The position numbers were made by a program, and so were the translations under genes. A stretch of 64,000 bases of DNA from Candidatus Bathyarchaeia archaeon (GTDB lineage Archaea; Thermoproteota; Bathyarchaeia; TCS64), in assembly GCA_050014495.1 (NCBI GenBank), contig JBEKDF010000004.1:1-64000 (forward strand), given 5' to 3'. Below, piece after piece: positions 1 to 64,000 of this stretch (position 1 is its first letter; every line of letters starts with the position of its first letter). Below the pieces are notes generated by a model that did not search any database, was not told the DNA's origin, and worked only from the letters and a program-made list of their open reading frames with translations.

Positions 1-1
1 G

Positions 2-346
2 ATAATAGATATGCCCCCAGGCATCGGCGACGCCACACTTGATATGATAAGACTCATCCCACGAATAGAATTCTTGGTTGTGACGACCCCTAGTCGATTA
101 GCCTATGAATCAGTCCGTAAGCTGCTTGTCCTTCTTAGGGATCAGGGGATTCCAACAATCGGAGTCTTGGAGAACATGTCGATGAAACACACTGACTATA
201 TTGAGGAGCAAACGAAAGTGGCAAGCACCCGGTACCTCGGCTGCATCGACTTCGATGAAACCCTAGAAGTCTCGATTGGATATCCGGAGAGTCTGGTGAA
301 GACGAACTTATACAAGCAGCTCGCTGAGCTATGTGAAACGATTTAA
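2..346 (+). CDS. Mrp/NBP35 family ATPase (Fe-S carrier), 5'-partial
   Basis: IIDMPPG.GD, VVTTP and GVLENMS motifs; frame is open from the window start. Confidence 0.9.
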   Translation: MIDMPPGIGDATLDMIRLIPRIEFLVVTTPSRLAYESVRKLLVLLRDQGIPTIGVLENMSMKHTDYIEEQTKVASTRYLGCIDFDETLEVSIGYPESLVKTNLYKQLAELCETI

Positions 347-545
347 TTTAAATTACGCTCATAATGAGGAGGACGACGAGGTAGTTATGCATCGAACTAT
401 TTCTTTTCGTGAGCGAAACGACAAAAAGATAAATTCGTTTATATGATATACCCTGGAATATACTTTCCTTCATACAAATCTCTATTTTGCAAATGTTTCT
501 GTGGCGTCAAATTCTTTAACGCAGACCCCAATATAGGCTACAGAG

Positions 546-827
546 ATGTCGACAGCCAAGCTAAAGAAAGATGTACTAAAGTTTCTTCAGGTGAAGCCAC
601 TCAGCCTAGCCGAGATCGCGGAGGCAATGGAGCTTAAAGAGAAGCGCGTTTTCCGTCTGCTCCGTAGCCTCTTCGAAGGAGGTGAGATAGTCTCCCTACG
701 CGGGACTGATGGTATCCGAAAGTACCGCCTCACAACTGAGGAGGAGAAGACCGCTGCAAAGAAGGCAACTGAAGGTGAAGAGGTCGAGGTCGACGTAGAT
801 GAGGAAGATGTAGATGAAGACGGTTAG
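546..827 (+). CDS. small winged-helix DNA-binding protein with acidic tail
   Basis: LSLAEIAEAMEL..KRVFRLLRSL..GEI HTH pattern; D/E-rich C-terminus. Confidence 0.75.
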   Translation: MSTAKLKKDVLKFLQVKPLSLAEIAEAMELKEKRVFRLLRSLFEGGEIVSLRGTDGIRKYRLTTEEEKTAAKKATEGEEVEVDVDEEDVDEDG

Positions 828-1435
828 GTTCTTCTCCTCTCAACCTCTTGGAGTATCCTACTAACCTCCAACACACTCATGTTCAGGTTGTTGTTTGCTT
901 TGAGACATCTGGCCACTTCCTCCGGGCCTGCCCCATCGGCCGCAGCCTTTGGAACTATATTGCACATATCCTCGGTGTAGTTCCATGGGAAAACGACCCA
1001 TCGCCAACTAATCTCATCACCAAAATAGTCTGGCTTAAACTTACCACCAATGATGTGGCGGAGCGTCGCTGTCTTCACGACGAGGGGATTCATAGTCTCG
1101 ACGTATTCTTTCGCTACCCTCATACTCTCACCGGTATCAGTGATATCGTCTACTATTAGCACCCTCCTCCCTCTAAGCTCGATGCGGAATGGGTACTTGA
1201 TCTGAGCTGAGCCATCGGGAGTCGCAGTGATACCCCAGTGCTCCACCTTCAAGCTCACTAGATCCTTTACTCCGATGAAGTCGCAGAGGACGCGGCTCAG
1301 TACCCAGCCCCCACGGGCGAGACCCACCATGAAGTCTGGCTTAAACCTTGATTTAATGATCTTATCAGCGGTCTTCTTAGAAAGTTCATAGAATAGGTCC
1401 CAGTCCATTACCTCGCATTCGAACTTTTCGGACAC
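824..1435 (-). CDS. type I (purine) phosphoribosyltransferase
   Basis: GLARGGW and VLIVDDITDTGES PRPP-binding motif; WVVFPW. Confidence 0.9.
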   Translation of the reverse strand: MSEKFECEVMDWDLFYELSKKTADKIIKSRFKPDFMVGLARGGWVLSRVLCDFIGVKDLVSLKVEHWGITATPDGSAQIKYPFRIELRGRRVLIVDDITDTGESMRVAKEYVETMNPLVVKTATLRHIIGGKFKPDYFGDEISWRWVVFPWNYTEDMCNIVPKAAADGAGPEEVARCLKANNNLNMSVLEVSRILQEVERRRT

Positions 1436-1482
1436 GGTATTGAGAATCAGGTGCGGGTGGATAAAACGATTCGGGTGTGAGC

Positions 1483-2406
1483 TTAGAACTCTGGCATCAC
1501 TTTCTCACTGAAAAGTTTGAGGGGTTTGAGATCCTTCGTCGCCCCAGGGAAGACGAGCATGAAGCAGGAGACACCGAGATCCGTATACTCTCGTATTTTT
1601 TGGACGCAGCTATCTGGAGTACCGACTATGTTATGTTCCTCGTCTACTTCACCCGTTCTTTTTTTCATAGCTCTTATCTCGTCCTCGTCCCTCGCGATTA
1701 GAATTCTACCCTGCCAGGATTTCTGGACGTCGTCGATGTTCCTGTCCAACCTGGTGCAATGTGCCCCCAAGACGTCAAGCTTATGACGATACTCAGCTGG
1801 TGATAGACCAATAAAATTGCAACCGTCAGCGAGCTCCGCTATGGCCTTCAGGGTGAGCTCCTCTCCTCCACCCCCGATCCAGATCGGAGGGTGTGGCTTC
1901 TGTATCGGCTTTGGGTTGTTTACTGCACCTTCGATGTCGTAGTACTTGCCATGGAAACTCGTCTTCTCCTCTATCCACATGCTCTTGATTATCTTGACTG
2001 CTTCCCTGAGTCTCCCAATTCTGGTGGCAGGTTTGTCGAAGGGGAAGCCATATGCCTTGTGCTCAACCTCCGCCCAACCCGCGCCAATACCGAACTCGAG
2101 TCTGCCACCGCTTATCACGTCGAGTGTAGAAGCCATCTTGGCTAGGAGAGCTGGATTCCGATAAGTTGCGCAGAGCACAGTCACACCAAGTCTGAGTTTC
2201 TTTGTCTCCACCGCTAGAGCAGACAACGATGTCCAACACTCGAGACAGGGCTCGAGAGAAGGCCCAGCACCAGGAAGTTCGAATAGGTGGTCGAAGAGCC
2301 ACCCAGAATGGAATCCAAGCCTCTCCGCTTCCAACCAGACTCTCTTTAGCCCCTCATAGTCTCCATAATCTCTCGCCTGAGACGTCTTAACACCGAACCG
2401 GATCAA
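1483..2406 (-). CDS. LLM-class (likely F420-dependent) oxidoreductase
   Basis: WLFDH, YRNPALLAKMASTLDVISGGRLEFGIGAGW, PKPIQKPHPPIWIGGGG. Confidence 0.9.
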   Translation of the reverse strand: MIRFGVKTSQARDYGDYEGLKRVWLEAERLGFHSGWLFDHLFELPGAGPSLEPCLECWTSLSALAVETKKLRLGVTVLCATYRNPALLAKMASTLDVISGGRLEFGIGAGWAEVEHKAYGFPFDKPATRIGRLREAVKIIKSMWIEEKTSFHGKYYDIEGAVNNPKPIQKPHPPIWIGGGGEELTLKAIAELADGCNFIGLSPAEYRHKLDVLGAHCTRLDRNIDDVQKSWQGRILIARDEDEIRAMKKRTGEVDEEHNIVGTPDSCVQKIREYTDLGVSCFMLVFPGATKDLKPLKLFSEKVMPEF

Positions 2407-2715
2407 CTCTTAGCACCAAAGGATTAGTTAGAACGCATATATTTGAAACAGACTAGACTTGTTACTCGTTGTTTTTTTTACCATTTGGAAAGATGTCGAT
2501 GAATAAAATTGCCAAATAAGTATATTCCATTGGGTTCTTGGTAAATAACACTAAACACTTCGACATCGTCTCCCTTATTCCATCCGATCATGACCCGGAG
2601 CCCATGATCAACTAGGTCTCGAGGCGCGAGTAAGAAAAATTATTCATGCCCCCAAGCTGTTCCTAGCCATATTTCTTTAATAAACAGCATTTCTAAGACA
2701 AACAAGGAGATCAGC

Positions 2716-3513
2716 ATGCCCTATTGTAAGGAGTGTGGCACAGAAAACGAGGAAGGAGCCAAATTCTGCCAGAAATGTGGGACCCCGCTTCAGGTTACAG
2801 GAGTTATTTACCGGAGATCTAACAGTTGGCACACCGAGAGAATAATTGCTTTGATCTTCGGGGGTTTCATCTTACTCATCGCCCTCGGCCTAATGATTGG
2901 AGGAGGCGTACTACTATGGAGTCAGAACTCCCTCACAGACCGCGATGGATACATGATTATGAATCCTGTCCCGCTCACAGTTAGCAGCTACGCCATTGTC
3001 CAGAATAATATCAACATCTACATGAACCCCGGTTGGTGGGATACCTCAAATCAGAGCATAGTCTCAATCAAGATAACCTCCACATCGAACAACGATAAGC
3101 CAATCTTCGTTGGAATCGTCCCTCAACAGGTAGCATTAACCTATTTCAATGGAGTGAACATAGACAGACTAATCTCTTACAATTGGGCCCCTGGCAGGAT
3201 GATTGGGGGTGATGTACCCGCTTACAGAACCATACCTGGTGGTCCCCCTCCGACTTCACCGACAAGCCAGGTAATTTGGGTGGCCCAGTCATCCGGGAGT
3301 GGCACCCAGACTGTGAAATGGACTCCCACTTCTGGTGAGTACTGGGTTGTAATCATGAATGCTGACGGTTCGAAGGAGGTGAACGCTGATGTTCAAGTCG
3401 GGGTGCGCGTTACCATCCTCAGCTGGATAAGCTGGGGGCTGCTCATCGGTGGTATACTCGTGGCTCTGGTCGGTATCATCATAATTTATTTCGGCGCCAT
3501 CCATCACCATTAA
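2716..3513 (+). CDS. zinc-ribbon membrane protein
   Basis: N-terminal CKECG..FCQKCG, two TM segments, YWVVIMNADGS; GGAGA SD upstream. Confidence 0.8.
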   Translation: MPYCKECGTENEEGAKFCQKCGTPLQVTGVIYRRSNSWHTERIIALIFGGFILLIALGLMIGGGVLLWSQNSLTDRDGYMIMNPVPLTVSSYAIVQNNINIYMNPGWWDTSNQSIVSIKITSTSNNDKPIFVGIVPQQVALTYFNGVNIDRLISYNWAPGRMIGGDVPAYRTIPGGPPPTSPTSQVIWVAQSSGSGTQTVKWTPTSGEYWVVIMNADGSKEVNADVQVGVRVTILSWISWGLLIGGILVALVGIIIIYFGAIHHH

Positions 3514-3602
3514 CCCCGGGAACCTTTTTTAAGACCCGGTGTACCTCCTTCTTGGACGACCAAGAGATATAACTCCGGGCGTCACCGAGGATGTGAGCAG
3601 GT

Positions 3603-4013
3603 TTGGAGAAGGACTATAAAGCGATGCTAGACAGGGCCTACAAGGAGCTCCCTGAGCAAACAAACTTTGTAGACAGGTTTGCAGTCCCAAAGGCGAATAT
3701 TGCCCTCCAAGGGAGAAAGACGGTTATTATCAACTTCAGGGAAATCGCTGAGCAGCTCCGAAGGGAGCCCGACCACCTACTCAAATACCTCACCGGGGAG
3801 ATGGCGACACTTGCCAACTTCGACGGTAACCGCGCCCTTTTCCAGGGTAAACATAATGCTGAGTCTATACGCGGCCTCATCGATGCCTATGCCAAAAAAT
3901 ATGTAATATGCCCCGTTTGTGGCCGCCCAGACACTCAGCTCATAAAAGAGAAGCGTCTATGGTTCCTCCAATGTGAGGCCTGTGGCGCACGAAGCAGCAT
4001 AGGCACGAGCTGA
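3603..4013 (+). CDS. eif2b: translation initiation factor aIF-2 beta
   Basis: KTVIINF, LRREPDHLLKYL, YVICPVCGRPDT..CEACGA. Confidence 0.95.
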   Translation: MEKDYKAMLDRAYKELPEQTNFVDRFAVPKANIALQGRKTVIINFREIAEQLRREPDHLLKYLTGEMATLANFDGNRALFQGKHNAESIRGLIDAYAKKYVICPVCGRPDTQLIKEKRLWFLQCEACGARSSIGTS

Positions 4014-4018
4014 GCGCC

Positions 4019-4318
4019 ATGAGCGAGGTCTACCTCCGGACTATCAAACAAGGGAGGGACACCCTCGTAGCAGTCTGCGACGCCGAGCTACTTGGTCAAA
4101 CCCTCCAAGGAGGCCGAGTGCCATTCAAGGTGAGCGAGGAGTTCTATAGGGGAATCCCCGGTAGTGTGGAAGAGGCTATCGAAGCGATGCGCCACGCCAC
4201 CATTTGTAATCTTGTCGGGAAGAAGATAGTCGCAGCTGCGATAGGTGAAAGACTCGTCCATGGAAGAGCTGTCCTATACTTCGGAGATATCCCACACGCC
4301 CAGATCGTTAAGATGTAA
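4019..4318 (+). CDS. DUF424 family protein
   Basis: [23 protein letters not shown]; usual neighbour of aIF-2beta. Confidence 0.85.
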
Positions 4319-4356
4319 TCTCTGAAACGTCTTATACACCAATTCGCACAATTTAC

Positions 4357-5619
4357 TTGGTAAACTTGAGCTACAAGGTTAAAGATATCAAGCTCGCCTC
4401 GAGGGGTGAGCTTCTCATAGAGTGGGCTAGGGATCATATGCCCGTTCTCGCTCTCATCCGGAAGAGATTCGAGATCGAAAAGCCCCTCGCGGGTATAAAG
4501 CTCGGGGCCTGCCTTCACGCGACAAAGGAGACGGCGGTCCTGGTCCGTACACTCGAGGCTGGTGGTGCAGAGGTCGCACTCTGCGGCTCAAATCCTCTAT
4601 CCACACACGACGATGTAGTCGCTGCACTCGCTGCGACGGGGACGAAAGTCTTTGCATGGCGTGAGCAATCGATGGAGGAGTATTACTGGTGCGTGAACAA
4701 AATAATCGATCAGGGCCCAAACATCACGATGGATGATGGCGCGGATCTTGTTAATACACTACACTCGAAGAGGACTGATAAACTCAGGGGAGTGAAGGCG
4801 GGTAGCGAAGAGACGACAACCGGAGTCATAAGACTCCGTGCCATGCATAAAGACGGAGCGCTGAAGTACCCAATAGTTGCTGTCAACGATACCCCCACGA
4901 AGCACATGTTCGATAACCGCTATGGAACGGGTCAGAGCACGATCGACGGAATTCTCAGGGCGAGCTCGGTGATGCTTGCCGGCAAGGTCTTTGTCGTTGT
5001 GGGCTATGGCTGGTGTGCGAGGGGCGTCGCTACCAGAGCTCGAGGAATGGGGGGCCAAGTGATCGTGACCGAGGTTGACCCAACAAAGGCGTTAGAGGCC
5101 ATTATGGATGGATTCCAGGTCATGCCCCTTATGGAGGCAGCAGAGATTGGCGACATCTTCGTCACTGTTACTGGGGACACAAAGGTGATTGACGAGCAGC
5201 ACCTTAGGGTGATGAAAGATGGTGCCATGCTTGCAAATAGTGGCCACTTTAATGTCGAAATCAACATTCCCTCCCTCGAGAAGTTGTCTCAGGGGAAGAG
5301 AAGGATGCGTCCAGACCTCGATGAGTATCAGATGAAGAATGGTCGGAAGCTCTATTTGCTCGCTGAGGGGAGGCTTGTTAACCTCGCCGCAGCGGAGGGG
5401 CATCCGAGCGAGGTTATGGATATGAGTTTCGCCGATCAGGCTCTTGTCGCCGAGTGGATTCAGAAATCTGAGTGTCTCGATGTTGGCGTCCACGACGTAC
5501 CAAAGGAGATCGACGAGATGGTGGCAAGTATGAAACTTCAGTCAATGGGTGTCAAGATCGATAAGCTCACTGATGAGCAGAGGAAGTATCTGACAAGTTG
5601 GAAAGAAGGCACTGTTTAG
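4357..5619 (+). CDS. ahcY: adenosylhomocysteinase
   Basis: [41 protein letters not shown]. Confidence 0.97.
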
Positions 5620-6824
5620 CTCATCTTTACGCCTTTCTCTGTTTTCTCCAATATTCCCCTAGATATTAGGTAATCTAGCGTCTCCTCGGTCTCCCCTGTG
5701 CTGTAGCCCTGCTTCGCCATCTCCCTTTCCAACCATGTGGTCCCATAATCAAACCCGGGTATCCTTATTGTGCGTAGTAGCTGATTTGTACACGCCTTGA
5801 TCCTCGTCTCCCCCCGCTGTATAGTGCCATTAAGGGTTTCCTCTTTAGCCGATAGAGCGCTTGCGTCAACACCTAGCCTCTTTCTCACGTATTCGGGAAA
5901 CTCTCTTGTCATAGTTCCGCCATGGAAGGTTAGTACCCTCTTAGGCTTGCATCGGCGAATGTACCCGAGGAGGCTCTTGAAGTCTGCGTGGTCACTGAGT
6001 GCGAAGGCACGTTGACGCCCACCGAATAGGACAGCCCATCCTGAGGCAAGGGCAGGGTCGAGGTTATCATATGGCAACTTCGAGCCTTTAGGTGAAATTA
6101 TGACACACTTCCCTCCCTCTAACAGCTCCTCCCCCTCCGGGGACTTTGAGTCGTAATAATCAAGGCTATGGCCGAAGCTTTTGTAGACGTCACTCACCTT
6201 CGTAGCGCTCTTCGCCGTCACGACGGGGAGCTTGGTTAGCGTATTAAAGATACGTATTACCTCTTGGGCGTTACCTATGGAGTCCGTCTTCAAGGTAGGT
6301 ATGCGCCCAGACGGGATCGATTCCATAGTGGCCCAACGGACCATGTCGAGGGCGATGTCTCTTCTTTTCGGAAAACTGAACATGGGCGCCCCGAATGTTG
6401 TTTCGACGACGAGGATATCACAATCAACGGGCTCTGCAGGATGCATCGTGTATGATTCCTCTAGACCAATGTCCCCGGTGTAGAGAACGACGCCCTCAGG
6501 AGTGTTTACTTCAAACTGGACGCTACCAAGTACATGCCCGGCATTATGTATGCGAACTTCTATGTCATCTACTTTGACTTTGTCACCTAGTCGTATCTGC
6601 TGCCAGTTGTCGAGATGTTTCCAACCGAGGCTGTGGAGAAGCTGATGAGTCTCCTTAGTAGCATATTTTTGTCTTTCAGGGTACTTGAAAATGGCGGCGT
6701 GGTCGGCATGAGCGTGGCTTACAAAGACGGGGTAGCCATGCCCATTTCCTGTTGGGTCTAACACGACCCCTGATCCTTTGTATTCGATGACGACACCGTG
6801 CTGCTGCCTAACCCGGAGAGCCAC
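5616..6824 (-). CDS. MBL-fold (beta-CASP-like) nuclease
   Basis: [31 protein letters not shown]. Confidence 0.85.
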
Positions 6825-6834
6825 TGTGAAGCCT

Positions 6835-7215
6835 CTAACTCGTCTGGAGCATGAGGATGGCCTTGGCTAAGTCCCCTTCACACTTGGCGAGGGTCTCACG
6901 GGCCTTCTCCATACTCACCTTCGCCTGCTGGGCGACCAGTAGGACATCCTCCTCTGGGATCTGAACCGAGGGCTTCTCCATTGGAGCCGCATCCTGTACT
7001 ACAGCGGCCTGAGGGGAGCGCTCCACAGCCTTTCCACCGAGGACCTGATACATCTTCTGTCCCTGAACATTGATGCTTGTGACGGTAGGCTGTTCGATGA
7101 CTATCTCCTTGCCGGGGCTCTGTATTATTACCCTAGTTACGCCATTGATTTCCTGCATTTGCATGCCCATTCGCTGCATCATGCGTCGAGCGTTACGTGA
7201 ATCCATCCTCGCCAA
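6835..7215 (-). CDS. nac: nascent polypeptide-associated complex protein
   Basis: RRMMQRMG..; C-terminal UBA-like EEDVLLVAQQA..GDLAKAIL. Confidence 0.93.
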   Translation of the reverse strand: MARMDSRNARRMMQRMGMQMQEINGVTRVIIQSPGKEIVIEQPTVTSINVQGQKMYQVLGGKAVERSPQAAVVQDAAPMEKPSVQIPEEDVLLVAQQAKVSMEKARETLAKCEGDLAKAILMLQTS

Positions 7216-7300
7216 AAGGCTTCACCTTATACAATGGGGGTGGTGTTCGGGTTTAAAATCCTTGATGGCGGTTTGGCTTATTTATGAGAAAGTGTTGAAA

Positions 7301-8137
7301 TTAAGCGGTCGAGGCAGCCTTAATTGTGTTGCGTAGAAGCATCGTTATGAGCATAGGACCTACTCCGCCGGGAACAGGGGTGATTGCAGAGGCGAGTGGG
7401 CTGACACCCTCGTAGTCAACATCGCCGAAGACCTTCTTCCCCTCGTAATTGTTCCCGTTATCGATTATGACTACCCCTTTCTTCACCATCCCAACGGTCA
7501 CGGCACTCTTCTTGTAAACCTCGATGCAGAGGATATCTGCCTGCTTCACGAATTCTGGGAATCGGGTGTCCGCCGCGGCGAAGGCTGTTACCTCGACCTT
7601 TTTGTTGAGAAGTAGTGCCACCATGGGTTTACCCAGCCAGCTCGTAAGGCCGGCAACTACCCAGTGTTTTCCATCTTGGTCGATCTTGTAGCGTTTGAGA
7701 AGCTCCATTATAGCCTCGACGCTGGCGGGGAGGAATGACTTTTCGCCTAGGATGATCTTGCCGAATGTCACTGGGCTTAAGCCGTCCACATCTTTTTCTG
7801 GGGCGATTGCCTCGACTATCTTTCCCTCATTTACCTCTTTTGGTACGGGTAGTTGTACCATGACGCCATGGACCTTTGGGTCGTTGTTTAGTTTTTTTAT
7901 GAGAGATACAATCTGCTCAGTAGCAGCGGTCTCTAGGTGGTAAAACTGTGTTGCAATACCGACCTCCTCAGCACGCTTCTTCTTTAGCTCTACGTAACGT
8001 ATCGATCCAGGGTCTGTGCCGACGAGTATGAGTGCGAGGGTTGGGTTAACACTATTAGCCTTAAGCTTCTCGATATCAGCCCTGATCTCCTCTACAATCT
8101 TCAGCGAGGTCTCCTTTCCGTCGAGGACGACAACCAT
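7301..8137 (-). CDS. folD: methylene-THF dehydrogenase/cyclohydrolase (divergent)
   Basis: VHGVMVQLP, KDVDG, ITPVPGGVGPM; adjacent to fhs. Confidence 0.9.
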   Translation of the reverse strand: MVVVLDGKETSLKIVEEIRADIEKLKANSVNPTLALILVGTDPGSIRYVELKKKRAEEVGIATQFYHLETAATEQIVSLIKKLNNDPKVHGVMVQLPVPKEVNEGKIVEAIAPEKDVDGLSPVTFGKIILGEKSFLPASVEAIMELLKRYKIDQDGKHWVVAGLTSWLGKPMVALLLNKKVEVTAFAAADTRFPEFVKQADILCIEVYKKSAVTVGMVKKGVVIIDNGNNYEGKKVFGDVDYEGVSPLASAITPVPGGVGPMLITMLLRNTIKAASTA

Positions 8138-8138
8138 C

Positions 8139-9821
8139 TCAAGCCAGCCCCTTTATTATTCCCTTCTCGTCGATGTCCATCTCCTCACTTGCAGGATGCG
8201 TCGGTTCGCCTGGCATTGTGCTTATGTCGCCGCAGTAGGCGACTATGAAACCGGCGCCCGTGCTAGGTTTGAGGTTAACGATGGGGAGGATGTATCCCTC
8301 TGGGGGTAATCCCTGCAGGTCCTCATTGTCGGTGAGGCTCAGTGGCGTCTTCGCCATGCAGATGGGAAGCTTGTTGAATCCAAGTTTCTCTATCTGCTTC
8401 AGTGTCTTACGGGCGTCGTCCGTGAGGCGGATATCAGTAACTCCATAGATCTCCTTAGCGATGGTGCGAATCTTCTCCTCCACTGACATCTCCAATGTGT
8501 AGAGATAGTGGAAATTATTCGGCTTTTCTAGCTCCTTGAGGACAAGGTTTGCTAATTCCACTCCTCCCGCACCGCCTTTGAGAACTGTGTCAGTGAATGC
8601 AGCGGGAACCCCATTCTCCTTCGCCCAGTTCATGATGATGTCAATCTCCTCCTGGGAGTCGTTTAGGAAGTGATTCATGCACACGACAGGGTGAAGGCCG
8701 AACTTCTTTGCATTCTCTATCTCCTTGGCGAGTATGGGGAGTCCCCTCTTTACAGCCTCGGCGCTCGACTTGTCAATGTCCTTGTATTTGGTTCCGCCAT
8801 GCCTCTTCAGGGCCTTTATTGTTGCTACAATGACCACAACACTTGGCTGGAGACCTCCCGCCCTCGACGCGATGTTGCAGAACTTTTCCATCCCCAGGTC
8901 AGCGCCGAAGCCTGGTTCAATAACGACGTAGTCTGTCAGCTTCTGCGCTGTCTTGATGCCAACTAAACTTGGGCAACCATGGGCTATATTGGCGAATGGC
9001 CCCCCATGTATGATCGCAGGAGTCCCCTCGATTGTCTGGACGAGGTTCGGCTTAATAGCGTCCTTCAACAAGATTGCCATAGCGCCAACGACTTGGAGTT
9101 GTCCCGCTTTCACGGGTTTTCCATCCTTGTCATAGGCGACAGTGATCTCCCCCATACGCCTCTTGAGGTCCATGAAGTCGCTGCTTATCGCGTGGATCGC
9201 CGCGATCTCAGATGCTGTGGTGATCTCGAAGCCACTCTCATAGGGGATCCCATTGTTTTTCCCGCCGAGACCGACAACGATCTTCCTTAACGTCCTGCTC
9301 TCGATGTCGATGACCCTCTTCCACATTATGTCCTGGAGGCTGATTCCCAGCTCGTTACCCCTGTTTATGTGGTTCTCCATTATGCTCGTGAGGAGGTCGT
9401 GAGCGCAGGTGATTGCGTGTAGGTCTCCGGTGAAGTGGACATTTATATCCTCCATGGGGAGCACCTGAGCGTAGCCAGCCCCACAAGCGCCTCCTTTCAC
9501 CCCGAAGACGGGCCCGAGGCTTGGCTGGCGGAGGACCACAATGTTTCTCTTTCCCAGTTTGCCGAGGGCTTCTGCGAGGCCGATGCTCATAGTCGTCTTT
9601 CCTTCACCGAACTTCGTTGGCGTGATGGCTGTGACAATGATCAGCTTTCCGTCGGGTTTGTCTTTGTTTCGGAGGTATACTTCGGGGCGGATCTTCGCTT
9701 TGTACTTTCCATACATTTCTATGTCGTCGGGAGAGAGCCCGAGACCCTCAGCGATTTCAGTGATGGGTCTGAGCTTCGCGCTCTGAGCGATCTCAATTTT
9801 CGTCTGTAGAGCCATAGGCAT
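8139..9821 (-). CDS. fhs: formate--tetrahydrofolate ligase
   Basis: TAITPTKFGEGKTT, LRQPSLGPVFGVKGG, HGGPFANIAHG, PICMAKT. Confidence 0.96.
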   Translation of the reverse strand: MPMALQTKIEIAQSAKLRPITEIAEGLGLSPDDIEMYGKYKAKIRPEVYLRNKDKPDGKLIIVTAITPTKFGEGKTTMSIGLAEALGKLGKRNIVVLRQPSLGPVFGVKGGACGAGYAQVLPMEDINVHFTGDLHAITCAHDLLTSIMENHINRGNELGISLQDIMWKRVIDIESRTLRKIVVGLGGKNNGIPYESGFEITTASEIAAIHAISSDFMDLKRRMGEITVAYDKDGKPVKAGQLQVVGAMAILLKDAIKPNLVQTIEGTPAIIHGGPFANIAHGCPSLVGIKTAQKLTDYVVIEPGFGADLGMEKFCNIASRAGGLQPSVVVIVATIKALKRHGGTKYKDIDKSSAEAVKRGLPILAKEIENAKKFGLHPVVCMNHFLNDSQEEIDIIMNWAKENGVPAAFTDTVLKGGAGGVELANLVLKELEKPNNFHYLYTLEMSVEEKIRTIAKEIYGVTDIRLTDDARKTLKQIEKLGFNKLPICMAKTPLSLTDNEDLQGLPPEGYILPIVNLKPSTGAGFIVAYCGDISTMPGEPTHPASEEMDIDEKGIIKGLA

Positions 9822-9971
9822 TCATAGAATAGTCCCATCCGTCTGTTTAATAACTTGTCAGCGAAAAACATGCAAAGTATTTATCTTAGAACCTTCGCCA
9901 CAAAGGCGAATAGTAACTATTAAGCGGTAGCTCGACGATCCGAGTAGAATGTAATCGCCCCGGCGGTATGA

Positions 9972-11804
9972 ATGAGTGTAGCCAAACCAGTACTAGATTG
10001 GATAGACGCGATGAAGCCCCGGACAGATATAAGGGGCTCCGGAAAGGAGTTCAGGATGATTTTGAGGTACCACCGACCCTATCTCCCATACTGCGTCCTC
10101 ACGGTGATCTTTAGCGCAGCTAGGGCGACACTCTTCGCCCTTGAGCCCCTGTACCTCGCGCAGATAATCAATAAGGTAATCATAGGCGGGCAATCAACCC
10201 TGCTAACCGGGCTCGTACTCAGTACAATACTTGCAGTCCTCGGTGTAGGAATGTTCACCTTCTTCGAAACATTCACTAATGGTTATGTAGCAGAACTAAT
10301 AATCAGGGACATAAGGTCGGACTATTACCGCTCCCTCGAGGAGAAGTCCTTTGGCTTCTTCGACTCCAACTCCGTCGGCGATCTCATCTCCAGAGCCACG
10401 ATGGATCTTCAAGCAGTAAACAACTTCTGCGCGAACTGGATAATGAATATCTTTGACTCCCTGTTCGTAGTCACCGCCTGCTTATGGATTATGTATCCAA
10501 TTAACCCGATGTTGACTCTTCTCACATTCGCGCCGATGCCCCTAGTTGCCTATATCCAGATTAGACAATTTACCCAGGTGCGTCCCCTCTTCCGGAAGAT
10601 GATGCTCATCCTCGGTAAGCTTGGTGCATATGTCCAGCAAAACATCATTGGGATGAAGAATGTACGCATCTTCGAGATGGAGGAAGGCATGAAGGATGGC
10701 TTCGAGAAAGTCGAATCAAAGTACGTTGCCACCGCGATATCCGCAGGAAAAATACAGGCCCTCTACATCCCCTCCCCACAGACTATTCTGCAGATCGGCG
10801 TAGCCTTCGTTTACATATATGGGACGAGTCTCCTCCTTGGACCAAACCCCATACTCATAGTAGGGAATCTCCTTCTCTTTGCAACTTATATGCAGAGGAT
10901 CGTTCCACAACTCAACCAATTAGCAAACATCGTTGGTGCCTGGATCAACTCCTCCGCAAGCATCGAACGAATAAATGAGATAAAAAACACGCCAATCGAC
11001 GTCAAAGAAGACCCTAACGCCAAGAATATACAGATAGAGAGAGGTGATGTCGAGTTCCAAAACGTCAGCTTCGGCTACTCAAAGGACATTGACATACTCT
11101 TTAACATCAGTTTCAAAGCAGCAGCTGGAGAGAAGATAGCGATTTTAGGCGCGACTGGTTCGGGGAAGACGTCGCTCATTTACCTCATCCCGAGGTTCTA
11201 TGACCCACACGCCGGTAGTATAAAGATAGATGGTGTCGACATCAAGGAATACGTGATCGACTCCCTGCAGCGGCAGGTAGGCGTGGTCCTTCAGGATGTC
11301 TTCCTCTTTTCTGGCACAATCAAGAGTAACATTGCCTTCGGAAAGCCAAATGCGACTGATGAGGAGATCATCAATGCTGCGAAGTTGGCGCGGATACACG
11401 ACTTCATCGACTCTCTCCCGGATAAGTATGATAGCTATGTCGGGGAGAGGGGTGTTACCCTGTCCGGCGGGCAGAAGCAGAGGCTAACTATCGCCAGGGC
11501 CATCCTCACCAATCCAAAGATACTCATCCTTGATGACTCCCTCAGTTTTGTCGATGCTAAGACAGAGCAGGAAATACAGGAAGCACTTGAGGACGCAATG
11601 AGGGGTAGAACCACATTCATCATAGCGCAGCGACTTTCTACCATTAAGAACGCCGACAAGATACTCGTACTGGAGAAAGGTAGGGTCGCCGAGTTCGGGA
11701 AACACACAGAGCTCATGGCTGAGAACGGGATATACAAGCGCGTCTATGAGACCCAGTTCCTCGAAAAATCCACCGAGGAGATCCTCGGAGAGGAGGTGGC
11801 TTAG
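9972..11804 (+). CDS. heterodimeric ABC exporter subunit 1 (TMD+NBD)
   Basis: TM domain, GATGSGKT, LSGGQKQ, degenerate Walker B ILDDS and switch IAQR. Confidence 0.93.
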   Translation: MSVAKPVLDWIDAMKPRTDIRGSGKEFRMILRYHRPYLPYCVLTVIFSAARATLFALEPLYLAQIINKVIIGGQSTLLTGLVLSTILAVLGVGMFTFFETFTNGYVAELIIRDIRSDYYRSLEEKSFGFFDSNSVGDLISRATMDLQAVNNFCANWIMNIFDSLFVVTACLWIMYPINPMLTLLTFAPMPLVAYIQIRQFTQVRPLFRKMMLILGKLGAYVQQNIIGMKNVRIFEMEEGMKDGFEKVESKYVATAISAGKIQALYIPSPQTILQIGVAFVYIYGTSLLLGPNPILIVGNLLLFATYMQRIVPQLNQLANIVGAWINSSASIERINEIKNTPIDVKEDPNAKNIQIERGDVEFQNVSFGYSKDIDILFNISFKAAAGEKIAILGATGSGKTSLIYLIPRFYDPHAGSIKIDGVDIKEYVIDSLQRQVGVVLQDVFLFSGTIKSNIAFGKPNATDEEIINAAKLARIHDFIDSLPDKYDSYVGERGVTLSGGQKQRLTIARAILTNPKILILDDSLSFVDAKTEQEIQEALEDAMRGRTTFIIAQRLSTIKNADKILVLEKGRVAEFGKHTELMAENGIYKRVYETQFLEKSTEEILGEEVA

Positions 11805-13688
11805 ATGGCGATAAGTGGACCCGGCGGGGGCGGAGGCGGTGGGGGAGGCGGAGGCGGAGGTGCAGGACCAAGCAGCTACGGTGTATTTTCTACCCTAGGA
11901 GAATCACAGAAGAAGAGAACCTATACAGATAGAGAGCTGATAAGAAGGCTCCTAAATTACGCTGTTGCCTATAAAAAGAACTTCATCTACGCCACCATCG
12001 CCCTAATCGTCAACTCGATAACAACCGTTCTCGTACCCTATATGGGAAAACTCGTTATAGACAACATCATCACTCCAAAGGATATTGGCGGCTTCGTTTG
12101 GTGGGTTCCCCTCTTCATGGCTATCACGGCTGCCTACTTCGTGGCGCAATATGTCCAGACGTGGCAGGTCAGAATCCTCGGTGAGAACACTGTTGCGAGA
12201 ATCAGGGAGGATATTGTTGCTAAACTCCAGATCATTTCCCTTAGGTACTTCTCGGAAGGTGAGACGGGGAGAATAATCGCCCGCCCAATAAATGACGCTA
12301 ACGCCCTCAGAATGTTCTTTAGAACCGGTTTCACGAGCATAATCCTCAACACAGCCTCACTCATCGGTGGCTTCGTAATCATATTCTTCCTAAACGTCCG
12401 ACTCGCCTTACTCTCCATAGCCGTCATGCCAATAGCTGCAATTGCAACCTACTACCTAGGTATATTCTCTCGCAAATACAACAGGGCTGCATTCCTCCAC
12501 ACATCAGGGATGATCTCTACAATGCAGGAAAGCCTCTCTGGGATGAAGGTGATAAAGGCCTTTGTCCAGCTCGACAGATCCCACAAAGCATTCAACGATG
12601 AGCAGAACAAGGTTGTCAAGCAGAGGATAATGGCGGTACTCGTCTCAGCTACATACCAGCCTGTTGCCTATTCGATCAGGGTTGCGGGCACCGCCATGGT
12701 CATATGGTTCGGTGCAAACATGGCGATGAGTGGAGAGATAACTTTAGGCACATTCATAGCCTTCACCAGCTACCAGCTTCTGTTTTTCAACCCCATACTC
12801 GCCTTAGTACAGGCTTACGACCAATATCAGCAGGCCATGGCAGCTACGGAGAGGATGTTCGACCTCATAGATACCGAACCCGAGGTCGAGGATCCCCCCG
12901 AGGATAAGGTGGTTAAAGTAGGGAGGGCTGAGGAGCTTAGCTCAAAGGATGTTACCTTCGGCTACGACCCAGACATCCCAGTCATACACGATGTAAACTT
13001 CGAAATAAACTCAAAGATCATGAAGCTTGCCATAGTTGGCCCCACAGGGGCTGGGAAGAGCACCATAATCAATCTAATCTCAAGGTTCTACGACCCCCTT
13101 TCTGGCAAGATAGAATTAAACGGGGAAGACATTAGAAACATCAAGATAGCGGACCTACGGAGCCACCAAAGCATCGTACTCCAAGACTCTTACCTATTCC
13201 CCATGTGTATTAGAGACAACATCAGGTTCGGGAAACCAGAGGCAACTAGTGAGGAGGTGATCGAAGCCGCGAAGATGGTTGGCGCACACGAGTTTATCAT
13301 GAACCTCCCAGGCGGATACGATTACCTAATCCAAGAGGGCTCCTCCAATATCTCCATCGGACAAAGGCAACTCATCAGCTTCGCAAGGGCGATCCTCATG
13401 GACCCTGAGATACTGATCCTCGACGAGGCAACATCCAGCATCGACCCCTACACCGAACTTGTAATCCAGAGTGCCTTGAAGAAGCTCCTTGAGAATAGGC
13501 GTGTAATAATAATCGCCCATAGGCTTTCCACAATCAGGCTCTGCGATGAAATAATTGTCCTAGACCAGGGTAGAATTGTTGAGAAGGGAACGCATTCAGA
13601 GCTCATGGAGATGGGTGGCATATACTCCGCCTTCTACAGGATGCAGTTCAAGGAGGAGAAGGGAATCGGTGTGGGTGGGATCGACTAG
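11805..13688 (+). CDS. heterodimeric ABC exporter subunit 2 (TMD+NBD)
   Basis: GPTGAGKS, degenerate signature ISIGQ, canonical ILDEATS and IAHR; N-terminal poly-Gly. Confidence 0.93.
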   Translation: MAISGPGGGGGGGGGGGGGAGPSSYGVFSTLGESQKKRTYTDRELIRRLLNYAVAYKKNFIYATIALIVNSITTVLVPYMGKLVIDNIITPKDIGGFVWWVPLFMAITAAYFVAQYVQTWQVRILGENTVARIREDIVAKLQIISLRYFSEGETGRIIARPINDANALRMFFRTGFTSIILNTASLIGGFVIIFFLNVRLALLSIAVMPIAAIATYYLGIFSRKYNRAAFLHTSGMISTMQESLSGMKVIKAFVQLDRSHKAFNDEQNKVVKQRIMAVLVSATYQPVAYSIRVAGTAMVIWFGANMAMSGEITLGTFIAFTSYQLLFFNPILALVQAYDQYQQAMAATERMFDLIDTEPEVEDPPEDKVVKVGRAEELSSKDVTFGYDPDIPVIHDVNFEINSKIMKLAIVGPTGAGKSTIINLISRFYDPLSGKIELNGEDIRNIKIADLRSHQSIVLQDSYLFPMCIRDNIRFGKPEATSEEVIEAAKMVGAHEFIMNLPGGYDYLIQEGSSNISIGQRQLISFARAILMDPEILILDEATSSIDPYTELVIQSALKKLLENRRVIIIAHRLSTIRLCDEIIVLDQGRIVEKGTHSELMEMGGIYSAFYRMQFKEEKGIGVGGID

Positions 13689-13753
13689 CCTCGAATAACT
13701 TTGAAAATCTTAATACCACGTCGAATGAAAACTAAGCATAGCCGTGATTTGCC

Positions 13754-14584
13754 TTGGTTAAGGTCACCTTCGTCAAGATTGGGTACATTGCCACCACCAC
13801 ACTGATAGATGCCCTCCTAGATGAGAGGTCGGGGAGAAAGGATCTACAGATGCGTGTTGTCTCGTCTAGCACGAGTATGGAGGAAGAAGCCGCAGTTGAT
13901 GTCGCAAAAATAGCCGCTGGGATCCCATCAGACCTCTATGTGGTTGTTTCCCCAAACGCTGTAATGCCCGGGCCCACAAAAGCTAGGGAGGCGCTCCACG
14001 CCACAGGGAAACCAGTTATAGTCATCTCCGATGAACCGAGTAGGAAGACATTGAAGGAGAACCCGACCGAGGGCGTCGGCTACATCGTTGTGATGAACGA
14101 TCCCATGATCGGAGCGAAACAGACATTCCTCGACCCTATCGAAATGGCACTCTTCAATGCTGACGCGATAAGAGTCCTCGCCATAACAGGCTCTTTCAGG
14201 ATCGTGCAGCAAGAGATTGACAATGTGATCGAACAGATAGGAAAAGGTGAGAAACCTGTACTACCTCAAGTAGTGATTGAGAAGGAAAACGCATTAGCCG
14301 CCTCACAGATCGCAAACCCCTACGCCCAAGGCAAAGCGATAGCCGCCTTCGAAGCCGCCCGCAGAGTAGCCAACCTCAGCACCGAAGGCACATTCAAGGT
14401 TGAGGAACCCGAGAGGTACCTCCCAATCCTCGCGGCAGCACACGAGCTGCTTAGACAAGCAGCGAAAACAGCAGACGAGGCAAGAGAGATCGAGAAAGCG
14501 AACGACACAGTCGTCCGCCTCGCCCACTTCAGTAAGGGTTATACCAGGAAGAAGATAAAACTCGGTGAAAAGTTCGAGAAGTAA
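13754..14584 (+). CDS. mtd: F420-dependent methylene-H4MPT dehydrogenase
   Basis: LLDER..R, VSPNA.MPGP, DPMIGA...FLDP.EMA.FNAD, AAAHE...A..ADEAREIEKAND. Confidence 0.88.
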   Translation: MVKVTFVKIGYIATTTLIDALLDERSGRKDLQMRVVSSSTSMEEEAAVDVAKIAAGIPSDLYVVVSPNAVMPGPTKAREALHATGKPVIVISDEPSRKTLKENPTEGVGYIVVMNDPMIGAKQTFLDPIEMALFNADAIRVLAITGSFRIVQQEIDNVIEQIGKGEKPVLPQVVIEKENALAASQIANPYAQGKAIAAFEAARRVANLSTEGTFKVEEPERYLPILAAAHELLRQAAKTADEAREIEKANDTVVRLAHFSKGYTRKKIKLGEKFEK

Positions 14585-14585
14585 C

Positions 14586-15056
14586 CTAAGTGTCTGTTAA
14601 TGAGCCACGTCGGGTCTTCACAGCGACACCGATCTTGAACTCCTTCATCTCCTCGCTTACTAGGAGCGCCTTTCCCACGCCTACAACACGAGCTTCCTCA
14701 TTCACTATTATTACTTCGTCGCCCGGGCGGATCTTCTCCCCAGAGTGTATGACGTGTTTAGCGAAGACGTTCTTGCCCTTGGAGACGAACTCGGCTGCTT
14801 CCGCGTTCACTGTGACGGTGTAACCCAGATCTGGAACCTGCGCAAGGAGGCGCTCAGCAGCAGCTATGGTCAGGGTAAAGAGCCCGTCATTCGGACGAAA
14901 GTTGGCCAGTAAAATGTTCCCAAAGTAAATATGTCTGATCCTGCCCGTGTTCCTAGAATGAATTATTCTAACGTCATCAGGGAAAAGGGCAGCACCAGAA
15001 CTGGAGCCGAACTGGTAATCAGCAATAGCCCTAATCCGTCTCAGATCATCATTCAT
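14586..15056 (-). CDS. standalone PUA-domain protein (ArcTGT C-terminal-like)
   Basis: IADYQFG, SRNTGRIRHI, GKNVFAKHV, IRPGDEV, GVAVKTRRG. Confidence 0.85.
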   Translation of the reverse strand: MNDDLRRIRAIADYQFGSSSGAALFPDDVRIIHSRNTGRIRHIYFGNILLANFRPNDGLFTLTIAAAERLLAQVPDLGYTVTVNAEAAEFVSKGKNVFAKHVIHSGEKIRPGDEVIIVNEEARVVGVGKALLVSEEMKEFKIGVAVKTRRGSLTDT

Positions 15057-15265
15057 TCCACCCCAAACTGGTCGTCCATCCTTTATTATGCGTTGCTGAA
15101 ATATTCACCTCTAATTTAGTCATGATAAACTCACTTTAATCAGTGTATGTTTGCACATCCATTGAGAATGGAAGTGGCAATTTGAGCTCAAACGTGTTTA
15201 GGTGTCCATAGACGACTTTTAATGATCTCAAAATTAATATATCAAATTAGATAAGTTACTCTCAC

Positions 15266-15571
15266 TTGGTGAGAGTAGACCGAATGGACAGCAAATTGAT
15301 GGCAGGACTCGGTCTCATGAGTGCATTGAGTCTAAACCAAATAAATGCAGAAACAATGTTGGCGATTGTCTCAAGTCTAAGTTTGTTACAGCTTTTAATA
15401 CTCAGGATTCGTGGCTCAGTATTCGTTGATTGGGTTAGTTTTGAGGGATGGAAAAGGAAACTCCCCTTCTATGTCATAAGGTGTCCTAAACATGGATATC
15501 AGATAAGTTACCCCAGTGGATACGATGAGGTTCTCATTTGCCCGAAGTGTTTGAGCGGTACTTCAAGTTAG
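15266..15571 (+). CDS. hypothetical protein with CPKHG..CPKC zinc motif
   Basis: hydrophobic N-terminus; FYVIRCPKHG...YPSGY...LICPKC. Confidence 0.6.
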   Translation: MVRVDRMDSKLMAGLGLMSALSLNQINAETMLAIVSSLSLLQLLILRIRGSVFVDWVSFEGWKRKLPFYVIRCPKHGYQISYPSGYDEVLICPKCLSGTSS

Positions 15572-15749
15572 GATTGTAGTACAGATTATTTTCACCCCCG
15601 CGCGTGCAAACATTTTCTTGAGAATCATAATCTTCTGTTGCACGTGATTTGCTACCGAATTTCATGGTTGTATCGGAAAAATAAAAGGCAATTCGAGTCA
15701 TCTTTAAAACTTAAAATTCCTAGTATTTTTAGGGTTGTGCTTAGAGCAT

Positions 15750-15759
15750 GCGCGCGCGC
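15750..15759. repeat. (GC)5 tract
   Basis: GCATGCGCGCGCGC, intergenic. Confidence 0.9.
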
Positions 15760-15768
15760 CTTTATAAG
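15753..15768 (+). promoter_or_regulatory. putative TATA promoter of the mbf1 operon, directly abutting a (GC)5 tract
   Basis: GCGCGCC-TTTATAAG about 35 nt upstream of ATG 15800. Confidence 0.5.
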
Positions 15769-15799
15769 CCGATTTAACTCTCAATATTGGGGCTTCGAT

Positions 15800-16312
15800 A
15801 TGCGCTGCGAGGTATGCGGTAGAGAAATTTTGGGGCCTCCTCAGCGAAGAATAATTGAGGGGGCGAAGCTAACGGTCTGCTCTAGATGCGCCTCCTTTGG
15901 TACCTCCGATTGGGCACCTGGCAGACCAACTCCGACAAAGACGCCGAGCAGGTCACAATTAACTTCGATGCCCGCCGCCCGTCCAAGAATGAGGAATGAT
16001 GTAGAATCAGTCGAACAACTAGAGCTAATCGAGGATTACGGTACGCAGATCAGGAAGGCCCGCCAAAAACTAGGTCTATCTGAGAAGGATCTGGCCAAGA
16101 AGATGCAGGAGAAAGACTCCGTGATTAAGAACCTCGAGAAGATGGAACTAACCCCCGACAACAAGCTCATCACCAAGATCAGGAAGTACCTCGGCCTCGA
16201 CATAGTGGAGCACACCGACGTATCTAAGTCCCAGATACTCGCAAAGCCTACGGGTGCGAAGACTATCGGGGATATGCTCCGCATAGACTCGGAGAAGAGC
16301 GAGAAGCCTTAA
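15800..16312 (+). CDS. multiprotein bridging factor aMBF1
   Basis: MRCEVCG..IEGAKL.VC..CA.FG zinc ribbon plus HTH; start reassigned to ATG 15800. Confidence 0.92.
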   Translation: MRCEVCGREILGPPQRRIIEGAKLTVCSRCASFGTSDWAPGRPTPTKTPSRSQLTSMPAARPRMRNDVESVEQLELIEDYGTQIRKARQKLGLSEKDLAKKMQEKDSVIKNLEKMELTPDNKLITKIRKYLGLDIVEHTDVSKSQILAKPTGAKTIGDMLRIDSEKSEKP

Positions 16313-16905
16313 TGGCGCGGGAAATGGAGCCAAAAAGCATAGTTATTTTAATATCTGGCACCCCTGGCACTGGGAAGACAACTGTTTCTTCGCTACTTTC
16401 CCGGGAGTTGCATGGTGAACATATAGATCTTACTCATCTCGTCAAGGAGAGGGGATTAAGCCAAGGCTGGGACGATATACGCGCAACAACAATAGCCGAT
16501 TTAAAGGCTCTACGCATCGCAGTCGTCAAAATATTGGATGACTCTAAGAAGCCAGTCATCATTGATGGCCACTATTCCCCTGACATCGTATCCCGCGAAA
16601 AAGTCACCCTTATCATTGTGTTAAGACGCGCTCCCTGGGTTCTGAGGGAAGATCTCAGGGCTCGAGGATACAGCCCAATAAAAATTCGTGAGAACGTTGA
16701 GGCCGAGCTCCTCGGTACCTGTCTCGTCGACGCTTTAGCCACACAAGATACTAGAAAAATATGCGAGATCGACACAACAAGAATGGATCCCAAGGAAACA
16801 GTTAAGCTGATAATTGCCATCCTCGAAGGGGATACGGATTGCCACCACGGGGTCATCGACTGGATGAACTTTCCTGAAGTTGAGACGCTTCTAGGGGAGC
16901 TTTAA
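16312..16905 (+). CDS. AK6/Fap7-type adenylate kinase
   Basis: ISGTPGTGKTT, IIDGH, RGYS..KIRENVEAE. Confidence 0.9.
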   Translation: MAREMEPKSIVILISGTPGTGKTTVSSLLSRELHGEHIDLTHLVKERGLSQGWDDIRATTIADLKALRIAVVKILDDSKKPVIIDGHYSPDIVSREKVTLIIVLRRAPWVLREDLRARGYSPIKIRENVEAELLGTCLVDALATQDTRKICEIDTTRMDPKETVKLIIAILEGDTDCHHGVIDWMNFPEVETLLGEL

Positions 16906-16908
16906 AAA

Positions 16909-17136
16909 ATGTACATAGTGGTCCGCTGCCCTAGGTGCGGAGAGCTCATGCTTGCGAACACAGCTAACCAGACAAGGTCCTGCCCAAACTGTAACAACCG
17001 AGCCGAGCTCAAGACACTCCGCATCTACGGAAAGGCCGAGACTCCTACAGAGGCAACGCAACTCATGAAGTCTCTCAAAGCGAAAGAGGGGGGTGGCGAA
17101 GACTACAAGCCGAGTTTTAAGCGCCTCGATTCATAG
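16909..17136 (+). CDS. DUF1922-like zinc-ribbon protein
   Basis: MYIVVRCPRCG..CPNC. Confidence 0.75.
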   Translation: MYIVVRCPRCGELMLANTANQTRSCPNCNNRAELKTLRIYGKAETPTEATQLMKSLKAKEGGGEDYKPSFKRLDS

Positions 17137-17225
17137 ACTGATAGTTGCACATAGGAATTTCTTGTTGCTCAACTTTCGCATTTTTATACTGGGGGAGGGT
17201 ATCTGTGGTCTAGAGGTTAAACGAA

Positions 17226-17648
17226 ATGGCGGCTGTAACCAGCAGAAGATTCTTCGAGGAACTCGGCCTACTCGTCGGAAAGTCTGTAGCAGTCTTTGAC
17301 ACGACTGGCAAATCCTACGATGGCGAGTTACTTGGGTACGACTCAAATACGCTGAGCATCTGCCTTGGCAACGTTAACACCGAGCGCGGGAAAGTACACA
17401 GGGTCTTTATCGTAGGCGGTAGCGTCGCTCGAATCCTAGCCTCAGAGAGACCATTCAACCTCGAGGGGTTAAAGGAAAGGCTGGAGAAGGTCTTCCCTAA
17501 CATGGTACAGCTAATACCAGAGGCACGAGTCATCATCGTCATGGGAAAGATAAGGCTGAACGAGACTGGTGTTATCGAGGGGACGGGACCAGCTGCGGAT
17601 AGGGTCAGGGATATTTTCCAGAGATTTAAGACCGAGACCCAAGCTTAA
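17226..17648 (+). CDS. Lsm/SmAP3 RNA-binding protein
   Basis: Sm fold plus C-terminal domain (VFPNMV, GVIEGTGPAADRV). Confidence 0.88.
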   Translation: MAAVTSRRFFEELGLLVGKSVAVFDTTGKSYDGELLGYDSNTLSICLGNVNTERGKVHRVFIVGGSVARILASERPFNLEGLKERLEKVFPNMVQLIPEARVIIVMGKIRLNETGVIEGTGPAADRVRDIFQRFKTETQA

Positions 17649-17731
17649 TTTTTTTTAATCGAAAAGTATCGACGTTTTTTTATTACAAATCGCCAAGGTG
17701 AAATACCCGATACCACACACCCTCAGCCTAT

Positions 17732-19348
17732 ATGGCATTCGAGCTAAGGGATAGGGACTTAATGGGCCGGATCGGTCGTCTAAAGACGAAGAGCGGCATC
17801 GTCGAAACCCCCGCTTTTATGCCAGTAATAAACCCCCTTACTCAGGTCATCCCACCGAAAAGGATGAAGAAAGATTTCCATATAGAAATCGTTATCACGA
17901 ATAGCTATCTCGCCAAGAAGAACTTCTCTGAGATCTCCGACCTCGACATCCATAGGCTCCTTGATTATGACGGTGTCGTCATGACTGACTCTGGTGCCTA
18001 CCAGATTCTCGTGTATGGCGGGGTCGAGGTAACTCAGACAGAGATCATCGAGTACCAGAATAAGATACGATCCGATATAGCTGTCATCCTGGACATCCCG
18101 ACAGGTTGGGATGTTCCTCGCGAGAAGGTGGAATATACAGTCAACGAGACGCTCCACCGTGCAGAGGAGGCTATCCCCCTAATAAGAAATAGTGACGCTC
18201 TCTGGGTCGGCCCAATTCAAGGGGGCAGACATCTCGACCTAGTCGCTAAGTCTGCGAATAGTATTGGTAAGATGCCCTTCCAGATTCACGCATTGGGCAG
18301 CCCAACCGAGGTCATGGAACGCTACATGTTCACTGTCCTAGTCGACATGATTGTGGCTGCTAAACGAAACCTCCCTCCTGACCGACCCCTCCACCTCTTT
18401 GGTGCTGGCCACCCAATGATGTTCAGCCTCGCCTCAGCACTAGGCTGCGATCTATTCGACTCTGCTAGCTACGCCTTATACGCCAAGGATGGAAGATACC
18501 TGACCCCCAACGGCACCCTGCGTCTCGAGGACATTAACTACCTTCCATGTAGCTGTCCAGTCTGCAGGAAGTACTCAGCGGAGGAGCTAAAGACCGCAAC
18601 GAGGGGCGAGAGGGAGAGGCTTCTCGCTGAGCATAACCTCCACGCTTGTGCAATAGAGATAGAAGCTGTAAAGCAAGCCATATTCGAGGGGAGTCTCTGG
18701 GACCTAGTTGAAAGGAGAAGTAGAGGACATCCCGCCATGACTTCGGCCTTAAAGAGGCTCCGGGAGTATCAAGTTGACCTTGAGAGAGGTAGCCCCACAT
18801 TCAAGGGTCATGGTGTATTTTATTACGACTACCATAGCCTCGCCCGCCCCGAAATAAAGCGATACACACGTCTACTCAATCAGAACTATAAGAGACCCGT
18901 TGGAACGGAGGCCCTCATCCTAATTACTGCCCCCTCGCACAAACCCTTCGACGGAAGCGATGAGTACAGACACCTTAGGCAGAAACTCTACAACGAATTA
19001 GGAGAGGACCTAGATCGATTCCACTTTTGTTTCTATGCTGCCCCGTACGGGCCCATACCAGCGGACCTATCGGAGACATACCCACTGTCCCAGTTTGAGA
19101 TAGCGACTCCACTTGACATAGAGACGATCCGATACTCTGCAAGCGCCGTTGCCAGCTTCGTTGCATGTAGTAACTATAGGACTATCTTTCTCTACAGAGG
19201 AAGGGGTGAACTAGATGATGATGTGGAGTCTGCCCTAATGGACGCCTGCGAGAGGGCCAAGATAAACCTCACCACGATCTGGAATAACGATCCATGGGAA
19301 GCCAACGCCTTCTCTGCCCTCTGCAACACACTCAAAACTCGAAGGTAG
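17732..19348 (+). CDS. tgtA: archaeosine tRNA-guanine(15) transglycosylase lacking PUA
   Basis: ETPAFMPV, MTDSGAYQ, LDIPTG, HLFGAGHP, DLFDSA, CSCPVC, EHNL. Confidence 0.93.
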   Translation: MAFELRDRDLMGRIGRLKTKSGIVETPAFMPVINPLTQVIPPKRMKKDFHIEIVITNSYLAKKNFSEISDLDIHRLLDYDGVVMTDSGAYQILVYGGVEVTQTEIIEYQNKIRSDIAVILDIPTGWDVPREKVEYTVNETLHRAEEAIPLIRNSDALWVGPIQGGRHLDLVAKSANSIGKMPFQIHALGSPTEVMERYMFTVLVDMIVAAKRNLPPDRPLHLFGAGHPMMFSLASALGCDLFDSASYALYAKDGRYLTPNGTLRLEDINYLPCSCPVCRKYSAEELKTATRGERERLLAEHNLHACAIEIEAVKQAIFEGSLWDLVERRSRGHPAMTSALKRLREYQVDLERGSPTFKGHGVFYYDYHSLARPEIKRYTRLLNQNYKRPVGTEALILITAPSHKPFDGSDEYRHLRQKLYNELGEDLDRFHFCFYAAPYGPIPADLSETYPLSQFEIATPLDIETIRYSASAVASFVACSNYRTIFLYRGRGELDDDVESALMDACERAKINLTTIWNNDPWEANAFSALCNTLKTRR

Positions 19349-19411
19349 ACACACACGCATGAATCCTTATCCCTCAAACCATTTAGGGGTAGCCCTAGTG
19401 GGAAGGTATAA

Positions 19412-19530
19412 GTGCATGAAAAACATAGATGCACCGTCCCCCCAGGGGGTTAGAAAGGCCACCGGGGAAAGGACTCGACGATCCGTAGGCATTAGCCTGT
19501 AAACAGCGGGTCGCTTCGTTGCCTAGGCAA
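19412..19530 (+). ncRNA. putative structured RNA or 5' leader
   Basis: GC-rich intergenic stretch with consecutive hairpins downstream of a TATAAG (see findings). Confidence 0.35.
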
Positions 19531-19543
19531 GGTATAGATAGCA

Positions 19544-20803
19544 ATGGTAAAGTTAGAATTCATGGGTGGAACCCATGAGGTAGGTCGTAATGCGATTGTG
19601 CTTCAGTCGAATGAAGCAAAGTTATTATTGGAATACGGTGTTAAGGTCGGGGAGCCGACTGAGTTCCCCGCCCATGTCAGGGCAAAGGACATCGACGGTA
19701 TAGTATTGGCTCACGCTCATCTCGACCACAGCGGTGGCGTGCCCATGTTCTACCTCTCAGAGAGGAAACCTCTCTTCTGCACATCCACGACAGCGGACAT
19801 CTCTAAGTTACTCATAGAAGACATGATTAAACTCAACAATTACTACCTCCCATTCGAATATATCGAACTCGACAACATGATGAAGCAGAGAAATGACCTT
19901 GCCTATGGGCAGGAGGTCAAACTCAAGGATATCAACTTCAATCTACAGAACGCGGGCCACATCCCTGGATCCGCCATGGTAGACCTCGAGGTCAACGGCA
20001 AAAGCATCCTCTACACTAGCGACTTCAACACAATAGAGACACGCCTCTGCACCGCAGCAAAGGTCCCCAAGAAGAAGTACGACACGGTTATAATCGAATC
20101 AACATACGCGACTCACGAGCACCCTGAGAGGAAGCAGCTCGAGATAGAATTCGTTAAGGCGGTCAAGGATGTCGTCAACGATGGCGGCAAGGTCCTTATC
20201 CCCGCCTTCGCCGTGGGTCGGAGCCAGGAGATGTTCAGCATCCTCCACGCCCACGGCTTCGAGGGCGCTGTCGTACTCGACGGAATGGCTCGTGCGGTAG
20301 ACCGAATCCTCCTCGAAAGACAAGAGGCGGTTAAGACCCCTGCACAGTTCGAGCAGGCGTGTATGAGAGTACAGGAGGTACGTGGCTGGAGAGACCGGAG
20401 GAAGGCGATTAGCCAGGCGAATGTCATAGTCGCCCCTAGTGGTATGCTTCAGGGAGGCACAGCTGTCTTCTATATGGAGAAGCTTGGCTTCCGCCCCGAG
20501 AACGCGATCTTCCTCGTCAGTTTCCAAGTTCCGGGCACGGGGGGCTCCAAACTCATGGAGCAGGGTACCTTCAACATCGCCGAGAAGGATGAGAAGGTCA
20601 CAGCCAAGGTTCGCCACTTCGACTTCAGTAGCCACACCGGCGCTACACCCCTTCAAAACTTTATTAAAGGACTCAAGGGAAAACCAGACCTCTACGTCAT
20701 CCACGGCGAGCCTGATAGCTGTGACTACCTCGCCCAATGGGCGCAGGATGAGTGCGGCCTAAAGGCAACAGCTCCAAATTTGGGCGACGAGTTCGAGGTC
20801 TAA
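19544..20803 (+). CDS. beta-CASP MBL-fold ribonuclease
   Basis: GGTHEVGR, HAHLDHSG, NAGHIPGS, ESTYA, PAFAVGRSQE, SGMLQGG, FSSH, IHGE. Confidence 0.92.
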   Translation: MVKLEFMGGTHEVGRNAIVLQSNEAKLLLEYGVKVGEPTEFPAHVRAKDIDGIVLAHAHLDHSGGVPMFYLSERKPLFCTSTTADISKLLIEDMIKLNNYYLPFEYIELDNMMKQRNDLAYGQEVKLKDINFNLQNAGHIPGSAMVDLEVNGKSILYTSDFNTIETRLCTAAKVPKKKYDTVIIESTYATHEHPERKQLEIEFVKAVKDVVNDGGKVLIPAFAVGRSQEMFSILHAHGFEGAVVLDGMARAVDRILLERQEAVKTPAQFEQACMRVQEVRGWRDRRKAISQANVIVAPSGMLQGGTAVFYMEKLGFRPENAIFLVSFQVPGTGGSKLMEQGTFNIAEKDEKVTAKVRHFDFSSHTGATPLQNFIKGLKGKPDLYVIHGEPDSCDYLAQWAQDECGLKATAPNLGDEFEV

Positions 20804-20862
20804 CCCCAACCGAAAGGCTAAATATTAGCCTCTATTTCTCTTGTCAAGACACGGTGGCAGGT

Positions 20863-21057
20863 ATGCCGAAAGAAATCACTAACATTGACGAGTTCCTCAA
20901 GCTATCGGAGAAGGCGAGTGAGTGCAAGGTTAAGAAGCTCGGCGAGATAACGAAGCTCAAGCTGAGAACTCCTGGCAACCTATTCACCATAAAACTCGAG
21001 GCGAAGGCAGCTGAAGAGCTCCTCGCAAAACTAACCTGTCTCAAGACCGAGTTGTAA
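20863..21057 (+). CDS. rpl38e: ribosomal protein L38e
   Basis: MPKEITNIDEFLKL..C.VKK....TKLKLRT...LFTIK. Confidence 0.88.
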   Translation: MPKEITNIDEFLKLSEKASECKVKKLGEITKLKLRTPGNLFTIKLEAKAAEELLAKLTCLKTEL

Positions 21058-21201
21058 TTCGGCCTGGCCTTTTAGACCTGGTGCCAACGGCACAATTAAT
21101 CAATTGAATGAAGAACCAATATCCAATTCTAAATCAGACGTGGAGGGAAAAACAAGCTAAGTTAGCGATTGTTGGGGGGAGGGTGGGTGGGGGAGAATTC
21201 T

Positions 21202-23970
21202 ATGTACGACGAATGCGCCTTATCGAGGGTCGATGAGGTCTATGCACGCCTCCAGTCAGGGCCAGGCGGTCTGACCATGGAGGAGGTAGCTGCACGGCTT
21301 CAGAATTATGGCCCCAACAAGCTACCCTCCGCTAAGAAGAGGAGCCTCACGAGCAGGATGATCCTCCAGATTAGAAATGCCTTCAACTTGCTGCTTCTAT
21401 TCGCCTCAGCTCTAAGCTTTTTTAGTGGATACACTTATGGAGACCCCGGCTCGGTGCAGATGGGTGCCGCGATATTAGCGGTCGTAATAATTAATGTAGT
21501 CTTTAGCATCTTCCAGGAGACCCGCGCTGAGCAGGCCGTCCAGACTATCACCAAGCTCATCCCAACTAAGGCAAAGGTCTTCCGTGCCAATGTCGAAGTT
21601 GCGATAGAAGTTTCGGACATTGTGCCCGGCGACATCGTTGTCCTCGACGAGGGTGACAGGGTCCCCGCCGACCTCCGCCTCATCAGCGCCTTCGAGGTCT
21701 CGGTTGACAACTCGATCCTCACCGGTGAGTCGGAAGCGCTGAGGCGCTTCGTCGACATGACACCAGAGATGACTGTCAACAACGTTGTGGAGTATCAAAA
21801 CCTCCTCTTCGCGGGCTCCACTATAGTATCCGGCGTGGTGAGGGGCATCGTCCTGACGACGGGGAAGGACACTGTATTCGGGCGAATAGTCACCCTTTCG
21901 AGTCAGATCGAGGACCCTCTTAGCCCTCTGCAAAAAGACATCGATAGAACGGCAAAGGTCAACCTCTTCCTCTCCATTGTAGTGGGTGCCCTCTTTTTTC
22001 TCGTCGCGAAAACCTTCGTCAATCTCACCGTGATAGAGAGTATACTCTTCGCCATAGGTGTGATGATCAGCCTCGTTCCTGAGGGCTTCCAGCTCACCGT
22101 ATCGCTTAGCCTAGCCATCACTGCCCTCGGCATGGCGAAGAGGAATGTCATTGTAAAACGACTATCAGCCATTGAGACAATCGGTTCCATGACCGTCCTC
22201 TGCGTAGACAAAACAGGAACAATAACGAGTGGAGAGATGATGGTTGAGAAGCTCTGGACCAGCGGAAAGGTCTTCGATGTGAGCGGCGACGGGTACAGTC
22301 CCGAGGGCTTCGTCACCATCCAAGGAAGGAGGATGAACCAGGAAGAGAGACCCCACCTCATGAGCCTCTTTGAGGTATCTGCTTTCTGCACAAACGCAAA
22401 GCTCGTCGCTCCAACCGACAGAATAGGGCGTTGGTCGGTACTAGGAGACCCAACGGACGGCGCCTTCCAAGTTTTTGCAGGCAAGGGAGACTTTAACGCC
22501 GCGATCGCCTTAGCAGAGACTCCACGCATAGATCTCATTCCATTCGACTCCACGAGAAGGATGATGACCGTCATCCATGGAGCCTCTAGTGGCGCCATGA
22601 AGGCGTACACAAAAGGCTCATGCTACGATGTCTTGGCACGCTGTACCTCCATCTCCTATAAGGGAAGGAATGAACATCTCACCGAGACCATGATGGCTGA
22701 GATAAACCGCATGATAACCTCTTTCGCCTCAGACGGATATAGGGTCCTAGCCATGGCATCGAAGGAGCTACCCCAAGGTATGGCAACATCTGAAGAGGCT
22801 GAGAAGGAAATGACCTTCCTGGGACTCGCAGCGCTTCACGATCCGCCGAGACCGAAGACAGAGGCCGCTGTTCTCCATGCCAAAAGCGCGGGTGTTAAGG
22901 TCATCATGATTACTGGCGACCATGAACTCACAGCTGAGGCCGTGGCCAGGAAGGTTGGAATTATATCTGACTCCAATCACGCGGCGGTGACAGGCTCTGA
23001 ACTTAACAAGATGAGCGACGAGGAGCTCTCACGTATTCTCGACACCAGAGAGATGGTGTTCGCAAGAACGACTCCTGAACATAAGTTGAGGGTCGTTAAA
23101 GCCCTTATGGCGAAGGGGGAGATAGTAGCCGTGACGGGGGATGGGGTTAACGACTCCCCCGCCCTCATCGAGGCAAACGTGGGCATCGCCATGGGTGCAG
23201 GTGGTACCGACGTTGCACGTGAGTCCGCAGACATAGTTCTCTTGGACAATGACTTCACTTCAATCGTCGAGGGACTAAGACTTGGTAGGGCAACATACGA
23301 TAACCTACGCAAGTTCGTCTACTACGTCTACACTCACAACTTCGCTGAGCTTGTCACATTCGTCGCCTTCATAATACTCGGTATCCCGCTTCCACTTCTG
23401 GTAATACAGGTCCTGGCCATTGACTTATTACTAGAAATACCCGTCTCCCTTGCCCTTATCACGGAGGCCCCGGAGCCAGACGTTCTGGAGAAGCCGCCGA
23501 GGGCGAGAAACATCAAGTTGATGGATAGCAAGACGCTCGGTAGGGCAGCTGTCATCGGTGTAATAGTCGGTGCCACCGCGGTACTATACGCCTTCAACGT
23601 CTGGGGTCGGGGAGGATGGTATTACGGTTCCATCACATTGATCGATTCACGGATATACGCGATGGGCACGACAGCGGTGCTGGTTGGAATTATGGCGGGT
23701 CAGTTAGGGAATCTTATTTCGACACGAGTCGGCCTTCACTCGGCGTTAAAATCGAACCCATTTAGCAATAGGTGGATACCCATAGGTGTACTTGTTGAGC
23801 TGGGGATGCTTGCACTTATTGTCTACGCACCGTTCCTACAGCCCATTTTCGGTACCGCGGCACTGTCTCCTGTGGATTGGCTAGTTCTTTTCATATTGGT
23901 GCCCCTCGTCCTCCTGATCGACGAGTCGAGGAAATACCTTACGCGTCGGTTAACCAAGAAGAAGCGCTGA
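21202..23970 (+). CDS. type II cation-transporting P-type ATPase
   Basis: LTGES, VPEG, DKTGT, MITGD, TGDGVNDSPAL. Confidence 0.95.
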   Translation: MYDECALSRVDEVYARLQSGPGGLTMEEVAARLQNYGPNKLPSAKKRSLTSRMILQIRNAFNLLLLFASALSFFSGYTYGDPGSVQMGAAILAVVIINVVFSIFQETRAEQAVQTITKLIPTKAKVFRANVEVAIEVSDIVPGDIVVLDEGDRVPADLRLISAFEVSVDNSILTGESEALRRFVDMTPEMTVNNVVEYQNLLFAGSTIVSGVVRGIVLTTGKDTVFGRIVTLSSQIEDPLSPLQKDIDRTAKVNLFLSIVVGALFFLVAKTFVNLTVIESILFAIGVMISLVPEGFQLTVSLSLAITALGMAKRNVIVKRLSAIETIGSMTVLCVDKTGTITSGEMMVEKLWTSGKVFDVSGDGYSPEGFVTIQGRRMNQEERPHLMSLFEVSAFCTNAKLVAPTDRIGRWSVLGDPTDGAFQVFAGKGDFNAAIALAETPRIDLIPFDSTRRMMTVIHGASSGAMKAYTKGSCYDVLARCTSISYKGRNEHLTETMMAEINRMITSFASDGYRVLAMASKELPQGMATSEEAEKEMTFLGLAALHDPPRPKTEAAVLHAKSAGVKVIMITGDHELTAEAVARKVGIISDSNHAAVTGSELNKMSDEELSRILDTREMVFARTTPEHKLRVVKALMAKGEIVAVTGDGVNDSPALIEANVGIAMGAGGTDVARESADIVLLDNDFTSIVEGLRLGRATYDNLRKFVYYVYTHNFAELVTFVAFIILGIPLPLLVIQVLAIDLLLEIPVSLALITEAPEPDVLEKPPRARNIKLMDSKTLGRAAVIGVIVGATAVLYAFNVWGRGGWYYGSITLIDSRIYAMGTTAVLVGIMAGQLGNLISTRVGLHSALKSNPFSNRWIPIGVLVELGMLALIVYAPFLQPIFGTAALSPVDWLVLFILVPLVLLIDESRKYLTRRLTKKKR

Positions 23971-23974
23971 AACT

Positions 23975-24430
23975 CTACCTCGGCCAGTGCCTGTAAACTC
24001 TGATTCCCTCTTCCTCTAGAACTCCCCCCGTTATCTCAGCGGGTGTATCGAGACGCTTATAGATCTCCTCGCAGGGAATGTATGGGGATCCTCCCGTGAT
24101 GAGTTTGGCGAAGGTCTGGTAGGTGACTCCGTAGACTATCCGCCTTATTCCCGCCTCCCATATAGCGTAAGTGCACATGGCACAAGGAGCGGTGCTAGCG
24201 TAGATAGTGCTCTCTTCAAGAACATCTCGAGGAATGGTCCTCCTAGCCTCCGCGACAAGGTTGAGCTCTGCATGCCTCGTCTGATCCCTATCGGTATTGA
24301 CTGTGTTCACAGCAGTCAGAATCACCTCGCCGCTGTGGACGAGGATGGCGCCGAAGGGGTGATTACCTTTCACCGCTGCGGAGACCGCGAGGTCAAAGGT
24401 CCTCCTCATGTAGATATCATGTACAGTCAC
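23975..24430 (-). CDS. nucleoside/nucleobase deaminase (CDA superfamily)
   Basis: PFGA, HAE, PCAMC. Confidence 0.9.
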   Translation of the reverse strand: MTVHDIYMRRTFDLAVSAAVKGNHPFGAILVHSGEVILTAVNTVNTDRDQTRHAELNLVAEARRTIPRDVLEESTIYASTAPCAMCTYAIWEAGIRRIVYGVTYQTFAKLITGGSPYIPCEEIYKRLDTPAEITGGVLEEEGIRVYRHWPR

Positions 24431-24485
24431 ACGTAGCCCTCAGTTTAGATTTAAAGAATCTCAGTAAAAAGAGGCTCATAGATGT

Positions 24486-25646
24486 CTAAGCCTTAGCAAA
24501 GACCTTCATCGCTGCCCCAACTCCCGCACCTGGCTCCTTTACGTAGTTGAGCTGATGTAGGGCCATCTCCATAGCGGAAAGTGTGGCCGTAAGGTCGTTT
24601 ACCATGTCGCTGCCCATATGACCGACACGTACAGTCTTGTCCGAGACGCTTCCGAGACCGCCAGCGATTATCACGTTGAACTTCCCAACAGCGACGCGGA
24701 AGTCGCTTCCCTTCACAGCCTCGGGGAGCCTTGGCACACTCAAAGTGTGGGCGAGGCTCTTCTCATCAGGGAAACTTGTCAGCCCCATGCCCTTAATACC
24801 CGCCTGGAACGCCTTGCTGAAGAGTGCATGCCTCTTCCACCTGGCTTCCAGCCCTTCCTCGTTGATTATTTTCAGCGCTTCAAGCATTCCGAGAACCATA
24901 CCTGTTGCGGGGGTGGCGAAGTACTTCTTAGGGTCTTCCATTATTGGACGCCACTTCTTTAGGTTGGTATAGTAATCCGCGATTGGTGTCTTCCTAGACT
25001 CTATCGCCTTCCACGCTTTATCATTTAGACAGAAGAGACTCAACCCTGGTGGAGCACCAATGGCCTTCTGGCTGCCTGTGAGGCAGAAATCAATACCCCA
25101 CTCATCCATCTTGAGCGGCATACCGCCAATTCCACAGACACTGTCTACGACGTAGAGGACGTCCGTGCCTTTGACCAGTTTGCCGATATCCTCAATTGGG
25201 TTCCCAATCCCCGTGCTGGTATCAACATGTTCGACACAGACAGCCTTGTAACCGCCTTTGTCGAGCTTTTCCCTCACCAACTTAAGGTCCACTGCCTTAC
25301 CCCACTCGAATGTAAGGCGATCTGCGATACCGCCGTGACCAGGTACAATCTCCTGCCACTTCTCGCCAAAAAAGCCATTCTCAATACAGAGGACCTTGTT
25401 CCCCTTCTCAACGAGGTTGGCTGCGGCTGCCTCCATGCCTAGAGTCCCACTCCCCGAAATGAGAAATGGTGTACCACTCGTCATGAAGAGGCTCTTCTGC
25501 AGTCTAAGAGTCTCAGCATATGCCTCAGTGAAATCCGCTGCACCGTGGCTCAGTATCGGTTTGGCTAGGGCCCTGAGGACCCTGGGTGAGATCATCGTCG
25601 GTCCCGGAATCATGAGTAACTCGCGCTCGTGGTCCAAAATGCGCAC
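24486..25646 (-). CDS. alanine--glyoxylate/serine--pyruvate class V aminotransferase
   Basis: LMIPGP, SGTLGMEAA, DTSTG, VDSV, GSQKA, RVGHMG. Confidence 0.92.
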   Translation of the reverse strand: MRILDHERELLMIPGPTMISPRVLRALAKPILSHGAADFTEAYAETLRLQKSLFMTSGTPFLISGSGTLGMEAAAANLVEKGNKVLCIENGFFGEKWQEIVPGHGGIADRLTFEWGKAVDLKLVREKLDKGGYKAVCVEHVDTSTGIGNPIEDIGKLVKGTDVLYVVDSVCGIGGMPLKMDEWGIDFCLTGSQKAIGAPPGLSLFCLNDKAWKAIESRKTPIADYYTNLKKWRPIMEDPKKYFATPATGMVLGMLEALKIINEEGLEARWKRHALFSKAFQAGIKGMGLTSFPDEKSLAHTLSVPRLPEAVKGSDFRVAVGKFNVIIAGGLGSVSDKTVRVGHMGSDMVNDLTATLSAMEMALHQLNYVKEPGAGVGAAMKVFAKA

Positions 25647-25918
25647 CTAGGAGCATAGCCTACGGGTGGCGATTAATATCTTTCCTAGACGCGGAATTTG
25701 AACAGAATAAGAAATCTGAAACTGGTGTTGTGGGCGACATGGTTTTCACAAGGTTTCATAGACCCACTTGAGCGGCTCGGAGGGTTCGAAAATTGACAGT
25801 TAATACTCACCAAGTATACCCCACTTTATGATCCAAAACTTCATAAATTTCTGAAATTTTAAAAGTATACATTGCCACCAGAGCCTCGGCTTTAGTATCT
25901 CGCGTGCAAAGCCGTGGG

Positions 25919-26455
25919 TCATGATTTTAGCTTAGCGTAGTTCTCCCAGAACCTTTTTTTGCATCTCTCTATGAGCTTCTTTGAGTCATCGACGTCGTTC
26001 CACATCTCGACTCGGGTCTCCTTGTCTTCTGGCCTCTTGTAATTGTTATAGAAGTAGTTCAGTTCGTCTATCATGCTCTTCGGGATATCAGTGAGGCTAT
26101 TGATGTGTCTGTAAAAGGGGTCTGTGGTGCTGACAGCGACTATCTTATCGTCGAGGACGCCATCATCCCACATCCTTATGTTGGCGACCGGACGCGCGAC
26201 GGTGACGCAGCCCGTGAATGTGTGCTCGTTGATGAGGAGAACGACGTCTAAGGGATCGCCATCGTCGTCGAGAGTCTGTGGTATGAAACCGTAGTCGCAG
26301 GGGTAGTATGTGTAGAGGACGCGGTTGAGGATGAAAACACCCTGCTTCGCCTTGTACTCATACTTGTTCCGACCACCCCGCGTGATCTCGGTGACGACAT
26401 ATATTTCGCTGGGTGGATTGGGCCCTGTTGGGAAGTCGCGCCAGTAGTCGACCAT
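25919..26455 (-). CDS. ppa: family I inorganic pyrophosphatase
   Basis: NKYEY, YP.DYGFIPQT, DGDPLD, DDKIVAV. Confidence 0.95.
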   Translation of the reverse strand: MVDYWRDFPTGPNPPSEIYVVTEITRGGRNKYEYKAKQGVFILNRVLYTYYPCDYGFIPQTLDDDGDPLDVVLLINEHTFTGCVTVARPVANIRMWDDGVLDDKIVAVSTTDPFYRHINSLTDIPKSMIDELNYFYNNYKRPEDKETRVEMWNDVDDSKKLIERCKKRFWENYAKLKS

Positions 26456-26547
26456 AATGTTCAGAATAGTAGAGGCGCATCACATTTTATATTTACCCGC
26501 CACAAACCAGCAACGATGATTACTACTCGAACGAGTTCAAAGGCAAC

Positions 26548-27038
26548 TTGATCAATGGGACGACGGTCCGACTTAGGCCCTTCGGAGTCGAAGACACGGA
26601 TTTCCTTCAAGGTGGAACAACGACCACGTATACTTGGGCGATTTCGAGCCCTTAGAACCCGTATCCCGGGAGGAACTAGGGGAATGGCTCCCGAAGAAGA
26701 AGCCGGGTCAGCTATGGTATGTCATTGAGACCCCAGAAGGTGAAAAAGGTTGGCCAGATCGTCGGCAGGCATCAGGAAGACGGCTCGGTCCAGATAGGCT
26801 ATCGCGTCATACCCTCCGCGCGTGGGAAAGGCTACTGCACAGAGGCAGTGAGAGCCTTAATCACCCACCTCTTCTCATCAGGCGTGGAGAGGGTTGTCGC
26901 CGAGGTTAACACAGGTAACAAGCCCTCAATCAGGGTGCTGGAGAAATTGGGATTAGGGATAAAGAATACAAGGAGAAGCTGGTTAGGATTAATGGAGTCT
27001 GGTTGGATGGGGTAGTTTATGAGCTTAGATTGGGTTAG
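26548..27038 (+). pseudogene. RimJ/RimL-type GNAT acetyltransferase, frameshifted
   Basis: LINGTTVRLRPF / WNND.. / IGY..ARGKGYCTEA..N.PSIRVLEKLG / GVWLDGVVY spread across frames; shifts near 26610, 26747, 26955. Confidence 0.75.
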
Positions 27039-27280
27039 GGCTCATCCTCAGGCATAGGCGTGTTGGCGAGGACCTCTCTCCAAGCCTCCAGTGTCTCCAG
27101 TGCCTCCTTCTCGTCGAGTGTCTGGATCACGAAACCCGTGTGGACGAGGACCCAAGTGCCAGGTTTGACGGTGCCTTTCTCCATGAGGTCTATAATCGCC
27201 TCGCGTTTCACGCCGCCGAAGTCGACTATGGCAACCCTACCGTCGATTGATTCGATCTTCCCGGGGATGGCGAGACACAT
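27035..27280 (-). CDS. hypC: hydrogenase maturation chaperone HypC
   Basis: MCLAIPG..VDFGGV..WVLVHTGF; start reassigned to ATG 27280. Confidence 0.93.
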   Translation of the reverse strand: MCLAIPGKIESIDGRVAIVDFGGVKREAIIDLMEKGTVKPGTWVLVHTGFVIQTLDEKEALETLEAWREVLANTPMPEDEP

Positions 27281-27401
27281 ATCAGCAGTTGCAGGGGGTC
27301 GGGAGCTTATAACCCCTACTCCGGTGAACCAAATTGAGTTTTTTTTTTGAGACAATCACTTTTTTTGGAAGGTTTTAATACCCGCGCGATAAGGGATTAC
27401 T

Positions 27402-27927
27402 TCAAGACTCAGTCCTGAGAAGCCGGGTTCGGTTCTCGTCTACCTCACCATCCCTAATCGAGACTGAATAATCCCTTTCCGCAGATTCCGAGGAGACGAG
27501 GCCGTTCAACATGTCCCTTAGGACCATCTGTGTGTCCCTCCTCTTCGGGTCTCCATATCCTCCCCCTCCGGGGGTGTGGATTATTAGGGTGTCACCTTCC
27601 TCGATCTGGATGGTGCACTTTGAGGGTAGCGTAAGGATATTGCCCCCCTTCTTGAGGAGCTTATACTCCCCCAGTGCCCCGCTTTCACCTCCTGTAGGCC
27701 CCAGGGTCGTATCTTCGTCCTTTCCGCGAGGATGCTTAGAGTCGCCTTCGGGGCAGTGAGGGTCCAACTCCTCTCAATCCCGCAGCCACCACGCTTCTCC
27801 CCAGCCCCTCCTGTATCTGGGCGCAGACCGTAGGAGACGAAGTGCATCGGCAGGTAGGCCTCCAGGCTCTCGATGGGAGTGTTCATAGTGTTCGTCATGT
27901 TGACGTGGACGCCATCCACGCCGTCGT
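27402..27927 (-). pseudogene. hydantoinase B/oxoprolinase C-terminal fragment
   Basis: DGVHVNMTNTMNTPIE, GGAG..RGG.G, PWGL, TPGGGGYGDP; frameshift near 27695; N-terminal part absent. Confidence 0.85.
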
Positions 27928-28032
27928 GCGCGCCTCTCGTATCCGGTTTAATGTCAACGGCGTATTTCCCTGATGACCCCACCATCCTCGAGTCTCATGA
28001 TACGGGCTGAGACACTCGCTTACACGAGTTGA

Positions 28033-28467
28033 TTAGAGGAACCCCTCCTCCTTCGCGGTCTTCTCCACGAAGACACGCGTAGACTCCATGATGTCAACGG
28101 AGCTGAGGTCGTCGAGTCTCACCCACCGTGCCTCAGCGGCGTCGTCGCTAGCTTTTAGCTCTCCGGAGACATACTCGCAGAGATATTCGAAGAGGACATA
28201 GTGCCAATGTACCCGTCCGTCATCGTCCCTGCGAATGGAGTCGAATGTCGTGATGTGCTTTACGGGCCTGCACTCACAACCGGTCTCCTCTCGGACCTCC
28301 CTGATGAGAGCCTGCTCGATGGTCTCACCGACCTCGACGATGCCTCCTGGTATCCCCCACTTACCCTTACTAGGTTCACGCCCCCGCTTAACAAGGATAA
28401 TCTCCTTTCCTCGGAGAACGATCCCTGCAACCCCGGGGATGGGATGGATCGGATATTCTCTGCTCGT
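28033..28467 (-). CDS. Nudix hydrolase (ADP-ribose pyrophosphatase-like); not in ORF track, ACG at start position
   Basis: (T)SREYPIHPIPGVAG..LVKRG.EP.KGKWGIPGGIVEVGET....REVREETG Nudix box; 145 codons, no internal stop. Confidence 0.85.
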   Translation of the reverse strand, partial: TSREYPIHPIPGVAGIVLRGKEIILVKRGREPSKGKWGIPGGIVEVGETIEQALIREVREETGCECRPVKHITTFDSIRRDDDGRVHWHYVLFEYLCEYVSGELKASDDAAEARWVRLDDLSSVDIMESTRVFVEKTAKEEGFL

Positions 28468-28476
28468 AGGACAACC

Positions 28477-29010
28477 TCAGACTGTTTGGGCACCGGCCTC
28501 TATTGCCCTGATGTTAAGCTCGTGGAACTGGGGCCTTATAAGTGCCTTAACGGAATCCCTGAGCTGGTCAAGGGTTATGATGTTAGTCTTCTTCGTATAG
28601 GCGGCAAGGATTATCATGTTAGCAACAATGGAGTTGCCGAGCTTCTCGGCTAGGTCCGCTGCAGGGACCGAGACGGTCTCTACGTCTTTCCTGACCTCCT
28701 CTGGCTTAAGCCGCGCAATGACGCGGCTGTCCACCATGACTAGGCTCCCCTCCTTCGCCACTCCTATGTACTTCCGGTAGCCGGGTAGACTTAGAATTAG
28801 CATCGCATCGCTCGCCTCGAACTGAATATCGTAGATCTCCTTGTCACTTGCAATCACAACGCTCTGGGCGCTGCCACCGCGAGCCTCCGCCCCGTAGCTT
28901 CGCGTCCCCACAACATGGTAACCATTCCTAAACAATGCTTCACTCAAGAAGTCAGCAGCGGCGAGGATGCCTTGGCCACCTGTTCCACTTATCATTATGT
29001 TGGTCTGCAT
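28477..29010 (-). CDS. 2-oxoacid:ferredoxin oxidoreductase gamma subunit
   Basis: SGTGGQGI, SYGAEARGGS, ANMII. Confidence 0.92.
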   Translation of the reverse strand: MQTNIMISGTGGQGILAAADFLSEALFRNGYHVVGTRSYGAEARGGSAQSVVIASDKEIYDIQFEASDAMLILSLPGYRKYIGVAKEGSLVMVDSRVIARLKPEEVRKDVETVSVPAADLAEKLGNSIVANMIILAAYTKKTNIITLDQLRDSVKALIRPQFHELNIRAIEAGAQTV

Positions 29011-30032
29011 TACTGCTCACCCCTAGCACGTCTACCGATCTCGCGAAGTGCCTCCGTGTACTCGGTGCGCTGCTTCCTGACGAAGACACCTATCTCTTGC
29101 TTTCCCTCGTGGGCGTCGGCTATGCGCTTTACCTCGGGTATCCCGAGCCTCGCCTTAGCTGCCTCGATGTCAGTGGCGTCGACGCGCGCCACCCTACCTA
29201 AGGTGAGATGGTCGACGAGCCGCACCTTACCAGTGTCCCCTATAGCCCTCTCAACTCCTTTAATGGCTGCTTCGGGCTCCCCCACGAGGACTATGTAGAA
29301 GTAGTTTTTCCTCTCCTCCCTGTCTACAATATAGGTGCTCTCGGCGAGCATGTCGAGTAATCTGCTTGGCAGCTCCTGGGCCGGAGCTCGGACGTTGAGT
29401 ATGTTCCTCTGCTGCGTCGGGCACTGGCTAAGGACCTCTATGAAACTGAAGCCTGGGTTCTGCATCGCCTCCTTCATACTCCCGGTTAGCTCCAGGACGT
29501 GGTTCGTGGTCCACTTGGCGACGTACGTGGCGCCCGCCGCCGCGACGAGCTTGGCTATGTCGAAGGGCTGCTCCGGGTTGCCGTAGGGGCTCGTCGAAGT
29601 CTTAGAGTCGTGGAGTGTCGTAGGGGCGATCTGGCCACCCGTCATAGCATAGTTGAAGTTGTTGACAAGTATGCAGGTGAGGCCTATATTTCGGCGCGCT
29701 GCGTGGATGAGGTGGTTACCACCTATCCCCGCACCGTCCCCGTCCCCTGTGAAGACCACAGTCTTCAACGAAGGATTGAACACCTTCGCGCCCGTTGCGA
29801 ATGCAAGTGCCCTCCCATGGGTCGTGTGGAGGGTATCCCCCCTGAAATGCGGGCTCGGGATCCAGCTGCTGCACCCAATCCCCGAGACGCAGAGTATGTC
29901 ATCCACGTTCCAGCCGAGGTCGTCGACGGCTCGGACGAAGCAGTTGAGGATCATACCGTTCCCACAGCCTGGGCAGAATGCTGTCAGGTTGTTGACGATG
30001 TAATCGGCCTTCAGCTGTCCCAGGTTCTTCAT
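29010..30032 (-). CDS. 2-oxoacid:ferredoxin oxidoreductase beta subunit with C-terminal insertion
   Basis: FCPGCG, SGIGCS, HGRA, GDGD, MTGGQ, CPT. Confidence 0.93.
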   Translation of the reverse strand: MKNLGQLKADYIVNNLTAFCPGCGNGMILNCFVRAVDDLGWNVDDILCVSGIGCSSWIPSPHFRGDTLHTTHGRALAFATGAKVFNPSLKTVVFTGDGDGAGIGGNHLIHAARRNIGLTCILVNNFNYAMTGGQIAPTTLHDSKTSTSPYGNPEQPFDIAKLVAAAGATYVAKWTTNHVLELTGSMKEAMQNPGFSFIEVLSQCPTQQRNILNVRAPAQELPSRLLDMLAESTYIVDREERKNYFYIVLVGEPEAAIKGVERAIGDTGKVRLVDHLTLGRVARVDATDIEAAKARLGIPEVKRIADAHEGKQEIGVFVRKQRTEYTEALREIGRRARGEQ

Positions 30033-31159
30033 TGTACGAGCCTCCTAAGTTCCTGGGCTATGTCACCCTGCGTTGGCGTGACACCCCCGAGACGGGTGAG
30101 CGAAGCGATCTTTGTCTGCCCGCAGGCGACACGCTGGACCTCGCGAATTAGTTTCCCCGCGTTCATCTCGACGACGAGAATAGCATCCACTTTACCAGAA
30201 AGGTTCGTGATTTCATCCTCGGGGAATGGCCAGAGAGTCTTGAGCCTTAGCAACCCCGCCTTTATGCCCTCCTCGCGGAGTTTCTTGACGGCCCCATAGC
30301 TAGGACGCGCAGATGCGCCAAAACTGATAACCGCCACTTCGGCATCATCGATGTCGACCTTGGCAACGTCCCTGATCTTAGGCTCGGCTTGCGTAATCTT
30401 CTTCATTATCCTCCTAACCTTGTCAGCATGAACCTTGGGGCTATAGTCGCGAACACCGTTGGGACGGTGGCTGCTCCCAGTGACTTGCAGTCGGTAGCCC
30501 TGACCGAATTTAGGCATCTCTGGGACGAGTGAAGGATCATCCGTCCCGAATGGTGTGACGTTTGGACCTGAGGGTGACTTCCTATTCACAATCTCCACAT
30601 CCTCGGGGACTGTCAACTCCTCTCTGATGTGACCTATCATGCCGTCAGCGAGGAAGTAGACTGGGGTCCTGTACTGCTCGGCTAAGTTAAAGGCGCGGAC
30701 CGTGAGGTCAAACATCTCTTGGGCACTCCAAGGACTTATAGCTATGACCTCATAGTCTCCGTGTGCACCATAGCGGGCCTGGTAGAAGTCCTGCTGGGAC
30801 GCGTCTGTCGACTGACCTGTAGATGGACCACTGCGCTGTACGTCGACTACGACGAGGGGCGTTTCAGTCATGTGGGCGTAACTTAGGTTCTCCTGCATTA
30901 GGCTGAAACCCGGGCCGGAGGTTGCTGTCATGGGCTTTGCCCCCGCCCAGCTGCCTCCGATGCAGGCTGCGATGCTCGCTATCTCATCCTCCATCTGAAG
31001 GAAGTAGCCTCCAACTTTTGGGAGTTCACCGCTCATGTACTCTGTGATCTCGTTGGCGGGAGTAATTGGGTAACCAGCGAATAGTCGGCACCCAACACGT
31101 AGCGTCCCTTCAGCACATGCAATATTTCCAAGGACAAGATGCTTACCCGACTTAAGCAT
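30029..31159 (-). CDS. 2-oxoacid:ferredoxin oxidoreductase alpha subunit
   Basis: GYPITP, QMEDEIAS, TATSGPGFSLMQE, QRSGPSTG, VVEMNAG. Confidence 0.94.
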   Translation of the reverse strand: MLKSGKHLVLGNIACAEGTLRVGCRLFAGYPITPANEITEYMSGELPKVGGYFLQMEDEIASIAACIGGSWAGAKPMTATSGPGFSLMQENLSYAHMTETPLVVVDVQRSGPSTGQSTDASQQDFYQARYGAHGDYEVIAISPWSAQEMFDLTVRAFNLAEQYRTPVYFLADGMIGHIREELTVPEDVEIVNRKSPSGPNVTPFGTDDPSLVPEMPKFGQGYRLQVTGSSHRPNGVRDYSPKVHADKVRRIMKKITQAEPKIRDVAKVDIDDAEVAVISFGASARPSYGAVKKLREEGIKAGLLRLKTLWPFPEDEITNLSGKVDAILVVEMNAGKLIREVQRVACGQTKIASLTRLGGVTPTQGDIAQELRRLVQ

Positions 31160-31391
31160 CGTTCTTTTCCTCCTCGATTGTTATAGCGAAGTCTGGGCAG
31201 TACCTCTCGCACCAGCGGCAGCCAGTGCACTTATCAGCCCCTTCAGGTAGAGAACCACCGAGGAGCGTCCTCCTCTGTCCATATTTGAGGTTTTTACCTC
31301 CCTTCGTTTCGCAAATATGAACACAGATACCGCAGCCCTTGCAGGTCGTCTCATCCACTGTCACCTTGAACTTCTTAGCCAACGGTTTCAC
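31152..31391 (-). CDS. 2-oxoacid oxidoreductase delta (2x4Fe-4S) subunit
   Basis: CKGCGICVHIC and CTGCRWCERYCPDFAI. Confidence 0.9.
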   Translation of the reverse strand: MKPLAKKFKVTVDETTCKGCGICVHICETKGGKNLKYGQRRTLLGGSLPEGADKCTGCRWCERYCPDFAITIEEEKNDA

Positions 31392-31503
31392 TCCGGTCTA
31401 ATCAAGTGAACTTATCTCGCCTCGTGTTTTAAGATAACGGCTCGATGGGAGAAGCTATCTCCGTGATCATTCGTACTAGACTTGACTCGATTTGGGTGAT
31501 GGA

Positions 31504-32407
31504 ATGCTACACGTAGGCGTTGCAAAGTTTATTCACGACGGAAACTTCGCAAGGAAGGAGTTCGATGAGGGTCCCGACATCATGGAAAGGAGCGGCCTCT
31601 ACAATCTCCTTGAGAGTCTAGGCGTCGAGGTCACCGAGACTAAGACTGCGAGACTCACACCAGAGGAGGAGAAGCAGTATGGGACGGTTAACCGACTCGG
31701 ATTAGCGGGTCGCCACATGGCGGAGATTATATCCGCGCAGATTAAGAGGGCGATTTCAACCTCTCTCTCCTCTCTAACTGCGTAGGACTCACAGGAATGC
31801 TGGCGGGGGCACAACGAGCAGGCCCCGATTGGAAACCTCTGCGGGTAGGTTTAGTCTACTTCGATGCCCATGGGGACATAAACACCCCAGAGACGAGTCT
31901 CAGCATGATGATGGGTGGAATACCAGTAGCCGTTGGCTGCGGGTTATGCCTACACCGCTTGAGGAGGCAGAGTGGGCTAGAGGTTCCACTCCCCACACGC
32001 TACGTAGTACTCGCAGGTGTGCGCGATATCGACCCCCTAGAGCAGGAGATAATCGACAGCAGTGACATCGAGCACATCACTATCGAGGACATCCGGATGC
32101 TCGGCCCAAACGTAACAGCGCAGATGGACCGGCTCTCACGGATCACAGACATCATATATGTCCATGTCGATACAGACATCCTCAGTGCTGAAGAGGTCCC
32201 TGGCCACACAACGCCGGTACCGGATGGGTGTAACAGTGACCAGCTCTCCGCCACACTCGAGATCATGTTCAGGTATCCTAAGGCAGCCTCCTTCGGCATC
32301 GCTAGTCTCCCCACGAAGGGCGACCCAGACGGCGTGCGTTGAAGGCAATGTACAAGAGGGTAGAGGGAGTCATCAAGGGTGTAGATAGTCGCTCCCGCAG
32401 AGCTTAG
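31504..32407 (+). pseudogene. arginase-family protein, frameshifted
   Basis: FDAHGDINTPE, GVRDID..E, YVHVDTDIL; shifts near 31748 and 32337. Confidence 0.75.
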
Positions 32408-32904
32408 ACTTGAATTATTACACTCTCTGCCTTCTTGCCACTAAAGTAATCGATGTCAATCCTACCGATGAGGATCCGCTCGGTTGAGTGAGGTGTTATC
32501 TGCTCCTCAATTATCTTATCAGGATCCTTGTCGAGATGTCTGATCATCAAGCGCAGGGCGTATGCCTTCTCCTCCTTATCCTCGACGAATGTGACCCTGC
32601 CATGAAACTGGGCTGTCTTGTAGAGGTGGTCACAGCTTCCCTGCTGATATCCGTTGTCTATCATGACTTGGCCCCAGACACGCGGATTCGTCTTTAGAAT
32701 ATCGACCTTCTTTCCTTCCCGCGCGGAATGGAAATAAATTCTATTCTTTTCCTCATCATAGCCGTGACTCAGGGTTGCGAGGTAGGGTTCTTCGTGGAGG
32801 CTCATAGCGATTGTTACATATTTTGCCTCTCGGAGTATTGCCTTAACCTCGATCTCGTTTGTGATCGCCTTATCTTTGCGCCTCATTTGGTGCATTTCGG
32901 ACAC
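32404..32904 (-). CDS. pyridoxamine 5'-phosphate oxidase-like (NimA) flavin-binding protein
   Basis: MRRKDK, IYFHSAREGKK...NPRV, SGK. Confidence 0.88.
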   Translation of the reverse strand: MSEMHQMRRKDKAITNEIEVKAILREAKYVTIAMSLHEEPYLATLSHGYDEEKNRIYFHSAREGKKVDILKTNPRVWGQVMIDNGYQQGSCDHLYKTAQFHGRVTFVEDKEEKAYALRLMIRHLDKDPDKIIEEQITPHSTERILIGRIDIDYFSGKKAESVIIQV

Positions 32905-32908
32905 CTTT

Positions 32909-33625
32909 TTAGAGTTTAACGGGTTTCGGGGGGTTCGGATAGGTGTATCTGCTCTGTGTGAGACCTAACTCGATAAGCATCTCCGCTAATCTGATTGAGG
33001 TCCTCCCGGGATGCACTAGCGTCGCCCCCGGGTATGATTCCTTCAATTCTTTTGTGAGTCTATCCACATGATTGTTGAGGGCCATACAGCCGAAGCATAC
33101 GGCATCTGCCCCGTCATCAATTGACTCAATGACTGTTTCCTTTACAGCATCGTAGCTCTCCGGCTTTCCAAGTTCTAGTACAGGGATATCGACGCTATAG
33201 ACGCCTATACACTTCTCCTCTAATCTATAATCTCTAATCTGACGCCATGCGAGCTGCTCCACCTCTGGGAGCTGCACTATGAGACTGAAGTAGTCGGCAA
33301 GGAAGGATGCGATGTGCATCGAGACACTTCCTGGCCCAAGTACGGGTATATTCACTAAGCTCCGAGCCGAGAGAAGGGACGGGTCATGGCCCCCCCAGAT
33401 CAATACTGCATCTGCACCGTCTTCCTCCGATTTAACAACACGCTCAAGTATACCGGGAGCCGCCAGCTCCATCTCCGCTAATGAATCAACTGATGGCGGC
33501 GGATTCCTTGTCATTACTAGATTAATCTCTGTACCCGGTGAGGCGTAGCTCTTTAGAATCTCGATCCTGCTCTTCAGGTCAGTCTCCGGTAGACCACCTA
33601 TTAGCATTACGACATCAATACGCAA
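32909..33625 (-). CDS. Asp/Glu/hydantoin racemase family protein
   Basis: ASPGT, GADAV..GHDP.L..AR, GADAVCFGCM, YP.PP. Confidence 0.82.
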   Translation of the reverse strand: MRIDVVMLIGGLPETDLKSRIEILKSYASPGTEINLVMTRNPPPSVDSLAEMELAAPGILERVVKSEEDGADAVLIWGGHDPSLLSARSLVNIPVLGPGSVSMHIASFLADYFSLIVQLPEVEQLAWRQIRDYRLEEKCIGVYSVDIPVLELGKPESYDAVKETVIESIDDGADAVCFGCMALNNHVDRLTKELKESYPGATLVHPGRTSIRLAEMLIELGLTQSRYTYPNPPKPVKL

Positions 33626-33689
33626 ACGAATCACTAACATTAGAGGCCTGGTTTGAGAATAAAAGGCCCTGAATAGAATCATCCCGGAG

Positions 33690-34643
33690 TCAGTTACTCA
33701 TGATCTTCTTTAGTACGAGATTTGCGACAGATGAATCCTGTATGGCGATGCCAACGCTCTTGAATACGGTGAGACCATCCGTGGGGGTCCTGCCTTGTTT
33801 TTCGCCAGTAACTATCTCACCGAGTTCGGCGTATATGTGAGCCTCCTTTATCACGCCTTCCTTGATTGGGATGAGAATGTCACCAGACTCTAGCCTTATT
33901 GCCTCCCACTCGTCGATGACGACTTTGGCATCCTTTATTATACGCGTCTCAAGCTCCCTCCAGTCAGGGTAGAAGGCACCTATCGCGGAGATGTGCACCT
34001 TGTCAGCGAGCCAAGCACGCTTAATGACGGGGGTCTTTGATGTCGTAGCAGTGAGGATTATGTCAGCACCCTTACATGCCTCCTCTCCACTCACAGACTT
34101 GGTGATCGGTATACCTAGCTTACTCTCCATATCCTCAGCGAACCTGTCTACAACGGATTTAATTGGGTCGTAGACCCTTATCTCATCGAGTTTTCGCACA
34201 GTTGCCGCTGCCCAAACTTGGTTCCTTGCCTGTACTCCAGCGCCGAAGACCGTAGCAATCCTCGCATCTCTAGGGGCAAGATACTTCACCGCGACCCCAG
34301 AAACCGCGCCTGTCCTGACCCCAGTTAGATACGTAGCATCCATGAATGCCCTGACCTGCCCTGTTTCCGGGTCATTCACGACTATCCATGCAGCAGTCGT
34401 GGGTAATCCCTTCCTCGGGTTATCCGGGTAGATGCTAATTATCTTCGTCGCTTGCGCCTTAGATTCCTCGAGATAGGATGGCATAAAGCTGATGCTTCCA
34501 TTGTATTCTTGGAGCATTATTGTATTCCTTGTAGGCATCACTACGTTTCCACGTTGAAGCTGGGCAAATGCTCCCTCTACTGCCTCAATAGCCTCCCCCA
34601 TCGTCAGTAAGCCAGCGATGTCACCATCGCTCAGAATGAACAT
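33690..34643 (-). CDS. ornithine cyclodeaminase/mu-crystallin (alanine dehydrogenase) family
   Basis: FMPSY, LTGVRTGA, GAGVQA, FKSVGIAIQD. Confidence 0.92.
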   Translation of the reverse strand: MFILSDGDIAGLLTMGEAIEAVEGAFAQLQRGNVVMPTRNTIMLQEYNGSISFMPSYLEESKAQATKIISIYPDNPRKGLPTTAAWIVVNDPETGQVRAFMDATYLTGVRTGAVSGVAVKYLAPRDARIATVFGAGVQARNQVWAAATVRKLDEIRVYDPIKSVVDRFAEDMESKLGIPITKSVSGEEACKGADIILTATTSKTPVIKRAWLADKVHISAIGAFYPDWRELETRIIKDAKVVIDEWEAIRLESGDILIPIKEGVIKEAHIYAELGEIVTGEKQGRTPTDGLTVFKSVGIAIQDSSVANLVLKKIMSN

Positions 34644-34804
34644 GGGTAACTCACCGCGTCCACCCAATTAAAAACATGAGTGAAATAACTATCAAAAAGA
34701 AATTATGATAGAACGAAAAATATACCAAGAAAACTATGTACCCGAAAAATTATCTTTAAAATATGACTCGATTTTATGTTCTGATTCGGGTGCGATAAAG
34801 GTTC

Positions 34805-35905
34805 CTAGAGTTTGCTCGTGAAGCTATTGACGCGCTCCACGACATCCCTCAGAACTGGTATCGGTGCCGTCATCGGCACTCTGATGAAACCCTCCTGCTT
34901 CGTACCGAAGGCTGAGCCGCTGCTTAGCGATACATTCTCTGCCTTCTCCAGTTTCTCGATGAAGTCATCGCTCTTTAAGCCATACTTCCGGGCGTCGAAC
35001 CATGCGTAGAAGGCACCCTCGAACTTGTGGCAGGGCATACCCATATCATCGATCGCCTTTGTGAAGTAGTCGCGGCGAGCGGAGTACTCCTTCCTCCTCT
35101 CATCGACATATTTGAAGTCGCCTCGTAAGCACGCGACTCCAGCTGGGTAGATGAAGGTCGCCGGCCTAGGCGCTGTGACCCTCGCAACCGTCTGTGCCTT
35201 CTCAAGGTACTTGTCCGGCACAATGACGTACCCAAGCCTCCAGCCCGTCATGCTGAATGTCTTGCTGAAGCTCATGATGTTAATTGTTCTCTCGCGGAGG
35301 TCACCTATGGTGCTCGGGGCGATGAACTTATTGTTGTCATAGACGTAGTGAAGGTAGATCTCGTCGCTGAAGATAGCGAGGTCGTGGTCCTCTGCGAGAT
35401 CGCCAACTGCCTCAATCTCCTTCTTCGTGTAAACTGAACCCGTTGGGTTGTTAGGGTTGCAGACTAGGACCGCCTTCGTCTTCTTCGTGACATAGTTTGA
35501 TAGTTTGTCAAGGTCCATGTGATACTTATTCTCTCTGCGTAGCTCGGGTATCTGCATCTTAATACCCATGTCCTTGAGCATGACGTAGTGGTTGCTGTAG
35601 CTGGGCTCCCAGAGAATGATCTCGTCTCCCTCCTTGAGGACAGATGCCATCGCTATGTATAGGGCCGCGCTGCTACCTGCTACTGGTATGACCTGCGATT
35701 CCTTGTACTCGGGGCCGATCCACTTCTTGTAGTAGTCTACGACCGCGTCGCGGAACTGCTTAGGAATTTCATTACCACCATAGTGAGTCCAGTTGCCCCC
35801 CTTCTTTATCGCGTCCTGAGCCGCCTCGATGGCGTACTTTGGAGCCTCAACATCAGGGTCCCCGGCGTTCAACTTCACATAAGGCTTGCTCGGCATTTCA
35901 AGCAC
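34805..35905 (-). CDS. class I/II PLP aminotransferase
   Basis: GDPD, NPNNPTG, SDEIY, SFSKTFSMTGWRLGY. Confidence 0.94.
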   Translation of the reverse strand: MLEMPSKPYVKLNAGDPDVEAPKYAIEAAQDAIKKGGNWTHYGGNEIPKQFRDAVVDYYKKWIGPEYKESQVIPVAGSSAALYIAMASVLKEGDEIILWEPSYSNHYVMLKDMGIKMQIPELRRENKYHMDLDKLSNYVTKKTKAVLVCNPNNPTGSVYTKKEIEAVGDLAEDHDLAIFSDEIYLHYVYDNNKFIAPSTIGDLRERTINIMSFSKTFSMTGWRLGYVIVPDKYLEKAQTVARVTAPRPATFIYPAGVACLRGDFKYVDERRKEYSARRDYFTKAIDDMGMPCHKFEGAFYAWFDARKYGLKSDDFIEKLEKAENVSLSSGSAFGTKQEGFIRVPMTAPIPVLRDVVERVNSFTSKL

Positions 35906-36155
35906 CTTTCACTAGAAGGCGTCGAGAAGGGTATTTAACACTAGTCGATAATGGATAAGACAAAATCGGACACGCGTTACTTATAACCATCTGTCTGGGA
36001 GAGAAAGTAAGCCTCCTCGAGAAAGAAGTAAAATTCACTCACCTTATTTCCATAAAGAAGCGGGGTTACACCCTTAACTCGCGAAGACAACCGCATGTCT
36101 TATGAAATCCGTTTAGCCGCGTCATTTGTCGTTGCCGATGTAAAATTTACTAGCA

Positions 36156-36164
36156 GCGCGCGCG
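36156..36164. repeat. (GC)n tract, 9 bp
   Basis: GCGCGCGCG, intergenic. Confidence 0.9.
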
Positions 36165-36226
36165 ACTACAAGGCGTTGCCTAGGTCACTTCATAGATACT
36201 TCGAGAAGCCGACGCAGGAAGAGGAA

Positions 36227-37108
36227 CTAGCCAAGTAGGTTCTGTAGATAGTCCCCTATCTTCTTTTGTACGGGTATGCCGGTTGCTTCAATAAGTGCCT
36301 TATAACCTGGGTAACAATTTGCTTCGAGGACATATGGTTTACCGTCCTCACCAGGCAGGATGTCCACTCCACATATCTTTAGCCCAGTTGCTTCTGCGAC
36401 CTCTATGGAGAGTTCATCGTAGATCGTGTCATTGAACACTTCCGCGGAACCCCCAACAGCGACGTTGTAGCGGAAATCCTCATTGTTGAACCTTCTCTCT
36501 CTTCCTACCACCTCATCATCTACGATGAGACATCGGACATCATAGCCAAGGTTTGGTACGAACTCCTGGAGGTAGTAGACACCCTGGGCGTGCTCCCTTG
36601 TGTACCAGACTAGAAATTGGAGTAGATCATCCCGCCTCCTTATACCGCTAAGCTTAGTGACTCCTATCCCCCTCGCACCACAGGTGGGCTTGAGGACAAC
36701 TTCTTTTTCCCTCTCGATGAGGTCGTGGGCGAAGGCGTACGCCTCTTCGACATTTTCCGTGGCAATTGTCTTGGGATGAGGCAGACCTAACTTGACTAAT
36801 CTCATTGTTAGCTGCTCCTTAGAATATTGGAGCATCGATTCTACCGGGTTTACCACGATTGCCTTCTTCTCTAATTCACGAAGAATCAGCAGTCTATGAG
36901 TAAGTTCGTATGTGCTCCCACGGTGAAGCATGTTGCTGGGTGCGTAGACGACTTCGGCGTCGAGATCGGGTAGGTTTGGCAGGCTGAAGTCCCAAGGTGC
37001 CATTGAGCGTACTTTAAGCCCTCTCCCTCTGAGCTCCTCTGTGACGAGTTTTACCTCCTGAACTCCAGGATTATCCGTGAATATGAGTATGCTCAAACCG
37101 GCAGCCAA
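36227..37108 (-). CDS. RimK-family ATP-grasp ligase
   Basis: PKT, VLKP..G.RGIGV, YLQEF, DVR, GVDIL, VLEAN. Confidence 0.88.
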   Translation of the reverse strand: MAAGLSILIFTDNPGVQEVKLVTEELRGRGLKVRSMAPWDFSLPNLPDLDAEVVYAPSNMLHRGSTYELTHRLLILRELEKKAIVVNPVESMLQYSKEQLTMRLVKLGLPHPKTIATENVEEAYAFAHDLIEREKEVVLKPTCGARGIGVTKLSGIRRRDDLLQFLVWYTREHAQGVYYLQEFVPNLGYDVRCLIVDDEVVGRERRFNNEDFRYNVAVGGSAEVFNDTIYDELSIEVAEATGLKICGVDILPGEDGKPYVLEANCYPGYKALIEATGIPVQKKIGDYLQNLLG

Positions 37109-37190
37109 ATAGGGTTGAGGTGCTTCACTTAAATTCCTTTTTAGAATAACTCAGTTATTGTTCCTTCTGCGATAATCCTGGAACGAAATT

Positions 37191-37292
37191 TATATAGATT
37201 ATATAGATTATGTAGGAGTATATTTTCTATGAAAGGAAATTATAAAGCTGATCGATTAGATTCGATCCTAATATCCCTTACATAACTATATA
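37191..37292 (+). promoter_or_regulatory. ABC-operon promoter with tandem and inverted TATATAG repeats
   Basis: TATATAGAT x2 + TATGTAG at 37191-37215, BRE/TATA-like GAAAGGAAATTATAAA at 37231, inverted copy at 37279-37292. Confidence 0.5.
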
Positions 37293-37306
37293 CTGGAGTA
37301 GAGAAA

Positions 37307-38947
37307 ATGGCGAATCGGCTACTTGACTCAATTATGGTGAGACTCGACAAGCTGTCTTCTCACCGCGAGTCAAAGAGAGCGGTGTATATCATCGCTGTAG
37401 TCTTCCTAGTTTTCTTCATTCTGCTTCCTCCAATCCTCGGCATAACATTCGAATTAGATCTGGTCGGGCAGGTCTTCTCTAATAATGACCTTCTACTGCG
37501 AGCAGAAGCCTCGATATTCTGGTCATTCGCTATCGCGTTATCCGTGGCGACGTTAGACCTCTTAGCTGGCCTCCCCTTCGCTTGGTATATCGCTAGGAGT
37601 AAATCACGCTGGATTAATATATTGGATGCCCTTGCGGACATACCGTTCGTCATCCCGACGGTTGCACTGGGTTTTTCGACGCTGCTCTTCTGGGGTAACA
37701 CAGGACCAATCAGCGTCCTTGGGGTCTCTTTGGCTCCTGGGTTGATCCTTGTACTTTTACTCCACTTCACATTCTCCTTCCCGGTAGTTGTTAGGGTAAT
37801 GGTCGGTGAACTACTCGCGTACAACACTATCTATGAGACAGCGGCGAAGACCCTCGGGGCTCGCACGTTCACGATAGCGAGAACCGTGACCCTCCCCCTC
37901 CTCAGACCTGGATTAATAGCGGCGTTCTTACTGGCCTTCGCTAGGTCACTATCTGAAACCGGTGCAACAGTGATAGTGGCTGGTGGCTTCGAGAACGGTC
38001 CTGTCTTCATAAACAATGCCAAGAACGCTGGCCTCCAGGGTCCTATGGTCCTCGTAAGCTTCACACTCATAATATCATCTGTTACAGTCTTCGCTCTCAT
38101 CCGTCTGCTCGGTAATAGGCTGAAGATTCCGATAAACAGGGTCTATCCAAGTCCAGAAGCAAGGTTGAGCTCTGGTAGGAGCGTAAATATGAGAAACGGG
38201 CTAACCTTCTTCATCTTCGGTTTCTTCGTCCTTATCCCAGCGATCTACATCACATTCCCTACATTCACCGCGTTGACGGATGGGACGCTTCAGAGAGCGA
38301 TCTCTGGAGTAGGAGTCTGGTCCAGTTATTGGCAGTCGATGACATTCTCCTACACTATAAGCGTGCTTGTAACGTTGATTAACATAGGCTTAGGGCTACC
38401 CGTTGCCATTCTCATCGCAAGGAAGAGGCTTGGTAGGCTCTGGACGACCCTACTCGACGCCATTGTGAACGTCCCGATAGTCGTGCCTAGCGTAGCACTG
38501 GGCGTATCTCTCGGAATATTCTGGCGCTCCTTTGGTTTCCTACCAGAATTCTGGATACTCGTCTTTGCCCAGATGACAATTACATACACTTACTTTGTTC
38601 AGGCGATGGCCGCTGCGATAGAAGGAATACCTTTAGAGATGGAGGAAACAGCGAGAACTCTAGGCAGCAGGCCCTTTCATGTCTTCAGGAAAATCATTGT
38701 TCCGCTCACAAAGTATAGCTTCCTATCCGGAGCGATACTCGTCTTCACGAGAAGCCTCAACGAGACTGGCGCTGCGACCGCGGTCTCCCAGACCCTGAAG
38801 ACCTCTCCGGTGCTCTTGGTCTCCTGGATCAAGCACCAGGTGCCAGCAACACAGTCAGATATCGCATTGGGAATCGCATTCTTAGTCTTGATTTCCTTTG
38901 CCTCTCTATTAGCGCTTAGGCTCATAGTATATAGGGGGAAGAAGTGA
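37307..38947 (+). CDS. ABC importer permease with duplicated TMD (FbpB/ThiP-like)
   Basis: about 12 TM; two EAA-type loops (ETAAKTLGA, EETARTLGS). Confidence 0.9.
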   Translation: MANRLLDSIMVRLDKLSSHRESKRAVYIIAVVFLVFFILLPPILGITFELDLVGQVFSNNDLLLRAEASIFWSFAIALSVATLDLLAGLPFAWYIARSKSRWINILDALADIPFVIPTVALGFSTLLFWGNTGPISVLGVSLAPGLILVLLLHFTFSFPVVVRVMVGELLAYNTIYETAAKTLGARTFTIARTVTLPLLRPGLIAAFLLAFARSLSETGATVIVAGGFENGPVFINNAKNAGLQGPMVLVSFTLIISSVTVFALIRLLGNRLKIPINRVYPSPEARLSSGRSVNMRNGLTFFIFGFFVLIPAIYITFPTFTALTDGTLQRAISGVGVWSSYWQSMTFSYTISVLVTLINIGLGLPVAILIARKRLGRLWTTLLDAIVNVPIVVPSVALGVSLGIFWRSFGFLPEFWILVFAQMTITYTYFVQAMAAAIEGIPLEMEETARTLGSRPFHVFRKIIVPLTKYSFLSGAILVFTRSLNETGAATAVSQTLKTSPVLLVSWIKHQVPATQSDIALGIAFLVLISFASLLALRLIVYRGKK

Positions 38948-38948
38948 G

Positions 38949-40058
38949 ATGCCCACACTCCGCTTGTTGAACGTTACGAAGCGCTTTGATAATGTTAAGG
39001 CACTCGACGGTGTAACTTTTGATGTGAAGGATCGTGAGTACGTTTGTATCCTCGGATCAACGGGAAGCGGTAAGACTACACTGCTTCGGACGATAGCTGG
39101 CATCATCAAGCCGGATGAAGGCGAGATTTTCATCGACTCGAGGAATGTCAATAAAACCTTGGCTGAGGATAGGAACACCGTCTATGTGCCACAGACATAT
39201 GCCCTCTTCCCGCACATGACTGTCCTAGAAAATGTCGCATTCGGACCATTGGCCAAGGACAATAGTAAGGTCAATGCGGAACAAACCGCAATGAATGTGC
39301 TAAGACTCGTGAGATTAGACAAACGTATCGATGCATATCCGAACGAGCTTAGTGGAGGTATGCAGCAACGTGTAGCCCTCGCGAGAGGCCTCGCATCTGG
39401 TGCTAAGTTACTCCTATTAGACGAACCCTTAGGCGCTCTCGACGTCAGATTACGTCTAGAACTTAGAGTACAGCTTAGACGACTCGCGAAGGAGTCAGGT
39501 TTTACTGTCATCCACGTGACCCACGACCAGGAGGAAGCAATGACTATAGGCGACCGTATTCTAGTCCTCCGTAAGGGACGCTTGCAACAGTACGGGACGC
39601 CTTACCACGTTTACAACCGTCCAGAGAAGATATTCGTCGCCAATTTCGTAGGGAACACAAACTTCCTCGAGGCGATTGTTGAAAGTAGGTCGAGGGAGGG
39701 AAGCACCTTAACCCTTAGGGAAGGTCTGAAAATCAGAGTCCTCGACTCAAGCTTCGAACCGGAGGAAGCCGTTATCGTTGCTTTAAGGGAGGAGAAGATC
39801 TCGGTAACGCCCGAACCGAGAGGGGATGAACCTAACAGATTATCTGGTGAGATAATTGAGGTCCACTTCTTAGGCAGCCATGTTCGATATGTGATCAGGT
39901 TAACGAACGGTGACGAAGTTGCCGCCCGTGTTGCAATAAAGGAGGCAAGAAATGAACTCAATCATGGTGACTGGGTTAGTATTAGTTTCGATCCGATGAA
40001 CTCACACATCTACGAGTACCCGATGCTTGGGCTACAGAGCGAGCTGGAGGCGAGCTAG
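38949..40058 (+). CDS. ABC importer ATPase (PotA/FbpC-like with TOBE)
   Basis: GSTGSGKT, LSGGMQQR, LLDEP, HVTHDQEEA. Confidence 0.93.
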   Translation: MPTLRLLNVTKRFDNVKALDGVTFDVKDREYVCILGSTGSGKTTLLRTIAGIIKPDEGEIFIDSRNVNKTLAEDRNTVYVPQTYALFPHMTVLENVAFGPLAKDNSKVNAEQTAMNVLRLVRLDKRIDAYPNELSGGMQQRVALARGLASGAKLLLLDEPLGALDVRLRLELRVQLRRLAKESGFTVIHVTHDQEEAMTIGDRILVLRKGRLQQYGTPYHVYNRPEKIFVANFVGNTNFLEAIVESRSREGSTLTLREGLKIRVLDSSFEPEEAVIVALREEKISVTPEPRGDEPNRLSGEIIEVHFLGSHVRYVIRLTNGDEVAARVAIKEARNELNHGDWVSISFDPMNSHIYEYPMLGLQSELEAS

Positions 40059-41168
40059 ATGCCAGAGATTAAGGTCGTAGGACTCAGGAAGCAGTATGGA
40101 AAGGTTATAGCACTTAACGGTATCGACCTCACAATTTATGATGACGAGTACCTCTCAATCGTTGGTCCAAGTGGCTGTGGAAAGACGACACTCATCAAAT
40201 CGATCGCTGGAGTCGTTCAACCCGACGAAGGTTACGTACTAATCAATAATAAAAATGTGACAACCCTTCCCATTGAAGATAGAGGTATTGGCTATGTTTT
40301 CCAAGAAATAGCCCTATTTCCTCACATGAATGTCTATGATAACGTTTCCTACGGCCTCATGATTCGTGGCGTCTCACCTATTGAACGTGATAGGCCCGTA
40401 GAAGAGATGCTCCACATGATGAACTTGGAGGATTATGTATCTCTTTATCCTAAGGAACTCAGTGGCGGAGCAAGGCAGAAGACTGCGATATCTAGGGCTC
40501 TCACATCGGGTTCAACCCTCCTACTTTTAGACGAGCCCCTCGGAGCCCTTGATCTCAAGGTTAGAACCGTCCTCCGATACGAGCTTCGGCGACTAGTAAA
40601 GGATCTAGGTCTAACCGCGATACACGTGACACATGATCAAGAAGAGGCCTTATCAGTTTCAGACCGAATTATCGTTATGAAGGCTGGGAGAATCGTGGAA
40701 GTTGGTCCGCCAAAAGAACTCTACATGAAGCCAAAAGAGCTATTTACGGCAAAGTTCCTAGGAGAAGCTAACTTCATCACCGGTGAGATACTTGAGATAG
40801 ATAATACTGACCTCTTAATCGACGTGAATAAATTCAAGATAAAGACAAAATGCGATCTTACACCACCGCTCAGGAAAAAGGAAGCCTGTGTTTTAGCAAT
40901 CCGTCCCGAGCTCATAGATCTTAACAGGAATCCCCAAAAAGAAAATTCATTTAGATGTGATGTCGTCGAGGCGAATTTCGTTGGGGACTCAATAAGATAT
41001 ACGGTGAAGACCGAGAATGATATATCCCTACTAGTTAAGACGCCTATCATAGGCGAGGAGAAGAACCTAGCGATAGGAGATGAGGCATACGTAAGCCTAC
41101 CTGTTGTGAATCTTCTAATTTTCAGAGTCCCCGATGAGGGACTGGAGAAAGCTCTATCACTTGAATAG
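40059..41168 (+). CDS. second ABC importer ATPase (paralogue)
   Basis: GPSGCGKT, LSGGARQK, LLDEP, HVTHDQEEA. Confidence 0.93.
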   Translation: MPEIKVVGLRKQYGKVIALNGIDLTIYDDEYLSIVGPSGCGKTTLIKSIAGVVQPDEGYVLINNKNVTTLPIEDRGIGYVFQEIALFPHMNVYDNVSYGLMIRGVSPIERDRPVEEMLHMMNLEDYVSLYPKELSGGARQKTAISRALTSGSTLLLLDEPLGALDLKVRTVLRYELRRLVKDLGLTAIHVTHDQEEALSVSDRIIVMKAGRIVEVGPPKELYMKPKELFTAKFLGEANFITGEILEIDNTDLLIDVNKFKIKTKCDLTPPLRKKEACVLAIRPELIDLNRNPQKENSFRCDVVEANFVGDSIRYTVKTENDISLLVKTPIIGEEKNLAIGDEAYVSLPVVNLLIFRVPDEGLEKALSLE

Positions 41169-41182
41169 GGTGAGATGTAACT

Positions 41183-41860
41183 GTGAAACCACTCGAGAGT
41201 TGGCTAAAGACGCGTAGAAAGGTTCAAGCAATAAGCATGCTCCTGGAGCACTCAAAGACCACTGTAATGGCTGCAGAGCAACTAGATCGATGCATCAACT
41301 TTGCACTCCAAGGGAAGAGGGAGGACCTTGAACGCAGCTTCGAAGTTCTTCAGTTAAAGGAAAAGGAGGCCGATCTCTTAAAGAGAAAAATTATTGGCGA
41401 ACTCGCAACAGGCGACCTCCCAATTTCAGAAAGGGAGGATCTCATGCGCTTAGGGAGACAAATCGATGACGTGATAGACTGGATAAATGAAACTGGACGA
41501 ATACTCGTCGAGTTCAGACTCTTAGATATGCCAGATGAAGTGAAGGTAACTACTGGCGAGATGGCACACGTGATAAAGACATGCGTCATAAAGCTCGACG
41601 ACTGCATAGAAAAGTTGACAGATAGGGAGTTCCAGGATGCCTTAAAGGCTGCTGACGAGGTTGAGCGATTGGAAGAGCAGATGGATGGTCTCTACCAGAG
41701 AGGGAGACGATCCATATCGGGTCTCACCACTGCATCTGTCGAGATCGGTCAGGCCATCCTTCTATCCGATTTTATGGACTCGCTCGAGACAATTACTGAT
41801 CGTTGCGAGGACACATGCGATGAGGTCAGAGTCATCGCAGTGACGGCCCCTGAACTTTGA
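41183..41860 (+). CDS. DUF47 (PhoU-like) protein
   Basis: EKEAD..KRKI, REDL..L...IDDVID, E.ITD.CED. Confidence 0.88.
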   Translation: MKPLESWLKTRRKVQAISMLLEHSKTTVMAAEQLDRCINFALQGKREDLERSFEVLQLKEKEADLLKRKIIGELATGDLPISEREDLMRLGRQIDDVIDWINETGRILVEFRLLDMPDEVKVTTGEMAHVIKTCVIKLDDCIEKLTDREFQDALKAADEVERLEEQMDGLYQRGRRSISGLTTASVEIGQAILLSDFMDSLETITDRCEDTCDEVRVIAVTAPEL

Positions 41861-42054
41861 TCTCTGTGCTTATATAATTAATTCATATGGTTAAATTGAC
41901 CTCTTCTCCATGCATTCCTCGAGAGTAGCTATAATATCCCCGTGCTGGTGCTAACCCAGAATTCGAATTGTTTATGATTAGAGTACGGTTGAATGATCCT
42001 TCTTTGAAATGTTTTAAATCGGTTGCGCGTAAACAGTTCCTCGGTGCACAAATT

Positions 42055-43482
42055 TTGGCCAACCCTTGGCTTGAAGTTGATAAAAAGATAGTATCCGAGA
42101 TATACACGTCGTCAGAGCCGATGGACAACCTGAAGATGCTCTGCGATGTTTACGGGAGCAGATTCCCTGGCACTCCTGGAGATCTAGGTTCGGTCAAGTA
42201 TATGGTTGAGAAGCTTAAGGGCTATGGGATCCCCGAAGCTTACTACGAGGGTTACAAGATACCTGGCTGGAAGAGGGGGCCTTCGAAGCTTGATATCGTA
42301 AGCCCCTTGAAGAAGGAGATCGGCTGTATCAGTCTACCTCATAGCATCGCTGGTGAGGTAGAAGCAAACCTTATTTGGCTTGGGGACGGCGCTATCGATA
42401 TTTACGAGAAAAGGAAGAAGGATATCGATGGTAACATTGTAATGGTTAGTAGCGCGAATCCGCTGGGTATGACGCGGTCGCTTCACAGGTCGGAGAAGTT
42501 TCTGAGGAGTGTCCTCGCGGGGGCAAAGGGTTGGATATTCATGAACCAGTACCCCGCCTACGGGCCTCAAACTGGCGGTATCAGCCCAGTCATCCCCTCC
42601 ATTAGTGTGAGCTACGAGGATGGTATGTACCTTGTGCGGAGCATTGAGAGGGAGGGGAAGGTTACTCTTAGAATCAAAACGACGGATAAGAACATGGAGG
42701 TGACAACCTACAACGTCATCGCGGACATCCCTGGGACGTCGAAGAGTAAGGAATACGTCGTCGTGGGTAGTCACTACGATGGGCACGACATAAGCCAAGG
42801 GGCTGAGGACCCCGCCTCGGGCACAGTAACGGTATTGGAAATCGCAAGGGACCTCACCATGGTCAAGCAGAAGCTCAAGAGACGCGTACGCTGCATATGC
42901 TTTGGCGCAGAGGAGATCGGTCTCTATGGTAGCTACAACTATACCGCCATGCATGCAGATGAGATGGATAACATCAGGTTTATGCTCAATCTCGACGCAG
43001 GCGGTGGTAAGTCACGGAAGGGTATTATCATACACGACTTCCCTGAGCTCGAGCCATTCATGGATAGCTGCGCCAAGGAGATGAAGACTGAACTGCCCTA
43101 CTTCGAGCGTGTTGGTCCATATAGCGACCATTGGCCATTCTACCTTAGGAGCGTTCCCTGCGGGAGTGGGGGAGATCCGGAGACGATACGCACGAGCACT
43201 GGCAGAGGCTTTGGCCATAGCCAATACGATACAGTTGACAAGGTCGACCTAGAATATCTCCGCCTCGCAGCCTCAAACTACACTCGTTTCCTCCTGAGGG
43301 TCGCCAACGCGAATAAGTGGGAGGTGAAGAGGAAGACCCAGAAGGAGATCCAGGAGTTCATAAAGAAACAGGGATACGACCAGACGGTTCAGCTCACTGA
43401 TAGGGCAAAGGCGTATGTGAAGACATGGCCGGAGATCCACCCAGAGACTAAGGTTTGGTTGGATAGCAAGAGCGACTGGTAA
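42055..43482 (+). CDS. M28 family aminopeptidase with PA domain
   Basis: GSRFPGT, GSHYD, GAED.ASG, FGAEEIGL.GS, NLD, SDHWPF. Confidence 0.9.
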   Translation: MANPWLEVDKKIVSEIYTSSEPMDNLKMLCDVYGSRFPGTPGDLGSVKYMVEKLKGYGIPEAYYEGYKIPGWKRGPSKLDIVSPLKKEIGCISLPHSIAGEVEANLIWLGDGAIDIYEKRKKDIDGNIVMVSSANPLGMTRSLHRSEKFLRSVLAGAKGWIFMNQYPAYGPQTGGISPVIPSISVSYEDGMYLVRSIEREGKVTLRIKTTDKNMEVTTYNVIADIPGTSKSKEYVVVGSHYDGHDISQGAEDPASGTVTVLEIARDLTMVKQKLKRRVRCICFGAEEIGLYGSYNYTAMHADEMDNIRFMLNLDAGGGKSRKGIIIHDFPELEPFMDSCAKEMKTELPYFERVGPYSDHWPFYLRSVPCGSGGDPETIRTSTGRGFGHSQYDTVDKVDLEYLRLAASNYTRFLLRVANANKWEVKRKTQKEIQEFIKKQGYDQTVQLTDRAKAYVKTWPEIHPETKVWLDSKSDW

Positions 43483-43629
43483 GTGCCTCATGTCCTTTTG
43501 GGGTTCCCCAAGTTTTTCTTGCGCGAATATTGTTTGCGTCGTCCATTGTTTCAATCTTTGAATTCCGGTGCTCGCGCCACTAGCAAGATTAAAGTGTTCT
43601 CGCTTCCAAGCCTGAATTGGGTGTAGAAT

Positions 43630-43983
43630 TTGTCTTATTGTTCAAACTGTGGCAAGGAGATCGATGCTGAGGCAAACTTTTGTCCTAAGTGCGGCGTTAG
43701 GACCGAGAAGGGGGTCAAGGAGAGTGTGTCCATACCATGGGCTTCAGACCCACACTGGAGGCAGGAGATGGATATGGCCCTTGATAAGGCCTCTAAGGCC
43801 ATTGATGAGGGGGTAAAAATTGTTCAGGATACTTTCCGAGAGGTCGCTCAAGAGGTTGATAAGAATGTGAAGATTGCGAAGACGAATGTAACAGAAAGGA
43901 CCACAACCGTCTACTGTAAATACTGTGGTCAGGAGAACACTAGGTACGCGAAGTTCTGCACAAAGTGTGGAAAACCGCTCTAA
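43630..43983 (+). CDS. double zinc-ribbon protein
   Basis: YCSNCG..FCPKCG and YCKYCG..FCTKCG. Confidence 0.8.
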   Translation: MSYCSNCGKEIDAEANFCPKCGVRTEKGVKESVSIPWASDPHWRQEMDMALDKASKAIDEGVKIVQDTFREVAQEVDKNVKIAKTNVTERTTTVYCKYCGQENTRYAKFCTKCGKPL

Positions 43984-43987
43984 ACCT

Positions 43988-44377
43988 CTATTTTCTCGGG
44001 ACCTTATCAACGTCGACTAGGACGACGATTACCGCGTTGACCATCAAAATTGGGTGGGTCTTCGCCTCATCCTTTGTAGAGTCGGTTGGGAACCTGAAGC
44101 CGCCTTTTATGACATTAATTCGCCTCTTCCCTTCTGGAAGGGTAGAAAGAACTACTTCACCATCCACCTTTTCTGGGTCAGGCGTAGCTATGGTGACGTC
44201 AACCATAAGAGCATCTTCAATCTCGGAGAAATTTTTGATCTTAAACAGCTGACTTAGGCCGATCATGCTGCTATGGCTTATGGCGTCCTTTACGGCCCTC
44301 TGAGCGGCCTTCGTTGCGTCCTCGCCATGAAGGTCGATCCCAGTTCCTACCTCAACTAGATATCTCCTGTAGTCCAT
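43988..44377 (-). CDS. Lin0512 family protein
   Basis: EVGTGIDLHGEDATKAA.RAV.DAI.H.S; GAGGT SD before ATG 44377. Confidence 0.85.
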   Translation of the reverse strand: MDYRRYLVEVGTGIDLHGEDATKAAQRAVKDAISHSSMIGLSQLFKIKNFSEIEDALMVDVTIATPDPEKVDGEVVLSTLPEGKRRINVIKGGFRFPTDSTKDEAKTHPILMVNAVIVVLVDVDKVPRK

Positions 44378-44515
44378 CCCTTCTACCTCGGGATACGGTA
44401 GGAGGAAGGAATAAAAGCCTTGGGAAAAGGCCATTTGTAACTCTTATTCACCCCCGTCCGACTCTCCCGAAATTAGTAGGTAGTCTTTTCACTAGCTGGT
44501 TCTATTTTTCTCAGC

Positions 44516-45073
44516 ATGTCTGTAATAGAGTTCGAAGGTAAGAAGCCGAAGATCCATCCAAGCGTTTTCTTGGCCCCAGGCAGCTGGGTCATTGGCGACG
44601 TTACTCTGGACGAGGACGTAAACGTCTGGACGAATGCCGTGATACGTGGGGACGACGACAACGTTGTGATAGGTGCTCGCACAACCGTGCTTGAGGGATG
44701 TCTGATCGAGGCACCAACGGGCAACCCCGTCAGCATTGGTAAGGATGTAATCGTGAGTCATGGAGCCACGGTTCATGGTGCCAAGATCGGGGATAACGCT
44801 ATAATTGGCATTCAGGCCATCGTTCTCGATAGGGCTGAGATCGGGGAGGGGGCGATGGTGGGATCCGGTGCCCTCGTGAGCCCGCGGAAGATTATTCCCC
44901 CAAGGATGGTCGCCCTCGGAATTCCTGCTGAGCCGAAGAATGATGTCACTGAGGCTACCGTCCAGTATATGGCGAAGGAGCGGGAAAGGACCCTTAGCAA
45001 GGCGAAGGTGTACAAGCAGATTTATCATGAGCTCGAGCACGCGCGCTCGTCTGGGCACTTCTATTCTTCCTAA
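44516..45073 (+). CDS. gamma-carbonic-anhydrase-like hexapeptide-repeat protein
   Basis: PKIHPSVF, VIGDV, IRGD, HGATVHG; first metal His appears replaced (LIEA). Confidence 0.85.
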   Translation: MSVIEFEGKKPKIHPSVFLAPGSWVIGDVTLDEDVNVWTNAVIRGDDDNVVIGARTTVLEGCLIEAPTGNPVSIGKDVIVSHGATVHGAKIGDNAIIGIQAIVLDRAEIGEGAMVGSGALVSPRKIIPPRMVALGIPAEPKNDVTEATVQYMAKERERTLSKAKVYKQIYHELEHARSSGHFYSS

Positions 45074-45352
45074 ATCTTTACCTTTTTGAAGATAAATCGG
45101 TTCATTATGGCCTTATAGTCAGATCCAAATGATATTCATGTAAACCTAAAATAAGTCTAGCTAATTGTCAAATTTAATAGGATTTCTAAAAGCAGATCTA
45201 CACTAATTCTTGTAAGAGTTTGGAGGCTCGAGCCTCCTGATGCTGGTATCGTCAGCTACGAGGCATAAGTACAGTAACTGACATGGTAACCTTAGGAACC
45301 CATAATATAAAATCAAAGTAGGCCATTTGGGGTCTCTGGTGAGTGAAACTGG

Positions 45353-46006
45353 TTATCTCCGGTTGTGTGAAAAGGTGAATGCGGAGGGGCAAAGCTTACT
45401 GACGACGCAGTTGGCGCAGTCTGGCTTCTTAGCATCACAGATCTTTCTCCCGTGTGTTATGAGTAGATAGTTCACCTCAAACCACTTCTTCCGGGGGATG
45501 AGTTCGAGGAGGTCTTTCTCAATTTTATCCCTGTTTTTCTGCTTGGACCAGCCGAGACGTTGACTGAGGCGAATCACGTGGGTGTCGACAGCTATGCCCT
45601 CGACGATCCCGTATGCGTTTCCCAGGACGAGGTTTGCTGTCTTTCTGGCCACACCCTTGAGGGTAAGGAGCTCATCCATTGTGTTGGGGACTACTCCGTC
45701 AAACTCATCTACTATCTGTCGAGTTGCTGCCTGTATTAGCTCGGCTTTTCTATGGAAGAAACCCGAGGACTTAATGTAGGTCTCGAGCTCGGTCCTCTCC
45801 GCTTTGGCGTAGTCAGCTGCTGTTTTATATCGTTTAAAAAGAGCGGGGGTGAGTTTGTTGATCTGCTCGTCGGTGCTTTGGGCTGACAGTATTGTGGCTA
45901 CGAGGAGCTCCAAGGGGGTCTCCCAGTGGAGCATTGTCCCTTTATCAAGGGGGTACTCGACTTCTAGTAGTGCTATAATCTTCTTCGCTCTCTCCCGATC
46001 ATCCAT
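45353..46006 (-). CDS. nth: endonuclease III
   Basis: LLVATILSAQSTD, L.GVARKTAN, VDTHV, C.AKKP.C..C.....CP. Confidence 0.95.
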   Translation of the reverse strand: MDDRERAKKIIALLEVEYPLDKGTMLHWETPLELLVATILSAQSTDEQINKLTPALFKRYKTAADYAKAERTELETYIKSSGFFHRKAELIQAATRQIVDEFDGVVPNTMDELLTLKGVARKTANLVLGNAYGIVEGIAVDTHVIRLSQRLGWSKQKNRDKIEKDLLELIPRKKWFEVNYLLITHGRKICDAKKPDCANCVVSKLCPSAFTFSHNRR

Positions 46007-46091
46007 GATGCTAACTGGGTGGTCTACGTGTTTAATCCATTCTAGGCTTGGGCAGGTTTATTGCCCTCGACGATAATGGCTTTACTCGACA

Positions 46092-46706
46092 TTGTTCTGG
46101 AGGAAGAAGAAGCCTGAGGGCCCCCGGGGCGAGCTTCCGCCACATCAGGCTCCCATCAAAGAGTTAATGAGGTGGGGTATCGACCACCCGGGCATAACCC
46201 CCATACTCCCAGTCATCGATAAGAAGGACTGGAGCCTCGTCGTCGATGGAGAAGTGGATGTGTCGTTCAAGCTTAACTGGGACGACTTCATGGCTCTACC
46301 CCAGGTAGAGGTGGTGAGTAATTTCCATTGTGTGGAGGGTTGGAGTGTGCTCTCTCAGAAATGGGGTGGTGTGCTGTTCAGTGTCCTACAGGAGAGGGTT
46401 AAGCCAAAGGAGGTGGCGAAGTACGCTTTGTTCGAGTGCGCCGATGGATATACCACCAGCCTTCCCCTATCGGATCTTCAGGGTGGAGACGTAGTTCTCG
46501 CCCACAGGCTAAACGGCGCTGACCTCAGCCAGCCTCTTGGTGGGCCGATGAGGCTCGTTGTCCCAAAGAAGTACGCTTACAAGTCCGCAATGTGGCTGAC
46601 GAAGATCACGTTTGTCTCTCATGACAAGCTGGGTTTCTGGGAGCGAGGCTATTACAGTAACACGGCGGATATCTGGACTAACGACAGATACCGGAATGAT
46701 AACTAG
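46092..46706 (+). CDS. sulfite-oxidase-like molybdopterin oxidoreductase
   Basis: FHCVEGWS, GYTTSLP, GGPMRLVVP..YAYKSA.W, GFWE.GY. Confidence 0.88.
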   Translation: MFWRKKKPEGPRGELPPHQAPIKELMRWGIDHPGITPILPVIDKKDWSLVVDGEVDVSFKLNWDDFMALPQVEVVSNFHCVEGWSVLSQKWGGVLFSVLQERVKPKEVAKYALFECADGYTTSLPLSDLQGGDVVLAHRLNGADLSQPLGGPMRLVVPKKYAYKSAMWLTKITFVSHDKLGFWERGYYSNTADIWTNDRYRNDN

Positions 46707-46866
46707 AATCACGCTCGACTAACCATTAAAAACAGCCTAGATAAGAGAAACGGAGCACGTTTACCCCCTCAATAAGCCAATTTTCCCTAAAACCCGATAG
46801 CTTTTTAACCCAACAACAACTCATTTTAGCACACCTATAGAAAACGAATGTCTGGAGGAGTCCAAA

Positions 46867-47142
46867 GTGGAGAGATCTAACACCGTATTCATCGGACGAA
46901 AGCCTGTACTCAACTATGTCCTCGCATGCATGACCCTTTTCAAAAGTGGTCAGGAGAGCATTTCAGTTAAGGCACGTGGACAGTCAATCAGCAGGGCTGT
47001 CGATGTCGTTGAGGTACTCAGGAACAGGTTCATGCCGAGTGTCACAGTCTTAGAGATTAAGATAGGTACTGAACAGATGCAGTCCGAGGAGCGTAGCACG
47101 CCTTCAAACGTCAGCACAATCGAGATCGTGCTCAAGCCTTAA
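46867..47142 (+). CDS. albA: chromatin protein Alba
   Basis: [35 protein letters not shown]. Confidence 0.95.
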
Positions 47143-47199
47143 AGGCGCAAACCATTAGGCTCTCGCGGCGGCTCCCCCGGATACCCGGAGGACCACTGA

Positions 47200-47709
47200 G
47201 TGCAAACGCAACTATGTGAGTTCTGTTTAAAGAGCGGCATGCTATGCTCGAAGTGCCAGACGAAGATCAAGACAGGCGCCGTAACAAACGAGTACATGGA
47301 AGTGGCTAAGAAGCTCATTAGCTACGAGGGCCAGAACCAGTTCCTTCAAACCGTCACTCTGGATAACGTGGTAGATGCAGGGGGTTTCCTCGTACTAGTT
47401 GTTGGGAAGGGTGACTCCGCTAAATTCAACGTTAACCCTAAACCTATTCGCGATCTCGGTGACGCACTGAACAAGAGGGTTGTCGTAATTGAGGCTGGAA
47501 TGAACGACAGGAAGTTCCTTGAGGACCTATTCTCAGGGCAGCAGATCGTCACAATCAATATTATTTGGCTCCCTGATGGGAGCACGGAGACTCGGGTCGT
47601 ACTAGGAGCACGGGGAGCTAAGCGGTTCAGCAAGAAGCGTATCCAGGCTTTAGTCGATATTGCGAAGAAGGTTCGCAAGATGGACCTTCGCGTAGAGTAT
47701 GCCTACTAG
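47200..47709 (+). CDS. archaeal NusA-like protein
   Basis: CEFC.KSG.LC.KC; INIIWLPDGS.ETRV. Confidence 0.75.
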   Translation: MQTQLCEFCLKSGMLCSKCQTKIKTGAVTNEYMEVAKKLISYEGQNQFLQTVTLDNVVDAGGFLVLVVGKGDSAKFNVNPKPIRDLGDALNKRVVVIEAGMNDRKFLEDLFSGQQIVTINIIWLPDGSTETRVVLGARGAKRFSKKRIQALVDIAKKVRKMDLRVEYAY

Positions 47710-47761
47710 AAGCTCGAAAGTATTTTTATACCCACCTCTCACCTAGCTGGGTAGCTTACAA

Positions 47762-49054
47762 GTGGGTTCTTTAATGTTCGACAGGGTATACATCGAGGAA
47801 GCTAAGAAAAGGCAGGACGAACAAGTCACCATTGCGGGGTGGGTCGTTCGTACGAGGGACTTAGCGAAGATCAAGTTCATCGTGATGCGTGATAGGACCG
47901 GCGAGATCCAGGTCACCGTGAAGGACCTTAACTTATACCCTAAGGAGGGTTTCGGTAGGGAGGATGTCATCGCTGTCACTGGTAAAGCTGAGCAGAGTAA
48001 GATCGCTAATGCCGGTATGGAGTTTTTCCCTGATAAGATTGAGGTCGTGAATAAGTCGAGGCAGCCCCTCCCTGTGGATATCACTGAGACAAGCCAGAGT
48101 GAGCTGGAGACGAGGCTGAATTGGCGTTTCTTAGACTTTAGGGCACCGCAGACCCGCGCAATATTTACTATTCAGAATAGGCTGCTCTCAACTTTCCGCA
48201 GTTGGTTGACGGAGAACTGCTATGTTGAGATACAGCCACCCTGTATCATTGCCTCAGCGTCAGAGGGCGGCGCAGATCTATTCAGTCTGCCCTATTTCGA
48301 GAAGAAGGCGTTTCTCGCTCAGAGTCCCCAACTCTACAAACAGATGTGCGCAATCAGCTTCGAGAAGGTCTTCACAGTAACCCCAATCTGGAGGGCTGAA
48401 AAATTCAATACCCCCACCCACCTAAACGAGATTAGACAGATGGATATTGAGCAGGCTTTTGCTGATGACGAGATTGTTATGAAGGTACTCGAAAAGGTGC
48501 TTATCCACATGCTGAGGGATGTGAAGGAACACTGCCCAGAGGAACTCAAGACCCTTAATAGGGAGTTGCTCATCCCAGAGCTGCCATTCAAGCGTGTCAC
48601 ATATACAAAGGCGATCGAGATGCTTCAGAAGGCGGGGGAGCAGATCAAATGGGGGGACGACTTTACGAAGCCTCAGGAAAGGAAGATGATGGAGCTCGTG
48701 GGGGAACAGGCTTTTTTCCTAAAGGATTGGCCCGCAGCACAGAAGGCGTTCTATTCTATGCCCTACGTGGATAACCCGGAGATTGTCCATGCATTCGACT
48801 GCATCTATGGTGGCATTGAGATAAGTAGCGGCACGCAGCGCATTCACATCCCCGAGTTACTCAGGGAGAGGATAAGTAATAAGGGGCTGCACCCAGAGAA
48901 CTTCGAGAGCTATATCGAGGCTTTCGCTTATGGTGCTCCCCCTCACGCGGGGTGGAGCATCGGGCTGGAAAGGCTGACAATGATCGTGACTGGGAAGGAC
49001 AACATCAGGGAGTGCTGTATGTTCCCGCGTGACAGGGAGAGGCTCATCCCATGA
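47762..49054 (+). CDS. aspS: aspartyl-tRNA synthetase (archaeal type)
   Basis: OB-fold, SEGGA, LAQSPQLYKQ, RAE, EISSG.QRIH, PPHAG..IGLERL, FPRD. Confidence 0.93.
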   Translation: MGSLMFDRVYIEEAKKRQDEQVTIAGWVVRTRDLAKIKFIVMRDRTGEIQVTVKDLNLYPKEGFGREDVIAVTGKAEQSKIANAGMEFFPDKIEVVNKSRQPLPVDITETSQSELETRLNWRFLDFRAPQTRAIFTIQNRLLSTFRSWLTENCYVEIQPPCIIASASEGGADLFSLPYFEKKAFLAQSPQLYKQMCAISFEKVFTVTPIWRAEKFNTPTHLNEIRQMDIEQAFADDEIVMKVLEKVLIHMLRDVKEHCPEELKTLNRELLIPELPFKRVTYTKAIEMLQKAGEQIKWGDDFTKPQERKMMELVGEQAFFLKDWPAAQKAFYSMPYVDNPEIVHAFDCIYGGIEISSGTQRIHIPELLRERISNKGLHPENFESYIEAFAYGAPPHAGWSIGLERLTMIVTGKDNIRECCMFPRDRERLIP

Positions 49055-49425
49055 GCAGACAGAGCCAGTTCGAGTACAAGATGTGCATAGTAATACGCAC
49101 TGACCTGAAGATGAGTGTCGGTAAGATGATAGCCCAGGCTTGCCATGCAGCCGTCGACTGCTCGGAGAAAGCAAAGCAGGAGAACCACGCGGGTTGGCGG
49201 AAGTGGCGAGACGAGGGAGCGAAGAAGGTTGCCCTCCAAGTCGACTCGCAGGAGGAGCTTGAGGAGCTAGCTGATAAAGCGGATAATCTCGACATCGTCT
49301 ACACAGTTATTCAAGATCGGGGTCTCACCGAGGTCCCACCAGGAAGCATTACCGCCCTAGGTCTCGGACCCGAGAGGAACGATAAGCTTGACAAGATAAC
49401 AGGCAACCTCCCGTTAATGAAGTGA
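49051..49425 (+). CDS. pth2: peptidyl-tRNA hydrolase Pth2
   Basis: IRTDLKMS.GK..AQ.CHA, G.KKVAL, DRGLTEV.PG..T.LGLGP. Confidence 0.95.
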   Translation: MSRQSQFEYKMCIVIRTDLKMSVGKMIAQACHAAVDCSEKAKQENHAGWRKWRDEGAKKVALQVDSQEELEELADKADNLDIVYTVIQDRGLTEVPPGSITALGLGPERNDKLDKITGNLPLMK

Positions 49426-49496
49426 GGATTAACTAATATCAATTTTTGAATAAATCCATTCTATTGAGGATATTTCGAGAATTAGGAAAGTCTATT

Positions 49497-49658
49497 TTAA
49501 GGGCCTTGGAACCCGCAGGCGGGGCACCTGTAGGTGCGACCGAAGAGCCGACATTTCTCGCAGCGCCAAATTGTGACGGCACCGCAGTTGGGGCAGCTCA
49601 TCTTGACAGCTTTCTCCTCGGGTGCAACCTTCCTACCACAGGAGATGCAAGTTGACAT
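49497..49658 (-). CDS. DUF1610/HVO_2753-like zinc-finger protein (53 aa, below ORF cutoff)
   Basis: MSTCISCG..CPNCG..IWRCEKCR....YRCPACGFQGP*. Confidence 0.88.
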   Translation of the reverse strand: MSTCISCGRKVAPEEKAVKMSCPNCGAVTIWRCEKCRLFGRTYRCPACGFQGP

Positions 49659-49692
49659 ACTTATCAGCCCACATACAACCTTGGTTCGATAT

Positions 49693-50895
49693 TTAAATGT
49701 TCACTAGGTTGCGTAATTCGGCGAAGGCGAGTCTCCCAAGTCCACTGACCATTGCCCTCATGAGTCTTGGCTCGGAGAGCGCTCGTTTTATGACTTCTCC
49801 TTGAAGGTCCATATCCCCGCCCGCGACTATTTCTTCAACCACGTTATTGAGCCCAGAATCGTTGAAGACGCGAAGGAGCCTATTCATCCTTTCATCCGAT
49901 ATTCTATCAACGAGGTTGCGTAGAGTCTGCATGCTCCTGAACTCTGCCCCGTAGAGTCTCCTCCATTCATCTTCATAATGTACAAGTGATCTCTCCGAGA
50001 GATCACCGGATTCAAGTGCTTGGGATGCTACACTCCCAGCTTTGATGGCGCATAAACCACCGAGTACTATGCCGCCTCCTGTCGTCGGTTTGACTTGTCC
50101 TGCGGCGTCCCCTACTAGCAACATTCCGGGGAACGATGTTCTGCTTACCGGACCATCCACGAGCACCTGGCCAATTCTTGGAGATTGATAGGAAACAGCG
50201 CCGAAACGCCTCTTGATAAAGCGGGTCAACAACATGATAGGGTCACCGACCCTCGTAGCGAGTCCCACCCTAGCCTCCTGGTTCGAGATTGGTATTACCC
50301 ATGCAAAGAATCCTGGGGCAGTCTCTTCACCAAACCAGACCTCAACCATTGTGGGGTCCATGTCGCACTTCACCTCTGTGTTTACGCCAAGGAGTGGTAC
50401 CCGTCTGGAATTGACCAGCCCAGCCTCCTTAACAAGTCTACGTGAGGGTCCCTCTGCATCAATGATGAGGCGCGACTCTTCGGCCCACTCGGTTCCGATT
50501 ACGCCTACTATTGAGCCGTTGATTAGCTTAAGCTTCTCTGCTCTTCTACCTAAGACGAGTTCAGCTCCGGCGTCGATTGCAGACTCTGCTAGATATTGGT
50601 CGAGCGCTATTCTATCTATGACATGTGCACGTGGGCGCTTATCCCTGATCTCAATGCTGTGTCCGTCAGGTGAGTAGATCCACCCTCCGACAACATCGTT
50701 TTGGACGAAACTCTTTGACGCTACCACCCCAATCCTCTTAAGTCCCTCTATACTAACGAGGCCAGCGCAGTGGCTTGGAATCCCTACTTGGCTGTGTTCT
50801 TCTAGAATCTTGACTGAGAAACCCTTGGACGCTATCTCCTTAGCCGCTAGAAGACCCGCTGATCCTGCACCCACGATGAGTGAGTCAGAGTCCAT
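49693..50895 (-). CDS. geranylgeranyl reductase family FAD oxidoreductase
   Basis: VGAGSAG, HCAG, PGFFAWVIP, VGDAAGQVKPTTGGGI. Confidence 0.9.
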   Translation of the reverse strand: MDSDSLIVGAGSAGLLAAKEIASKGFSVKILEEHSQVGIPSHCAGLVSIEGLKRIGVVASKSFVQNDVVGGWIYSPDGHSIEIRDKRPRAHVIDRIALDQYLAESAIDAGAELVLGRRAEKLKLINGSIVGVIGTEWAEESRLIIDAEGPSRRLVKEAGLVNSRRVPLLGVNTEVKCDMDPTMVEVWFGEETAPGFFAWVIPISNQEARVGLATRVGDPIMLLTRFIKRRFGAVSYQSPRIGQVLVDGPVSRTSFPGMLLVGDAAGQVKPTTGGGIVLGGLCAIKAGSVASQALESGDLSERSLVHYEDEWRRLYGAEFRSMQTLRNLVDRISDERMNRLLRVFNDSGLNNVVEEIVAGGDMDLQGEVIKRALSEPRLMRAMVSGLGRLAFAELRNLVNI

Positions 50896-50918
50896 TGGGT
50901 CACCGTTATAGAGGGAAT

Positions 50919-51896
50919 TTAGCTGCGCTTTACGATTTCCTGGAACTCGACATCTTCGAGCTCCGGGAAGAACTTTAAAACGTCCATTGCTAGACCCCTT
51001 TTAGCGATCTGGATGTTCTCGCCGAAGAATATCTCGTCGGGGATGATGATGGTCATCTTCTTCTTCCCCATTTTCTGACCGAACTTCTCGGCGTTGACAC
51101 CGACGAAGCGGCGACCGATTAAAGCGGTGACCTTCGCCTTTTCCTCCGAGATGATCTCCGTTACCTTAACGTCGTAGATGATCTTCCTGCCAGCTAATGC
51201 GTGGTTGTAGTCCACTTGGACGCGTCCAGCGCCTACGCTGCGTATAACCGCTTGTCGGCCGTCTATCTCCAACTCCGCCCCGGGTACTGGGTTGACGCCT
51301 TTACTGCGCAGAATGCGATAGGGGATCAACTGTACATTAACGGGGTCGCGCTCGCCGAATGCCTCTGCGGCCGGGATCTCTATGGATGTTTGCTCATTGG
51401 GTTTGACACCGCGTAGGCGTGCGTCGAGTCCACGTAGCACCCAGCCCTCGCCGACTACGACGAGGCGTGGGCCATAGACGTTTCCCTCACGGTGGGTGCC
51501 CTTCTCCTTTGCTACCTCCTCATTTGTAGTGTCGAAGACTTCACCGGTCTCCTCAGCCCTGCCGGTCATCTCCATGAGGATGAAGTCGCCCTTGTTTACG
51601 GCACCCTCTATACGCGGCTCCTCTGGTGGCTTCTCCTCTTTAGCCTCGACTGTAGCCCCTGTCTTCGTTTCCTCCGCGGGTTTTTCACCTGGAATCGCCT
51701 CAGCAATTGGTGCCTCAGCCTTTGATTCCTCTATGGGCTTTACATCTGAAATTGCCTCAACAACTGGGGCCTCGGTCTTCGTTTCCTCCACAGGCTTTTC
51801 ACTTGAAATTGCTTCAACTACGGGGGTCTTGACCTTGGGCTCCTCGACTGGTTTTTCTTCTGGCTTCTCCTCGATGGGCTTCTTCTCTTCACTCAT
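50919..51896 (-). CDS. long FKBP-type peptidyl-prolyl isomerase with repetitive N-terminal extension
   Basis: VFDTT, GEG.V..GLD, AFGERD, GRVQVDYNH.LAG. Confidence 0.92.
   Translation of the reverse strand: MSEEKKPIEEKPEEKPVEEPKVKTPVVEAISSEKPVEETKTEAPVVEAISDVKPIEESKAEAPIAEAIPGEKPAEETKTGATVEAKEEKPPEEPRIEGAVNKGDFILMEMTGRAEETGEVFDTTNEEVAKEKGTHREGNVYGPRLVVVGEGWVLRGLDARLRGVKPNEQTSIEIPAAEAFGERDPVNVQLIPYRILRSKGVNPVPGAELEIDGRQAVIRSVGAGRVQVDYNHALAGRKIIYDVKVTEIISEEKAKVTALIGRRFVGVNAEKFGQKMGKKKMTIIIPDEIFFGENIQIAKRGLAMDVLKFFPELEDVEFQEIVKRS
51642..51857 (-). repeat. about 3.8 x 57-bp (19-aa) coding tandem repeat
   Basis: EKPVEEPKVKTPVVEAISS / EKPVEETKTEAPVVEAISD / VKPIEESKAEAPIAEAIPG / EKPAEETKTGATVEA. 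Confidence 0.8.
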
Positions 51897-52052
51897 GGTT
51901 GAACACTCTGAGAGTCATTGCCCCCATTCCTGGGGGATTCACGCAAGGAGATGCGGAGCCCGGTTTAAAGCCTTTCTGTAAAATTTGACGGCTCTTTTCC
52001 TTTGGATGATCCACACGGTTTTTAGCCAAGGGCACTTGTCTAGTGGCGGATT

Positions 52053-52060
52053 GCGCGCGC
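52053..52060. repeat. (GC)4 tract
   Basis: TTGCGCGCGCCAA, intergenic. Confidence 0.9.
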
Positions 52061-52070
52061 CAAATGTTAC

Positions 52071-52355
52071 TTACAGCTTCTTTTTCGAATTTCCTCTCCT
52101 ATAGTTCAATATCGTTGACGCAGCTATCAGGACCATGAACCAGAAGGCTGCATCTATAGCCAGGATGATTAGGTCGACTCTCCATTCGTTGGTTGAGCCC
52201 GCTACTGTGCTGAGAATATTTGCTCCCCAAGTGAGGGGTAATCCGTATCGTACCTCGATTAGGTCCGGTACCGAGTAACCTTGGTTGTATACCAGGGCGA
52301 GCGTGCCTATTACTCCAAGGATCAATAGGATTATGGTTCGAATTCCTATTTTCAT
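52071..52355 (-). CDS. small membrane protein
   Basis: two TM helices; YGLPLTWG. Confidence 0.7.
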   Translation of the reverse strand: MKIGIRTIILLILGVIGTLALVYNQGYSVPDLIEVRYGLPLTWGANILSTVAGSTNEWRVDLIILAIDAAFWFMVLIAASTILNYRRGNSKKKL

Positions 52356-52496
52356 ATTGATCAGTCACTTTACTCCTGATCTTTAATACATATTGTTCTC
52401 TAAGAGCGTGCACATGAAGGCGCATGCTTATGAGTATTCGCTCGCGTGTGCGAGATTCTTTATTTAGTCGCAAAGACCAAAAGGGTCTCGATCAAA

Positions 52497-53006
52497 TTGG
52501 ATGCGATACAGGTCATTCTTGGTAGGAGAAGCATTCGAAAGTTCACCGGGGAGACGATCCCTGAAAATGATGTAAAGTTGCTCCTCGAAGCGGCTATGGC
52601 GGCCCCCTCAGCCTGCAACCAGCAGCCCTGGCACTACATAGTGGTGAAGGATAAGGCCACATTCGATAAGATAACCGAGGCACAGCCCTACACGAGGATG
52701 TTGCCTAAGGCCTCCATTGCGGTAATCGTGTGTGCGGACCCGAATCTTCAGACCTGTCCAGGTTTCTGGGTTCAGGACTGCTCAGCCTCAACCGAGAACC
52801 TGCTATTGGCTGCGCATGCTATGGGTTATGGTGCTACTTGGTGTGGTATCTACCCCAATGATGATACGGTGTGGAAGATCAGGGAGTTGCTGGGGATCCC
52901 TAAGACGGTTTACCCATTGTGTGTTGTAGCTGTCGGAGTCCCCGACGAGGAGAAGCCGCCAGCTGATAGGTATAATCAAGCTCGTGTGCACACTGAGAAG
53001 TGGTGA
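52497..53006 (+). CDS. nitroreductase family protein
   Basis: RRSIRKF, APSA.N.QPW, QDCSA..ENLLLAA, GATWCG. Confidence 0.92.
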   Translation: MDAIQVILGRRSIRKFTGETIPENDVKLLLEAAMAAPSACNQQPWHYIVVKDKATFDKITEAQPYTRMLPKASIAVIVCADPNLQTCPGFWVQDCSASTENLLLAAHAMGYGATWCGIYPNDDTVWKIRELLGIPKTVYPLCVVAVGVPDEEKPPADRYNQARVHTEKW

Positions 53007-53027
53007 TCCCGCACACGCGAGCTGCAT

Positions 53028-53222
53028 CTAGATTTTGGCCACGTTTATTGTCTCAGAGGCGAATAAATCCTCCACCTTGAACAGGGATTCAACTAGCCCT
53101 TGCTCCGATGAGTAATTGATGAAGGCTTTGAGGATCTTGCGGTTCGCGTCCAGTTCGTAGGGCCAATAGTTCTGATCCATGATTCATATGGTCTCCTCGA
53201 GTTCAGGGATCATCCAAGGCAT
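53028..53222 (-). pseudogene. C-terminal fragment of a 4,5-dihydroxyphthalate decarboxylase-like/SsuA-like binding protein
   Basis: PWMIPELEET*..YWPY..ANR..L...INYS.EQGL....VEDLFA; internal TGA; 5' end missing. Confidence 0.6.
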
Positions 53223-53266
53223 GCGCGCTCGACACACCTTTAAGTCGGAAAATTAAAGATATCACT

Positions 53267-54127
53267 ATGGATTCTAAGTATCTAATTATTGGTCTTGTCG
53301 GATTCCTGATTGGAGGAGGTTCTATTTACTATTATATAACTAGACAAAATGGTAATTTACCGACCAATATTAATCCCACCATAACTCTGACTCACATAAA
53401 TGAAACAGAGATCAAGGTCGGGAGTGCACAAAAAATATTGGCCATAGGCGCTGATCTCTCAACTGGAGACGCGGGTCATACACAGTTCTTCTCAAGCCTA
53501 AGATCAAAGGGATATACGGTAGACTCATTATCGAATGATAGTGTCATAGATATTCCAACACTATCAAATTATGGTGTATTAATCATAGCCGGGAATAGAA
53601 ACTATGGAATAAGTGATGGACCTCTAATAGCAGATTGGGTGAAAAAAGGTGGAAATATACTATTAATAGCCAATAATTTAGATGAAACGCGTGCCTCGTG
53701 GTGTAACCCTATGCTCGATGACTTCGGAATAGTTGTCAACAACGATAACGTTCAAGCACCATTTTCCACCGCGGTTGGTTACATCGTTAAATATATTTAC
53801 AAGCATGCTATCACAAACGGAATCACGAATATTGTTGTTCCTGTAGTTCAGGGAACACATAACACTGGATCTTGGACGGGTCCCGTTGATCTAACTATTG
53901 ATTCATCAAAGGCTACAATGGTTGCACAAATTGGGGAATCCGGTTACAGCAGCGCACATGCTATAAAACCACCCGTATTAGCTGTGTATGAGGGCACAGG
54001 GAAAGTTGTAGTAATAAGTGGAGCCGGTGATTACACTCCGTTCTCAAATGCCTACTTATCTTATGCGCAGATTGATAATTTGCAGCTTGGAATTAATATT
54101 ATTGGGTGGTTCCAAAGCCCCGGTTAG
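53267..54127 (+). CDS. membrane-anchored extracellular protein (DUF4350/GldG-like), AT-rich
   Basis: N-terminal TM; LIIAG, WVKKGGNILLI, GKVVVISG, NLQLGINII.W; low GC. Confidence 0.7.
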   Translation: MDSKYLIIGLVGFLIGGGSIYYYITRQNGNLPTNINPTITLTHINETEIKVGSAQKILAIGADLSTGDAGHTQFFSSLRSKGYTVDSLSNDSVIDIPTLSNYGVLIIAGNRNYGISDGPLIADWVKKGGNILLIANNLDETRASWCNPMLDDFGIVVNNDNVQAPFSTAVGYIVKYIYKHAITNGITNIVVPVVQGTHNTGSWTGPVDLTIDSSKATMVAQIGESGYSSAHAIKPPVLAVYEGTGKVVVISGAGDYTPFSNAYLSYAQIDNLQLGINIIGWFQSPG

Positions 54128-54514
54128 CCACATCAAGTTCACTAGACTATTGAAGTGCGCGATTTCTATGAACTTTTGTTCTAATTCATCGTCAGCAAGG
54201 CTCTTAAGCCCAGGCTAGCTTTGAGCAGTATTCGAGGGTGGAAATAGATAGGAGTTGCAACCTCCGCCCTTCTTTAAATCGATGGGGCTGAAGAGGCCCC
54301 CCAAAACTCGTTTAATATGGATCCTCTTTAGGGCTCCTTACCATAAGGAGTGTGTGCGTGAGGATCGGTACAAGTCTTAAGTACGCTATGAATCGATCGA
54401 ATTCTAAACCAGGTGTTCACGAATTGCATAGAATAACCGCGCTAATACTGGGAATCCTATGATTATCAGCGATCGCCAACTCATTAACCATTCCTAGAGC
54501 GTCAAGCGCCAGAT

Positions 54515-54522
54515 CGCGCGCG
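54515..54522. repeat. (CG)4 tract
   Basis: ATCGCGCGCGGAT, intergenic. Confidence 0.9.
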
Positions 54523-54665
54523 GATTTTGTCAATTACATGAAGAGGACGAGACTCTTGATTTCAAGCGCCCCCGATTGAATTAATCTCAATCAGAGACAC
54601 TTGTTGGAAAAAAACCATTTAACATTAATGATTGATCCCTTTAACTAGTCACTAGGTGAGTCAAA

Positions 54666-55631
54666 TTGAAGGCGACGGCCATCGCTCACCCCATTCAGGG
54701 GTTAATAAAATACCATGGGCTGAAAGACGTGGCTCTAAGAATTCCCTTCCACGATAGTATCTCCGTATGTTCAGATGCACTGGAAACCGTCACCACGGTT
54801 CAATTCGATGAGACTCTAATGGAGGATTCAGTTGTGATCAATGATAATAGGGTCTCAGGTTCGGATCTTGATCGAATCATAGCGATTATTACCAGGCTTG
54901 CTATGATGGCGAAGAACAGCGATCACTTTAAGATAGTATCTAAAAACAATCTTTCAAACGGTAAGGGCCTCGGTTTCTCGGCATCGGGATTCGCAGCGCT
55001 GGGGTTTGCCTCACGTGAAGCTCTTGAGCTCGACATCGATGACATATCGCTCTCAGAGATAGTTAGGTTAGGGGCAGGTTCAGCTACTAGGAGTTTGGCT
55101 GGCGGTTTTTCGATTTGGTATGCGGATAAAGGAGGCAGGTCGTATGCTGAGCAGTTGGCGGGCCCCGATGCGATGGATTTCATGCAGGTCGTGATACCGA
55201 TAGCCTCCGATGTGAAAACGGATGAGGCTCACATTGAGGTTCTCAGTTCACCCCTCTTCAAAGCTAGGTTAGATCACATCGAGGATATACTGAGTTCGAT
55301 GAGGGCCGCAATTGCTAGTAAAGACGTTAAGATGATAGGCAGACTTGCTGAGGAGGACACGCTGAATCTTCACGCCATAACGATGACTGGCAAGTCTCAC
55401 ATAGTGTTATGGGAGCCAGATACAGTCCGGATTCTCAAGGAGGTGATTAGGATGCGGGCTGATGGTGTTTCTGCCTGGTACTCAATGGATACTGGTCCAT
55501 CCGTCTTCGTGAACACCGACTCTGAGTACGTTAAGGAGGTCGCAAGGAGGATAGGTTCCCTGGATTTGTCCAATGTAATCATAAGTAGGGTTGGTGGCCC
55601 TCCAACTATATGTTATGAACACCTATTTTGA
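54666..55631 (+). CDS. mvaD: (di)phosphomevalonate decarboxylase, haloarchaeal-like
   Basis: MKATA.AHPIQGL.KYHG, PFHDSISV, GLGFSASGFAAL, GSA.RS, SMDTGP. Confidence 0.88.
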   Translation: MKATAIAHPIQGLIKYHGLKDVALRIPFHDSISVCSDALETVTTVQFDETLMEDSVVINDNRVSGSDLDRIIAIITRLAMMAKNSDHFKIVSKNNLSNGKGLGFSASGFAALGFASREALELDIDDISLSEIVRLGAGSATRSLAGGFSIWYADKGGRSYAEQLAGPDAMDFMQVVIPIASDVKTDEAHIEVLSSPLFKARLDHIEDILSSMRAAIASKDVKMIGRLAEEDTLNLHAITMTGKSHIVLWEPDTVRILKEVIRMRADGVSAWYSMDTGPSVFVNTDSEYVKEVARRIGSLDLSNVIISRVGGPPTICYEHLF

Positions 55632-55679
55632 ATCTAGTAAAAGAAGGCGCAGAGGATACGTGCGGGCGAAAAAAGGAGA

Positions 55680-56852
55680 CTAAGATGCTGTGACCTTGAA
55701 GGTCTTGAAACCCTCACTCATTAAATGAATCGTGTAGCTGTTTCCCTTGACCGGTGTCACAGCTACCTTGGGAGATTTATCTCGGCCATCAACATGTAGA
55801 CTTATAACCCCGTTGAAGGTTAGCGTCGCCGAATTACCCGGCTTTAGGACCAATCTTGATGTGCCCCAGTCACCCATCGGATTCATGTCACCGAATATAG
55901 GAGTCAGGGTGTCACCACTGATTTTGAAGGGTATGGAGTCGGGTCTGTCCATCCCCATGAAGCCCCATGGCATACCACCCATGCCTGGCTTACCCGACTT
56001 GTCCTTTCCATTCTGCTGTCCATAACCTGCGATGGTAGAGGTGACGTTGAAGTCGCCACTGAGAGTGATGCTGGAGATCGTTGCGTTGGCTTTGCCAATG
56101 TTCTTGATGGTCACACTGAGAGTTGTGACGTTGCCCTTGACTGAGAGACTCGACGAAGTCACCGTAATGTTGTTCGAGGCTCTGCGGTACTCCTGACTCA
56201 GCTTGTTGTTATCATCATCGCCTATCCTCCATTTTGCGCCGACTTGTGTCTGAGTATCGAGAACGTTAGATTTGACTATCGCTGTTGCGCTCGGAGATAA
56301 AACGAAGTAGCTCACCAAGCTTCCAGTCGAGTTCATCGCGTTGATCTGGACGAGTGTTGGCCTTAGATCGATCAGGGCACCAGTCTTCGTTCCATTCAAC
56401 TTCGTTTCTCTTAGTGAGACCAGTAGATTATCGGAGAGCATCGTCACTGGGTATACTTTATCGCTTACCTTCGCCTCAGCTGCGGAGATCTCGAACTGAA
56501 GTTTATCCACTGTTGAGCCTGTGGGAAGACTTAGAGTAGCAATTGTTTGGGTCATGTTTACAAGTGAGAGTAGATTTACCCTACCCGACTCTTGGGCTGC
56601 AACCCAATTTGATGAGCCGTCGCTGGCTACAACGTGGAGCTGGATGCTTGAATAGGTCACGTTAAGTTGAGTAGTTCCCCTTGGAACGTTTGGTGGGTCA
56701 GTTAGCATGACGAGGAAACTCGTCTGACCTGTTTGTGTTGTCATACTCGTTGGATTCAACGCCGTGTTGGCGTAGAGGGATGTCCCGATGATGGCCAGAG
56801 CCACAATAACCGCGGCTGCACCATACTTCAAGGAAAGTCTCTTCGTTGCCAT
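55680..56852 (-). CDS. DUF4382-like secreted protein
   Basis: signal/TM then VMLTDPP.VP..T.LNVTYS...H; VNLLSLVN. Confidence 0.72.
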   Translation of the reverse strand: MATKRLSLKYGAAAVIVALAIIGTSLYANTALNPTSMTTQTGQTSFLVMLTDPPNVPRGTTQLNVTYSSIQLHVVASDGSSNWVAAQESGRVNLLSLVNMTQTIATLSLPTGSTVDKLQFEISAAEAKVSDKVYPVTMLSDNLLVSLRETKLNGTKTGALIDLRPTLVQINAMNSTGSLVSYFVLSPSATAIVKSNVLDTQTQVGAKWRIGDDDNNKLSQEYRRASNNITVTSSSLSVKGNVTTLSVTIKNIGKANATISSITLSGDFNVTSTIAGYGQQNGKDKSGKPGMGGMPWGFMGMDRPDSIPFKISGDTLTPIFGDMNPMGDWGTSRLVLKPGNSATLTFNGVISLHVDGRDKSPKVAVTPVKGNSYTIHLMSEGFKTFKVTAS

Positions 56853-56959
56853 CTACATTTACCTAAACAATAGGCGTCTCGACTTTGTATATGATGCTAC
56901 ACATTTTAATGACTTTTCAGGGTATTTGAAGACCCGTTCAAGATCCTTGAATGGCGTTG

Positions 56960-57406
56960 TTAATCATTTGTTTGCCTGTTAGCGGAGTCAACAACTAGCC
57001 TACGCCACAACCTGAGAGACTCATACCAGAGGAGAACGACCATCGCTAGGGAAGCTGTGATGAGATAAATCGTGAATCCAGTGGATAGGAGGGATTCAAG
57101 TGAAAAGAATACGATCAGGATCGTGAACAGAACGGCGAAGAAGAGGAACTGTGGAACCAGGGCAGTTCCCACCTTAACATATCCCTCCAAGATCTCGGTG
57201 GATGACTCCTCCGAGGCAACGTACCTGCCCTCCTCATCTTGTCTCACGTATCCGGCTTCGACGAGTCTACTAAGGTGGTACGATGCCAATGAAGGAGTTG
57301 ATAGTCCTACGCCCCTCTGAACATCCCTGAGACCACTTGGACCATGTGTGACAAGGTAAAGGTACGTCCTTAGGGCGTTTCCTGTGATCTCTTTAGTTTT
57401 TTTCAA
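56960..57406 (-). CDS. membrane-anchored winged-HTH regulator
   Basis: LRTYLYL..GLRDVQRGVGLSTPSLASYHL.RL...G followed by two TM helices. Confidence 0.8.
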   Translation of the reverse strand: MKKTKEITGNALRTYLYLVTHGPSGLRDVQRGVGLSTPSLASYHLSRLVEAGYVRQDEEGRYVASEESSTEILEGYVKVGTALVPQFLFFAVLFTILIVFFSLESLLSTGFTIYLITASLAMVVLLWYESLRLWRRLVVDSANRQTND

Positions 57407-57756
57407 GGCTGTTCACCTGGCGTACGTGATACCGTTTATTACTTGAGTCGAGATCGATAGGGTGTCTCTTTCCAGTCCAATACGCCTACCATACCGTTCA
57501 CGTTTGCGTAGCGTTGATGCCTGACCTCCGAGAGTAACGCTTTGGTGAACAAGTTTTGGAGATGCTCCTATTGTTATAATATAAATCCCACAATGGAACA
57601 AGGTACCTTATAGCGTCTTCTGAATCAGAATATGTATCTAAAATCAATCAAATATCCACTTCTTAACTATAGTGTGTTCACGCTTTGGTAGTCTGAATCT
57701 TGGGTTTTCCTGTGGACAATATTTAGTGTTTATTTGTGGCTCTGTCGAGTGGCTAC

Positions 57757-58659
57757 TTAAATAACAACTTGCTCCCCAGGTACTCTTCTGAAAATTTGTA
57801 CATCACCGACATGGCTAGCCTTTGTCAGGAACCTTACGAGTCTCTCGATCCCGAAGCCTGCTCCAGCTGAGGGTATAAATCCCTTCTTTGCCTCAGCGAC
57901 GTAGGCGTCGTATATTCTCATGTTAAGTCTGTCTTTTCCCATCCTCTCAATGATGCGCTTGTAATCGTATTCTCGTTCCGCGCCGGATAGGGCTTCACCA
58001 AATCCCTGTGGGTATACGAGATCGTAGTTCAGGTAATGACCGGGATTTGATTCATCCTCCTTATCGTAGAATTCTCTCTTGTGGCATAGAGCCCAGAATG
58101 GTTGTTCATTTGCAATCGATGCCTCTTTCTCCCAGTCTTTACCGTATTTGCTCTCTAATTCATGGGTTGTGTAAACCTTGAATGGTGTTTTGAACTCGAA
58201 GGGACGGACACCGATGCTCTCAAAGAGATCAAGGTAATTCTTCAGCTTCTCACCTAGAAATTCGAAGTATTTACCCATCAAAGACATCACATCCTCCTTT
58301 TTACCATTCGCGATCTCAAAGTCTAGCTGGGTAAACTCAAACAGATGCTTTCCCGATACTATTCTCTCGGCCTTCTCTAGTCTAATGTTGGGAGAGAAGA
58401 TGAAGATCTTACCGAGGTTCTTGACGGCAACCTGCTTGTGTAGAATCATCGAATTCATAGTGTAGAGAAGCATTCCATTGTACTCAATCTCAGGAGTCTT
58501 GATTATTGACGATCCTGGATCAGGGCCAAGGGGATCGGTGCTTCTACCCAGTATGACGGGTAGCAATTGAACAAAGCCTTGTTCGTGGAAGAAGTCCGAA
58601 GTAAGCTTTAGTACCGCACTTCCGATCTCGATTCTCGTTGTTAATTCTGGTACTTGCAT
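57757..58659 (-). CDS. asnA: archaeal asparagine synthetase A (AspRS-derived)
   Basis: TDPLGPDP, SMILHKQ, SPNIRLE, GKHLFEFTQLD, GEALSGAEREY, PSAGAGFGIERL. Confidence 0.9.
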   Translation of the reverse strand: MQVPELTTRIEIGSAVLKLTSDFFHEQGFVQLLPVILGRSTDPLGPDPGSSIIKTPEIEYNGMLLYTMNSMILHKQVAVKNLGKIFIFSPNIRLEKAERIVSGKHLFEFTQLDFEIANGKKEDVMSLMGKYFEFLGEKLKNYLDLFESIGVRPFEFKTPFKVYTTHELESKYGKDWEKEASIANEQPFWALCHKREFYDKEDESNPGHYLNYDLVYPQGFGEALSGAEREYDYKRIIERMGKDRLNMRIYDAYVAEAKKGFIPSAGAGFGIERLVRFLTKASHVGDVQIFRRVPGEQVVI

Positions 58660-58969
58660 CTAGATCTCAGAAAAACGTATCATCGCTGCATATTAAGATT
58701 TATACAATAATATTGGAGTAATTTCATTATAATAGTTTTTTTCATCATTGGAATTGTAATAAATACAAAAAATGATGCGAAGTTAAGAAACATGTATGGA
58801 GGCAAATTAGGATTTTTAATTGCGTTGAACATGTGCACACGAACTGTTATGAAGTTATTATTAGACCTTGTCGCTCACTATTCACAGCGATTATTTTACA
58901 TGCTTTATTCTATTTTTAAGGGGCGTTCGTGCTTGCGACACATGAATTTAGACTAGGTGATGATTGATA

Positions 58970-60073
58970 CTAGACATTGTTGATGATGTGCGAGAAAGCT
59001 GCTAGAATAATTGAGGTCATTATTAAGAATAATCCGGAGATGACCCCTATTATCAAAACGAATGCAGCTGGGAGGCTTAGTGTTTGGAGATTCAGGTATG
59101 TGGTGAGTAGGTAAGCTCCGGCGGAGATTCCGATAGCCAATGCGAATAGACCGGGGAGCCCGAAGAAGAGGTAAGATTTATTCGACATGGTTATTATGAA
59201 GCTTTGAGATGTTCCCTGGTCCTTCGGCTTTTCCTGGGTTTTTGATTGTTGAGTGACTCCTGTTTGGGATATGGGTGCCTCTTCCGTTTGTGTCTCGTAA
59301 TCGTTTGTATTGAATGGTTCTCTCTGTATCTCGATCGGGACCTCCCTTAGGATGAGTCCGTTACCGGAGGCTATTCCAAGGATCCTAGAGTGGCTCTCTA
59401 GGACTTCTGTGGGGGCTGAGAGGAAGGCTCTTAGGGATTTCTGGGAAAACGCCATGAAGATGCTCGGTAGATCATCTTCGTCGACTGTCTCGGATCGATT
59501 TGTTCCATTTGGTTGTTGGGTTCCAAAGACCACGTCTGCCTCTCTCGATTTGATTAGGGAGAGGATCTTCGGTATCTCTGAGGGTTGAAGGTTGGGGTCT
59601 ACATCCATTATCAGGATCATTGCTGGGTCCAGTTCGAGTGAGCGTTCAAGGAGGGTTCGGAGTGTCGCGAGGCGTCCGAGGCTGGTCTCGTGTCGGATCA
59701 CTGTGGCGCCTAGGCCTGCGGCTACTTGCCCCATGAGATCTTCGGAGCCGTCATCGCATACTAGAATTCGGTCAAAGTATTGCTTAGATTTGATGATAAG
59801 TGGTCCTATCTCCTTCTCTTCGTTGTAGGCTGGGATGCAGAGAAGGGTTGTGATTGGTTTAATCGGGGGTTGTGGGGAGTGTATCAGTTGAGGCATGTAT
59901 GTGGCCTCGTTTCTCGCTTCAACCATCTCAACACGTTGTGATGGGTTCGGAGGAGCCTCCGCTGAGGTTTTTGATTTTTTAGTTACTCGTTTTCTGTCTG
60001 GCTTTGAGATTGACTGCATCTTCTTTTTTACTACCTTCGTTTTAACGAAGTTTAATCCGCTATCTGTGTCCAT
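58970..60073 (-). CDS. GT2 glycosyltransferase-like protein with C-terminal TMs (divergent)
   Basis: CIPAYNEE, VCDDGS.D, VIRH, MDVD, EVPI, FFGLPG. Confidence 0.75.
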   Translation of the reverse strand: MDTDSGLNFVKTKVVKKKMQSISKPDRKRVTKKSKTSAEAPPNPSQRVEMVEARNEATYMPQLIHSPQPPIKPITTLLCIPAYNEEKEIGPLIIKSKQYFDRILVCDDGSEDLMGQVAAGLGATVIRHETSLGRLATLRTLLERSLELDPAMILIMDVDPNLQPSEIPKILSLIKSREADVVFGTQQPNGTNRSETVDEDDLPSIFMAFSQKSLRAFLSAPTEVLESHSRILGIASGNGLILREVPIEIQREPFNTNDYETQTEEAPISQTGVTQQSKTQEKPKDQGTSQSFIITMSNKSYLFFGLPGLFALAIGISAGAYLLTTYLNLQTLSLPAAFVLIIGVISGLFLIMTSIILAAFSHIINNV

Positions 60074-60205
60074 GTATTAAACCCCTTAGAATTTCTTTAC
60101 TGTTGGACCTGATTTTCCCCTAGTTCCATTTACTTGATTAGAATAAAATGCATTATGGATATGTAATAGCTAATACGGATTTCAAAATAATGAATTGTAT
60201 ATCAT

Positions 60206-60215
60206 GCGCGCGCGC
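60206..60215. repeat. (GC)5 tract
   Basis: ATGCGCGCGCGCACGTT. Confidence 0.9.
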
Positions 60216-60263
60216 ACGTTGATTATAATTACGTCACACAATCTTACTAGAGAAGTTGACCTT

Positions 60264-60509
60264 ATAAGTGCCACCGCAACTACCAAGAAAACCGACTATA
60301 TCGCTGTGCTAGTCGCTTACATGAGCTTCGTCGTGCTGGGGATACCAAGCGCGATGCGCGCGCGCATCGGTATAGGTGTCTTTCCCGGCATCGCAGGGGT
60401 TCTTGCCGACCGCAGTAGCTTGGAGGCAATACTCTTCGTATTATTTGCGCTGTCAATCATGATGATGATCTTATACGAGTTGACTATTCGAGCGCATTTG
60501 GGGGTGTAG
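60264..60509 (+). pseudogene. MFS transporter remnant (first and last helices fused)
   Basis: AYMSFVVLGIPSAM joined via (GC)5 to IGIG.FP.IAGVLADR.SLEAI; ATA where a start is expected. Confidence 0.6.
60352..60369. repeat. 18-bp perfect palindrome centred on (GC)5
   Basis: CGATGCGCGCGCGCATCG. Confidence 0.95.
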
Positions 60510-60644
60510 CGGTCATTGAAGGATCGCGTTGATGAGTTTTAGGATGCGTATACGTGCGCGTAAACTATTACCTCACGTTTACAGGACCCTATATGATAAC
60601 TCCGAGTTTTTTATATATACCGAGGTTTTCTCCAGTCTGTGATA

Positions 60645-60683
60645 CGCGCGCGCATTTTATCTATTTGTAGGTGAGGCGCGCGC
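60645..60683. repeat. two (GC)n tracts (9 and 8 bp)
   Basis: ATACGCGCGCGCAT and GAGGCGCGCGCTC. Confidence 0.9.
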
Positions 60684-60688
60684 TCTGC

Positions 60689-61811
60689 TTATGTAGCATA
60701 TGATAAGTTGAAGGCATTTGTGAGGCTTACTTTCGGTGTGATGCCATCACTTTTTACGAGGTCCCATGTCCACGACATTGTCCCCTTCCAGCCCCAGAAG
60801 TAGGCGGCGTTTACGCCCATGCTGTTGAGTTTAGCAATGTGGCCACTCATGTAGTTGGCGGTTACTACGGGTGTGGTCGCGTAGCCATTCCACTCAGTCA
60901 CATCGACCTTCTTCCCATTGGCGTGAGCCGTGTTGATGTAACTCTGGAGGTCATTCCACCCTGATCCCCAGACGGTGTAACTTGGGTTCCGGTGGTCTAG
61001 ATACTCATTCACGAAGGCGACATCGAGGGTGTCAATAGTCTGTGATGTTGTGAATTTTTTAAGCCCAGAGAGGTCGAATCTGACTCCTACCAATACATCT
61101 GGCTTAATAGACTTGACGAATGCTCTCGCATCAGTCCATAGCTGGACTGTCTGCGTCTTCTGTGTCGTCGTCATTGTGTATCTTGAGGGCTCATTCAGCA
61201 CGGAAACGGATTCGATGGGAAGGTCGGATATCTTCTGTATTGTATACCTGATCCAGTTGAGATACTGTGTCTTTCCTGATCCGTTGAGGATTAACCTAGT
61301 ATTTCCTCCCAGATTGGTGGGGGTGGCGAATCCGCTAGTGCTTGATGGGAAGAGTGTGTGGAAGTCAAGATGGGCCTTGAGTTCGGCTGTAGCGGCGGCT
61401 TGTAGGACGTGGCGGAGTTTGGTATATTCGCTGGCGATGTAGTTGTCATTTGATGATTCGTAGGTTCCCCAGTAGAGTACCACGCTCACTCGGTCCATTC
61501 CCGCTGACTTGAAGAGCTCGAAGTTGGCCGCGAAGCGGGTTGGTGAGTCTGACTCGTAGTCGGTCCGGTAGTTGACACCGAGGTCAATGCTTGAGTCTGT
61601 CGTTTTAATTGGGGTGATCGAGCTCTGCGTGTACACCGCCTTTAGAGTGTGAGATGAGCCCATTGTTATATAAATTGGGTTCAAGCTCACTGCGTTGTCC
61701 CCATCCTTGATCCAGTGGTCGAAATGGTACCTAGTAGAGAGTGTTGCTGTGACTTTTACGCTAGGTCCGCTTTGGTAAGTTCTTACGCCTGTTCCTGGGC
61801 TGGTTGAGCCA
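60689..61811 (-). pseudogene. 5'-truncated glycoside hydrolase (clan GH-A) with InlB-B-repeat-like domain
   Basis: VLNEP, VTEW, YFWGW; frame extends upstream of GTG 61690 through GSTSPG...YHFDHW...NPI.ITM...HTLKAVY and ends at (GC)5 with no start codon. Confidence 0.7.
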
Positions 61812-61821
61812 GCGCGCGCGC
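61812..61821. repeat. (GC)5 tract
   Basis: GCGCGCGCGCACGTT, sharing 15 bp with the 60206 site. Confidence 0.9.
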
Positions 61822-62086
61822 ACGTTTAAAATAATAATAAAATATTAATATTAAAGGGACAAAATATGTTTAAATTTCATTTATTTGATAATTTCCCATT
61901 TTTCACGTTATTTTATTCGCGTGCGTTTGTAATAAGTGAGCGTGAGTGAATAACTGGGTCAGATTTTATAGTTATCCCCACCATCTCACGTTGGTCTTCC
62001 CAAGGCGTTCGGGCAAATGTATCCAGTGAGAATCTTTATCCAGCTGTGCTTGTGTGGTAAGTCGGGTAGTCTTCTATAAGCATTTT

Positions 62087-62830
62087 TTAGAACGTGATAT
62101 GGCAGGGGATATTCAGCTTCCCGAATTTCAATGAGAGCTCCTGTCCCATTTGATGGAAGTATTCATCACTGCGCTTATCCTCCAAGCCATATTTCCGATA
62201 CACCCAGTCAGCGTAGTGGTAATTCATTCGATCAACCAAAACGTAGTCCACCTTCCCGGCTAGGAGTTCCGGGAGAGTCTCTGCCCCCGGGAGGATTGGC
62301 GCGATCATGGCGTAGGTCTTCACTTCGGCTCTATGGAACTCGTCGAGGACCTTTATCCTTTCACCGATTGGGGGCGCGTTGGGCTCGAATAGCTTCCTAG
62401 TCTCATCCTCGGAGGTGGTCACCGTGAATCCGACCTCGAACTCCCTAGCCTCCTTGATGATGTCCATGTCACGTAAGACTAGTGGTGAACGCGTCTGAAT
62501 TACCACCGGCCAATTGTGTTGCTTAAGTATCTCGAGGCATCTCCGCGTTAGTTCGTATTTCTCTTCCAGCGGTTGGTATGGGTCGCAGACGCCGCTCACC
62601 CAGACTCTTCCACGCCTCTTCTTGCTGATCTCCACTCTTAGCAGGTCTGGGGCGTTTATCTTCACGTCGACGAATTCTCCCCAAGGCTCCCTGTGTCCGC
62701 TGAATCTCTTAATGAAGCGGGCGTAGCAGTAGGAGCACCCGTGTTGGCAACCCGTGTAGGGGTTGATGACGTAGGTGTAGACCTTTGAGACGTTGAGGAT
62801 TGATTTTGCCTGGACTTCCTTTACCATCAT
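62087..62830 (-). CDS. radical SAM protein (SplB/Rv2578c-like)
   Basis: INPYTGCQHGCSYCYA, DPYQPLE, FEP.APP..ER. Confidence 0.9.
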   Translation of the reverse strand: MMVKEVQAKSILNVSKVYTYVINPYTGCQHGCSYCYARFIKRFSGHREPWGEFVDVKINAPDLLRVEISKKRRGRVWVSGVCDPYQPLEEKYELTRRCLEILKQHNWPVVIQTRSPLVLRDMDIIKEAREFEVGFTVTTSEDETRKLFEPNAPPIGERIKVLDEFHRAEVKTYAMIAPILPGAETLPELLAGKVDYVLVDRMNYHYADWVYRKYGLEDKRSDEYFHQMGQELSLKFGKLNIPCHITF

Positions 62831-62841
62831 GTCTTATCGTC

Positions 62842-63867
62842 TCAGGTTGGTGGGCTCAAGCCCTCGATTGGTGCCGGGAACCAGCCCCCTAATTTAGTCT
62901 TTGCGTCGGCGAGTAACTCAGGAGTGTAGGTCCCAAACATGTTGTTCCCAGAGGAGATGTAGAGCATCTTCCCGAGGTCGAATCCCGCAACTTGGCAAAT
63001 TAAAGCGTCGAGCTGAGCCACGCTGCTGCTAACTCCGATGTCCCGTGTGAACGGGGTTGGTCCGTCTCCACGGGTTGCCTCGAATAATCTAATGAGGTTG
63101 AAGAGGGCCCCATATACCTTATCCATGTCGAGTATGCTGTTATCCAGCCTCTTATTCTTGTAGCCATGCCACCACGCTCTCACGGGGTCCGATGTTAAGC
63201 CAAATAGGTTCTTCATCGTGAGGCTCGGGTACTCCTTGCGTTTGCTCAGGCTGATGAGGGTGGAGTCGCGGTGCCTGAATAGTTTCTCGGGGACGAGGCC
63301 GTAGACTTTCTCGATTTTTGCGGGTGGGTATTTTGACTCTACGGCCTCCTTGACGATCTTCGGATCAGCGACATATCCCGCCCATGTCTCGTCGGTGGCG
63401 TTGACATACTCGATGCCGTTATCCTTGAAGAAGTCGAGGTAACCGTATTTCTTCAGGTAGAGGTTATTCTCCTTCATCAAGTGGCTCCAGTGGGGCCCGT
63501 TTATGAACCAGTCCCAGTCGGGGTTCTTTAACAGCCACCTCCAACCTCTGCCCTTAAGGAGCTGGTTCCAGTCCAGCTCCACGCCGTCTGCCATGAATCG
63601 TAGGCCGTTTGGATCCAGTATCCTCGGTCTCCAGAGGAGGTGTCCCTCGGTGACGATGATCTTGCCCTTGGCTGCCGCCGTGATGCATTGTAGAACATCG
63701 AGGTTCTTCGGGTAAATTTTTTCAACTGCTACCATGTCGACTTTGACGATGAGTGGGTCCGAACCTGGTATCTTATTCTTTAGTAGACTCGTCAGTTCTG
63801 CGGGCTTATATACCCTTGAGAACGTCGAATCTCCGATTTGGATGTAGAAGTCATCAAGGGTTAACAA
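62842..63867 (-). CDS. DUF362-like protein
   Basis: IIVTEG, LISLSK.K, SLTMKNLFGL, AQLDA. Confidence 0.6.
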   Translation of the reverse strand: MLTLDDFYIQIGDSTFSRVYKPAELTSLLKNKIPGSDPLIVKVDMVAVEKIYPKNLDVLQCITAAAKGKIIVTEGHLLWRPRILDPNGLRFMADGVELDWNQLLKGRGWRWLLKNPDWDWFINGPHWSHLMKENNLYLKKYGYLDFFKDNGIEYVNATDETWAGYVADPKIVKEAVESKYPPAKIEKVYGLVPEKLFRHRDSTLISLSKRKEYPSLTMKNLFGLTSDPVRAWWHGYKNKRLDNSILDMDKVYGALFNLIRLFEATRGDGPTPFTRDIGVSSSVAQLDALICQVAGFDLGKMLYISSGNNMFGTYTPELLADAKTKLGGWFPAPIEGLSPPT

Positions 63868-63937
63868 TTTGTTTCGTTTATAAAATGTTTTATGAAAAAG
63901 CCTTTGCTTGTATCAAAAGGGCGCGCCTCTGAGCTAA

Positions 63938-64000
63938 TTATGACTTCATCTCCTTACACATCTCCATGATCAATGGGATGAGTTCCCCTAGGTTTGCCCA
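63938..64000 (-). CDS. 3' end of a gene entering from beyond the window
   Basis: WANLGELIPLIMEMCKEMKS*. Confidence 0.45.
   Translation of the reverse strand, partial: WANLGELIPLIMEMCKEMKS

Follow-up and report, generated by a model that had tools for sequence, protein, structure and literature searches.

The LigD polymerase adds letters at DNA breaks, and Ku/LigD NHEJ places a polymerase of the AEP (primase-family) fold where ends are joined. A mobile relative in the AEP superfamily, the PrimPol AgaPP, belongs to mobile DNA and is capable of terminal transfer and end joining; in the part of the source available, it joins ends through existing microhomology, shows hardly any RNA-templated activity with Mg2+, and is described with neither a fixed repeat nor an RNA of its own (PMC11724360). 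IEE is grouped, in the excerpts available, with the mobile PrimPols that promote microhomology joining. Telomerase carries its template in a structured RNA loop, and interstitial telomeric sequences are short repeats at break sites; according to the accessible portion of that report, about 75% of such loci have at least one host letter in register with the insert (PMC2246262). DRT10, as far as the source was accessible, is a prokaryotic polymerase whose partner non-coding RNA sets the sequence of a tandem repeat; it is a protein-primed, antiviral reverse transcriptase that makes long free DNA, with a SLATT effector encoded in the same operon as enzyme and RNA (10.1101/2025.10.16.682844). Finally, the HIP1 motif of cyanobacteria is described, in the available text, as a strongly over-represented GC-rich 8-bp palindrome conserved in coding and non-coding DNA (PMC5861425).

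The host studied here, an uncultured peat archaeon of the Bathyarchaeia, carries hundreds of short GCGCGCGC runs in its genome (G000). As with telomerase and interstitial telomeric sequences, short repeats stand at break sites and a template in a structured RNA loop is proposed; however, the templating is a proposal here, the inserts are self-complementary and 6-10 bp long, the host is an archaeon, and the candidate enzyme has a primase fold rather than the reverse-transcriptase (TERT) fold. Unlike DRT10, the product lies within chromosomal joints, and no reverse transcriptase (PF00078) was matched in G000. In contrast to HIP1, the tracts avoid intact genes and are new to the lineage at each site, and in contrast to Ku/LigD NHEJ the trait does not track Ku or LigD, which are not present everywhere that the scars are.

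The window, i.e. the whole stretch of 64,000 nucleotides analysed, contains nine alternating GC tracts of, in coordinate order, 10, 9, 8, 8, 10, 10, 9, 8 and 10 bp (Table 1). All of them lie where a preliminary description of this DNA had placed them, four are exactly GCGCGCGCGC as it said, and its shorter sites (15599, 27383, 27928, 53223 and 63921) are all present. The excess over random that it had estimated is upheld against a Markov background: 100 order-2 simulations of the window gave a mean of 0.97 tracts of at least 8 bp (maximum 4), against the nine observed. GCGCGCGC occurs 464 times in the non-coding DNA of the genome against 3.4 expected, compared with 48 against 45.8 in coding DNA. 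Genome-wide there are 459 (GC)n tracts of at least 8 bp (192 of 8 bp, 144 of 9, 111 of 10 and 12 longer), with length nearly capped at 10. That the tracts lie outside intact genes holds for 405 of the 459, with CDS taken from my own simple gene caller and amounting to 81% of the genome, but three window tracts fall within mechanically listed ORFs: 15750 within ORF 15638-16312, upstream of the MBF1-like start, and 60206 and 60356 within a weak ORF of 104 aa. Contigs from independent runs bridge tracts 52053 (X8 and X12), 54515 (X8, X9 and X12), 60356 (an identical X8 contig, 60177-61014), 60645, 60676 and 61812, which are therefore not assembly chimeras. A promoter or terminator role found no orientation bias in its favour (4.8 tracts per 10 kb of tandem spacer, 5.0 divergent, 6.1 convergent), and an origin by hairpin opening was rejected, the palindrome beyond the tracts being, as judged by hand, no higher than flank bias explains.

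Table 1. Tracts, shorter GC sites and strain differences in the window.
Feature	Position	Observation
CGCGCG	15599..15604	ends of two X12 contigs, at 15602 and 15609, with unlike sequence
(GC)5 deletion scar	15750..15759	just upstream of the TATA-like box of an MBF1-like gene; replaces about 640 bp
CGCGCG at 1,208-bp deletion joint relative to G012	27383..27388	
GCGCGC at cut end of hydantoinase B fragment (Pfam)	27928..27933	
9-bp tract	36156..36164	spacer between aminotransferase gene and RimK-like gene (neighbours by Pfam)
7-bp tract, insertion target	45040..45046	541-bp insertion in X12, with 45040-45047 duplicated
8-bp tract at homology break	52053..52060	match to a divergent X11 contig ends at 52054
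AT-GCGCGC in spacer	53223..53228	from sequence only
8-bp tract at fragment end	54515..54522	fragment also on contig C52
2,699 bp missing in strain X12	58328..61026	GCGCGC joins the ends
(GC)5 with AT at left	60206..60215	inside the stretch missing from strain X12
AT-(GC)5-AT	60356..60365	full form expected from the loop word
9-bp tract, then AT	60645..60653	X8 and X11 contigs bridge
8-bp tract	60676..60683	22 bp from the 60645 tract; X8 and X11 contigs bridge
517 bp missing in strain X11	61380..61896	CGCGCGCG joins the ends; one contig, depth 5
(GC)5, strain-variable joint	61812..61821	X9 contig bridges the window form
GCGCGC in spacer	63921..63926	read from the letters alone

Comparison with strains and relatives places the tracts at joints left by deletions and insertions, as newly added sequence that intact copies lack. 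Alignments end within 8 bp of 100 of the 427 non-coding tracts, as against 704 of 11,000 shifted controls, and orthologous sites in relatives lack the tracts. Among 66 informative flanks, 53 have no GCGC/CGCG seed in the intact copy and 13 have one (above the 5% background), while 56 have 0-2 letters in common with the tract, 32 of these 1-2. Four intragenic deletions carry a tract at the joint although the lost part contains none (C5:95744, 169 bp; C33:31600, 451 bp; C60:2627, 316 bp; C58:3359, 183 bp), and 1-8 apparently random extra letters adjoin many tracts. The earlier reading that the genome is remodelled at these sites is supported by deletion, truncation and insertion joints, and the suggested repair that adds self-annealing GC filler fits joints with new GC letters.

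The window provides several such joints. At 15750, where strain X12 has 667 letters and the window 28, relatives G002, G008 and G012 retain a small membrane-protein gene and have a joint without the tract, and homology to relatives restarts at 15759-15760. The ends of the X12 deletion at 58328 and 61026 lie inside open window ORFs and have no GC run. Strain X12 also omits 61390-61821, carries 41 different letters there and rejoins at 61822, and at 27928 both X12 and X16 carry different sequence up to 27931. A paralog match (79%, 144 bp) stops 6 letters short of the 54515 tract, a 178-bp piece with the 45040 tract is missing from G012, and all six letters of the 27383 joint can derive from the two host flanks. 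A tract stands at the joint in only 5 of 24 G000 deletions relative to relatives, and one strain deletion was joined without filler. In both strain deletions (X12, X11) older tracts were lost as well, and either one on its own may therefore represent two deletions flanking a retained tract. A self-comparison for two-sided deletions was dominated by repeat noise, with a tract at 3 of 56, and a metagenome scan with one window protein found no near-identical strain (best 83%).

A covarying hairpin element of about 100 nt occurs in eight copies in G000, several beside integrase genes and two of them 2.3-2.8 kb downstream of a gene for an extra AEP; in G109, G103 and G140 the element lies at the 3' end of the AEP gene. 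Both sides have changed in 7 of 12 stem pairs (3.2 when shuffled, 2-6 when slid), counts made on alignments fitted to the proposed structure and on genomes that are kin. The loop is almost invariant over the copies despite varying stems, the stems keep many G-U type pairs, and the CUGA and UGAUGA-like words are, I presume, a resemblance to box C/D kink-turn RNAs. Rfam had no match for 7 element loci, and an RNA pattern search of 331 genomes was convincing only in G000, G005, G103 and G109, the others being near control level. An RNA model (at most 150 candidates scored per genome) had no match in 8 of the 10 tract-rich genomes tried, nor in G227, the genome richest in CGGCCGGCCG scars, and in G079 a candidate 3' half of the element fell short of significance (E 13). 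Within the window there is no copy of either the element or the AEP gene.

The word in this predicted loop matches scar flanks in several lineages. The G000 loop is GGCGCAT, and AT follows C-ends in 159 of 578 cases (background 9.9%); G016 has the same loop, and the first 100 of its 199 cases include 26 with AT and 6 with TA. The loops of G109 end GCGTA and GCGCTA and TA follows C-ends in 22 of 34. In G011, whose loops end TGCGAAAA, the first 100 of 241 G-ends include 61 with A next and 23 with AA next. From the G140 loop, CCGGCCGTA (a CCGGCCG loop), CGGCCGGCCG scars were forecast before counting: five genomes of that genus have 47, 9, 3, 2 and 1 (1-4 expected for the largest), G000 has 0, and TA is in register at 5 of 7 sites examined. 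Counter to the model, G011 loops contain only GCG, one being GGAGCAT, and the G103 loop ends GCGCGTA, yet the single tract beside its gene ends GCGC-TA.

The candidate enzyme is a 268-aa AEP protein encoded outside the window in integrase-linked DNA (C53:7058-7864). Its modelled fold is PriS-type (pLDDT 91; best Foldseek match Pyrococcus primase, E 5.9e-12), it matches PF01896 above the cut-off, and D99, D101, H154 and D205 are invariant across 64 homologs; predicted fold, DxD, H and third acidic residue all place it in the AEP superfamily. LigD-type structures (5dmu, 2r9l) are among its fold matches, but it is nearer PriS in fold and no Ku adjoins it. Nor is it the replicative primase PriSL: the core priS-priL pair lies at C1:125087-127611, and the candidate is an additional gene found in 11 of 331 genomes, not a single-copy core gene beside PriL. 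Its homologs form 301 clusters at E<=1e-20. The gene is present in 6 of 20 tract-rich genomes versus 5 of 311 others (4 of 18 tract-rich ones without the two query genomes) and unmatched in 14 of the 20, including single-contig G079 and G021 (G079 was also searched in six frames). Scanning viral contigs for the AEP gave no match, and scanning genome contigs gave one locus.

Other enzymes were considered. PolX is found in 93 of 331 genomes, being missing from tract-rich G308, G287, G203 and G227 and present in tract-free ones. The G000 PolB2 is matched strongly in just a few families, and in genomes free of tracts (in G308, G287, G203, G109 and G227 the matches reach just 1e-43 to 1e-52), NurA was not found in G308 or G109, and, by its distribution, another additional AEP (C20, 439 aa) does not track the trait. 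By eye, no other candidate stood out among the listed protein matches common to G000 and G079 (694 plus 238).

The tracts were probably written by the extra AEP, copying the loop of the predicted RNA element onto broken ends whose tails would then pair and be ligated. The element would be transcribed and its predicted RNA bound by the AEP, host DNA ends would pair with 1-2 template letters, and the AEP would copy a few loop letters onto each broken end. Because the G000 loop holds only GCGC, tails of 5-6 letters would require an extra step, either a single cycle of repeat addition or extension of the two tails on one another. The self-complementary tails would then pair and be ligated, and two 6-letter tails with a 2-letter overlap would give the cap at 10. 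I infer repeat addition on DNA 3' ends only from the joints and this length cap. As AEP and element travel on mobile DNA, the scars would outlast the pair; insertion sequences land in them afterwards. I lean, by a little, towards the more general reading that this is a mobile telomerase-like repair of Bathyarchaeia that relies on a primase rather than a reverse transcriptase, in which a small AEP copies the programmable loop of its own putative RNA onto any broken end and so makes all ends mutually sticky; it would drive deletion, capture of stray fragments and gene shuffling, and would leave lineage-specific, loop-readable scars as landing sites to which insertion sequences have adapted. No such telomerase-like primase stitching route was found in the literature on Bathyarchaeia GCGCGC tracts or primase end joining, in a search covering few subscription papers and no bioRxiv supplements.

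It is unlikely, though worth weighing, that the filler is untemplated and comes from a core host enzyme (PriSL or a replicative polymerase) slipping on self-pairing ends, the hairpin element being a site of recombination or targeting that just happens to contain the local repeat word. There are tract-rich single-contig genomes without the extra AEP, G079 is rich in (TAGC)n runs of the kind that self-priming synthesis might give (AGCTAGCT 212 times, 8-fold), and many tracts have apparently random neighbouring letters. However, core enzymes are universal, unlike the trait, whose distribution is patchy down to the level of single genera; the letters at the flanks and the unit of the repeat vary with the loop word, and the loop stays nearly constant where the stems vary. 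I consider it improbable that the element serves the AEP in the form of DNA, single-stranded or as a hairpin, or that the loop guides joining instead of templating it, given the G-U type pairs retained in the stems, the words presumed to be box C/D kink-turn-like and the occurrence of scars genome-wide, distant from the element. Even so, the RNA form of the element is a prediction, and one characterised mobile PrimPol, in the portion of its description available, favours DNA templates and carries out microhomology joining (PMC11724360).

Insertion sequences are very unlikely to have created or moved the tracts by inserting at GCGC seeds, duplicating them and leaving, with repeated one-sided deletions keeping the tract between two new flanks. 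A DDE insertion sequence does insert into tracts: among 104 loose matches to one of its ends, GCGC comes next in 49 and GCGCGC in 45, and a relative in G109 shows the same targeting. The older tracts removed in both strain deletions and the seed-bearing flanks would also suit this account, but the seed is missing at most flanks, the intragenic tracts arose although the part lost from the intact copies has none, and the transposase used as query is unmatched in single-contig G079, which holds 432 tracts. With no seed at most joints and no such match, the tracts do not look like transposon excision footprints, and the proposed element that duplicates CGCG has the direction reversed; the tracts are targets for insertion sequences, which they do not need in order to form. 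It is less probable again that resident Ku/LigD end joining supplies the letters. Ku and LigD, named in the preliminary description as something to look for, are indeed present in a G000 operon with a polymerase domain, Ku and a ligase-phosphoesterase, and Ku occurs in 15 of the family's 24 members and in none of 16 outside it, but the trait does not track either: G021 has neither Ku nor polymerase domain, G079 has no tblastn match to them, and G001 and G010 have both, yet 0-1 nine-mers (both about 35% GC, loci read). Ku/LigD could still ligate stitched ends in genomes having it. Least probable of all are cutting by a GCGCGC nuclease followed by fill-in and blunt-end ligation, a selected motif of the HIP1 kind, and an artefact of the library; the comparisons with intact copies refute them for most joints. 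Ten bp, the commonest long form, does correspond to a filled-in GCGCGC site, but cutting there is unsupported because 53 of 66 intact flanks and both strain break sites lack GCGC/CGCG; a HIP1-like role is likewise unsupported because the tracts are neither enriched in coding DNA nor conserved at orthologous sites, and tracts recur in independent runs and single-contig genomes.

If the proposed templating by the AEP is correct, this protein would be an RNA-templated end-healing enzyme, a telomerase-like chemistry that arose independently of reverse transcriptases, and archaea would possess a way of joining ends that does not depend on homology already being there. Both parts, a protein of 268 aa and an element of about 100 nt, are small, and a programmable pair for end tailing and joining might serve as a tool. 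Should the enzyme prove to be the wrong one, the scars still provide a record of past breaks that can be counted throughout a large uncultured class.

All nine alternating (GC)n tracts of at least 8 bp and all five shorter GCGCGC/CGCG sites listed in the preliminary description are present in the window, which is C4:1-64000 of the studied genome, G000 (3.1 Mb, 92 contigs). Its gene content is archaeal, and the runs containing G000 DNA are mostly peat metagenomes. The suspected excess over composition-matched chance is real, as simulated windows hold on average 0.97 tracts of at least 8 bp (maximum 4 across 100 simulations). The whole genome has 459 such tracts, of 8 bp (192), 9 bp (144), 10 bp (111) or longer (12), so that length is nearly capped at 10 bp. 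Avoidance of genes, earlier judged by eye, also stands: 405 of the 459 lie outside genes called with my own simple gene caller, and GCGCGCGC is enriched 136-fold in non-coding DNA and not at all in coding DNA. A search for gene-orientation bias of the tracts in G000 spacers found none. These spacers often hold one-transition variants such as GCGCACGCGC, and their frequency suggests that they are older, decayed tracts.

The tracts are joints, as had been proposed. Of 427 non-coding tracts in G000, 100 have the end of a self-alignment no more than 8 bp away, compared with 6.4% of shifted controls, and several fragments of 90-908 bp with a copy elsewhere are bounded by tracts on both sides. At the tract at 15750, homology to relatives restarts exactly past the tract end; a small gene at this joint is retained in three of them (G002, G008 and G012), and the window has 28 letters where strain X12, a sequence from an independent run, has 667. 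The surrounding site, 15080-15766, holds a 672-bp stretch between two 7-bp TATA-like repeat copies at a divergent promoter; the stretch is missing in six relatives, and five further relatives hold different content there.

Positions of deletions, joints and genes discussed in the text (unprefixed positions are window coordinates; C numbers are G000 contigs)
Feature	Position	Compared with	Observation
Strain X12 deletion	58328-61026 missing	strain vs window	GCGCGC between ends
Strain X11 deletion	61380-61896 missing	strain vs window	CGCGCGCG between ends
Intragenic tract joint	C5:95744	paralog	lost part without run of at least 6
Intragenic tract joint	C33:31600	paralog	lost part without run of at least 6
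Intragenic tract joint	C60:2627	G012	lost part without run of at least 6
Intragenic tract joint	C58:3359	G012	lost part without run of at least 6
DDE insertion sequence family	C5:82611-83894, C61:6043-7308, many contig ends		strong (GC)n target preference
Extra AEP gene, 268 aa	C53:7058-7864		fragments on five further contigs

Very probably the tracts are filler made de novo at joints. None of the four ends of the X12 and X11 deletions carries a GC run in the window sequence. Taken alone, these two deletions permit a two-step route, because both lost stretches contained older tracts; the four intragenic joints fit that route less easily, given their run-free lost parts. Among 89 paralog flanks, 23 were insertion sequence (IS) ends and were excluded; in 53 of the 66 counted, the intact copy has no GCGC or CGCG at the break, and in 56 of the 66 flank and tract have 0-2 letters in common. 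A GCGC or CGCG seed is present in the other 13, above the 5% background, several of these being duplicated scars or missed IS ends. Stitching with GC letters is not universal. In a comparison that took in some 420 kb of G012 and seven further loci, a tract stands at the joint of 5 of 24 G000 deletions and of 0 of 16 deletions in the relatives, and X12 and strain X16 lack the 696 bp between 21698 and 22395 (21699-22394) inside a P-type ATPase-like gene, with no filler and one letter in common.

Insertion sequences might be thought to make the tracts. Of 104 loose matches in G000 to an end of the 1.27-kb DDE element (PF01609 match, DUF772 weak), 45 adjoin GCGCGC; for a second IS end type the figure is 9 of 12, and a related IS in G109 has the same target behaviour. 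Three elements of the DDE family appear to duplicate 8 bp of target, and others 4-6. G079, a single contig of 39.6% GC, has 432 tracts and no match to the G000 DDE transposase. I read insertion sequences as users of the scars. In G079 (L224-L322) another iterated palindrome, (TAGC)n, is also enriched, 7-8-fold, and frequently adjoins GC tracts; it may be a scar left by a different loop variant. Other repeats in G000 include a multi-copy protein (C80:1669-2646 plus eight fragments), several copies of which are cut at GC tracts and which I take to resemble solo Cas1, and a cluster of 102 related small proteins, which often occur in tandem and have a recurring motif upstream (C50, C53, C72, C74, C75, C77, C84, C88, C90 and others).

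Known enzymes were set aside as tract makers, since the presence of Ku, LigD polymerase, PolX, PolB2, NurA or reverse transcriptase fails to track tract-richness. G000 has a full end-joining operon (C3:64206-67463; L031, L115) of LigD polymerase domain, Ku and a ligase-phosphoesterase fusion, and Ku occurs in 15 of 24 family members versus 0 of 16 genomes outside the family. NurA has three matches in G000 (C9:4106, C35:12566, C2:97397) and was not found in G308 or G109 when searched. A LigD phosphoesterase domain match in G079 (L312:48-437, 57% identity) stands alone, with neither Ku nor a polymerase domain. A PolB2-like gene adjoins a RadA-like gene at G000:C8:32877-36011; its G016 ortholog is split into three pieces.

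The survey of the class took in 331 genomes of 80% completeness or more. At least 60 forward GCGCGCGCG hits occur in 20 of them, spread over five families, and counts differ widely inside single genera. Tract flanks are lineage-specific, AT in G000 and TA in G079 and G109; in G079 the flanking A is often missing from the intact copy.

The candidate enzyme is an extra primase-family protein (AEP), 40% identical to that of G109. Its structure model (pLDDT 91) predicts a PriS fold, and its sequence retains the catalytic residues. Its homologs form 301 clusters, most on short contigs, and its Atlas neighbours are chiefly archaeal. A two-sequence profile matched 12 of the 331 genomes, many matches being fragments; excluding G013, whose match is a different, 453-aa AEP, the gene occurs in 6 of 20 tract-rich and 5 of 311 other genomes (Fisher p 8.5e-6, overstated by kinship), or in 4 of 18 tract-rich genomes once the two query genomes are removed. 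Another extra AEP of G000 (C20:26047-27366) is 439 aa long, has a C-terminal extension and also occurs in G005, G007, G013 and G017.

A common element of ~100 nt forms the end of the AEP gene in G109, G103 and G140; its predicted layout is stem, CTGA, hairpin, GATGA, loop, A-run and closing stem. Its stem pairs covary: in 22 copies from 10 genomes, in an alignment fitted to my own structure, both-sided changes occur in 7 of 12 pairs versus 3.2 when shuffled and 2-6 when slid. Rfam gave no match. The element model detects it in 8 of 71 family genomes; it gave no hit in the window, and of 10 further tract-rich genomes examined, 8 gave none. Of the eight G000 copies, seven have the loop GGCGCATA, and two lie downstream of the AEP gene at a distance of 2.3-2.8 kb. 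Copies at C53:10229 and 10621, C56:4822 and C40:2517 lie across stop codons of two small ORFs, of 93 and 96-98 aa, and not at an AEP end. The C40 and C56 copies have integrase-family genes no more than a few kb away; upstream of the C53 AEP gene such genes match weakly.

In several lineages the loop word matches the scar flanks. In G000, C-ends of tracts are followed by AT in 159 of 578 cases (9.9% expected) and by TA in 36; in G016, where one of three copies has the G000-type loop, AT was counted 26 times and TA 6 times among the first 100 of 199 ends. G109 loops end in GCGTA and GCGCTA, and TA follows 22 of 34 C-ends at the loci read. Three G011 loops end in TGCGAAAA, and the first 100 of 241 G-ends are followed by A in 61 and AA in 23, a weaker match because AA is frequent in spacers. 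The strongest test came from the G140 loop CCGGCCGTA, which prompted a search for CGGCCGGCCG, a 10-mer equal to two CGGCCG tails with a two-letter overlap, in five genomes of its genus. Counts were 47, 9, 3, 2 and 1, with 1-4 expected for the largest, and 0 in G000; two of the three G140 sites are on the AEP contig, and TA stands in register at 5 of 7 sites read. The element was not found in G227, the genome with 47.

On this evidence I lean towards a route through AEP and RNA. The element would be transcribed and its RNA bound by AEP, which would add tails templated by the loop and lengthened by repeat addition; the tails would then anneal and be ligated. A literature search found no paper on GC scars with such a route. 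It would work like telomerase at internal breaks (PMC2246262), and would pair a polymerase with a template RNA, as DRT10 does (10.1101/2025.10.16.682844); it would belong to neither, because the enzyme is a predicted primase-fold protein. The AEP and its element may be a mobile pair, lost after leaving its scars.
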